This document shows positions 1-64,000 of a DNA stretch of 64,000 nucleotides, one piece after another. How positions within the stretch are numbered: position 1 is the stretch's first letter; each line of letters starts with the position of its first letter. The DNA is from Hemiscyllium ocellatum (lineage: Eukaryota). A model generated the notes under the pieces. The model was not told where the DNA came from. It ran no database searches and saw only the letters and a list, made by a program, of their open reading frames with translations. The DNA is taken from the NCBI RefSeq assembly GCF_020745735.1, contig NC_083407.1, positions 68,315,857 to 68,379,856 on the forward strand, in the 5' to 3' direction. Position numbers and translations under genes: made by a program.

Positions 1-12732: not shown

Positions 12733-12879
12733 CCCGAAGCTGAGAGCAGGTTGCAGGCTGATACTACACTAATGATGATCTTGCAGCTGTGGCCAATTCA
12801 CATCCAGCCCGCAAGTGTCTCGAAATTTATCTTTTTGGTGCAAAGAAAAAGTGTTATGTCAATGCGAGGGAACGACTGG

Positions 12880-13020
12880 TCAAAATGACCCGTGCTTCCT
12901 TTCTCCCGATGTGTCATTCATCAAACTAGTGCTCGTCATTAAGGTACGAATGACGCTGTTCGAATAATCATTTATTGTAACAGGTTTATAAGCAAATAAA
13001 TACAAGCGTCTGTCAGTGGA
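12880..13020 (-). promoter_or_regulatory. evx2 proximal conserved element / promoter
   Basis: GTCATTAAGGTACGAATGACGCTGTTCGAATAATCATTTATTGTAACAGGTTTATAAGCAAATAAATA, 150-290 bp upstream of the ATG, with homeodomain- and forkhead-type sites. Recalled as conserved in tetrapods. Confidence 0.55.
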
Positions 13021-14316
13021 TGATGAAGGCGGCCTAGCGACAGGCGAATACATCCAGGTAGAGAAGAATCAGAGGACAGCCCCTGTCCTCCGCCGATGAT
13101 CGTATGCCCGGATGCTCTGGGCTTTGGCCTCTGGGGTGAAATTGACAGTCTGATTAATAAAATGAACATTACAGCATTTCCCTGTACATTTAGTCAGATC
13201 ATTATGTTCTGATTTTGCTTTGCTGTTCTTATCGGGTTCTGATAATAGCATCTTTTTCATCATACTTTTGGGTGAACGTGAGCGAGCGTTGTAGGTAAAT
13301 AGAAGTACTGAGTTTTATGTTTTGTACCTTCAGTCAGATAATTACATTTGGTGTATTTAGTTAGTTTGGGATAGAAATGCCATAATGTGTTTTCTTAACA
13401 ATGTGAAGATAGATTTTTTTTGCAACCGCACTGTAATATTCTGACTTTTCCGGTTCTTATTCGTGTTTTCTTTTTATTAGCTATATTCTCCCTCAGCTTC
13501 TCGCCGTGTCATTGCTTATTTTATCTCGCTTTCCATACACCGATACAGACAACTGGCGTGTCTTATTCAGTGTTGTTTTAATCTATCTTTCACGCATATA
13601 AAATCTGCACAATTTTCGAGGAACTTGTATGGGGTTTCTTTAGTATACCACTCTTCAGTTTATTTTAGTGGATATTTCAGATATTTAAACTCCGAAATGA
13701 ATCCTGATAACGTGCATCATAAGAACTCGAGCAAAGGACAATGACATTCTCGCTGAAATGCGTTGTATACCTGAATAAAGTTTTAGTTGCTTTTAAACAA
13801 AATGTCGAAACTTTTTTCACCCATTGAGCGATAGCCTTTATGGGATCGTACTTCATTTTAGGGAAAAAGGACTTGCTATGATTTTGAGATCGCTTATTTG
13901 TGTGTATTCTCCCCACCTCTCCCTCTTGTCCAAGTCTGGCACGTATTTATACGATCGATTTAATTTCACGTGAAGTATCATATTTATATTTATGTTATGC
14001 GGGATATTAGAGCAAGTTGCTTCAATCAGATAATTTGGAAACGTTCTCTTCGTGGTATTTTCCATGAAAACCAAACTACTGTCGTGTATTTCTCAAATTA
14101 ATTGCTGAGATTATTTTATCCGAACTCTGCACAACAAGCATTTCGCTCGAAAAAGAGATTGCTAAAGGTGAATCCGTTACCTGTAGCTATTAGTAATTTA
14201 CCCTAAGTCCGTGGTCAGATATAACGGAGCCTAAGCAACATTTGAGGCTGGAAATTTAATATCCAAGAGGGTTTGAAAGATGGAGAATCTGTGTGGACCA
14301 GCTCCTCTCGGTGTTA

Positions 14317-14388
14317 ATAGTAGTAGTAATGATGACGCTGATAGCGATGATGATAATGATGATGAATTTGTTGTTGTTGTCATCATCG
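14317..14388. repeat. Compound triplet low-complexity run (TAG/GAT/GTT/CAT)
   Basis: tagtagtagtaatgatgac...gatgatgataatgatgatgaa...gttgttgttgtcatcatc is directly visible. Confidence 0.7.
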
Positions 14389-16976
14389 CCGTAGTTACTT
14401 TGGTTTTCGAAATCAATGTTTACCGACAAGAAGCGAAAGCTATTATCTAAGTTGCGAAATGCACGCTTGAAATGTTAAATTAAAGATTAACTGATCTTCA
14501 GTGTGAATGTCACAGAACAGTTTCTATCGAGAACCCCTTATGGGAAATGACAATGTAGCAAAAGCGCTCGAGATGCATAATTAATATTAAATAATGCATA
14601 AACGGAAACTATATCATTGCTGCTAAATGTTTTAATTAGTACTGTGTCCCATATGCCATAGAAATAACGTCCTGTCATATATATGCATATGCTGGTAAAT
14701 GCATTTTCTTGTATTTTACGCCAGTTAATAATCTGCAATAAATATTGATATTCACGCCCTTGTAATTCGCATGTGCGCTAATTTCTGCATTAAGGCGAAA
14801 CACAAATGAGAATAAACGTCGAAATCAACGGCAGTGGAAAAAATATTGTTACGATTTATGGGAAACATAAGCGACAAAATGTTAATTATGGTGAATAAAT
14901 TGTATTAAAAGACTATATTAAAAGTTACGTTGTGAAAATTATATATTCTTCCAAAGGATCTCGTACAACAACAGAGGGTTCTTGAAAGTGCTGGGGGCCA
15001 CTATTTTCACGTTAGCGTTTTCTGACGTTCGAAATTACAAATAGAAAGCTACCGTAAATAGCTCGTTAAAATTGTTGGCGAAGGGTTCAAAGACTTTTCC
15101 ACTGTTTAAAATAGTATGATATTGCAAATTAGCAAATATGCTGTATCGTTAGCAAGCATAAAACAAATTTGGTTTCTTTACACAGCTCAGATGTTAGGAC
15201 CATTTTTTTAAAGGAAACGCTCGTATAGATTTTATGAATACAGTACACTATGCCTGAGAAGAAAGATTTTTGAGATTGATGTTATTTCTTATTCATACTT
15301 CAGTTTGAGTCTTGTTTAATAATATTATCCGTAATCTACCAATCAAAGTGAATGAATGTTACAATTAATTAATTGTGAAGCAGTATTCTTTGAGTGGAGT
15401 TGAGATAAACAAGGATGAATGGACTCGGAATTAAATGCGTTCTCTCGAAATATCTGTCCTCTGGCGCCCTCATCCGTTTTCTTTGATTTTAACAGCCAGA
15501 GGACTGCCACGATGGTTCAGTAAGTTGTTTCTCTGAGAATCAACAGCTTTTGAAAATTCTGTACAGTAGATACCAACTAAAATCGAAACTTTATTATTCA
15601 TGAGTTAGCTGTTGTATTAATCAGTTATTTTGTACAAACATCACATGCAGATACTTCAAGAATAATACATTACGAGGTAAGTAAATGTATGTATTGAGAT
15701 TTTTTAAAAATATAAAACTAACATCCGGAAATTTGCATTCCTATTTTATGAGAGAGAGAAGTTAGATACAGAGCTAATAACTTTTTTGGGGGGGGACATT
15801 GCCAGCCTAAGTGTGCATGGGTATTCTCAAATATTCATTATCAAGAACAAACGCGGAGAAAATACTGGATTTTTAAAAATACTTATTTCATACCTTTCAG
15901 TGTGTCGAAATTTCATTTCAATATTGAACTGAACGCAAAATCTGATTGATGTTTCATTAGCGATAGGTTGGGAAATTACAGGATCGCAGCAATTCTCGTT
16001 AACATTGGCATAATATTGATAAATGAAACTGAGCAAGAGTGATAAACATAATGCAAAAAAAATTGCAATGGCATTCAACTGGAAAATAAGTTTTGTTTTT
16101 ATCTAAATCCATGATCTACATCATTTACATTTTAATTAGCTTTAATACTTTTGAAGGGAAAGTTTGAAACTGTTCGCAAAGTCACGAAGCTAGTTAAAAG
16201 ATGATATGTAGACAGATCGGACCACATTTCTGTATAGTTCACTTTACAGAGAGCTCAAGGGAGCTTTACAGCAATGGGCCAAATATTTGTTCGATCGTCT
16301 AAAGCAGGTACAGCTAGGTGTAATTCTATTGCGGTAAGGGTTATAGCAGGCAATAAAATGCACTAAAATGCTTTTTGTCTGACGCAAGTTACAATGTCGT
16401 GAAAAAGGTTTTTTCCAGGTTGTAGTGAACGGCTTTGTTAATTTGTTGTTCCATTCTGCCGCTTGGGTTCAAAACAAAATGCACGTTTATAAATCAAGGT
16501 ACATTGCAATCAAATACTGTGAACAAGAATCAGCGGGGAAAAGTCAGAGAATGAAAAACTGAAACAATAAGCCGAAACAAAATGATCATTAAACTCCACA
16601 TTGACCTTGAGTCAAAGTACGGTAACTACAGTACATTACAGTGTCATTCTGTAATGCAGCACTGTCCTTGACGTTTGCGCACAAAGTTTAATTTGCAAAG
16701 AGTCCACACTGCGTTTTATTTACCAACTGTAGCTGTGCTACAGCAATAAAAAGATCAGGTAGCTTGATCCAGGGTGTAGTTTGTGCACCTAATGGAGAGC
16801 TGGGTTTCATTTCTGCGAGGCAGACATCAAAGTGTTTGCTCAGTACTTGTCACGCTATCATTCTCAGCATTTAGAAGGGACAGGAGCTTAAACTTGCAAG
16901 TCAGGACAAAAATGTAACAAGAGAATTGTATTTGCAAGTCGCTGGAATGAACCCAATCATTCAGTTTAGTTATAAG

Positions 16977-17502
16977 ATGGATTCGACTTCTCTGCGGTAC
17001 GAACTGACGCTAGAGACATCTAGTGATAAAACAGGATTAAGGGAAGATGAAGTGCGACCTACAGAAATGGCGCCAGTATTTTCCACAAACTTTAGAACTT
17101 CTGCTTTATCCTCATCGCCTTTGAAAACGACTTCAAGTGGAGGACACCAAGATTTGTGTTCCGAAGACATTTCGACTTGTGGATCGCATGGAAGCACAGA
17201 TCAGGAGATTGTCGCTATGTCACCTGGGGCAGTGCAAATCCCTGCAAACCAACTGCAAAATGACTGCCATATGTCTCCGTTTATTAGCTACCGGCACAAC
17301 TACTGTACCAGAGGTGAATACCCGACAAACTCCTCACTTTATCAGCATTGGCCACTAGAATATCCCCAAGTTGCACCTGTTCAAACGCAGGCAAATCCCA
17401 ACAATCAGGGTACGCCTGCCTTTTACCATTCTCAGTACTCTGGAACATCGTATGAAGCAGGAACACTCAATACTGCAATGCCCGGTGTCCCAAGGCCTTT
17501 AG
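16977..17502 (+). CDS. hoxd14: Homeobox D14, exon 1 (alternative in-frame ATG at 16947)
   Basis: Open frame MDSTSLRYELTL...PGVPRPL. Donor TTA G|gtcagt is phase 1 and matches the acceptor at 18250. The start codon choice is uncertain. Confidence 0.8.
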
Positions 17503-17540
17503 GTCAGTCTGATAATACATTCTCATGCACGACATATCCA

Positions 17541-17580
17541 TGATTGATTGATTAAGATTGATTAGATTGATTAAGAATTG
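17541..17580. repeat. GATTGATTA(A) tandem minirepeat in hoxd14 intron 1
   Basis: tgatt gattgattaa gattgatta gattgattaa gaattg. Confidence 0.8.
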
Positions 17581-18249
17581 TAATTCGCTTTCTTTGATAT
17601 CATGCAACAGGTGACTTTTCTGGTTGTGTCTTACAGCAATGTCCAGGTGATTTGTATTTTAGTTTCGATGTGAGCATGCTGCTTGGTCAGTGAATGATCG
17701 GGCAATTTTAGCAAAAAAAACATTGTTCTCCATAGTTTGGGAAAGCTAAGATAGTTCGCTTTTCCTGAGGATGGTTATATGTTTTAACCGCATATTTAAA
17801 GCGAAAACTGAAAATAGTTGGTGATTTTTATATAATCGCTTCATATGTAGTTTTAATGAAAAGTTCTAGAGATCACAATATGTATTTCGTACACAAAATG
17901 CATGCAACAAAATATTGCATATTTCAACTGAGAAAAGTGAGTAACATTTATCATAACATTTGGATTACAAAGAGGAGGGGAGGTGGGAACACACGTTTGT
18001 AAACAATTGCAATTAATTGCTATTTTTGCTGTTAATTCTTGTCACTCAACAATGATAATTTCTGAAGGATAAATTAACCAACATCGACTAAAATGAACGA
18101 CAGTCAACGGAACTGACAGCTGTTTAGTTAACGCAGCGTTTGCGCATACATGAAAGCAACATAACTAGATAAAACACGCATTTCTCGGAATTTCACTGAT
18201 TATGTTCCTAATGACTTAACATACTGATAGGATATTTATGTTCCTTCAG

Positions 18250-18431
18250 CACTGGGACTAGCATCGCATTGGTCAATGTCGCAGAATCCTACACACAGAC
18301 AAAGAAAGAAGCGAATCCCCTACAGCAAACAACAAATCGCTGAACTGGAAATGGCTTTTGAAAATAATCGATTCCTCACCCCTGAGGTCCGATTAAACAT
18401 CTCTTTTAGGTTAGGTTTAACAGAAAGACAG
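18250..18431 (+). CDS. hoxd14: Homeobox D14, exon 2 (homeodomain residues 1-44)
   Basis: Acceptor ttccttcag|CA. Encodes [44 protein letters not shown]; donor CAG|gtaaga. Confidence 0.95.
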
Positions 18432-18580
18432 GTAAGAGGCGTTCGTTCCACTTTCTATGCAAGAAAATATTAAGTACCTGTCCCTCTTCATTGTCAACAG
18501 GTGGGCTCATTGTATTTCACGAAACATTAAACCAAGTCCGTGTTTATTAGTCACATATATAAAGAATCTGTATTTTTCAG

Positions 18581-18673
18581 GTGAAGACATGGTTCCAAAA
18601 CCAGCGACAGAAAGAGAAAAAACTTCTTCGTGTGCAGCAACAATTGATAAAGCCAAGTTGTCCTGGACTGTGA
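18581..18673 (+). CDS. hoxd14: Homeobox D14, exon 3
   Basis: Acceptor tttttcag|GTG. Encodes VKTWFQNQRQKEKKLLRVQQQLIKPSCPGL*. WFQNQR and the intron between residues 44 and 45 are diagnostic of paralogy group 14. CDS is 801 nt (266 aa) from 16977. Confidence 0.95.
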   Translation: MKTWFQNQRQKEKKLLRVQQQLIKPSCPGL

Positions 18674-19705
18674 AATATAATAACATTCCTCATTTGGACA
18701 ATTGCTTTTTAAGAGTCACGAGAACGTGCATACTGATTTACAACAGCAAAGTCGCCTCTCTTTAGTTATATAGCCACAGAAGATTACTAGGCATTTTCGT
18801 TTTTAATTCTTTTGAAGTTGGAATAGCTCATTAATCTTTATCTTGCATTACGAGGAGCTCCAGTTTGATGTGCTAAACGCAATAAAGAATGTTGATTTCA
18901 CTAAAGGTGGTGAACAAGAAATATCGATACTAAAGGGAATATTTAACTTGATTTTCCAAAAGGCTAAGTACTCGTTTACTATTCATTACGTGTGTGAGTA
19001 AATATAATTGGACACAAATTAAAGTCTCTCTGTAATGTTTAAAGAATAATAACATATTATAGGTTGCAAAATAAATTGTTTCGTGAGTAGTATACACACC
19101 TGTTCGGGTTTGAAATTATTGGAATACATAATTGTTCAAAGTTAGGGCATGCTATACTTGAATAAATTTCTCAAATGCATAAAGTTTTTACATGCACAAA
19201 ATTGAATTCAAATGTGCATTCGCAGTATTTTGTCACCTTTCTTCAGAACAAATCGTTAATTCGCAGGTTTTGGTCAAACAGTAGCTGGAAAATGTCAAAC
19301 TTTATTGATTTGAGATAGTGTTGTGCTGATTTAAAACTTCAAAGCTGTGATACTCAAAATCACATCTATATTTGCATACAGATCATGCAGTTTCTTCCAC
19401 ACTTCATTGCGTACCTGCTCTGCTCCTCTTGTAGGCAGTTTTAAACATTATTCAGTTCAAAAGTTATGCAATTCCCTGGATTTTCTAAAATAAAAACAAC
19501 ACCAGCTGACGTTTCATTGCGGGGTTCAGGTCAGTGCAATGTGGTAGCTTTGCTATGGAAAACGTAGCTCACGAGAATGAAATAGCTCCTGAATGTTGTA
19601 CATGAAATACTGCAGTAAATTATAATGGAACAAAATGCATTATGTTTTGTGCGGGCAACTAGAACATTGGTCAGCCATGTTGCTCAAGTGCAAAATATAA
19701 ACATC

Positions 19706-19770
19706 TGTGGACTCGTTGGGCTGAATGGCCTGTTTCCACACGGTAGGGATTCTATGGGTTCTATATTCTA
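19706..19770 (+). mobile_element. 3' tail fragment of a shark HE1-SINE / HER1 (CR1-type) LINE
   Basis: GGGCTGAATGGCCTGTTTCCACACGGTAGGGATTCTATGGGTTCTATATTCTA with a repeated TTCTA tail, resembling the recalled family 3' end. Confidence 0.6.
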
Positions 19771-20429
19771 ACATCAAATTTATTCTCAATTACCTCTGCA
19801 TGTTCACCTGTCCAATATATGTTCATTTAAAAAATATAATTGCTGCTTGTGGTGTTGTAATAAACACTGAAGGAAAAAAGAAACTTGGTTCTCGTTAACT
19901 ATCCATTGGCACCCATCCGTCTGATACTGTGATTTTATCTAGTTACAAAAGTCATTTGTTAAAGGTGCGTTTCTGAAACTGGAAAGCGCGAACTGAAGTG
20001 CTAGCTTTTGTCCATCATCCGTATAAGCAACTTAAAGAGACAGTTACAGGTTTCTGAAAGATAAAGAAAGCATCAAACGCAGACCTGAGATTCTCCACGA
20101 TAGGAAATGAAATCATGTTGCCAGCATATTTCTGGGTAGAAATTCCCCAAACGATTTGGAAAGTTATAAAAAATAAACATATTATCAGTAAATTTCTGTT
20201 AAAATTTCTAGGAAGTATCAAGGATTATATGGCAATATCTGCTCTGCATGTCCAAATATCTTCTTTTAAATGTAGCAATCTTCATATAAATTTGAACGAT
20301 TTTCAGTAAATAATTATTTACAATTAAAGTAGAGGAATAGTCATTTCTTAGATATTAGGTTCTCAAGTGCATGACTGAATGCGAAAAGCCAGGATTAATA
20401 CAGTGCGATATCAGGTCCTAAAAATTGGT

Positions 20430-20835
20430 AACATGCAATGAATGTCAACAACAGATACTTTGGTGATAGCAAGATCCTACAGAATGCAAATAAATAAATG
20501 GTCAGTTAATCGATATTTGTGGATGTTGGTTGAGAAGGGAACGATGACGAGAACACCTAGCGAAAAGTACAACAAGGAACCGCAGATGATGGAAATCTGA
20601 AACAAAAACAGAATGCCCTACAGAAACTCTGAGGGTCTGTCAACAGCTATGACAAGGAAACCAGAGTTAACGTTTCGAGCCCAGGTGATCCTTTATCAGA
20701 ACTAAAGGTAACACTGCGTTTGACTCTTTAGATGCTGCAGGACGTGCTGAGTTTCTCCAGCAATTTCTGTTCTTTGTTCGTGAAATATTTGCTTTATTCA
20801 AATAGTACATTATTTTGTTTTTTTACGTCTCTTGA
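20430..20835 (-). mobile_element. Degenerate DeuSINE-like relic (SacSINE1/AmnSINE1 type), interrupted by a younger insertion
   Basis: AGCAAGATCCTACA...GATGTTGGTTGAG...ACACC and, after the insertion, TTCAAATAGT...TTTTAC resemble the reverse complement of the Deu-domain SINE consensus as recalled. Not aligned. Confidence 0.45.
20571..20779. mobile_element. Degenerate palindromic Penelope-like fragment
   Basis: GCAGATGATGGAAATCTGAAACAAAAACAGAA...GAAACTC versus inverted GAGTTTCTCCAGCAATTTCTGTTCTTTGTT. A decayed hammerhead core lies on the minus strand (agtt-CTGATAA...GAAA-CG-TT-aact). Similar to the 4029-4274 element. Confidence 0.65.
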
Positions 20836-20950
20836 TTACAATTATTTGGAGGACCACAATTGAAACAGAAATCGTTCAGTCATTCATCAACAATAAATGA
20901 GATATAAATTCCCGTAATAAATAATTAATCGCATTATATGCTGTACATCT

Positions 20951-21066
20951 GTCATAGGGTCATACAGTGCGGAAACAGACTTTTCGGTCCAACATAATCC
21001 CAAACTAAAGTCGTCCCACCTGTCTGATCCTGGCCCATATCCTTCTAAGCATTTCTTATTCATGTA
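20951..21066 (-). mobile_element. 3' end fragment of a CR1/HER1-type LINE
   Basis: GTCATACAGTGCGGAAACAGACTTTTCGGTCCAAC...TGGCCCATATCC...TATTCATGTA is the reverse complement of a CR1-type 3' end related to the fragment at 19706. Confidence 0.6.
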
Positions 21067-22895
21067 GTCGTAATAAATATCGGAGAAATAACAATTGAAG
21101 ATTATAGATTAAAGATCTTGTCTCTGTGGTCTTTTTTCTGTCAACTTTTCCGTTATAAATCACAATGTTGACCTCTATAATAGAAAATGCCAGTGTAAAC
21201 GGAATCATTCTTTCCCCAGTTGGACAGAGAGCGCCACCATTGGTAGAAAGTGGAGATCGTAGCGTGACAAATTGATGCCTTTCGTTTACATTACAAACGA
21301 ATAGATGAGAATTTTAAAATTAGTAACCTTCAAAGGAAAACTGAACACGATGCCTGTCCATGTTATCCGCTGTCCTTTAATAACATTGTTCGTGATGATT
21401 TCAGTCGTTCTAGACTCCTGCTGCACAACAAGAATGATAACTTTATTCAGAAGTGCATATATTTTTGCTATATTTTGTACACCAGCATTGTTCATTGTGG
21501 TAAAATTGCAATTCCAAGTCGTGAATGATTTAGCAGATGCAGAAACAGAAAACAAATATGTTTTCACATTTAGGTAAAGGTTTAAATAAAAAGGATCTCA
21601 GAATGGTGACAGTTAGTTTCACAAGCCAAGCAGTCGAATTCGTTTATTTTCTACATCATCTTGAATGAAGCAGAGCAGTGAGCTGAGAGTCTGATGAATG
21701 CCTTCTTTTATATTGCTGTTCAGGCCATGCTGTCTGCTTTTTGCTTGACAAAATTCTGGAATTTGCTGGAATGCATTGTAGTAGCATAATTGCGTAACAG
21801 CATTTATTCACTAGCAGACGTGTACATTTTGCATTCGAACTGTATTTGAATCCAAATATTGTATCAGCAAACCATTCCGGCCATTGATAGACTGTGGCCT
21901 TGAAAGTGAACTTCCTCTTATGTGGAACAGACTTGCGTCAATGCAGATAAATTCATTTCATCAAAAATACCAAGGAAATTTGCACCTATTGTCTGTCTCG
22001 AATAAATATTTTTTGCATTCTTATCGAAGACCTGAATCGGAAGCTAGCAAAGCTTTGGAATACTTTTTACGTCTTGAAGTTTACCACTGCTTGTTGCTGT
22101 TTGTAATCTCAGTCCTCTTTTCTGGAGACAATGTGACATTCTTTTGCGTTTCTTACTGAAATGATAGTAACGCTGTTTTAAGAACTGGTATAGCAACTGG
22201 TTATGAATGAAATACATGTCTTATTTATAAATATTGTTATGTTCTATTCATTATGAGGGACTGTAAAAATGCTAAAGTATATGTAATGGGTTCACAACAA
22301 GTTACCCGGGAACGTGAAATCGCTGTATAGTGTTGCAATGCAGCTTTCAATGCAATAAATTATTCTTAAAGAGTTCCAATTGGAACATAACGCTGAAAAG
22401 TGAGGTAGGAGACATTCACAACATCAAGTGATTAATTGGTTGCTAACAATGTCAGATGAAAGTATATTTCGTTCCCCTCTTAACTGTTGACAGGTTAAAT
22501 CCATGTTACTTGTAGGTGCATTTTACGTGCAGGGTGGAATATCTCGGGATATTTGAAACATCACTTGTAAATTTCGATCTAGTTTTTGCAAGTATCTACA
22601 ATTCATTTTCAAATATGGTAAGTAATGTGTTTGGTTGGAACTTGGACAGATGGGGTTTTACAGCATTTTTTTCTCCTGGTAACAAAAAAATTATAGCGAG
22701 CACTGGTTGGCATGTAATCTGCTTTTATTCGTGTAGTGCATTAATATCGGTCATTCTGTTGGAAAAATGTGAAATCAAATGGGGTCATACGAGCTGTAAT
22801 ATAGTCAGTCTCAATACAGTGAATGCTCTCAGCTGGATATATATTTAATCAAATGATTTATCTAAAACGAAACACATGCATCTATCGTCAATAAC

Positions 22896-23066
22896 TGTTT
22901 TGGTGTACTGATTTGGAGATGCCGGTGTTGGATTGGGGTGTACAAAGTTAAAAATCACACGGCATCAGGTTATAGTCCAACAGGTTTATTTGGAAGCACT
23001 AGCTTCCAATTAAACCTGTTGGATCATAACCTAGCGTTGTGTGATTGTTAACTTTGTTTTGGAGTA
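22896..23066. mobile_element. Palindromic element of a second (Penelope-like) family with target-site duplication
   Basis: 56-bp inverted arms at 22942-22997 and 23002-23057 around a 4-nt loop. Flanking direct repeat TGTTTTGG(T/A)GTA at 22896-22907 and 23055-23066. Confidence 0.7.
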
Positions 23067-26000
23067 AGTTATTTGAACTAAACAATTCCGAATTGCGAAA
23101 ATACATGTGTAGGAGTTTCATCGAGATGCTTTAGCAGCTTGAGCGGCCGACTAGCCTGCAAATTCATGCTGCAGATTATCCAATACTGGTCGCGTTTTCC
23201 AAAAGCTTCTACTTATAATTAGAAAACAAAATATAATCGAAAATTATTTTTGATGCTGTTGTTAAATATTGACGATTGTTAAACGTTGGCAAGTATAAAA
23301 ATAGATTACGCTTTTTAATCGGATAAGGCTTTCAATCGAAATTGCTACGTCTGCTACAGAGCTGCTTGTCACTTTATCAGAGAAACGTCAGAATGTCATC
23401 CTACAAATAGTTTTCAACAACCGATGCTATTTTCAATAATTCAGATACCAATTTGAAAATACCAGGCAGAAAGCGCATGCACAAGAGAATTAAGGTCAAC
23501 TGTAAGAAAGAAAGCAGAATAAAAGATTTTTTAAAGATGTTGCGGGAAATACCCAAATTCAGCAAGCGACAATGAGAACTTAATGTTAAACTTCGCTGAG
23601 AATGAAGGACAATTGCTGTGAATCAAAATAACAAATAAATCCCTCTTTTTTTCAAAATAGAAATAGTCTAAACTTTCAATTTTATTAGCTAAATCATATT
23701 TTTATATAAAAATAAATAACTTTGAAAAGCAACAGCTTTTACGGTTGCCATTTTTAAATAAAGTCCGGCATATCAGCGCTTAAATTTACATTAATTGGGT
23801 CCCTGTTTTTGATGTGTTCTGCGTTGTAAGCGACAACGACCAAGTTATATTTCTTGCCCATCACTCACTGCCTCACAAACTGCTTTTGGGTCTTCTACAT
23901 TAGCTATAATGAATTTACAATTGCACTTGTAAAGCGGTTTCAGTTAGAAATTTAACACTCCAAATAGAAATTTTCGAAATTAAATTCATGTTTAATATTA
24001 CCACAAGCACTGGTGACATTGAAGAATGATCAACACAATTTAGCAATAGGAAGCGATTTTGTAAAGTTATGTTACAATTCACAGCTAGCTTCAATCTTTG
24101 AAATCTTCGCATAAGTCCAACAGAACTATTGAATTGCTTTAAGCCGCTGTTTACCAGCTTATTTCTCTTCCCCCTCCCTCCCTCTCTCTCTACCTTGACC
24201 TTGGACTTCATCTACTTCCGGAAAGAACCCCTTTGTCTGCATACCAGTGATGCGACTAACTTGAGACAACGGCGTACTTTTAATTCAGAATCTGCATTTG
24301 GTCGGAGTTCTAAATAAAAGTAGCCACTCGAAATATAACGTTAGCACGATATTTTTTCTTTGTCATTAAAAGTAGAAGTAGTTCAATTGTTATTTGTTTT
24401 CCTGAGAATATCTAGCATCCGCATGTTCCTAAACGCGCTGTGCTCATTCAGCTCATATAGTCGAATACAAAGATAAGCATTGAATTTGCTGCTTTGAAAT
24501 ACTTTTTTCTTTACGCTATCAATTAAAAAGCCGCTCTAACTATTTCATTAAAAACAGACCAATTTAGTTCAACATGTACGGATTCATTAATCTATCCATA
24601 TTAGGGACGCTCGTAGATAGAATTCGACGTGTTTCTATGAAATAACGCCCAATGTCCCTTTGACATGCTCAAAAAAATTAAGACAAGATTGAAAATGTCT
24701 GATTTTAATATAACAGCACTGAACTTTATTCGCGCATAGAATGATGTTTTTTTTAATTATTTAGTGTCGAATACATTCTGATAAGTTTCTCCAAGTGTCA
24801 ATATCGGTAACATATTTCCAAATTCGGGAACTGCAAGCTCGGGAAGGTACCTACAATGAAAGAGTAAGATACTTTTCCACAATATCCGTCAATGCAAATC
24901 AAGTTACAGTATCTACCCACTTTTCATTATCCGTTTAACATTGTAAAATATGACTGCGGTTGTTGTTATCACAGCTAATGGCAGTGTATTACTTATGTCC
25001 AAAAATCTCCCCTAAATGAAATTCTTTCGTTTTAATTGATCGGAAATTGCTATACAATATTTGTAGCATATTAATTACGAGTTGCTTATTCTAAGGTAAG
25101 TTGCAAAATATTGTTTGATGTGTCTCACAAAACGTGGCTTTACCAAATTTGAGAATGCATGTATGGAAAATTAATGTTGATGGTTGAAGAAATACTTTTC
25201 CACATCATAAGTTATTGAAAAAGTAGACCTGACTGATCAAAATATGCCCTGTTTCCTACAGCGGAGATACATCAGCGAATATTTGTTTTTATATCATCAG
25301 GCCCTTTAGTTAATTCAATCATGCATTCGAATTATGCTGGAATTTACCCTCAAAGTCCAAAATCTTCATATTTTGCATAATTAAAGCAGGCATAATGAAA
25401 AGAAAAAGACATTTCCTTTTTGTTGAAGGCGATACCTTTCCAGAAATTAGATTTGTTTGATCTGTAAACGCGAATTCTGCCACAGGTTTGTAGCAATTGA
25501 GAATAATGTAAATTGGTTTATGCGAAATGCAAACTACTGGCAATATGTGATCATCTTATGCTGAAGAGGCAATGGGATAACATGCAATTAGGTTATTGCA
25601 TGGAAATCAGAATGAAGTGTCAGACATCTGCAATCTCCACGGCATGGAATGGAAACACATCAGTTGAAATTGAGGAATATCCTAAATAAGACAGTCTTCA
25701 TTTTAATAGATCGAAAGTCGAAGCGAAAATAAAACATAGATCCGAAATATCTTCCCCGAATTTTCGAAAACTTAGCTAATATAAAATTTAAGGGGAAATC
25801 CGTATACGTCTGACCGTTTTATGAATTGGTGAAACAAGTAATGATTCTTCCAATTTATTTCACAGTTGTGTGTAGAAGAGCGCAAACAGTGCAGTTTACA
25901 ACAACGAATGGTTTATATGTTATCCTGAGCGATACATTTGTTACTAAACAGGTTGACGCCGATTTTATTCGTCACAATATGCAAACATTCAAAAATTTCT

Positions 26001-26499
26001 ACCAGTGTGTTTTTAACACACTGTCAATGTGAAATTGTTACTTTGTAAAAGAAGTCTAAGCTTTATTTGAAGTGGAATTATTCAGAAAAGAATTCAATGG
26101 AATAGAAAAATCTACTCGAAGAGAATATTGTAGGCCGTACGTATGATGTGTTTATCCTACAGACTGTATTGTGCAAGATACCAAGAATATCGAATTCAGT
26201 GAAACACATCGTAAGGGTACTGCCGTGGAAAACACCGTCGCGTTTTCTAACTTCAATATTCAGCGGCTCCTGCAGTCAATTATGTTGAATGAATTGAGGA
26301 AAAATTAAAGTGTTTGAACATTGGGAAAGAAATGCAATGCCAGCTGAAGCTAGCTTCAGTCGCCTCGTGTCACGTGATCAGTGTCGACCTATCAGATTTC
26401 AGTTGGTCAGTGCACACACTAATCAGTGAAAATAAGCACCTCTTCTCACTGCCGAGGCTGCTTCTCTAAAGCAGTACTTAGTTTGCAGTGGGTCGTGAT

Positions 26500-27187
26500 A
26501 TGACAGCTTCTTTTCTTTCAGCCCCTTGGAGGACTGATACAATCAGGTACCTACACAACAGAAATAACACCACTAACTCGGAAATGGAAGGATTGGGAGG
26601 GAACGTCCCTTCTAATCAATGCAGGAATTTTCTGTCTCCCTCTGCATTTGGAGCTCATCATAATTCGTTATCTTCGGGTCCCGCTTACTCCGTCGGAGAT
26701 CGAACGCATTCTGTCATTTCTGAATCTGCCAAGCAGTGCAGTCCCTGCCCAGCTCCCACAAGCCCTCCCAATCCAGCGATAAGTTACGGCTATCATTTTG
26801 GAAGCAGCTACTACAGTTGTCGAAATGTTGGCATTCAGCAAACTGGACTGAAATCCGGTGCCCATGCATCTCTGGCCGGTTATCCAGTGGACAAATACAT
26901 GGACGTTTCGGGTTTGACTAACACGCCTGTCCCCACTGACGAGGTGTCATCCCGGGCAAAAGAATTTGCATTTTATCAGAGCTACCCCAATCCCTACCAA
27001 CGGGTCTCTGGTTATTTGGACGTTCCAGTAGTCCCTACAATAAGCGGGCACGGAGAGCCAAGGCATGAAGCCTTAATTTCCATGGAGGGCTACCAGCCTT
27101 GGACATTTGCTAATGGCTGGAATGGTCAAGTATATTGTCCGAAAGATCAGACACAGACTCCACATTTCTGGAAATCTCCTCTGCCAG
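26500..27187 (+). CDS. hoxd13: Homeobox D13, exon 1 (second in-frame ATG at 26584)
   Basis: Contains the Hox13 motifs [30 protein letters not shown] and [13 protein letters not shown]; phase-1 donor CCA G|gtatta. Confidence 0.95.
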
Positions 27188-27507
27188 GTATTATGAAATG
27201 ATTTTCACCGAAAAGAGTTGCTTTTTTTTTAATGTATAAAATAACTTCAAGTTGGTTTGGTTTAATGCTGTCAGGAATTAACTAGTTGTTTAATTTGCTA
27301 TATTTCAAAAGCTTAATACCTGAAAACACACACTAACCATGGGTTTGAAAAACGTTGATCTGAATTGACCATATGCCTAAAATTATGCTTAAAAGATGAA
27401 AAGATTGCGTGGCAATGCATTTTTTTTCCCAAAAACGCGTTAAACTGGTACTGTTTGAAGTTGATGTTCTTATCAATTACATTTCCACCCCCCACCCCCT
27501 TCCCCAG

Positions 27508-27758
27508 GAGACGTGATGCACAATCAGACTGACATAAACATTTACAGACGAGGGAGGAAGAAAAGGGTTCCTTATACGAAAACTCAGCTCAAAGAACTGG
27601 AGCGAGAATACGCCACAAACAAATTCATAACTAAGGAAAAAAGACGAAGGATATCCACTGCCACCAATCTTACCGAAAGACAAGTCACCATCTGGTTTCA
27701 GAACAGAAGAGTCAAGGAGAAGAAAGTGGTTTCTAAAGTCAAAGAAAATATACCTTGA
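27508..27758 (+). CDS. hoxd13: Homeobox D13, exon 2
   Basis: Acceptor ccccag|GA. Encodes [70 protein letters not shown]. Confidence 0.97.
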
Positions 27759-30227
27759 TACCGCAGTTATCAGGAACCGTGCTGGCGCATTGTGAATTAC
27801 ATGTGATGGTCTTCTCTTCAGAAAAGGAAACGAACTCAGTGTGGAAGACTTTCGAGCCACAGCTTCGGATTTATAAACAAATCGTAAAATAACAATTTCC
27901 ACAAAATGTTGTGCAAAACTTGCTAAAATACTTGATCTGACTTCATCATCACTTTCAAAGAAATAAGGCACTCTTCAGTATGTGAAAAGTCCCACATTCG
28001 CATACTTGTCTTGTGTTACCGTGCTGGATTATTTTCACGAGTGGCATTGCACATACTGTCGCAAATAAATGCTTAGTTCAGTCTTAAGTCATATTTTCGA
28101 GGGTTCAGCTAAATTGCTGATGTTTGCAACACCCAGATAAAATGGCGACTACAACTGATTATACAATCAAACATAAAAATTGACATTAAGTGAAAAGTAT
28201 TTATAACTTTCTTAATGCAAAGCATTTTTATTTAACATTTAGGTTTTCAGTCATGCTTTGCAAGGTGGCTGTGTTGCGAGTGGATTCAAATGCTAACAAT
28301 ATATATTGGCAACGAATCCATTCCGTTGTGAATAATTGAAAATATACTGCTAAGATACCATTTTAAATCTATGCCAGGTAGAAATTGATTATAAATGAGA
28401 TAGTTACAGATTAACTGCGGTACAATCTCGTAAGATATTTTATCATATTAATCGGCAGCGAACTTACAATCATTTTCATAATAAATTATTTAGCTTAGAA
28501 AGAACGTTCTGTTTACTCACTGCAGAAGGTTCTGTAGTAACATGTTGTCCTAAACAAATGCTAGCGTTAATCATAAATTCAATCTCAAACGAAATGCTTG
28601 TCAAAGTTAAGATGTCCTTAAGAGTTATGTTAAAGTATGAAAAACTATGTTTCTGCATATAAGTCTTCTGTTCATTTAAAACTGTTATTTTCGAAAGAAG
28701 TGCTAATATATTTGAAAGCCCCATGGTAGTTTTGAATGCGGTGCCTTTAATTGAAACTTTTACAGCTGTTTCCTAATTACTAACTTGTTGCGCTGTATAC
28801 CTAAATTGTAATCACGTTAACTATATGAGTAACATAGTGGAGAAGTTTGGCATTATTTCTATGTTTTATGTACAATTTTAAGTATTTGCTCATTTTGTCC
28901 ATCATTTCCTTTATGCAGGGCGAGTTAAATATGAACTCGGGAGGTTTTCTTACTTGATTATGCCGTGTAAAATATTAAAACAAATCACACTTTAACTGTC
29001 TTCAAGTTTTATATTTCTTGTAAATGGGTTCAATTTTTTTTACTTTTCATATCGCCATATTTAGATTCAGCTTATCAGCATTTACACAAATGCTTTTCTA
29101 ATTTATACATGTGCCTAAGTCACCTTAGTGCCTCCTTATTTTTTGGGTGAAAATACAAACTCTTAAACACTAATAATTAAAAGAAAGACGGGTATTAAAA
29201 TTAATTATTTTACCTTTTTGAACATATTCCCCAGTATTTGATCGCTGCGTGTAAATTAATAAATTCAAACTACGATATACTATAAAGAACTTGGGACATG
29301 CGCTGTTTCCAGGATGCAGCGCTTTTACACGAAAAAAGGTTCAATTCAAATTTCTGCAGTAAGTCGGTCATGAAATGAGCAAAAGTCTTAATATTATTGG
29401 TACCAATAGAATATTAACGTCGGGTTAGAAAGGTCATGGGTTGATGCCAGTGTCTCATTTTTCCTAGTGTCGGCTAATTCAATATAGGATCGTGCGTATT
29501 CCGCACAAACATCCCAATATTTTCAAAGGTCTGCCGCAAATAAACTGCCTGTTGCAAAGTGCAGTTCGTTATTAGAACGCTCTGTGGAGAGGCACGATAA
29601 AATATAGACCGTCGTGCATTTTTTAAATTATTAAATACATTTAAACGTATAAAACCTAATGGTTTCCTTACGCCTCAAGCTTAAATTAATCATTTGGAAG
29701 GCAACCTTGTAATCGCGCCATAGTTTAAAGCAAATGACTATTGTGCCATCGTTGCCGGCGACGATGCATAAATGAAGCAAAACATGCTGATCTGGGTAAT
29801 GTGTTCGGAATAGAATTAGTGCACTGTGAATTCGTAAGCAAAAGGAAATCATTGCAGAGACGAGGAAGTGAGGAAAGCTATCAGTTCCTATTTTCAACGT
29901 AGAAATATTAAGTGATGAAGTTTAGAATTAAGCTGAGTGCCATTGCTTCAATTTATATGAGCATGAACTTAGTAGGTGATAATGCTCCTGACCCTGCCAT
30001 CTTTATTTACCAGCTGCTAACACTTTCTTTCCAAGTGTATTCCTGTGCATTGCAATAGGTTCTGCCTGTCAGTTTCAGAAGGAAATTGGGAAGAATTATG
30101 ATCTTTTAAGTCACACTAAAATTCCATTTTCTGTCATATTTAATAGGCGCACACTGGCTAATTTTCTTGTATTAAAATTGTCGGAGCCCGATTATATTAA
30201 GGTACATTTTTGGCAGGGCGTTTAGCG

Positions 30228-30380
30228 CCCTGACGTCAAATTTCTATTTACCATTGACCTTGACTATGGTTATAGTCTTTGACCTTGACTTTATTTAGCA
30301 TCATGAAGAATAAGGACTACCCTGATCGCAGAGCTAGTTCGCCATCTGCTGGGCAACCCTCGGTAAAACATGGGTCAACA
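30228..30380. promoter_or_regulatory. Conserved-looking element between hoxd13 and hoxd12 (candidate RXI equivalent)
   Basis: CRE TGACGTCA (30231-30238), two TGACCTTGA (30255 and 30280) and a CTCF-consensus CCAGCAGATGGCG on the minus strand (30340-30352). Confidence 0.6.
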
Positions 30381-33167
30381 TTATCTTTCATGCTGTGGTA
30401 ACGCGGGCTACAAGATGGTCGTTCTTAATCTACGCTGCAAAGCAACATCTAAAATACAAATTAGGTCAATATTTTCTTCCTTTAAGATCTTTTTGAAAGA
30501 TTGAATTAGCAAATTAAACAGCTGTATTTTGCATTTTTTTCAAGAAAATCGACCGTGTAAGTATTTCAATTCAAGATCTGCAAAGTTTGCGATTGCCGGT
30601 GCTCAACTTCTTTATAATCTATAATTTAATAGTTGACAACTTTTAACATTACTGTATTTTATAGAATTTATACATCAAGCTTTAATTCCTATATATTAGT
30701 TTACTTCGCATTCACTTTCCGGAAGCCAAGCGCATCCCGGCTTTGGTTTTATATTGTAAACAAAAGAATATAGGTGAATTAACCTTAATACAAGTTTCTG
30801 TGATATATGCAGCATGCGTGTTATTCAGTTGTAGCTTTGTTCGGTATACACATCTATACGTTACGGTCGAATTTCATAAGCAGCACAGAAATGAAACTCC
30901 TGATCGAATGAGAGTCTTGAGAAAACATCCGGTACAATAAAGCAGCGTTGCTTATGGTAGGTGTAAAGTGAAGATCTTCACTCACTTTCTTTCTCTAGTC
31001 ACAGTCTTTCCAATGAATCCTTCAGTTGTGTCTGACGTGGTGTAAATTTTCAAACTGAGCTGACTTTCAATTCGAAAGCCCATTTCGAAGTAAACGTCAT
31101 TTCTTTTAAAAAATGGCGATTTGATCCTATTCGACATTGACCTTGAACTGAGTCTTTTTTTCAGTTATTGCTCGTTTTTGCAAAAATTGCAAGATGGAGA
31201 CCCGCCTTGGGATAAAGTAGCTTTGTTTGCAATTACATTCGGATTTTAAAATCTTAAGAAGGAATCAGGCTCGGCATGTTTAGGGTTTCGTGGGATCATA
31301 AAAGAGACAGGGGACGAACAGTCGTTTTCCTTTCCGGTGAGGATGTGATGGCGGTATCTGCTTTGATTTTAGTGCACATGATATTTACTGAAAGCTAATT
31401 CGTGTCATATTGCAAATATATGAATTGGAAGACAAAGTAAATTGTTACCCTACGGACCAATAATTACTAATAGTATAAACAAAAAGAAAATAGAATTTCG
31501 CATTTCTGTAGTTGCTACAATGCTAGACATACATCGTATTGTTTCCTTAGCGGCTACGTATGAATTTTACTTATCGATTGTCGAATTTGGCATCAGAATT
31601 GTTTGCAGAATACAATGAGATAGAATAAATATGTTTAGTACTTAATTCCATTTGATTTGCTGTCGATGCACTTTAGCATAATTATTATTTTTAAATGTTA
31701 ATTTGAAATGTTCAATTGATAACAGCAGTATTAATTTTTAATGATTAAAAAATTCCATGGACATAACTGCAGATGCTGCTTAATATTTATTTCTAGGAAT
31801 TCTAACGAGGACAGATATAGAAGAAAAGCGTGGCATTTACTCCAGCAATCTTCATTCAAAATTTTCTTTGACGTGTTCTAAATCGAGGGTTCGCGGTTCA
31901 AACGAAACGAGCAGCGGTCTTAGGAAGCCTCAATTTTGTACAGAAATGTAATATATCAAGGGAGATAATCAATAACCTACTGAATATTACTGAAATGTGC
32001 CAATTGTAAACACGGAGGCGCAACCAAATTTAGCCTCAATATTTCCACTTGCAGAAGCACATGTTAAGCACAATTCACAAGTTAACCTCGACACTATTCG
32101 AAACAAACGTGGAGACAGTATAAGGGGATGTTTTAATTTCCAGTTCATAATGCAAACATACTTTAATACTTGCTGAAATTTTGTCAATAATGTCTTAAAC
32201 AATGGAATCGAATAACATGAATTGGAATATCACCATTGCTTAATTTTACAGTAGACCCAGCGTTCTTGTTCCGTTTTTATAAATGCATTTGTTTTACAAA
32301 AATGCGCATTAATCTTTTTGATGCATTAACAGATCTTTTCGATGTTTCCAACTTGGTTAGGTGCAAAATGTATTTTCTAGACGCCCGGGTAGATAGTTTG
32401 CACAAAATGCCCACGGGGAAAATTTTGAAACACTGTTACCGCGTACCTTCGTATGCGTCGTTACTTTTTTTGTTAAAATATTTAAAATAAGATAAAATAT
32501 GCAGCATGTCTGAAATGAACATAGATACCCTCGCCACAGCGGTTGAAAGAAATATTGAATTATAATGAATACTGAAAGTAATCAAGTTAAAATATGAAAA
32601 GTAGAAGGTATTTTTAATTAACATTTCCTACTTTTCTTCTGCCTACAAATGTTACATACCACCAATTAAAATGTTGCATGTCAGATAATGTCGCACATAA
32701 TCTCATATCAATTTTATCAATAAATGTTAAGTAATTATGAAATGGACTGGAAAGAATCAAGGAACCGTAGAAGCGTATGAAACTTTATTTAAAGCATTTT
32801 ATTTCAAGCTCTATGAATTAAAAAGCCATATTTTAATCCCTTCAGGAGTATGTAGGATCCTAGGATATCTATTGCAACGTATGTCATTATAACAAGTTAA
32901 AGTACTTATTTTCTAAACTGCGAGTGCATCCTGTTGAATTAAGCGAGTTATGTCGGGCTCACTGCCGTAGATTAGGGTGAAGGTGCATATGGACGTGTAC
33001 TTGGACATTTCAGATGTGAGTTGCAGCGGGACGGAGGCGGTTCCAGAAAAAAAAGCTGTTTCCGTTTGTCTTGTGACCGTCAAAGAACCAATCAGCAAGC
33101 GTCTTTCGTTTATCTCTGTCTGGAAGCTAAATAGGGCACAGAGAGGATCTGATCGCGCTGCTCGGAA

Positions 33168-33747
33168 ATGTGCGAGCACAATCTGCTAAATTCAGGCTAT
33201 GTCGGCTCCCTGTTAAATTTTACCAGTCCGGAGCCCTTCTACTTCGCCAATCTGCGTCCGAATGGGACTCAACTGGCAACTCTGTCGCCAGCACTCTCCT
33301 ATACCCGCCGGGAGGTGTGCTCGCTCCCGTGGACTTCGAGTCCATGCGCATCGCCGCCGCAGAGCCGCGCCTTTAGCGGCTACTCTCAGTCCTACCTCAG
33401 CAACTCAGTCTCCATCAGCATCAATAAACATGGATCAGAGAAGGCAGCCGCCGGCGAAGAGCCGAACAAATACTACTTCCAAGACAGCAGCCGCAAACTG
33501 GAAGAGCGATGTAGACACAATCAGTCTTATCCAAGTGATTCCAGCATCCCCTCTTCAGTCAACATCAATGCTGCCAAGTATGAGTACCCAAACGTGGAAA
33601 CATCTCTACATGGCTCGTCATTACATAACCAAGGCTTTGAATTGAATTCCAACTCTCCCACTGTAAATGATGGTATCAAGCAAAGTGTGAGCCTCAGTAT
33701 GTCATTACAGTCACCAGTAACGCCAGTATGCAACAGATCCTCCGATG
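33168..33747 (+). CDS. hoxd12: Homeobox D12, exon 1
   Basis: MCEHNLLNSGYVGSLLNFTSPEPFYFANLRPNG is a HoxD12 N-terminus; phase-1 donor GAT G|gtatag. Confidence 0.96.
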
Positions 33748-34481
33748 GTATAGTATCAATGCAATATTAAAACGATGATCATTTGAAAATTGAATTCTCC
33801 TTCCTTTCCAAAAGAACTACCTGCCACCTTCACGTGAAATTCATGTATTGAGCATCCAGCAGCGGTCCTGGCAACCTTGCTCTTGTTACATTTAGAACAG
33901 CAGGAAAGTAACCCTGTAATTATATAAATGACTTTAACGTGATAATAAAGTACTCTGGAGCTAAAAACAGAGCAGAGATCAATGGATGATGGATCAACTT
34001 GTTTAAAATTAAATTAATCACAACATTTAAAGTACAATTAAATATTTCAGTGTAAATGCTAGCTAGCACTAACATAATGTAATCGTAATTGTGTACAGAA
34101 TTTGTTACATTTTATTATCAACTTTCCATAATGTTTTTATTTTGGAATTTGTAATTGCGATTGAATTACCTACTGAACATTAAGATACTTGAATGCCTAA
34201 TATGAAGAATGTATCTGGGTCTTTGATCTGATCATAGAAAGGTTTACCACGCGTCTGTCGTTATTTCTAAAGAACAGGTATCACAAAAAGTCGAAATGTT
34301 TGTATTGTTTTGTCGAATTTTGAGCAACATTTCTGTAAACGGCATCAAATGAATCTTGCAACGTTAAAAAAAACTATCGCCTGAGATAATGTAATATACT
34401 GAAAAATGAAAACGCTTTGGAATGAAAGCTGGTGAAATGTTTCCATGGCTTCAACTTGTTTCTCTCTGTTTCCATCTGCAG

Positions 34482-34720
34482 GGCTGCCCTGGTGTCCAAC
34501 CCAAGTGAGGTCAAGACGGAAACGTAAACCGTACACAAAACAGCAAATAGCTGAACTTGAAAATGAATTTCTGGCGAACGAGTTCATCAATCGACAGAAG
34601 AGGAAGGAATTGTCCGATAGACTGAATCTGAGCGACCAACAAGTAAAAATCTGGTTTCAAAACCGGCGTATGAAAAAGAAAAGGCTTGTAATGCGCGAAC
34701 AAACACTCTCACTCTTTTAG
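34482..34720 (+). CDS. hoxd12: Homeobox D12, exon 2
   Basis: Acceptor ctgcag|GG. Encodes [70 protein letters not shown] 819 nt (272 aa). Confidence 0.97.
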
Positions 34721-37700
34721 GCCAAAGTAAAGTTCATGTGTGAGTTTCAAGGTCGCGAATTGAACTTTTAATGCTAACTAAGCTTGCTTACAGAAAGCAT
34801 ATAGATCAAGAATATCCATTGTTTTAATGGATAGGTGCTCCTTTGACGTGCTGTCATATAAAACAGCAATCTTTCATTACATTGCCACTGCCACTAGTCC
34901 AGGGCGTGTTGGTTTAGTTAAACATCAGCAACATACAGGGACTGAGATGCAAACTACGAATACCTCGTGAACATTTGCCATGGCAGGAAATTATCGTAAG
35001 GCACAAATTTGACTTGTTGTGGTCTGTACTTTGCTGTTCATGGATAACGTGCCGGCCTCTTCTCATCGTCATTTTAGTTTCAAAGACATTTGTCATTGTT
35101 TTGATTCCTCCATTTGTTTAAATTTTCACATGACTCCGTTCGAGTAAAAAGCAGATATTCTGCATTTGAGAATGTAAGTACAACAGGTCATTAGAATGGA
35201 ACGTTGGAATATAAATCTTAAATATGTAACTATTATGCATGCACTCTACCTATGTACATTTAGTTCTAATAAAATGAACAAGAAACATTTTTATCATTTG
35301 TATATACAGTTCATGTTTTGTAATCTTACTGTGAAGCTGGAGCTGGACAGTGGGTTAATTCTATTCTGATAAATACGCATACCAATAGGAGTGTCTCGTT
35401 TGATTTTCGAAAACTGTATTTCCACACGAGGCGATAACAGTGTGCGATGAATTTAATTAAATGAATCGAAATGTGCTGGTATTATTGATATTTTGTGATT
35501 GACCAATATCTTGGCGCCGAGTTGTTTTCAAAGCTCCAGCGACTTCGGTTTCATAATCCGAAGTTATTCTGCTGATATTGCACATGAATCATGTCCATAA
35601 AATAACATAAATGATCAACTGCGCCAGAAATGACAAATGATAAATGAAAACACACGGGTGCGGAAACTGTTATGAAATTGTACTTTTCTTGAGTTCTTTA
35701 AAGGATCATATTGAACAAAATAAAAATAAAGAAACACACCTTACATTTTTTCTGCGATTGATTTATTGGAGTGCATTCATTCCAGTAACACGTTAATTCG
35801 CCACTTAATTTGCGAATAATTCTAATATTTATATACTAGCGGTGAACGCATCGATACACACCGTGCTTCGCTTAGAGCATTGGAAATTTAAATTACCATT
35901 TAGAAATATTTCAGAGGATGTAGTTTTGTAAGCAATAGCTATAAACGGTCGCATCATTATTCAAATAATGTTGTCTTAATATCGCGTACCCAACCACTGT
36001 TTGTCAATTTTTTATAAGAGATATGCAAACTAGCAGTTTGCCGATCTAATTGGAATTTAGCTGTATAAAATCTCGAGTAACTGGAAATTCCAAGCTTGGA
36101 GAACAACAACATTTAAGGAGATTATACCTACACGAACTAAGACATTATGTGCTTTAGGTTATGTTCTGGTATTAAAGCAAGGCCGCCGCAACAATAGAAA
36201 GCACACAGTGCAGAGACATCCTGGGGATAGCTATTTTCATTCAGCTGAAGTTTGATTTTGCAACGCGTTATTTATCGCTAGCTTCAGCCCGGTTACTATT
36301 TTCACTTAGGGCTCACGTCTATTTTAATCGACAAGATATGTGCCCCGCCAGCTAAGGCGTTTCTATCAGTTTATAATAATTCAAATTCTTCATCGCCAGA
36401 GTGCAAAAGGTTTAAGGCAGGCTTTCACAAACGGATATGAAATTAAATAATCTCTTTGCTGTATTTGAATATGATTCCATACGGGTGCAGGGCGCCATGC
36501 ATCTGTTTCATTTAAAACGAGAATACGACTTCTTTCCTGTCACACAGGTTGACTACGATTCAAATTGCGCTTTTTTTTATCATGGAACAGTTAGAAACTT
36601 TGGCAATAGTGTTTGATTTTTCGAAAACGGAATCAAGGGCTATCAACCCCTTTCCATAAATATTATTACAACGTTCCTTTCATGACAAAGCCATGCTCGG
36701 GTCCTCCTAAGTTAATTTCATTTCTTATTTGACGGTTTCAAGTACGGTGAATGTTTAATTAATTTAAAAATCTTAAATTGCGTTTTGATATGAATATGTT
36801 CGTTTGTTAAAATGTAGTTTGATGGAGATGCACTTTACATTTGAGCTCGGCAGCAAGAGAAGATGTGACCGACAATGAATGAGTTGCAGTCATTTCGCGT
36901 CTCATTCGAGCAACTCAGGACGTGGGTGGGCAGGAACAGCCATTATTTCTAACCCCGCCATTTCTCTGGACTCCTATTAATTAAACATGCACTGTGCGAT
37001 TTCATGAACCTCTTAAGACATTTTATTGAAATATATCAATGCAAATAAACGTTCTCTGCTAAAATGTGGCTAGCTGTTCAATTCTAGACGTATTACCAAG
37101 TACCTGCTTAGAATTAATCAGCAAAGTTTCATGGCCTTAAATATAACAGTTCATAACATCGGCCATTAGAATTTGGGCGATGTTATGAAATTTAGAGACT
37201 TTTTCCAGGCAAGTTATTATGATGCGCTACAACAATACGCACGTACCTTAATTATTGAGTAACATTAATTTGATTTGATTTTGAATTTCAATTATTTGCT
37301 AGTTTGAAAGCAACATTTCATCTCCCTTGTCTCTGGGCGTTGTGTTTGTTTCAAGTCAATGAAATGCATGTAAAGACGTGCAACCAGATGCTTTGAACTA
37401 TCATTTTTGCATAGTTAGAATTATGGTAACAGGGAGAAATATTACTATGATTGTCGAACCGTTTTACATTTCAAAAAGGCAGGTGCGACGTGAAAACCTT
37501 GAAACCAGATAACATTGAAGTGAATGAGCTTCCATTACAATTGGATGTAAATATGGATTGCAATGATCAAAGGTTCGTTTCAATCGGCTTGTAAACTTTT
37601 ACATGAGATTGCATGAATCTTTAGCAAAAATGTAAGGAAAAAACGATTGCATGAAGAAGTTTTCAATTTTAGAGAGTTGGATAGAATTAAAGTAAATGTG

Positions 37701-38414
37701 TACTTCCAGCCCATTGAATTTGGGAAACTTGTGGAGGCACTGCGATCTAATAAAACACTGCGTAGCTCTGCAGTATGGGCTAGTAAGTCTGAAGGAGCTT
37801 CTACCAAACACGGGTAGGACACCCGCAAGCTCCACGTTAAAAACAATAATGCGAATCAAAGGCAGTCATCAATTCGTCTGAAGTCAAGAATGCCCGCCCA
37901 TTCTTGAGAAGGTCTAATGCATTTTTTTTGGACATTTGTCAATATGTAAGTTTTATTTCAAAATCTATAATGCCATGCACCCGTTAATATTGAAATTTTA
38001 GCGTTATCAACTCGATTACATTTCTAACTCAGTTGTGAACTTAGAATATCCTGATAGTCCAGCGTTTCGGCATTGTCAGTTGCCTTTCAAATTGAATAAG
38101 AAACGCACCAAGTTCAGAATCACTCTGTTCTTCCAACGGCTGCTGGTTTATTTTCGGATGATGAAATCTGAGCCTGGTACTCAATTTCTGTTTTTTTACC
38201 CCTTACAAATTTTACGGCGAGTGCAAATAAATGTGGCACATCATTCCAGACAGATATTTACATTAATTTGTTTGATAATTGCGAGTAAAAGTAATCACTC
38301 CAAAATTAAAATGTACGACTGTAACAAAGCGATCGTGTCCGCAGGAGTATGAGCCAGTGCTTTGGAAATTCGTCCGACATAACGTTGAAATCGTTCAGAA
38401 TCTCTTTTTCATCT

Positions 38415-38510
38415 CACTTTTATGGGTCAGTCTGCCAGACGGTGTCTGTACATGTTCTCCAGATACTGGGGGCGCCATAACAAAGTTAAGGTCAAGTTAG
38501 TGTCTCTTTT
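38415..38510. promoter_or_regulatory. Candidate conserved element upstream of hoxd11 (possible RX equivalent)
   Basis: TTTTATGG AbdB/Cdx site, GGGGGCGCC and an AAGTTA-AGGTCA DR0-like site clustered within 90 bp. Confidence 0.45.
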
Positions 38511-41230
38511 TAGATTGCACAAGTCTAACATACCTACTGATCGTGGACTTTGCTTGACTAATGAGTTTTTTTCACATTCGAAATACTTAATGTTGCGTGC
38601 AGTTAGACAAAAACACAAAGAAGTCCTAATATTTTGCCTGGAACGTCAACGTGAAACAGCAATTCGTCGACTTGAAGAATTGCGTAAGAGAAAAATACGC
38701 CTACCAAACTTTCCTCGAACATCGCCTTTTGTTCCATGTAAGAGAGTGACGATACTAATTTATAAACTGTAAACCTCTTAGCTTGGTATGCCAGACTCGC
38801 CTCTGGTTCTTTGTCGATGTTAAGCAGCTTGTTAGGTATTTGTCCTCATTTAGTATTCAATACAGGCCGAACTGGTCATCTGAACACGAGATGAGAACAA
38901 AGAACACTTTTAATTCCTTTTCTCTTTTACAGCTTTTGCCACAGTACTGAACCGGATCTTTTAACACGTTGACTAATGTTATTTAATTGGCCAGTTCGTA
39001 CTAGTTTAGAAATGAGTTGGAGACCATTGCCGGCACATTTCATCTTTACAACCATTATATGGAACAATGAAAGTCAAATTATGACCGGAGCATACCTCAG
39101 CGAATTCCATGAAAAAACACACAATGATGTTATTATTTTTTTGTACAAAGGGAATATACATTCAAGAATCCATTTCGTTAAACACGTATTAATACATAAG
39201 CACAGAGGAATATATAAACTATGTGTTTCTCCTTTCAAATCATTGTGTAGGAATGATATTCGGCAAGCGGCCCTCGTTTCAATGTAACTTTACTGCATGG
39301 TGCGGTCTAAGTGACCAGAGGGGACATGATAATCAACTCAGTATAATTTAAGATTAACTACTATCATTATGTTACAAGAAGCAAAGACAACAATGTGTTT
39401 TTCGACCTCAACGACTGATGCAATACGATTTCATATACTTTATATTAACAGCCACTGGATGTCGCATTTTATAAAGGCGGCTGTAAGGTTGAAGCAAGAA
39501 TAAACGAATCGAAACTCAATGCATCTGTGGTTTCCAAATTTTAATTTGAATTAAAACTTTAGAAAAAAAAATATTCCTCCAAGCAATTATTCCGTTTAGA
39601 ATCAATGATATTTATGTTTTCATTGTATTTTCATTTGGGTTTATCCTCAGAGTACTCCAGTTGATTACAACAGAATTTCGAACTAATTGGCAAATAGATA
39701 CAATATAAGCCGTGTATTTGGAACTGACCAAAGGAAAAAGCGATTAGAAACATCCATCCTGCTTGGTCGTACGCGATAAATGTTATGATAGATCATGACA
39801 AGTATTATTTAACGAGTTAATAAACGTAAATTAGAACATGAGTAGATATTCTCTCTAATTATTTTTCTCTCAGCGCACTTTTCCCCTCTTTAAATCAATT
39901 CGCATTTAACAGTTACACTTAAGTATTCGCTTCGATGTCCTTCGCTTGACTGGCCTTCACGTAAAAGGACAGAAGACAATTTTCATTTGCAGATTCAAGC
40001 ACTTTTCTTTCATCCAAGTCAACCTCTTGGTTGGTAAGGTTGCATATACTAGGCTCTGTAAATGGGAAAGAATACGGAATAACAAGACAAATTGCTAGTT
40101 TTAATTCCCGGCCTACAAAAAGCCATCTCCAGCTTCTGCGTGCAACTTCCATCGGTGGGTTTTAACCACGAATATAATGAGTTGAAATGCAGTAAAGATT
40201 TTACACAATGATCAAGCCTGATGTTTTAGAAATGATCACAGTGTTGCGGCAAGGAATAATCTTAATATTATGGCGCAACCGTATTCTGAAATAATTATAA
40301 AGTGTTGCCGCAACCCACAAGGCAACAAACTTCAAAATCTGATTCAGTTTACATATTTATGATTCATAGCTAACAACACTTTAAAATGATCGGGTCATTG
40401 GATGGTCATTTTGTGCGATATAAGTTACAGCATTTATAACCCCTATTCTAAATATCTGATAAATGTAAGCTCAACAGTAGATAACGATTTTATTATTTGC
40501 TAACTCGATTTTACCCAGGAAAAACACGTCTTTCAAAATAAAAATGATAAAATGGTGGTATTGTCTATCGCTATAATAGACATTTTTCACTTAATCTCTT
40601 ACCATGAGACACATGTCGAAAATTCTATTACCACGCCAACCTGATCACGCAGTTGAGTTTAAACTGCGTGTTGTGCTTTTGTGAACGGCCAAAATCCAGC
40701 TTGGAAATCTTCTTAGTTATTTGTGACAGACAATTGTTTTTGCATTTTAAAAATATCAGAATCTGCCTTGGCCCTATTTGGGAGATCGTGACCTCAACAG
40801 TTAATGAAACATCGCAGATGTTTTTGAAGTTTCCAAATATAGAAAGGTATCTGTGACAGACTGTGGTGTGTAAATTAAATTATTTTGTTACAGTGTTTGC
40901 TTTATCCTTAGTCACAAGGCAAATCTTTGGCACTACGAGTTAAACGAGCTACCTCGCCGACACTGAAAGCCGATAGGTTAATTTCGAGAGTAATACCTTC
41001 GAGTTGCAAAGGATGGATCTTAATGACCAAAACTGATCTATGGTAATTCCGACAGTGGATCACATGACTCGTTTGCCCTTAGAATCAATCAGGATGAATT
41101 GCACGTCAGCTTGCGTTTCCAATTTTTTTCTTTCGCGGACCCTGTTCGTCGGTTTTTAGAGGAGAATACATGGAGCATGTTTAACATCATCGATCCTGAT
41201 CATTTGGGCTCACAACTCCGAAAACAAAAT

Positions 41231-41834
41231 ATGACAGAGTTTGAAGACCGTGGTAGCTGCGCCTCCAGCATGTATTTGCCCAGCTGCACGTACTATGTTT
41301 CAGCCCCAGATTTCTCGTCAGTATCAACATTTTTACCGCAGAGCACTACTTGCCAAATGACATTTCCTTACTCCTCTAATTTAACCCAGGTTCAACCTGT
41401 CCGAGAGGTGTCGTTCAGAGATTACGGGTTAGAACATTCAACTAAATGGCATTATAGGAGCAATTATTCCCCTTACTGTTCTGCAGAAGAAATAATGCAT
41501 AGGGACTATATCCAACCACCGACCAGGACGGGAATGCTGTTTAAAAATGATCCTGTATACAGCCAGCGTGCAGGCTCAAATCCATCTTGCAATTTCTACA
41601 CGGCAGTGGGGAGGAATGGAATACTTCCTCAAGGCTTTGATCAGTTTTTTGAGACAGCTTATGGGATTTCTGACTGCTCGAACTATGAACAGTTAAGTGA
41701 AAAGTCTGGGGCGATGCACAGGACCATCACAGCATCTGACAAATTTTCTTCCGGCCCGGAGAAAGAAAGTACAACCGGAAAAAACACCGTCGACTCCTCC
41801 ACTAACATCGGGGCCGAGAAAAGCAGCCTATCTG
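41231..41834 (+). CDS. hoxd11: Homeobox D11, exon 1 (upstream in-frame ATG at 41177)
   Basis: Contains [38 protein letters not shown] and [19 protein letters not shown]; phase-1 donor TCT G|gtaggt. Confidence 0.95.
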
Positions 41835-42404
41835 GTAGGTGCCGTATGAACGCGGGGTTGGAATACAGGGCCAACACATTTTGTCTCACAGATTTTATGT
41901 GAAATTTTATAAGCAGACGAAGGATTTTATATACCCTATAAGATCTGTTTTAAAGTTGTAAAGATTGTTTACGACGGGAAATCGGTTTAGGTGGGCTTCG
42001 TGAATATGAAAAATCACCAATTGTCCATTTTACCATTATAAAACGATTTCGGTAATATCATTGTGATTTGACCAAATAGTTTATTTCGCGCTTCAATTGA
42101 TTACTAGTGCATTTTTGTTCCATACTAACAAGGCGTGGTTGCATTTATGTGTCTCCTCCTGCTATTGTCGCTTTCAATGGAAATATAACGGAAATCAAAT
42201 TTCAGAAAGTGGAAGCGTAATTAAGTGCATTCATTTTTTAAAAATGTATCAGACAATAAATATTGAAATCAGGACGTAATAGATATGCTGAACTATGAGC
42301 GTTATGTACATGCTTTGATATCGAATTTAAGTGCAAGAGTTTAAGAGCGCGTCTGTTTGGATATGGTCGTTTGTAACGTTATATTTAAAACCTACTTCCA
42401 TCAG

Positions 42405-42637
42405 GCCCCCTGCGATGCAGAAAGAAGAGATGCCCTTATACCAAATACCAAATCCGGGAACTTGAACGAGAATTTTTCTTCAACGTTTACATAAACAAAG
42501 AGAAACGCTTACAGTTATCGAGAATGTTAAATCTTACCGATCGACAAGTCAAAATTTGGTTCCAGAATCGAAGAATGAAAGAAAAGAAACTCAGCAGAGA
42601 CCGACTGCACTTTTTTACTGCCAATCCTTTATTGTGA
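42405..42637 (+). CDS. hoxd11: Homeobox D11, exon 2
   Basis: Acceptor catcag|GC. Encodes [72 protein letters not shown]. Not in the ORF track because it has no start codon. Confidence 0.97.
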
Positions 42638-44159
42638 CTGTGATACAATTTACTTTGTGGATTATCTTCCAGCAATCCCCCTTTGCCTTAGTCAATATTT
42701 ATTTACAGAAGGAGTGACTGCAAGGACGAGAGGATAATTTTGTTGTTCTTACGCGGAGAAAAAAAAACTGTCCTTACTACGATCGATGTAACTTCGGATC
42801 TAAGGTGACACGGTTGTGCGGGAACCATGGCCGTAACGTGTGTTAGAGAACATTCTTACCTCAGTATTTGGGTTATTCAGTTCCAACCGAAGAATTTAAA
42901 CAAAAAACCGGGGGAATAGAGGGCTGAAATGGAGCAATCTTTCGTTCAAAGCGATAGGTCAATCAGATAATATAGTATTTTTTATTTGCGTTATAGTCAC
43001 TGTGCAGCTAGACTAACCATACTCAAGCTGTGTGTATCCTCATTATAAAAAAATCCATATTTATTAGTTTACTTTTTCCATTGTATTTCTTTAAGTAATT
43101 AAACAAAACTATAGCTAGAGATGTCTAACGCTGTTGTAATGATAATTTTGTTTTAAGGTTACAAACTAATTGACATATCATGGTAAATGCATGTGTTAAA
43201 ATGTGTTTTGTCTCAAATGAATAAAAGCCTTATAAAAATCTTATCAATAAAGCTTTTTTAATGAATAGATGGCTAGAGTTTGCTGAACAGTCTTAGTTGT
43301 CCCAGGAAAAAAAAACAAATATTGTTTATCTATGAAATACAGTACAGTACAATTTGTTGCAAAGGCCAAAGTTATGCGGTTGTTGGCAATTTGAAATATA
43401 CCAGGTGGTGCCTGAAATGCTGGGCCTTTCCAGCATTCTTAATTGTTTATTTTGCAAATTAATGTCCGACTCATAGATTGTGCCTTCCTGCGAATTGTTT
43501 TGTTTAAAATGAAACGCAGAATATTTACTTTGTGGTTTGCTTGTAAACATGATAGTTAATTACAATTTTTTGTATCCATAATTGGATTAAATGTGTTTTG
43601 GTTTGGGGATAAACTGATAAATTTCATTTTCTTGTACAGAACGTCAACAGCAAAGCATTTTTAAAAAGAAGCTGAATCCTAATTTGAGGTGCATTTAAAT
43701 GTATAAACACATCAGTGTCTCAGTGACAAAGAAGTGAGCAAGACTTCTCAAAACTTTTACGTTTTCTTTCGAAAAGGACTTGCCAAGTTTCCGTGCCGCA
43801 TGACATAGCATTGCTGTTTACAAAACCTTGAACTGTCTAGACAACATCGTAAAGTTAACCGCTCTAACCAGCTTAATGGCGACTTATTACACCTTCTACT
43901 CACGAAGGAAAGGTCCCGCACGACAGAGCAAACAAAAGAAAAGAAAGAAATCAAAGAAAATAGATTTAAAAAGAAGGAAAATACAAAAGCAATTGAGTTT
44001 ATAACGTCCATCATATGAAAAAGTTTTTTTTAAAGCTGGATCTCAGATAAGATCCATCAAACATATTGGTTGGACTTAATTCAGATTCGAATGAAACTGA
44101 AAAAGTCGCATCTGTTCGTGGGTATGTCGAAGTATGCTTCGCAAAGAGAATTCGTATAA

Positions 44160-44240
44160 TGTTGCCTTTGAACTTCTATAATGTCAAGGTCGTCACCTTT
44201 AACCTTTTGGAAGACAGAGGCGCCTGGTGGCTGTTGGGTT
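44160..44240. promoter_or_regulatory. Nuclear-receptor site cluster 3' of hoxd11 (candidate RIX equivalent)
   Basis: TGCCTTTGAACT, ATGTCAAGGTCG and CACCTTTAACCT half-site pairs within 50 bp. The position matches the mouse Hoxd11 regulatory regions VIII/IX. Confidence 0.5.
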
Positions 44241-44759
44241 GTTCTTACAGCTTCCCTCCTAAAGACAAAAGCTTCAACATGTTACTATACCATGTTATAC
44301 TAAAGTGCGCATGCTGAAGATCAACGTGAAAAATCAGTTTTCCTTATCTCTATTGTAGATGAGTAGTTGTGCTTTCTAAAAGTTGCATTCAATAATGCAC
44401 ACTTAGGTCTTTTGTGCAACATTATTAAATATGAAGGTTCCTTTGTTCTTCTATGCTTAGCCGTTAAGAGCAGCATCTTTCCATATAGGCTATTCTCATG
44501 CAAGCTGAACTGGTCAAAAATCTTCATCATGCGTCCACACACTATACCAATCAGCCACGAGTGTTTCGGTTTCCATGGAAATGTGGGAGAATATAATTTA
44601 CGTTTCAATAGAATTTTCGCAGCAATCATTGCCATTCTACTTTCTCTGTATCTATATAACACACGGTACTGTTCTAAGCATAATTTTACTATCTGAATAT
44701 TTTACTTAAAGTGCCATAGCATATATAATTTAATTAGGCTCATTAAAAAATGTCAAAAC

Positions 44760-44830
44760 AGCGAGGCTAGTTTACAATGATTGCCAGGACAGTTAGTTCT
44801 GCAAATGGCCACACGGCGGCGCGCTGTAGC
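44760..44830 (+). promoter_or_regulatory. Candidate RVIII-like element with a CTCF-like motif
   Basis: TGGCCACACGGCGGCGC (44806-44822) resembles the CTCF core and is a GC-rich spot in AT-rich DNA. Confidence 0.5.
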
Positions 44831-47800
44831 TCTACTGTTTAGTCCAGACCCCCAATATATTGATAACGGCTTTCGGGGATGAATAGGAAATGAACTGAAA
44901 TAATATCAGTATTCCAACTGATTAAGTTATCCTTGTTTCTGTCATGTATCTGGAACATCGTGTCGAAGTTTGAGATTAAATGCAAGTGGGTTCAGTGCAA
45001 TCGTAAGTTTGTTTACTGTTGGCGTCAAAAATTAAGGCGAAACTTTTTTTTTACATCGTAGTGAGTCCCGAATAAGTAAAACCAATTTGCCAATTGCATT
45101 ATTTGGAAAGTTTTTAAAAAACTTTCATTCGGTATATTCGCTTAAGTTTGTTGATCGAAGTTATTGAGCCAAGTTACAATGTAATGGAACAGAGCCAAAC
45201 GCAAACATGCAACACAAGGATTATATCCGAGTTGATACATTATTCTCTAAAAATCAAGCCAACAAAGTGAATGCGGAAAAGAACGGAGAGGATAGAATGC
45301 AATTAGGTTGGGAAATTATGCGAAACAATGTACCAATAAGTGAAAATGATAAAATCAAACAGCCAACGTTATGAAAATTACTAAATAGTTACGTTTACTT
45401 TCTGGCGATGTGGTCGATTTAAATGGCAGCACAGCATCTGAATCATTTCCTTCTCAATACCGCATTCCTCCTTGTAACGTCTGCACAATCCAGACAGTTT
45501 TAGCGGGGTTTTGAAATGAATAATGTTGGATAGTCAAGCGATATTTCAGGCAATACATTTCATCTCAATACTGACTTAGGTTTCACCACTGATTTCCAGT
45601 TCTTAAAATGACTAAGGAACGCTGTTTCCATTCTTGCTGTCTATTAAATTGCTACCTTCTTTTGTAGAAGCGAAAAACGGAATCTTTAAGGAGTGTCTAT
45701 TTCAAGGAAAAAATCAATAACGACAGCATTTTCTCAGAGCTGGTAACAAGAAATATCTGGCGGCAATTCTTTTATGAACAATTAAAGTGGAATAAAAATA
45801 AGCATCATTTCCCAGTCTAATGGTAGTGTATCCTCTCCTTTTGTTCCACATTCACAGTGATAGTTGAGTTGTTACCCAACCCAACACCCCAGAATACGTA
45901 ATCAGCAGAATATTCATTTCTCTTTTATGATGAGCTGTTTTTAGCATTTTGCAATAATTCTACTGTGCGGCAGGAAATAATGCGTAATGTCCTGTAAAAC
46001 AGACTGAATCCTTTCTAAATTGTCAAAGTGGTTGATCGCAGTACCCGTGATAGTCACTAATTCCCTTTCCAACGCTATTAATGCTTGCTTAATTAGTAAG
46101 TTATTTTGACTTACATGTCCTATTTGTCTAAAAGGAAGTTTCAGAAGAAGAGTTAACTTCCTGATTGTGGAAAGGCTAGTTTATTCACAGTTGGCCACTA
46201 TATTCTCGTCAGTTCAGTACTTTAGCCAAATTGTGCGAGAAAAAATTGTTTTGCACTTATCTATGTAATGTATGTTTATGACCGAAAAGTGTTTTGAAAA
46301 GGAAATGTTTACCTGTCCAATTATTTTACACGATGGTGACATCATGTTATTCTACTCAGATAAACCGCGTTGAGCATGCTAATATTCCGAGACGTTGAAA
46401 TGTTTCTTGATACATATGGTGGCTACTGATAGTAGAAACGCAATAGTTTATTTAATGTGACAAGGAGTGAATTGATTTTAATATGTGGCACTCAGTTGCT
46501 AGTCGTTCGCAATTTGTAGTCGGACATAATTAATGCGGCAATTGTATTCAATATAATTTGGCTTTCACTCACAATTTAACAGAAAACGCTCCTAACCCAA
46601 AATATTTCCGAAGTATTTACAAGTAACATGAGAAGGTTTTTTTTAAAAATCAACAGCGGTGACAAACTAATATAGGACGAGGTAAGCTTCAGTACGCATT
46701 TTAGCTGGATATTAATGAACTATTTCGGCTAAAGAGTATAGCTTATTTCAATCTTTGTTACATTTATCTGTCAACCATTAAAAACAGCTCAAGCTGAAAT
46801 TAATAGCAGGCGCGTCACGTTAATAATCTTGCATTTTGAGTTCTGAGCGTGGCAAAACGGTCAAAAGATTCAAGGTGAAAGTGAAGGTACAAACGGCTGG
46901 CGGTTTCATGGTCACAAGACCATGCCAGTTTAGGCTAGTGGGAAGCCTGAAAGGAGAAATGTGAGCCTCCATCAAAGCACAGGGCCAACAGCTTGGTTAA
47001 CGGTACAAGAAAAAACAGAAACAAATCGGTCAATCAAAACACCCACACTGCAAAGATTTAAAAATTATACAGCCAACTTTTTTCGAACTTAACTGTTCTT
47101 TCTATTGTTTTGACAATAAAGTTGTTGTTGGCATGTGTCTGTACGGAAGGGAACTGTTGCTTTCTGCAATGTTGCAAGCGGTGCAAATGCAATAATGCAG
47201 CCTTCATGTTCCTGTTTAAATCTAGCATTCAATACACTTGCCTTATACACAGTCCTTCCAGCAAATCACATCCCACATTGGCGCTTTAATGCATTACGAG
47301 GTTTTAATTAAGCTCCATCATTAGACTTAATTTAGGGAGGATTGTGCGTAACATTTCTCCCATAAACAGCTTATAACTACGTTATTAAACATTGAAGTAT
47401 CGTTCGGAGACTAATCAGTCAATTCACTGTCTAGGTTCTATCAATATAACCTTTCCTACACTAAAACCCAGCTCTGCATGAGTTCAGTGTACTCTCATGA
47501 TAACTGTATTTGTAATCTTTTCCCCTGCATACCAGGAAACTCTATAGTTCAAAGATTTCATAGCCGTTAATTCCTGCGTGTCTACAGTCGTAATATTTTA
47601 TGAGTTTTTTTTATCATACTAGGGAATCTTATGATATAGGTTTACAAACTAATCATTTTATTTGAGTACATTGAAATGAACAATTATAGTATATCATAGA
47701 GGACCGCTTGATACAATTAAATTATTTTGTTTACTTGACATGCAATCCTGGCAATTGCTGCAGTGTAATAGTAAGGCTTGGTTCATGATAACCAGCGATA

Positions 47801-50800
47801 ATACTTTGCTTTGCTTTATATAAGAATATTAACACAACCAACAACAGACTATTGTGAATAAATAATATTGTAAATGTAGGCGAAAATGTTAAAGTGGTTT
47901 TGCAGATTTAGTAATTTCCTGCTTAGCAATTTGATAAATGGACGCATAAATACAAACGCATTACGGCAAAGACTTACGAAATAATATTACTAATTAATGT
48001 TGCTTTTAACATAGCCGGTATAATGCGACGGCAAATGTAAGGTGCCAATGAATGGGCTGCACAAGTTGCTGACACTGAGCTGAGGATACTGTAGTAAATG
48101 AAAAAGAGACTTCCTGGTGAAAACACTTTGAGCTATGCGTTACTCATTCAAATATAACACTATTTTCTGATTGCTGTTCAGTTTTGAGATAATAATTTGG
48201 ATATAAATACCAGTTCTGTATTGTGCAGGCCTCAGGACCCCGAGAATTCTCTCGTTCAAGGCCGCAAGAAATATTTGTCTGCATCGGGCCTTGTCTTTCT
48301 TACTTCCTAAGTCACCATCCCTAGGCGTTTTGCTTTTCGTCGCTTACAAAATCACAATTGGTTTGACTTTGTTCACCATGAATTCGAATCTTATTTATAT
48401 TATGAGGAGGTGTATTGTAATAAAGGCACACTGTTGGCTCTCGTTCAACAATTCCTTGTATACATAAACAAACCATCCAGCTTAGCCTATTGCTCCCAGC
48501 AGTTGTTGAATCATCATATTACTCCAGATACAGTCGCTGTATTCATTATAAATAGTGACTGTGAAATGTTATTTTACTTGGAGACAAACTGTATTCACGT
48601 TTACACTAATCAGGCGTTATGGTTTTCCGTTATGATATTTGACGAGGGTAAAAATAATGCCAAAATAAGTGCACCAAGTGTTTTATTTTCCAGTTTATAT
48701 ATATATTTAAGCATGTTACAAAATCATTCTAAAACACCCAAAACAACAACTGGTTTCCCTTACCCTACTACTCCTGGCCTTGCCTGAAGGATTAGTTTTG
48801 CTTCAATCCATACCAACTCCCATTTTAATTCAGACGGCGAATTAACTAATAAGAGCATTGTTATTGATGTCTCATTGATTCAAATAGTTGCATTACATAC
48901 TCTGTCTTATCGCGCGTCTCTTAAGTTATTCTTTCAGTTCTGCTGAATGATTTCACGCAGAAAAAATACAGTTGAAGAACATTCAAAGCCAAGTTGTTGC
49001 CTTTTGCTCACACAAGATTAGGTGTTAAGAACCGAATTGTGATTTATTTGGAATGAATAAGATTCAGATAATTATGTATAACTTGAAATATTAATTGATT
49101 GCAATGATTTGTATGTGCGACGCAACATCAAGGCATAGTGTACGAAGTTATGGTTTAGAATCGGTGCTCGCTTCAACTGAGCCTAAAACTTACCAGTGCA
49201 CGGCGCCTGAAAGTTAACCGTACAGATTTGGATCACAAAGCCTATCAAATCAAAAATGACGTTGTAAAATAAAGAGCCGCAAATAATCTACGGAAATGGC
49301 CTTATATTCTCTTCAACATGACTTACAATTCCCGCAGGTATTTATACGTCTTCTTGTTCATTTTGAATATCTGTAGAATGTTTGAAGTTTAATTTAGGCT
49401 AACATTCGCAAAATCCGACAACATTTTCAACAGTACATTTGCATCCCAAAAGAAGTAGAGAGGAACCGTGACAGCCTTGACCCTGACACTGTCCCCTTTC
49501 CTGTTCGTCTTGCTGAGAAGAAAATCTCGTCGGCTCTGTGTGTACTTCCCATAGCTGCTCCATAGCTGATGCCCATCGTGGTTTACATTATCTTGAATTC
49601 CAAAGGATTCACCCATGACCGGAAGTAGGTATGTACTGTTAAACAGCAAATTTTCTCCAGTTGGAGAGTTCTGAAAAATAGCTGCAAGCGGTGTTAACAC
49701 AGTTCTGCAACTCCATCAACAAGAGGAATCCCGAAAATAACAAGCACTATCACTGCTGGCGCTGGGGAGAAAATACGGTGTGTGTCCTTCCGTTGTTTTT
49801 GGCGATGTTTTGGTTGTTGATTGTTGGAACATGTCCAATCTAGTTACCAACAGCTCAGCATAAACATGTGAGAGAATTAGAAAATTAAGATCTATTTTTA
49901 GGATAAGCTCGTTGAGACCAAACACTAGAAGCACCGACTAAATTTATACCCCCTAAATTAATAGCAAGGATCGCAAATCGTATTTTTGCTCAGCCAGTGT
50001 TGGAAGGTGTCTGTGCAAATGTTCAAATGCAATTACATTATAGAAGTGTTTGGCGTCAACATCTGAAAGCCTGCACTCTAGCTACCTTAATGGAAAGTAC
50101 AGAGCGTAAGATGTTTTACGGAAATTCAAATGTGGACTCTTATCGCCGCTGGTAAAGGTCAATTTTCGGAACTTACATTAGTTTTATTATACATCGAAAT
50201 GTTTTTCATGTTTTCCACTAATTATAATTGAATGCTATCCGGGAAAAAGTTGGACCAGTGAATGCAGATAAAAAAATACAAAAAAAATTCTTACACTGAT
50301 TTCACCAAATGTTTGGTTCACATCAGAGCAAGGTGCATGGTCTCTCGGTTTATATACATCTAAAAGCCGTGTTATGCACCATGCAAGCAATTGATGCACC
50401 GCCGGCCTCGCTGAAACTGCAAAAAACAATCAGATCAGAAACCTGCTATGTACACGTTTCATTTCGCCGACATTTTCAAACAAGGACTATGTTTTAATTT
50501 CCAAAGTCCAGAAATTACAGCGATTTTTTTCTTCTATCCTTTTCTTTCAGTTTATCGAAAACGAAATGATTGGATTTTAGCAGCACGATCATCACTGTTG
50601 TTTGAGGTAAGATTATACAATATGAGGAATGGCTTTGATGAAACGTTTGAGTCCTGGTCGGTGTGGGGATTAAATGAGCTGGAGTGGGTGCCGCTTTTGA
50701 AATGCTGTTGTAGGTGTCGCTGTTGTCCACAGTTAAGCTCAAATTCAACCGGTTGTGGATCATGTGATGTACGGGGAGGTAGTGCTTCAAGGCCATTTTC

Positions 50801-50923
50801 AAATTCCATTGGCCCAGTAGTCATGTGATTCTACCGAGGCATCCACAATTACACAGGGAATGTTTTGTTAGAGATGTCAGCTTACAAAGGACATCATCTG
50901 CCTCCTTCAAATTACTCTTCAAA

Positions 50924-51662
50924 ATGTCCTGCCCCAATAGCTCTCCCGCTACGAACTCGTTTTTAGTAGATTCCCTGATTAGTGCGTGTCGGGGTGACGG
51001 TTTCTATTCAAGCAGCTCTATGTACATGCCATCGAGCACGGATATGGGAACTTACGGAATGCAGACCTGTGGACTGCTCCCGACCATGACTAAACGAGGA
51101 GAGGTTAGCCATCAAAATATGAGCATCAGCGTTCATCCGTATATATCTCAGGTAGATGGCTGGCCTGATCATTCCAGACCATGCCGAATTGAACAACCTG
51201 TTACTCCACAGATGCCCACGTGCTCCTTCCCTGCTAGCATAAAGGAGGAAAGCACTTGCTGCATGTATAATTCAGATAAACGGGCGAAACTCAATCCGAC
51301 CGCAATCTCTACCTATCCCAGACTGGTGTCCGAAAACTGTTCGATTGAAAATCCTGAGATTCCCATCCCGGGATATTTCAGACTCTGTCAGGCTTATCCA
51401 TTGGAGAAAAGCCTGGATTATAGTCAAGCTGGGGAGATCCGTTCAAATGTAATGCCGCAGTCAAATCTAGGGCTTATCAGTAAACTCCAGGTATCCAACC
51501 AGTCACCAATGGAAGGGAAAATAAACGAGAAGCCAAATGCGCAGGAATCCATTAAGGGGATTTATGTGGAAACTCCTGAACCAAAGCCGAGTTTAGTGGA
51601 GGCCAGTGTACCCGTTGAGGAAGCCGAATCTGGCTCGGAACTGTCGGATAACGAGACTAAAG
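50924..51662 (+). CDS. hoxd10: Homeobox D10, exon 1
   Basis: Contains [23 protein letters not shown] and [13 protein letters not shown]; phase-1 donor AAA G|gtgagc. Confidence 0.96.
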
Positions 51663-52860
51663 GTGAGCATTTAAAACATTGACTGTGAACATGGTAACAT
51701 CGTACAGCCGATCCAAAAGCTTACATAGTCACTGCAATGCATAACTTTGTTAGAGCAGTATATTTGACTGGTTTATGTGTATTTCTGATCACCTATAATT
51801 ACAAACGAGAAAAAAGTCTGATAAATGTCGTATAAAAGGATAGCTTTATTTTATGACATGTTGGAAAATATGCTCCGTAATACTATTACATTGTTAATGA
51901 CGTAGCAAAAGCCAACAAATCATTTACAGATGTCAGTCTAACCTTGATAATTTCATTTTAGTGTTGCCATGTCTCCTAGTCCACTCCTAAGGTTCAACCC
52001 GAAAGTTTTAGCATCATGAACTACAAATATTAAGAATACCTATTTCTATATTTAGGGCCACAGTGCAAGCCCAGCCTTACTCACTCTGTTGTGAAAAGTA
52101 AGCTACTTCCACCATTTGCTGACTTGGAAAGATTCGATGGGAAAGTGCTAGTCGCAGTTAGAACGGTCATTTTCCCTGGTATAGTTTATGTTGGATATGT
52201 AACATATTACAATGAGATGTGATAGAAGTTTCATACTAAGAACGTGAAATATTGCTAGCACGTACAATCATAAATTCCAATTAACCTGCTCGATAAATGG
52301 CAGCGATAGTATGTTTAATAGACTAAGATTTACCTCAGGAATTATTGTCATAGCCACATAGGTTTGTACTGTCAGGATTTTGCAATCATTAAATTTACGT
52401 TATGAAGTTGAAAAACGACTTATTGGTGAAAAGCCTGTCGGTGCAACTAACCTACGTCTTTACATTTCATTCACAAGTAATAGTATTGCCTACTAATCAT
52501 ACATCGTACCTGAAGAATTGTCTGATTTCCGTGCACCTTTAATGCTCTGGTACATATTTTACAATTCGCAAAGAAAGCTACCCCAAAACCTGAGATATAA
52601 TAATCTTTGTCAATATCTAAAGGATTTTAAAGAAAATTTCCTTGCGTTAATAAGAGATTCGATCTTTGGATTACCCCAAATTGTGTGTTTATTTGTTTTC
52701 TCTATTTGGCAACAAGCGAAGAACGTGCAGAGGTTTGCTGCGCTGTGTATGACTTAAGATGTCAGGATTATGTTCAACCGTACTGTTTGGGTTTTGCTTG
52801 AATTATTCTGTTAAAGACATGTTCGCTAAAATCTCATTTCTTATTTCTTATTTCTGCTAG

Positions 52861-53132
52861 AAGAGATCAAAACTCCAATCAGCAACTGGCTAACAGCAAA
52901 GAGTGGGAGGAAGAAGAGATGTCCTTATACAAAATATCAGACACTGGAATTAGAAAAAGAGTTTTTATTTAATATGTATCTGACTCGTGAGCGCCGTCTA
53001 GAGATAAGTAAGAGCGTGAATCTGACCGACAGACAAGTCAAGATCTGGTTTCAAAATCGCAGAATGAAGCTGAAGAAAATGAACCGGGAAACTCGAATTC
53101 GAGAACTGACCACGAATCTAACCTTCTCTTGA
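52861..53132 (+). CDS. hoxd10: Homeobox D10, exon 2
   Basis: Acceptor ctgctag|AA. Encodes [92 protein letters not shown] 1011 nt (336 aa). Confidence 0.97.
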
Positions 53133-54214
53133 GTGTGAAATACGATTCCACTGCGATCCCAAACATTTACTATTGTAATGGTTTACTGGAGACTGGAATC
53201 CTTCTCTTTCTCCACTCTGGGATATTGTCAACTATTCTGATTTGACCATTTTAGTGTTATGGTTGTTTGAAAGTACAATAGCACGTTTACTTAACAAGAA
53301 TATTTTCTAAGAAATTATTCTGTCTAACATGGGGCAAACTACTTACTTTGTTTAGTAAGTAGAACTTAAGTTATTTGACATGTTACAATTATTCGTGTAA
53401 TTTGGAGAAAGTGTACTGTACATCAGAACATCACATTTTACAAAATTAGGAAATACAGAAAAATGACATTTATTTAGTAATTACAAATCAGATGTGACAA
53501 TATCGTGAAAAGTCGTATGAGACACAGACAATTGGAATTGTTTATTTTAAGGTTACTCTTAAGCAGTGGTCCCACAAAATACTGTGTTAAACTCATGAGG
53601 TCTCTGGAAGAAATTCTTAAATCCTTTTTTGGAGTATGTGATGGAGTCGTGATGCAAATTTTCATGTCTATTTATATGCATGTGTCTGTTGCACGTATAT
53701 ATGTATATATATAAATATAAACAATAAATGCTAAATTAGATTTCAATTTCTTCAATCTATTTCACAACTTGAGAAGCCTTTGTCCATGGCCTAGGCGAAA
53801 TTGTTAAATTATTCGAGGATACTTCAACAAAAAGATTTAACAACGTCAAGCATAGTGTTTCTTACAATAGATAAAGGTTTAGTAAATGCAACGACGTGGT
53901 ACAAATATTAATAGAGATATTGATATAGGTGCTAATGCAGATATTAATTAATTACTATTTCCCAACACTACAGAGCATCACTTTACGTTTCCATAATTAG
54001 TAGAAGACTCACCCTGAATTGCTAGATTCTAAATTAAACAACAAATTTAGATTCTGCAGTGCGCCTAGTGTGGGACAAACCACAAAGCCTGACGTGTAGA
54101 TACCAATTTATCAAAACATCGTTTATTCTGTCCTTATACGTCTATTTTAGTTTTATAAAAAAGAATACACTGTAATTAGGAACTGGCCAAAAAAAAGGCA
54201 GACATTTATTTCAT

Positions 54215-54350
54215 GAAAGGCTGAATACTGGCAATTTAAAATAAAACAGAAAATGCCAGAAAACGACTGAAACTTCAGCTCGATTTCCCTCCGCGGATGC
54301 TGTCTGACCTGCTGAATATTTCTGATGTTTCCAGCATTTGTGTTTTGGTT
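54215..54350. mobile_element. Highly decayed palindromic Penelope-like remnant
   Basis: AAATAAAACAGAAAATGC...GGATGCTGTCTGACCTGCTGA...TTTCCAGCATTTGTGTTTTG shares motifs with the elements at 4029 and 20571. Confidence 0.55.
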
Positions 54351-57300
54351 ACATATTTATTCATACTTTGTCTCTTGGGCGATATGTGTGTCAATAATAA
54401 CCCATTCATTTCCTTTTATATGTTTGCAGCTAAATCTACGGTTGCGGCAGGAGTAAGTGGTGTCTAACTTAATTTGAATCAATGACATTCACTGTTAAGG
54501 TTTTCTGAGGAAATATTTACCGGGAATAGTAACCCGCTTTATTCACAAATACAAATCTGCTTGATCATTTATTTGAGTTGTACCCTAACCATCAGATCAA
54601 AACTATATTTTTTATGACTGCGACCTTGGACTCGTGATTCCCACATGTTCCATGCAAACGATCATTTTTGTGCTGAAGGGTAATTTTATCCGGTACGGAA
54701 TACTGAAGATATTTGGTTGCAGTAGGGGTCAAACATTATGAATTCAATGTTCGGTCCTTCTAGGAAGCGCAGCTGCATTTGTAACTGTCACCCCCGGCAA
54801 TAAAAAAAAAGCTGTAGTAACATGGTTGGATCTTCGATATTTTTAGCGCGCAACGTGACGGGTTTCGCATACTTTCGTGATCATTCTTCAACGCCATTCT
54901 TTAATCTAAATTTCATAGATACAGAAACAAATCTAAGCGTTAGGAGAGGAGAGTAGACTGAATAAAACGGCCAGTCAAAGTTTTAATTCGATACACTTAT
55001 TTATAGAGAAGGCTCCATCCAATTAATAAAGAGCGTCAGAAGTCAAGCTAAATCTGCATTTACGCATGCACTTTTTAAAGCCTACCGAGTTCCTACCCTT
55101 TATCAATAATTGTACAGGACTGTCCTTTAAGAAGAAGACAAAAAGACACGAAAACAATAGTAACAAGTACTCCACACTTAGTGTTATCTCAAAATGACAA
55201 AAGACTTCGATAATGTCATAAACATTATAAAGTCGTTAAAGAAAATATATATTCCGTGTGTCTGTCGCAAATGCTTTACACCGAAGGAAAATCGTGACAC
55301 ATTTGGAATCACAGAGTGTACAGGGACATTAAGAAAACAGGTCAAAATGAATTAACCATAATCATCAGCTCAATCAAGTCCAAGTTTGAAATAATGCATA
55401 GTTTTTACACAATCAAGAAACAAGCATTGCAGAAATCGTTTAGCATAATATTTGTTTTTAGCTACAGCCTCAGGAATGCTTTTTTCTCTCTCTCTAATTC
55501 TGTAGATTAGTCTACAGGGGAAAACAGCTTGCCCGATTCATTTGAACAACCGTCTGTGTACTTATTAAGCGAATTAATATGAGTGAGTCAATTTAAAGCT
55601 ATAACTGATGAAAGTACTTACTTCTCATTGAAAACAGTTAAAAATAGGAAAAGAAAATTCCCAGTTGGAGTTTAGTGGCATCCCGATCCATGCAAATACT
55701 CATATTATTTAAACATGACATTTTGGTTTTGTCTCCTGCATCACATGACAGGAAACTTACAAGAAAAGTAATCCTTTATCACTGGCGTACTATTTATCTG
55801 ATCTTTCACTTGCAAAGAGTTCCCTCAACTCGAGTTAATTTGTAAAGGTGGGCGAATAGTTGATAATGCACCTTAACCACATTAACTCTGCAAAAGACAA
55901 AGTTTTACTTGACTTGCTGTAAAATGGCAATCAACGAAAGGAAGTGCTTTCCGACGACATTCCTTATAAATCAGTCAACTTCATAAACAAGAAGGTTGTA
56001 GAAAATTGAGTTTATTTATGCGTTACCGAAATAATCTTATCTGTAATAATATAAACCATGCTGTTGTGTCGGCCTAACACGCACAGCACCTAACTGCAGC
56101 CTGGATTTCTTCCATTATTCTTAATTTCCAGCGTGAAAGAAACTAACTGCTATATTTGTGAATGAAGTAAATCAATTGCCGTCAATGTGCTCCTGTCGCT
56201 TCAATTTCCCAAAAACCAGCAACTTGCGAAATAAAAATCCGATCAGCAGGAAGGTGCTAACTAAAGTTCAGCAAGATTGTTAGTTATTTAACCTTAAATC
56301 TGACTTGGCAAACTAAACTTGAAAATTAGGTCTTCAAAGATAGCAGATTGTTTAACGAAAGTGACTTGAGTGCATTAAGGTAATGTGTAACAGTTCATAT
56401 CAGAGCGAGGTTGAGTTGAACGGTTCATATTGTGCGTTATGTTTCAACTTTCCTAATCTCCCCGTTTTGACCATTCACTATGATCGGTTAAGCATGTTTT
56501 CTTCTTGTTCACCTTGAAGAAAATACAAATAATAACGTATCTGCCCATAAACAAGAAAGTAAATCGAAGCGATAAAAATAAAGTTTGTTTTAATAGGATG
56601 GAGTTTGTGAGTCGTCCGTGAGATGGACACAATTAATGACTATAATCTCGTCATGGTGAATGTCAAGATTACTGCGCAGTTACTGACCATTTATTAAGAA
56701 AAATATTCGATCTGATCAAGAAAGATCAGTCGAAATGTATCTATACGAAAAACACCAAAATCCAAACTTTATTCCCTTTCTCACAAAGAAAGTTTGCCTG
56801 ATTTGTATCAGAGTCGACGGTCAGTGCATGTGCTTTCTGAAGAAGAACGACATTTCTCTGCAGCTGGTTCGTGGGTATCATATTCTAAAATTCGGAAACA
56901 ATTCAAACTTCTCGACCTTTTCTTTCAAACTCAGTGCAGTTCTCTATTGTATGGACCAGCATTGAAACACCGCACTGGGGCTGGGATGCATTTAAGTCCC
57001 CAACTGTGGGTACATTCGCCTCTTTGGAGTACCATGGTGCAGTAGTCTGCTGTAAACAGACCATGTACGGCAAACATATTTATAGACGGGAATACTCGCA
57101 CCTTGTGGGAACATTTTGGCGTCCAGTTTTGGTTAAGCGTGCTTTACTCTGCCAAAAGAGGCTTGTTTTATTAAAGACACATTAATGTATAATCAAATGC
57201 ACCTCATAAAATTTTTATTGATAGACATAAAAGCATTTATGATGGCTTCTGAGTACAGACTATAAAGGGGCGAGGAACCGTTTACTTCAAATGCAATGAT

Positions 57301-57958
57301 GTTTAAAACAAAATAAAATACTAGCTGAAGAAAATTCGAAGTGAGGAAAATAAACTCAGCAATACTCCAGATTTTAAAACAAGCAGCTCAAATCCTTCAT
57401 TTTACAACATGTCGTTTACTCCTTTTATGGGATAAAGCAATCAATGGTCTGTACAAGCTCTTTTCTAAATAGGGATATACAGTATAGAAGCACCAACGTA
57501 CCTCGAAGGTGTTTTCTTGCCGCTTTATTGCACTAAGCTAACAGATATCTGCTCTTGACATAGATCATGGACTACGCATTGCTGATTATGAAATGAGTGA
57601 CAGATATTAATTAGCTGACGGGAAAGTAGTCCCCCTGTTTCTCCAGAACTGGTTCAACTGCATTTGGAGAGGTTGCTCCTTTGGATCCAGCAGCATATTT
57701 CCAACAATCCTGTTCAAGTGATTTTGTTTTGTCCATTCATAGTGCATGGTTTTCAATTTGGTATAAAGCTGGACTAGGCCCCGTTGCGGTCAGGCTGATG
57801 GGCGGATTGATTTACTCTCTCTATTAGTAAATATAATCACGTGAGTCCCGCAACCAATAGCTGCAACTGTAGTCGGCAAAATACTATGATTGTTCTGAGT
57901 GAAGGTATCAGATACACTTTCCAGTGTAACCTTTTCTATGAAAGCGAGAGAGTCTAAA

Positions 57959-58505
57959 ATGTCGACCGGTGGCACTATACACAATTATTATGTTGATTCT
58001 TTAATAGGGCAGGAGACAGAGGACTTATACGCGACTAGATATGCCCAAGGCACAGCTTCAAGGCCATCAGGTGTAGCAGACACTTCAGATTTCTCTTCCT
58101 GCAGTTTTACCCCCAAGTCTACCGCATTTTCAAATCCCTGGTCTCCCGTTCACCCTCAATCCTCTGCCGCCGTTGCAGGAATCTATCATCCTTACATGCA
58201 TCAATCGCATCTTGCAGCTGGAGACAGCAGATATGTACGCTCGTGGTTAGAACCGATTTCCACTTCAGTCTCCTTCCCCGGATTCCATCCTAATGGCCGG
58301 CATTACGGGATCAAACCAGAAACTTTGTCAACCAAGAGGACTGAGTGCTCTTCCTATGAGCTGCAAACCCTCAGCCTACCGGACTTCACTTGCGGCTCTT
58401 ACCCAGAGTGCAGGGAGAAGCTTCCCAAGGAGCTTGGCTGCACCAGCTCCGAGACTACGAGCAACAGTGAGCACAAGGAGGAGAAACAACAGCAACTTGA
58501 CCCAA
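57959..58505 (+). CDS. hoxd9: Homeobox D9, exon 1 (upstream in-frame ATG at 57938)
   Basis: Contains MSTGGTIHNYYVDSLIG, SRYVRSWLEP, RHYGIKPE and KEEKQQQLDP; phase-1 donor CCA A|gtaagt. Confidence 0.96.
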
Positions 58506-59056
58506 GTAAGTGCAAAAATTGCAGCTTGATTTACAACCCCAACCTGTAGACCCGAGTATGCAAAGCTGATGGTTTTACAAACCTATAAAAACGTCTAGAC
58601 GCTTACCCTAGTCTGAAAAGCCACAGCCACAGTAAAGAGTTTATATTGTTTACAGGGAATTTTTACACACAAATTTGAGTCCGACATGACTTTAAGACGA
58701 CCATGCATTCCTTCTCGTTGCACTTTATAGGGCAATTTGAAAGTCGAAAGTAGATTTTTTTCCCCCAATTAAACTTTTGTAACTTTATTTTTCCATTATT
58801 TTCATCAAATATTATTTTCTGTTAAACAACAATCCATTTCAACACGACCCGAAATAGGTTGAAATCAATGTCTCAACTTCTCAGTGTATTAAATCTCACT
58901 GAACTTGTCAAGCACCCAGTGGGGGAGAGCACTGCAGATTTGATCAACATTATTGTGATTGTGGGCATTCTTTAAGCTGTCTAAAATTCCGTTGAAAATA
59001 TTCAGGAGATGTTCATGCTTAAGTTCTTGCTTTTTTCCCCCTCCCATTCCTTACAG

Positions 59057-59298
59057 ATCATCCTGCAATAAATTGGATCCACGCGCGCTCTACCAGGAAG
59101 AAGCGTTGTCCTTACACCAAGTACCAGACACTTGAATTAGAAAAAGAGTTTTTATTTAATATGTATCTCACCAGAGACCGGCGTTATGAAGTTGCTAGAA
59201 TTTTAAATCTTACTGAGAGGCAAGTAAAGATTTGGTTTCAGAACAGAAGGATGAAAATGAAAAAGATGAACAAGGTGAAAAATAACGAAGAGTCTTGA
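59057..59298 (+). CDS. hoxd9: Homeobox D9, exon 2
   Basis: Acceptor ttacag|AT. Encodes [82 protein letters not shown] 789 nt (262 aa). Confidence 0.97.
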
Positions 59299-61133
59299 AC
59301 GATCAGCTGCTTCTTAATTATAAGTCTGAAAATCCTACAGACAGTGTAAAAAGCGTTTTGTCTATCTAGTGGTGCCTAATCGAAGCACGGTTTATGTTTC
59401 CCAGTGTTGTCCTGCTCCAGAGCAACCTTGTATTTAAACAACTGACATTCACCCAGAGACTGTTCCTGATTTGCTGCTATTGGGATACATTAAACGGAAC
59501 TTAAACTGAAGTCAGCACATTGCCTGTCGTATTTTAAAAACTTTGACATGATTACAATATACATGTTTTATATAAAAACAAAATATGCATATTTGAATAT
59601 TTGTTTTGGTTGTGCATCTTGTAAAATGTATTTCCGCTGTACAGTTAGTGTATCATTTCGATATAAATATAAAAAAAGCAAACTCTTTGTCTTTCTATTC
59701 CATTTTTTTAAATTCAAATACTCAGTCAAATATGATACAAATGTCACTGGCTGAGCACCATTCAGTTACTTTCAAGTACAGTGACATTACCATCCTGTTG
59801 ATAAAGTGTCGAGCCGATGTACTATTTATTTTAAATATTTCAAGTGAAATTAGCAGGCCATCACGGTCATGATGGGAAGGCACATTTTTCGAACAACCCT
59901 AAAGTGTCATTAATCTAGAGGCACTTTGACTAAGGAACACAAATAAATTGAAAGGTGTTTAAATGTTGTTTTAATTTTAAAAAGGCATAGACATCTTTCT
60001 GTGCGTTTGGGACAATCTAAAGCAAGCTTATTTTAATAGCAAGTGAACATGATCTGCTTTAATTCTGTGTGCATTGCGTCACCTTCAGTAAAGATGTGCT
60101 TACTTGGATAAAATGCAATGTATTTAATGTAATGAAGATGTAAGAAAATATAGTAACACAGTAGCTTTTCGCTTACTCCCAGACCCTTTGCCGTCTTCAC
60201 TAGCTAACACTAGATGTGATAACAGATCTGACGCTGCACTGCAAACGTCAAAAGGCTAAGCAGAAAGTTCCATCCATGTCCATTGGTTTGTACCTCACGC
60301 TTTCTCGTCATGATAACAATAAAAAATTACAAAGATTTCAATTTTGCTGACTGTTTCAAAAGTCATTTATGATTCGATAAACTCTTTTGACTGTAAGCTC
60401 TTGGTCATTTAAAAGCAGACTGCAAGGTCATATCTTCCGTCAGAAGCGCACTCTATTGCCCCCACTTCTGTCCGAAAAGCCGCATTGCTAAATGGATGCT
60501 GAGATTATGATGACCCAAAGGGGATTTTGCTTAAATGAGCTGATCAACAGTCTAGTATTGACCTCGTGAAGGAAGAAGACTCCTGGTTGGTATAAATTGT
60601 AAAAACAATTCCGGAATCCTGTATTGTAATAACTACCAATTATCATCCAAACGCATACTGTCACATGTAGTCCAATAGCAAATGCAACTCAAAGTATTTT
60701 GTAAAATAAAGACATTTTTAATCAATAGACTTCGATTATTTTCTTAGTATGTGAGTTGGTATTTGCTCGAAGCAAGTTACTTTCGATCGGTTGTGTCGCA
60801 AAATGTCGATAGTTTATCGTCTGTTGTAGGAACAATAAGTTATTTATATTATTGTCGTTGGTATCCGACACATAGCACGTTGGAATGATTCATAGTTGCA
60901 AATACACTGGGTGCTTTAGTTAAAGATATAAAAATAAACAACGAAGCACACATTGCTGGCAAAACCCTAGTGCGGGTTTATCCACCTAAGTTGTCACAGG
61001 ACACTTTATTTCATGCCACTATCTCATTAATGTTTCAGACTGAAAACAATTGCGCGTCCTTGTAAAACTAGACCTTCATTCTTTTTGGAGAATCTTCTGA
61101 AAACTTTAGTGCTCAGAAGGTGTTGAATTACAA

Positions 61134-61146
61134 CGCCATCTATTGC
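61134..61146 (-). promoter_or_regulatory. CTCF-like motif
   Basis: Minus strand GCAATAGATGGCG versus consensus CCASYAGRKGGCR (2 mismatches). Confidence 0.5.
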
Positions 61147-62333
61147 CACAATTCTACATACAGTACTTTAGAACCGGAAGGAACGGGGTACAATAAACCC
61201 CACAACTGGCTAGACGTCTGACCTAATGACTTTATAGTTTTCTTCATGTAATTGCAGACTTCTTTGAAATCAACCAATTCAGATGTTTTTGGCTGTTAAT
61301 AACAAACAAAAACGCAGATACTGGTCAAAGGAGCGAAGGCAATCAATTCGTCTTTGTTTCTTGAGTTTGGACAAACTTATCTATTCCCAAACATACATAT
61401 AGGCAGTGCAGTGACTTCACCATAAGGCAAACTTATATATCGATTAATCCGCATATCTAGTTCAATAACAATAACATCGACGGGGAAACCTATCGGCTTA
61501 GGTCATTAACTGAAAAAGAAAGCGACAGAAAAAAAATGTGTATGTTCCAAGCATTTTCTTGAAAGATGCAAATGATTTATACGCTAATGTGTATGTCCGG
61601 TTGTTCAATGACAGTGGAAGCTAAAGTGAACACCACGCCCGTTAATGTACTTATTAATTTTGTACGTCCAAATTAATGTTTCTGACCCTGCACACATGTG
61701 CATGTGAATTTATTCACAAATTTAAACAAAATCAATAGCATCACATACAACATCCAAACGATAATTTCTCGGCCCTTTGGGAAACAAATTTGAATCTTTC
61801 CAGATATTTAATATTAGTTAGTAGTGTGGCTTCTGTTTATTTCTTTGTCTCTGTACACACGTGGAGTCACACATCTCTCTCACCACACTACCATCATCCC
61901 CAACCCCCCAGCCACGTAGTTTCTTTTCAGATCATAAAATCTAATATATATTTTTCTACTTTAATATATCTGCAATCAATTTGATATAACTTACATTTGT
62001 TTTAGGAAGAAATAAAATAGAATTGATCAACTGTTTTCTGTTCGATAGCAAAAGTGTGCAGTTTCAAACTATCATCTAACCTTTAAACGTGTAGATTCAC
62101 TGGGTGAGCCATGGACGCTGAGATTTGTTTTACAACGTGCACTACACATCAAGCAAAATTCAGTGACGGTTCTGAATAATTATATGTAAAGCAACCTTTA
62201 GCATTTATTAAGATTTCACTGGAACTCCTTTTTGTATTTCGTTTCTTTACAAGCATGTCAAATAGTTCTTGAATGATTCCGTGAAAAATCAAAGGAGTCT
62301 CAATGCGTTTTCACGTGTACTTCATGGGATTGT

Positions 62334-62347
62334 CCACTAGGCGGTGC
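62334..62347 (+). promoter_or_regulatory. CTCF-like motif
   Basis: CCACTAGGCGGTGC versus consensus CCASYAGRKGGCRC (2 mismatches). Confidence 0.5.
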
Positions 62348-64000
62348 TGTCGCTCCACTGTAACAATGTAAAAAACTGCAAATGAGAACAGATTCGCAGT
62401 AAATCGGTTAGAAGAAAAGTCATAAGTTTTCATAGTCAGATCACATTTTGAAAACGTGAATAATGGTACTATCTGTAGCCTGGCTTTTTGGACTAATTTC
62501 AAAGTACAAGCTTAACAATTATAATCTTAAATTAGAAAAAAACAAACGCTCTAAATCAAACGGATGTAAGCATTTAATCAATTCAAAATAAACGATTCCA
62601 TATAACATTTTAGAAATTTATTACAAAATAGAGGCAAAGTGGAAACTTTCGACTTTAAACGACTTGCGTGAAGAATGTGAACGATTTTCTATTAAAATTC
62701 ACATCGATTGCAACTATAACTTTCACAAGAACACACCATTTTGGCATCTGCATTCTCCTTTGTTGCAGTGATGCCCATTTCTCTAAACTATAAAATATGA
62801 TGTTTGGGCAATAGATTGATGTTGTATGCTACTATCATAGTCATCTACGTTTTGGAGTGGGGTTCCAGAAGAAGGATTTCAGAGTTTTTTTTTCTTTTTC
62901 ATTGCTTAATACACATCACTATTCGGTAACGAAAAGTGAAATTGTACAAGCGACTACAGAAATATCACTTCAAATGGATTGCATTTCCAGCTAATTTTAC
63001 GAAAGCGTATAATTCTCAAGCTTAACGGCGTAAGTTTCGATTCATTTTCTCGTGCATCCCAGTATCAAAACAGCAACGAAAAGGGGATTCGGCCTACGTT
63101 TAAAAAAAACGCTGGCCATCAGTTTTACCAGTTTCCCCTTGCAACGCTTCTTTTAAAATTATGTTCGAATCATTTTAATAAATTATGAGCAATTTGAACT
63201 ATTTGCAATAGTTACAGATTTGTTAAACACTCTCCCGTATGTCCCGGAGTAAATTGGCTCCATTTTAAAAAAAATATTTCGCAGAGAAAGAAATGAGGGC
63301 CTGGCGCAAAGGCTACATTTGTATCTAAGCAATGACTTTTGATGTATCTCCACAACAAAGAATATTTCCAAGATTTCGGCAAAAAAAACTTTGCTACCTT
63401 TTTTTTATTAGCACGTGTACTTAGCTGTTTGATATTAGGCTTGAACGCCGCTGTCCATTGCTTTATTGCGAATAATGCTGTACGCATTCATTTGTCGTTG
63501 ATGACTGCGGAATTATTTAGTTAATTCAACGTGGAGAACTCATCTTTCGGATTTCTGAGGCATTTTGTGACGATTAGACAAGGCGTTTTGTAATCCCTTC
63601 TGATAACACAGCAAAAAGGATGTAAACTGAAGCTTAAAGAACTCACACTGAAATTAGCGATTGGTATATGTGGACATTCCAATTTATGTTGCAGAATCTT
63701 GTTCAACACGTAAATTAATTTGCATGCTTTCTACAAAAAAAAGGACGAGGCGAGAGATTCTGCTCATAACATTTATCCTTCTTGTAAATGCGCTCAAATG
63801 AGGTGAGCATTTCAACAAGATGGATGTGGCCGAAGAGTAAATTTCCATGTATAAGTACGTACACGATATTCAATCTATTTATCGCGTTACCGATTAATGA
63901 GAATATTCCGTTCATTAAAAAGTGCGGGTTTGTCGGAGATTTTAGTGATAAATACGATCAGAATCTGTGATTATCATGCAATTTTAACAAGAAAACCTGA

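Follow-up and report, generated by a model that had tools for sequence, protein, structure and literature searches.

The DR2/DR5 elements of the anterior Hox genes tie signalling state to colinear activation. Among the posterior Hoxd genes, mouse RVIII is said to be an intergenic receptor-binding element that tunes timing and boundary; Gerard et al. (1996) reportedly saw RARs and COUP-TFs bind it in vitro and the Hoxd11/Hoxd10 boundaries shift on its mutation. Loss of RVIII is reported to delay Hoxd11, pointing to an activating element and not a pure NR6A1 repressor site. To our knowledge, RVIII has always been handled as a single element, never as one copy of a word recurring from interval to interval.

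The motif of NR6A1 is given as DR0 or an extended half-site (PMC10909835). Loss of Nr6a1 leads to precocious activation of posterior Hox genes, its gain delays activation of Hox11-13, and putative NR6A1 ChIP sites (coordinates unlisted) occur in all four Hox clusters; whether Nr6a1 acts on Hox genes directly or indirectly was left open by the authors (PMC9755267, PMC10909835). In mouse, Nr6a1 governs the timing of Hoxd12 and Hoxd13. A DR0 conserved throughout the vertebrates lies in the Oct4 (Pou5f1) promoter, where NR6A1/GCNF binds and represses it and a developmental gene is turned off at a set time (PMC10909835). Mouse RX is situated in the region of the human D11.12 Polycomb-response element, and its deletion leaves both Hoxd expression and H3K27me3 unchanged (PMC3820793). 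The footprint fp17 was reported without described content or function (Mannaert et al., 2010), and ESTs cover RX and RVIII/RIX (Mannaert et al.).

We analysed a 64,000-nt HoxD stretch from Hemiscyllium ocellatum (NC_083407.1, 68,315,857-68,379,856; GCF_020745735.1), hereafter the window, and compared it with the orthologous HoxD loci of zebra shark, sevengill shark, skate, sawfish, elephant fish, gar, mouse (L006 in alignments) and tinamou (L007). An earlier note on this DNA had described four exact copies of TGACCTTGA in a single orientation. All four, at 16602, 30255, 30280 and 31138, are on the + strand; on the - strand each reads as TCAAGGTCA, in which TCA extends an AGGTCA core on its 5' side. 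A second half-site at zero spacing is strict at 31138 and has one half-site mismatched at 24191, 30255, 30280, 38486 and 43825; the DR0-like extensions already proposed for two copies hold (TGACCTTGAACT at 31138, TGACCTTGACTT at 30280), and 31138 is the only strict DR0 in the window (RGKTCARGKTCA; AGTTCA-AGGTCA). No DR1, DR2 or DR5 of RGKTCA occurs in the 64-kb window. Judged by its letters, the sequence class is the nuclear-receptor extended half-site/DR0. The Oct4 DR0 belongs to the same motif class (PMC10909835); it is promoter-proximal and single-copy, with experimental binding, whereas the shark sites lie mostly kilobases away, are multicopy and are predicted binding sites. Anterior Hox retinoic-acid response elements are likewise half-site repeats in deeply conserved Hox intergenic elements, but their receptor grammar, DR2/DR5, differs from the extended half-sites/DR0 of posterior HoxD.

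Measured against dinucleotide shuffles of the window (300 in one run), both the exact word and looser consensuses exceed background. The four copies of TGACCTTGA compare with 0.66 or 0.60 expected in two shuffle runs over the whole window, and 2 of 300 shuffles reach that number; YCAAGGYCA is present nine times (1.7 expected) and TNAAGGTCA ten times (2.6 expected), counts attained by none of the 300 shuffles. Taken alone, four copies of TGACCTTGA are unremarkable, because the word was picked after the fact and 94 of the 1825 nine-mers with at least four copies in the window contain at least four G/C. The recurrence of the 12-mer CATTGACCTTGA is more telling than the 9-mer count. Its three reported occurrences, at 16599, 30252 and 31135, are all present, against 0.00 expected in shuffles. 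Only five 12-mers with at least four G/C have at least three copies in the window: two derive from a GCCAGG tandem repeat, two from homeobox coding sequence around WFQN (one verified at homeobox positions, the other identified by reading its codons), and the fifth is CATTGACCTTGA, the sole recurrent 12-mer that is neither AT-rich, tandem repeat nor homeobox coding. The counts are weak evidence by themselves; conservation is decisive.

Invariance was scored across the window, Stegostoma, Callorhinchus, Leucoraja and Heptranchias, with Pristis (sawfish) used for some sites. Non-coding 9-mers are invariant across this chondrichthyan set in 253 of 17123 cases (1.5%), or 0.5% once gar is added; the exact TGACCTTGA copies in the covered region are invariant in chondrichthyans in 3 of 3 cases, and two of them also in gar. 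A motif-free test asked which k-mers are commonest in the non-coding runs invariant across the window and the four other chondrichthyans, the null being runs of equal lengths placed at random in 2000 trials. AAGGTCAA is the most recurrent 8-mer and AAGGTCA the most recurrent 7-mer, at four times each, and a top count of at least four arises in 0.4-0.85% of trials (P about 0.005). The motif is present in 4 of the 16 longest invariant non-coding runs, and among the 7-mers of invariant blocks the YY1-like core ATGGCGA ranks fourth for recurrence. In the other fish loci, all TGACCTTG/CAAGGTCA 8-mers are orthologous to window sites except one skate-specific copy; by this comparison site turnover among fish loci is almost nil. 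That the copies are nearly all unchanged over hundreds of millions of years argues that they are real regulatory sites.

Orthology to fp17, RX and RVIII/RIX was established by both position and sequence, using BLAST, alignments and offsets from flanking exons relative to Heterodontus and Mus coordinates (Mannaert table). The d13-d12 interval contains the following features.

30208-30355, no strand: d13-d12 intergenic CNE, the phylogenetic footprint fp17; position matches the Heterodontus fp17 coordinates
30252-30263, - strand: twin site A, CATTGACCTTGA; ATTGACCTTGAC invariant in 6 of 6 fish species
30277-30291, - strand: twin site B; TTTGACCTTGACTTTATT invariant in 6 of 6 fish species, gar included
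30338-30352, - strand: CTCF-type motif, CCAGCAGATGGCG on the - strand, 60 nt from twin site B
31130-31150, - strand: DR0 island, CAGTTCAAGGTCAATGTCGAA on the - strand; 21 nt invariant in five chondrichthyans

The fp17 CNE aligns by BLAST to Callorhinchus (80% over 148 nt) and gar (75% over 109 nt). Twin site B lies 25 nt downstream of A within a 30-nt invariant run (30270-30299). The segment at 30338-30352, a putative CTCF site, holds the only strict match to the CTCF core consensus CCASYAGRKGGCR in the 64-kb window (30340-30352, - strand), which is kept in position in 5 of 5 fish loci. This motif invites comparison with the internal CTCF sites of HoxD (Amandio et al., 2021); beside it, cartilaginous fishes and gar carry the pair of receptor words. 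In amniotes the motif is relaxed (CTCGCCATCTCCTGG in mouse, CCTGCCACCTCCTGG in tinamou) and the twin words are reduced to a decayed single half-site. The DR0 island was absent when sought in gar, mouse and bird; among chondrichthyans its flanks are both diverged and indel-rich. From this 21-nt island and from the alignments, purifying selection falls on the motif itself and not only on its surroundings.

The sites between d12 and d10 reach further across vertebrates.

38468-38502, + strand: RX core (fp20) with TTAAGGTCAAGTTAG, an ERR-type half-site/imperfect DR0, 2.6 kb 5' of hoxd11
43822-43848, - strand: AACCTTGAACTG (CAGTTCAAGGTT, DR0-like) in the RVIII/RIX footprint fp26, absent from the earlier list
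44162-44235, + strand: RVIII core with four half-sites (TGAACT, TCAAGGTCG, TCACCT, TAACCT), mapping to fp26

The near matches previously listed at 38486 and 44184 prove to be the invariant cores of mouse RX and RVIII. The stretch orthologous to mouse RX (Herault et al., 1998; Woo et al., 2010), 38432-38505, has 97% identity to gar and 82% to mouse and contains a 35-nt invariant block (38468-38502); TTAAGGTCAAGTTAG is invariant, as is ACAAAGTTAAGGTCAAGTTAGTG in sharks, gar, mouse and tinamou. No publication that we found assigns RX a nuclear-receptor site. The 43822 site, which has the 11-mer ACCTTGAACTG in common with 31140, shows no change across sharks, mouse and tinamou and a single differing base in gar. 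Mouse RVIII (Gerard et al., 1996; Zakany et al., 1997), between Hoxd11 and Hoxd10, is orthologous to 44162-44235, and its half-site cluster persists from shark through to mouse. Its second half-site, the 44184 near match, is exactly TCAAGGTCA in skate, sevengill shark, mouse and tinamou and TCAAGGTCG in the window, Stegostoma and gar. On these alignments, amniotes have lost or degraded the d13-d12 sites and have retained those of RX and RVIII.

Two sites lie near hoxd14 and hoxd13, and four others are weaker candidates.

16599-16610, - strand: hoxd14-proximal site, CATTGACCTTGA (TCAAGGTCAATG on the - strand)
24191-24204, - strand: TACCTTGACCTTGG (CCAAGGTCAAGGTA, DR0-like), inside CNE 24162-24270
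34747-34757, + strand: TTTCAAGGTCG, hoxd12 3' UTR, weak candidate
46870-46878, + strand: TTCAAGGTGA, candidate near match, sequence confirmed in the window
50787-50795, + strand: TCAAGGCCA, candidate near match 137 nt 5' of the hoxd10 ATG (50924)
60422-60430, + strand: GCAAGGTCA, candidate near match 3' of hoxd9

The exon-1 ORF with its first ATG at 16947 was identified as Hoxd14, and the 16599 site is 337 nt 5' of this ATG. The proposed inclusion of hoxd14 is borne out in sawfish, where the core CATTGACCTTG is kept (L008:9637) within a 1.4-kb block of 72% identity; sites at 21895 and 23490 fall outside all stretches alignable with sawfish. About 2.3 kb 5' of hoxd13 exon 1, CTTGACCTTGG of the 24191 site is invariant in the window, Stegostoma, Callorhinchus, Leucoraja, Heptranchias and Pristis; the element was not found in the gar, mouse or bird loci. 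The 34747 site is weakly conserved, in elasmobranchs only, within a generally conserved 3' UTR (Callorhinchus has CCAAGTTCG; gar is unalignable).

All near matches named in the earlier note are present as written, and most sites within aligned loci are conserved, 34747 being weak. The elements are ancient as proposed, constrained across cartilaginous fishes and, for RX and RVIII, out to gar, mouse and tinamou; each gap between neighbouring genes from hoxd14 through hoxd10 holds one or more; and density does peak at d13-d12 in cartilaginous fishes and gar. Orientation is mixed once 38486 and 44184 (+ strand) are counted, although 6 of 8 conserved sites share their orientation relative to Hox transcription. 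The interpretation is supported for old, constrained, per-interval elements of the nuclear-receptor class. Neither an NR5A nor an ERR monomer consensus accounts for every conserved site, and CCAAGGTCA, TTAAGGTCA and TCAAGGTT variants all occur among them.

We favour the explanation, to which we assign a probability of roughly 0.65, that these are conserved nuclear-receptor elements in the cores of posterior HoxD CNEs, read by receptors and setting Hoxd timing and anterior limits. The TGACCTTGA words would be cis-regulatory sites under purifying selection, namely AGGTCA-type response elements consisting of 5'-extended half-sites, most with an imperfect second half-site at zero spacing. They occupy the cores of the ancient non-coding elements separating posterior HoxD genes, in a series comprising the hoxd14 promoter region, the CNE 5' of hoxd13, fp17 plus the chondrichthyan-only island, RX, and RIX/RVIII. 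Beyond the directly observed sequence class, recurrence, base-by-base conservation and orthology to mouse regions, one or more orphan or retinoid-family receptors reading TCAAGGTCA/DR0 would dock at these sites and set the onset and anterior reach of each posterior Hoxd gene in the elongating trunk and tail. Because a conserved CTCF motif lies 60 nt from the fp17 twin sites, the receptor may act jointly with a cluster-internal boundary. Amniotes kept the RX and RVIII sites and let those of d13-d12 decay. This decay in mouse and bird, set beside the control of Hoxd12 and Hoxd13 timing by Nr6a1 in mouse, counts against the explanation, as do the single strict DR0, the variety of monomer forms, the conservation reaching past the receptor word, the mouse RX deletion without effect, the delay of Hoxd11 reported for RVIII loss and the unremarkable 9-mer count.

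As to which receptor, NR6A1 is the best functional candidate, with COUP-TF/NR2F, RAR-RXR, NR5A2 and ERR as alternatives. The full reading of the earlier note, in which NR6A1/GCNF specifically represses posterior Hoxd genes until it is cleared at the trunk-to-tail transition, is possible but on balance doubtful. TCAAGGTCA and DR0 match the described NR6A1 motif, with a clean AGTTCA-AGGTCA at 31138 and DR0-like sites at 24191, 38486 and 43825, the Nr6a1 loss and gain effects on Hox11-13 and the putative ChIP sites in four clusters speak for it, and the placement of RX in the D11.12 region fits repression; but NR5A2, ERRs, COUP-TFs and RAR-RXR bind the same words, and a mouse without d13-d12 sites still shows the Nr6a1 phenotype. 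The mouse RX deletion had no effect on Hoxd expression (PMC3820793). RVIII reportedly binds RAR and COUP-TF and acts positively. A bolder version, which we think quite improbable, takes fp17 as a jawed-vertebrate ancestral 'receptor plus CTCF' composite within a TCAAGGTCA/DR0 series of at least one per posterior interval, an NR6A1-like DR0 repressor directly gating stepwise Hoxd release, possibly via the CTCF boundary or Polycomb tethering, and the d13-d12 part being dismantled in amniotes.

Conservation past the receptor word, for example in the 3' AATG, TTTATT and ACAAAG flanks, implies that other factors bind too or instead. Were the likeness to AGGTCA incidental, the binders could be TCF/LEF or SOX (CTTTGA, ACAAAG, CATTG), Cdx/Hox (TTTAT) or CTCF/YY1 co-factors: invariant blocks outreach the word (30 nt at 30270-30299, 35 nt at 38468-38502), an ACAAAG stands just before the RX site, twin site B and the RVIII site each overlap a CTTTGA, ATGGCGA recurs in invariant blocks and a CTCF motif is adjacent. 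We consider this unlikely, since what unrelated CNEs share is exactly AAGGTCAA or TCAAGGTCA while their flanks vary by site, which makes the receptor word the common denominator. Action at the RNA level, for instance through small RNAs or RNA-binding proteins recognising the word in sense Hox transcripts of intergenic or read-through origin, would suit the orientation shared by 6 of 8 conserved sites and the ESTs over RX and RVIII/RIX; it is very unlikely given that the RX and RVIII sites are oppositely oriented, that no Rfam family matches anywhere in 14000-64000, and that the small palindrome between the twin sites varies without compensation in skate and gar. Chance recurrence of a striking but functionless 9-mer could appeal to the 94 other GC-containing 9-mers with at least four copies and to the choice of the motif after reading the sequence, yet it is hardly credible: invariance over 400+ million years of every exact copy in the covered region, compared with 0.5-1.5% of non-coding 9-mers, and the motif-free test (P about 0.005) contradict it.

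For the receptor-read elements favoured here, the conserved copies are concrete targets for probing how the Hox "clock" is set.

Scanned in all six frames for the homeobox signature, the window shows Evx2 on the minus strand at about 10.1-12.7 kb and hoxd13, d12, d11, d10 and d9 on the plus strand. The gene assignments of the earlier note are right. Exon 1 of Hoxd12 matches that of the zebra shark at 98% identity, and Hoxd14 matches its Chiloscyllium counterpart at 94%; the window accordingly belongs to a shark of orectolobiform type.

16926-17543, plus strand: Hoxd14 exon 1, an ORF that is intact over 16947-17543 and whose best protein matches are from sharks and sawfish, one of them named HoxD14 (Heterodontus).

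Public annotations misname the Hoxd14 orthologs automatically, as Hox-D12-like, Hox-C8-like, Hox-A4-like, hhex-like or php-3-like, and the Heterodontus entry alone bears the correct name. Downstream of Evx2 the sequence has two stretches of N (5849-6028 and 6587-6750).

The word TGACCTTGA occurs exactly at 16602, 30255, 30280 and 31138, on the plus strand in all four cases, where 0.6-0.66 copies are expected; CATTGACCTTGA is present in three copies against none expected. Looser consensus words are likewise in excess, with nine matches to YCAAGGYCA (1.7 expected) and ten to TNAAGGTCA (2.6 expected). The exact copies thus stand where the earlier note had placed them, and every one of its near matches reads as reported. 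The raw count of four nevertheless needs caution because 94 other GC-containing 9-mers reach at least four copies in the window, so that a word picked by eye could do so by chance. Recurrence of the 12-mer is stronger evidence: only five 12-mers with at least four G/C reach at least three copies, and these include two from a GCCAGG tandem repeat and two from homeobox coding sequence around WFQN. An origin from a repeat or transposon is ruled out, since the three 12-mer copies are alike over 12-13 nt only and are therefore not fragments of a larger repeat family. No known RNA family matches within 14000-64000.

Conservation is the decisive test of the word. We compared loci spanning Hoxd12 +/-10 kb from zebra shark (L001), elephant fish Callorhinchus (L002), gar (L003), little skate (L004), sevengill shark (L005), mouse (L006) and a tinamou (L007), together with a Hoxd14 +/-10 kb locus from sawfish (L008); orthologous DNA in this comparison reached to 44.6 kb of the window, and the near matches at 46870, 50787 and 60422 lie past that point. 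Of the non-coding 9-mers that lie from 24.5 to 44.6 kb, only 1.5% are the same in all of the four other chondrichthyans; the addition of gar lowers this to 0.5%. The CAAGGTCA 8-mers in the other fish loci are all orthologous to window sites save one skate-specific copy, and the motif shows no turnover among these loci. That copy, AAAATTGACCTTGG at L004:5780 in the 3' region of little skate hoxd13, is the sole non-orthologous extra copy in any species.

A motif-free test, in which words were counted in all chondrichthyan-invariant non-coding runs, returns the same word. The commonest 7-mer (AAGGTCA) and the commonest 8-mer (AAGGTCAA) each occur four times, at 30254, 30279, 31137 and 38488; when length-matched runs are placed at random in non-coding sequence, a top count of four arises in only 0.4-0.85% of 2000 trials. 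The word is found in four of the 16 longest invariant runs. The test also yields a site absent from the earlier note, AACCTTGAACTG at 43825, which has an 11-mer in common with the 31138 site and is kept from shark to mouse. Other long chondrichthyan-invariant non-coding runs, at 41056-41074, 26420-26445 and 41925-41947 (TGGATCACATGACTCGTTT is one example), adjoin the hoxd11 and hoxd13 exon-1 starts and probably belong to promoters or 5' UTRs. The fourth commonest 7-mer in the invariant blocks, ATGGCGA or AAAATGGCGA, is a YY1/Pho-like core and shows no enrichment over the whole window.

28139-28148, 31110-31119, 43875-43883 and 30339-30345: ATGGCGA / AAAATGGCGA, flanking the DR0 island (31130-31150, around the 31138 copy) and also present within RIX, a regulatory region named in mouse.

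The two copies at 30255 and 30280, hereafter twin sites A and B, lie inside a 148-nt element, and their words ATTGACCTTGAC and TTTGACCTTGACTTTATT show no difference among the five fish loci, that of gar among them. By offsets from the flanking exons this element is footprint fp17 in the table of Mannaert et al. 2010 (PMC3091776), a pan-gnathostome footprint without assigned function (PMC3091776). A candidate CTCF site, CGCCATCTGCTGG, lies 60 nt downstream of twin site B; no other strict match to the CTCF consensus occurs in the window, and the site is conserved in all fish loci. Between twin site B and this motif, at 30300-30312, TCATGAA(T/G)AA hardly varies from shark to gar and could represent a POU or homeodomain-type site, which would make it a third component of fp17. 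For the palindrome between the twin sites, we looked across species for compensatory change and saw none.

At the position published for fp17, mouse and tinamou retain a CTCF-type motif with only a single decayed half-site beside it (TTGATCTTGACCGTG in mouse, ATAATGACCGTG in tinamou), and neither has TGACCTTG between d13 and d12. A profile search of mouse with nhmmer matches the CTCF part of fp17 alone (E = 0.37), colinear and at the published position. The receptor words between d13 and d12 therefore go back to the jawed-vertebrate ancestor, with loss or near loss on the lineage leading to amniotes.

The copy at 31138 sits in the middle of 21 nt that are identical in five chondrichthyans, with diverged and indel-rich sequence on both flanks. 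The DR0 island has no detectable similarity to mouse or bird, the nhmmer profile search finds no amniote ortholog, and RXI is at most a possible ortholog of the island. About 170 nt downstream, a second block conserved in five chondrichthyans (31300-31395) contains TTTCCGG and GATGGCGGTATCTGC and has a weak gar match (E = 0.007). Upstream of hoxd13, CTTGACCTTGG at 24191 is identical in six chondrichthyans, and nhmmer detects no amniote ortholog of this element; among the species compared, it and the DR0 island are found in cartilaginous fishes only. The copy at 16602 is retained in sawfish as CATTGACCTTG, the sites at 21895 and 23490 fall outside all stretches aligning with sawfish, and the 34747 site, in a conserved 3' UTR, is kept in elasmobranchs only.

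Two further near matches of the earlier note prove, by alignment, to be the cores of known mouse elements. Exon offsets identify 38432-38505 as region RX (fp20) and 43813-44235 as RVIII/RIX (fp26) (PMC3091776), and direct alignment agrees in both cases. From sharks through to mouse and bird, the RX core ACAAAGTTAAGGTCAAGTTAGTG does not change. The half-site cluster of RVIII is also kept, with exact TCAAGGTCA in mouse, tinamou, skate and sevengill shark. Both RX and RVIII were removed by knockout in mouse during the 1990s; RVIII is reported to bind RARs and COUP-TFs in vitro, and its mutation to shift or delay Hoxd11 and Hoxd10. RX lies in a region acting as the D11.12 Polycomb-response element in human cells, and its deletion in mouse changes neither expression nor H3K27me3 (PMC3820793). 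At 44192 in RVIII, the window, zebra shark and gar have TCAAGGTCG, as against TCAAGGTCA in skate, sevengill shark, mouse and tinamou, an A/G difference in the last core base whose species distribution is at odds with phylogeny.

Which receptor would read these sites is a separate matter, and the sequences do not settle it. DR0 and the extended half-site are the NR6A1 motif, and Nr6a1 delays posterior Hox activation (PMC9755267, PMC10909835); papers of 2022 and 2024 call direct NR6A1 action on Hox clusters an open question (PMC9755267, PMC10909835). Strict DR0 occurs once in the window, and most remaining sites are DR0 with one half-site imperfect. No single monomer consensus, whether of NR5A or of ERR, fits all sites because variants such as CCAAGGTCA, TTAAGGTCA and TCAAGGTT occur, and the pattern mildly favours a dimeric DR0 reader. 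Conserved flanks (AATG, ACAAAG, CTTTGA, TTTAT) suggest partner factors. Six sites share one orientation; RX and RVIII have the opposite one. We estimate a probability of roughly 0.65 that these are functional nuclear-receptor-type sites, and regard it as rather unlikely that they are NR6A1 repressor sites specifically.

The observation is real and far better founded than its count suggested. The interpretation in the earlier note finds partial support: the elements are of great age, under constraint and of receptor type, with at least one in each posterior interval, while assignment to NR6A1 and a repressive mode stay hypothetical. The fp17, RX and RVIII elements and the receptor site in RVIII were already known; the word shared across fp17, RX and RVIII, the CTCF-adjoining twin sites, the two chondrichthyan-only elements and the amniote loss are new.

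Footprint fp17 thereby acquires content, twin receptor words adjoining a CTCF motif, and RX and RVIII, long treated as separate elements, have one word in common. The sites offer base-resolution candidates, fixed by selection for more than 400 million years, for direct action of NR6A1, a master regulator of trunk length, and two of these, the RX and RVIII cores, are kept unchanged in mouse. The lineage difference, in which cartilaginous fishes and gar keep the words and amniotes have them in decayed form, could bear on the divergence of Hox timing in tail and fin.

Follow-up and report, generated by a model that had tools for sequence, protein, structure and literature searches.

The shark hoxd10 counterpart of the HOXA10 N-terminal leader lies out of frame and probably acts as an overlapping brake on translation

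The Hox10 genes, whose dosage matters, specify lumbar, sacral and hindlimb identity. The hoxd10 gene of the shark Hemiscyllium ocellatum raises a simple question; why does its leader carry two upstream AUG codons in quick succession, the second of which opens a reading frame that runs across the start of the protein itself? The stretch of DNA analysed here (the window, 64,000 nucleotides) holds the posterior HoxD cluster, with evx2 on the minus strand followed by hoxd13, hoxd12, hoxd11, hoxd10 and hoxd9 on the plus strand, and the features around the hoxd10 start are collected in Table 1. We consider it probable that this leader is the shark copy of a very old group-10 module with two AUGs, and that the second upstream open reading frame (uORF2) acts in cis as an overlapping brake on translation.

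Table 1. Positions of hoxd10 leader and gene features in the window
Feature	Position	Strand	Basis or detail
Ultraconserved promoter-proximal/leader block	50776..50859	+	7-species D10 alignment A1
GCCATTTT motif	50792-50799	+	Motif scan of leader
Inverted CCAAT box, ATTGG	50808-50812	+	Motif scan of leader
CATGTG	50822-50827	+	Motif scan of leader
ATG-TGA start-stop	50823..50828	+	Inside CATGTG motif (GTCATGTG, invariant)
CACAATTACAC with AATTA core	50844-50854	+	Motif scan of leader
uORF1	50860..50871	+	ATG TTT TGT TAG, MFC*, 3 codons and stop, context GGGAATGT
uORF2	50874..50966	+	30 codons and TAG (50964-50966), context GAGATGT
CAAATTA motif in uORF2	50908..50914	+	Invariant in D10, A10 and B10 leaders of alignment A2
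hoxd10 main ATG	50924-50926	+	Context TCAAAATGT, A at -3
hoxd10 exon 1 coding sequence	50924..51662	+	99% identity to Chiloscyllium punctatum Hox-D10a
hoxd10 exon 1 donor	right after 51662	+	G, then GTGAG
hoxd10 exon 2	about 52860-53132	+	Homeobox within exon 2, 53028-53071

The arrangement can be read base by base. The stop codon of uORF1 is followed by two bases, AG, and then by the ATG of uORF2 (50874-50876), which lies 50 nt 5' of the main ATG in a frame offset by 2 (50 mod 3 = 2); the TAG of uORF2 sits 43 nt into the hoxd10 coding sequence, within the codons of the FLVD motif. With an ATG at 50874, the main ATG at 50924 and a stop at 50964-50966, uORF2 is an overlapping uORF out of frame with the protein, and the open reading frame listing of the window gives its frame as 50865..50966, with an identical end. 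At both 50874 and 50860 the start context has G at -3 and T at +4; in other words, both starts have the suboptimal context, without G at +4, of the conserved Hox uORF class discussed below. The coordinates, frame, length and stop that a first-pass annotation of this DNA had given for uORF2 are exact to the base, with the peptide reproduced, and the tiny uORF MFC* that it placed at 50860-50871 is read directly in the sequence. That annotation also allowed that a base might be missing, such that the offset would be a sequence error. For several DNA runs of this shark, the contigs contain a fraction of 1.00 of the sampled words from 50560-50923; the runs come from a single study and may include the source of the assembly itself. 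Since all sampled leader words are found there, the one-base offset is not an assembly slip.

Is the leader part of the mRNA? A batoid Logan contig (L007), whose product is 88% identical to a stingray D10, encodes the full 336-residue product contiguously and without an intron, so it represents spliced mRNA, and its leader of 148 nt includes both upstream AUGs and the CCAAT box. None of the sequencing runs that match this region is on record as RNA. In one small run from a related organism the share of words present is 0.79 for 50600-51700 and 0.66 for 50560-50923; this could be RNA reaching ~220 nt upstream, or DNA, and is uninformative on the transcription start. The rat hoxd10 leader carries both uORFs. 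Among the Hox mRNAs with conserved uORFs described by Ivanov et al. 2022 (PNAS, PMC8892498), 13 in all and with CAGE-defined mouse leaders, is Hoxd10 itself, with an AUG in suboptimal context, and the shark upstream AUGs have the same kind of context. That paper reports ribosome footprints on the uORFs scored, inhibition of Hoxa1, Hoxa9 and Hoxa11 reporters by such uORFs, and a response to the levels of eIF1 and eIF5; the functional tests it describes are on Hox leaders other than Hoxd10. It terms the Hoxd10 uORF conserved 'from mammals to tetrapods', its conservation criterion being 90% of placental mammals, and its main text neither states which Hoxd10 uORF was scored nor draws a link between that uORF and the HOXA10 leader. 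The subject of a further paper (PMC4890304) is non-overlapping uORFs, and a targeted literature search on the HOXA10 leader peptide, or on Hox10 with uORF, found nothing.

How old is the hoxd10 arrangement? Exact protein look-up provided hoxd10 loci from Callorhinchus (L004), alligator gar (L005), rat (L006), milkfish (L008) and python (L009), to which the batoid contig can be added. In shark, batoid, chimaera, python and rat alike, the tiny uORF lies at -64 (reading MFS* in python and rat) and the second ATG at -50, opening 30 codons in the same frame with the same TAG; a snake and a mammal have thus retained the overlapping form, the rat standing alone for placental mammals. Whereas the conservation reported by Ivanov et al. 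2022 reaches tetrapod depth, the uORF is found here in two elasmobranchs and a chimaera as well, so its age is at least that of the jawed-vertebrate ancestor. The claim of the first-pass annotation that the uORF is conserved holds for these five jawed vertebrates, whose identical layout in independent sources goes beyond chance, but not for every lineage. In gar and milkfish the spacing to the main ATG is 48 and 49 nt, respectively, uORF2 is cut to 11 codons by a TAA before the main ATG and no longer overlaps, and the ATG of uORF1 has become ATT. Additionally, the upstream ATG is annotated in frame in the electric ray Narcine, whose D10 has a 16-residue head, in a teleost contig cluster (19-residue head), in a flagged gecko model and in a 'low quality' sole model. 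Judged from these sequences, the hoxd10 upstream AUG is very stable, and its out-of-frame overlap prevails among cartilaginous fishes and tetrapods without being universal; ray-finned fishes, on the same comparison, carry a derived short form, which would explain why the uORF was scored in tetrapods only. In both gar (L005:1953-2000) and milkfish (L008:1452-1500) the loss of the uORF1 ATG, the loss of CAAATTA and the truncating TAA occur together; as this is a single lineage, the three changes may be coupled or may coincide by chance.

The first-pass annotation had suggested that uORF2 resembles a frameshifted HOXA10 N-terminus, and this proposal is borne out by the DNA. An alignment of A10, B10 and D10 leaders (A2) has four invariant islands, namely ATTGG, GA.ATGTCA, CAAATT and the main ATGTC, and the sole gap between the D10 and A10 leaders is 1 nt immediately 5' of the main ATG. 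With the ATG held fixed, the D10-A10 leader alignment scores 18-19 against -3 +/- 3.6 for shuffles, none of 5000 shuffles scoring as high, and translation of both from the upstream ATG gives the same residue at 9 of 17 positions. The single base can be located precisely; CAAATTA, which the A2 leaders carry in shark, chimaera, rat and gar A10 and which is altered in gar and milkfish D10, stands 9 nt from the main ATG in D10 and 10 nt from it in A10 and B10. On this alignment evidence, the first 17 codons of hoxd10 uORF2 are the homologue of the HOXA10 leader, in the equivalent position before the inner start. The two share that position, the ATGTCAGC start with its context, and CAAATTA, but they differ in what is made of it. 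In bony vertebrates HOXA10 has 51 nt between the two ATGs, in frame and open, so that a conserved protein head (MSARKGYLLPSPNY.TT, then the inner MSCS) is encoded, whereas hoxd10, with 50 nt, is out of frame and gains no N-terminal extension. The 17-residue in-frame leader that the first-pass annotation had given for human HOXA10 is indeed widespread, the MSARKGYLLPSPNY-type leader being present in 89 of the 120 HOXA10 proteins listed, mostly from bony vertebrates. Its form is MSARK(G/E)YLL(P/S)SP(N/K)Y... before an inner M[S/A/T]C, most positions are kept in >85%, and the rare length variants differ by whole residues. The in-frame spacing of 51 nt is confirmed in gar hoxa10 DNA (L010), which also has a counterpart of the D10 tiny uORF, ATGTTTTGC, 16 nt before the start.

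What do the other Hox10 genes of this shark do with the same start? The assembly scanned for paralogues comprises 3.98 Gb. Its hoxa10 (L002:2070-2121, minus strand; contig C5 of genome G000, near 28119039) places the ATGTCAGC start 51 nt upstream of the main ATG, at the in-frame spacing, but a TGA at codon 4 and a TAG at codon 7 reduce it to MSA*; past these stops it would read LLLSPNYPTT, almost the human-type leader. A third Hox10 gene (L003:1437-1503, G000 contig C110) has the leader start ATGTCAGTTTGA, which reads MSV* and spans 3 codons. Its best matches are chondrichthyan Hox-B10 proteins, including Callorhinchus HoxB10, so it is hoxb10, and the assignment to hoxc10 was ruled out on the same grounds. 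The same ATGTCAGTTTGA 3-codon uORF is found in Callorhinchus hoxb10 (L011:1452-1503), and by this comparison it is kept across cartilaginous fishes. Searches of the assembly with shark D10 exon 1 and with a Heterodontus Hox-C10-like exon 1 matched D10 and A10 only and found no hoxc10; the HoxC cluster may be missing from this genome or unassembled in it. The MSA-type ATG has G at -3 and T at +4 in every D10, A10, B10 and lamprey leader examined.

The lamprey enters through an outgroup search of a representative library, for which the profile (A3) was built from parts of exon 1 only. In hagfish Hox10IV a leader of 16 residues, starting MSAWTG..., precedes an inner Met, and in a Lethenteron lamprey Hox10 protein the leader starts MSAWKA... 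and is 31 residues long. At the DNA level the lamprey locus (L012) has, in this order, a CCAAT box, CACGTG, a tiny uORF ATGTTTTCTTCGTGA (MFSS*), 3 nt, and an MSA-type ATG ATGTCGGCG. That ATG (ATGTCGGCGTGG) is in frame and open for 93 nt up to the inner ATG, and in a comparison of the 50 nt around it with rat D10, only 1 of 5000 shuffles scored as well. These lamprey and hagfish counterparts suggest that the two-AUG layout probably predates the split between cyclostomes and gnathostomes.

In which direction did the change run? The first-pass annotation proposed that an ancestral in-frame Hox10 start became the D10 uORF, and we incline to agree, although the evidence is divided. The start is in frame in lamprey, hagfish and bony-vertebrate HOXA10, and the spacing of 10 nt after CAAATTA is common to A10 and B10, against 9 nt in D10. 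On the other side, shark A10 and shark and chimaera B10 stop at codon 4, which is TGA in all three; cyclostomes have TGG there, bony A10 has AGA and D10 has TAC, so a minimal uORF could be old too. Additionally, two outgroups would both be in frame by chance about 1 time in 9, and a GC-rich lamprey leader easily stays open.

How would such a leader act? D10 spacing is one base short of the 51 nt (17 codons) of A10, and so the second AUG opens an out-of-frame ORF over the main AUG. Ribosomes initiating at 50874 would be unable to initiate at 50924 and would terminate too far downstream to return, such that, by the scanning model and by the behaviour of other Hox leaders, each initiation at 50874 would be lost to HoxD10 synthesis. 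The context at 50874 is middling (G at -3, U at +4), and part of the ribosomes would be expected to leak past it to the main AUG, which has A at -3; leaky scanning of this kind would tie HoxD10 output to how stringently start codons are selected, as for other Hox uORFs. The role of uORF1 may be the opposite. Only 2 nt separate its stop from the second AUG, and ribosomes that have translated it would probably skip that AUG and might reinitiate 52 nt later at the main one, in which case uORF1 would soften the brake. The 30-residue peptide of uORF2 would probably be a by-product. Attenuation in the shark, leaky scanning and the bypass role of uORF1 are what we infer by analogy with leaders studied elsewhere.

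A similar known layout is that of the ATF4-type leader, where a short permissive uORF1 precedes an inhibitory uORF2 that extends over the coding start in another frame. The hoxd10 leader matches it in having a first uORF of 3 codons and a longer second one that covers the main start in another frame, but the distance from the uORF1 stop to the second AUG is 2 nt in hoxd10 compared with roughly 90 nt in ATF4. With a gap of 2 nt, delayed reinitiation under eIF2 phosphorylation cannot work as it does in ATF4, and uORF1 would instead shunt ribosomes past the second AUG. We know of no stress regulation of Hoxd10 translation.

Several observations count against reading uORF2 as a brake, among them the frame relation described above, which is not universal. 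An inverted CCAAT box lies only 66 nt before the ATG at 50874 (the distance from ATTGG to the MSA-type ATG is 65-68 nt in the D10 and A10 leaders examined), and, should it mark the core promoter, part of the transcripts could begin close to the upstream AUGs or past them. Moreover, about 150 nt 5' of the main ATG are nearly invariant across jawed vertebrates (alignment A1, 7 species), and with a whole block ultraconserved beyond the uORFs, constraint at the DNA level alone could carry the ATGs along. The alternative that follows is that the block is a promoter-proximal regulatory element, with CCAAT, E-box-like and homeodomain-type sites, in which the ATGs are passengers without a translational role. 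We take GCCATTTT to be a putative YY1-like site and the AATTA core of CACAATTACAC to be a putative site of homeodomain type. In keeping with such an element, hardly anything changes between shark and rat from 50776 up to the main ATG, even in the parts outside the ORFs, CAAATTA and ATTGG are common to the paralogues in A2, an RNA structure signal is absent, and codons 2-17 of uORF2 vary at 5, 3 and 5 sites in codon positions 1, 2 and 3 among five species (a small sample), with no coding signature. What speaks against the ATGs being mere passengers is their survival where the surroundings have diverged; in B10, lamprey and shark A10, ATGTC(A/G)G is still there with G at -3 and T at +4, with either an open frame or an immediate stop after it. 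The ATG is also within the spliced batoid mRNA and, by the account in PMC8892498, within a CAGE-defined mouse leader. As a full explanation of the upstream ATGs, then, the regulatory element seems unlikely to us; a role of the block as DNA is nevertheless likely in addition, the DNA-level and translational explanations being non-exclusive.

A structured RNA element in the leader, whether IRES-like or inhibitory, was rejected on the strength of a structure z-score of -0.26 against shuffles, a covariation term of +0.74 kcal/mol, which gives no covariation, and no Rfam match in the window. A scan for bacterial promoters and terminators, whose models are irrelevant to a vertebrate gene, found nothing.

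Could the 30-residue product of uORF2 instead be a functional micropeptide? Its frame and length are retained in five distant species and its first seven residues, MSAYKGH, are almost invariant, but the substitutions do not look like those of a peptide under selection. The synonymous bias sought at codons 2-17 is not there, with no excess at third positions in the counts given above, and no purifying selection at the amino-acid level is seen over these codons in the five species, a weak negative given their number. Residues 8-16 vary freely among D10 orthologues (H, P, L or N at residue 8; Y, C or S at residue 14), and the last 13 residues are set by the overlapping hoxd10 codons. In addition, the peptide is shortened to 11 residues in gar and milkfish and joined in frame to the protein in other lineages, and the HOXA10 leader, read as protein, is far better kept. 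In other words, the drift of residues 8-16 and the spread of variable sites indicate that the HOXA10 leader behaves as coding sequence and its D10 counterpart does not, and the micropeptide that the first-pass annotation offered as an option is very improbable. Weakest of all is the idea that the upstream ATG is the true hoxd10 start, the offset reflecting an assembly error or a ribosomal -1 slip on the CAAAA run that would yield an extended HoxD10; the single-base offset does adjoin an A run invariant in all D10 sequences, and annotation gives Narcine and some teleosts a head in frame, but the 50-nt spacing recurs in four other species from independent assemblies and one mRNA contig, the leader words sampled are all in the DNA runs, a canonical slippery heptamer and a downstream structure are both absent, and codons 8-16 are without protein-level constraint, so that we hardly credit it.

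Returning to uORF2 as a probable brake, a broader reading takes in the whole paralogue group. We put forward, tentatively and with slightly more doubt than confidence, that group-10 Hox genes have kept a two-part leader module since before lampreys and jawed vertebrates parted, and that its output has been rewired repeatedly by single-base changes. Its two parts would be a uORF of 3-4 codons and, 2-3 nt after the stop of this uORF, a second AUG in fixed G(-3)/U(+4) context. The same AUG would then be resolved in different ways: as an in-frame head in bony HOXA10 (17 residues) and as an in-frame leader in the cyclostomes lamprey and hagfish, as a 3-codon uORF in chondrichthyan A10, seen in the shark, and in chondrichthyan hoxb10, and as an overlapping brake in HOXD10. 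If this is true, the conserved thing is the choice point between start codons, and the paralogues differ in dosage control through it.

A conserved Hoxd10 uORF in tetrapods is already known (PMC8892498). As far as the literature was searched, its presence in cartilaginous fishes and the derived form that ray-finned fishes carry appear to be new. The same holds for the base-by-base homology to the HOXA10 head, for the different outcomes in the A10, B10 and D10 genes, and for the lamprey counterpart with its tiny uORF. The Hoxd10 uORF would date back to the jawed-vertebrate ancestor instead of the reported tetrapod depth. If our reading is right, HoxD10 synthesis in all jawed vertebrates goes through a choice between start codons that is >450 million years old, and what HOXA10 carries as its extra head is this same element, read in frame. 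We are drawn to the natural series that would result, from in-frame head to 3-codon uORF to overlapping uORF, each a few base changes apart, as it allows one to study the conversion of an alternative start into a uORF and the reverse.

Several smaller features of the leader deserve mention. AGGACAT (50888-50894, within uORF2) is the exact reverse complement of ATGTCCT (50924-50930, at the main start), a possible 7-bp stem that would enclose the main AUG and that is absent from the A10 leader; both sides are almost invariant, and there is therefore no covariation by which to judge it. Further upstream, the ATG at 50823 (the upstream ATG at -101) is invariant in all 7 D10 sequences and included in the batoid contig; it gives an immediate start-stop in the shark, and in chimaera, batoid and python the corresponding ATG starts a frame of 47 codons reaching into uORF2. 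The 50823 start-stop is relevant only if transcription starts upstream of it. The main hoxd10 frame is itself open 5' as far as 50825, with no in-frame ATG in 50825-50923. In mammals, birds and some teleosts, gene models or ORF calls on contigs make HoxD10 longer by 54 to 77 residues (e.g. P0029 and P0012); the extensions run through this conserved stretch and look like artefacts that arise in annotation when ultraconserved DNA happens to hold an open frame.
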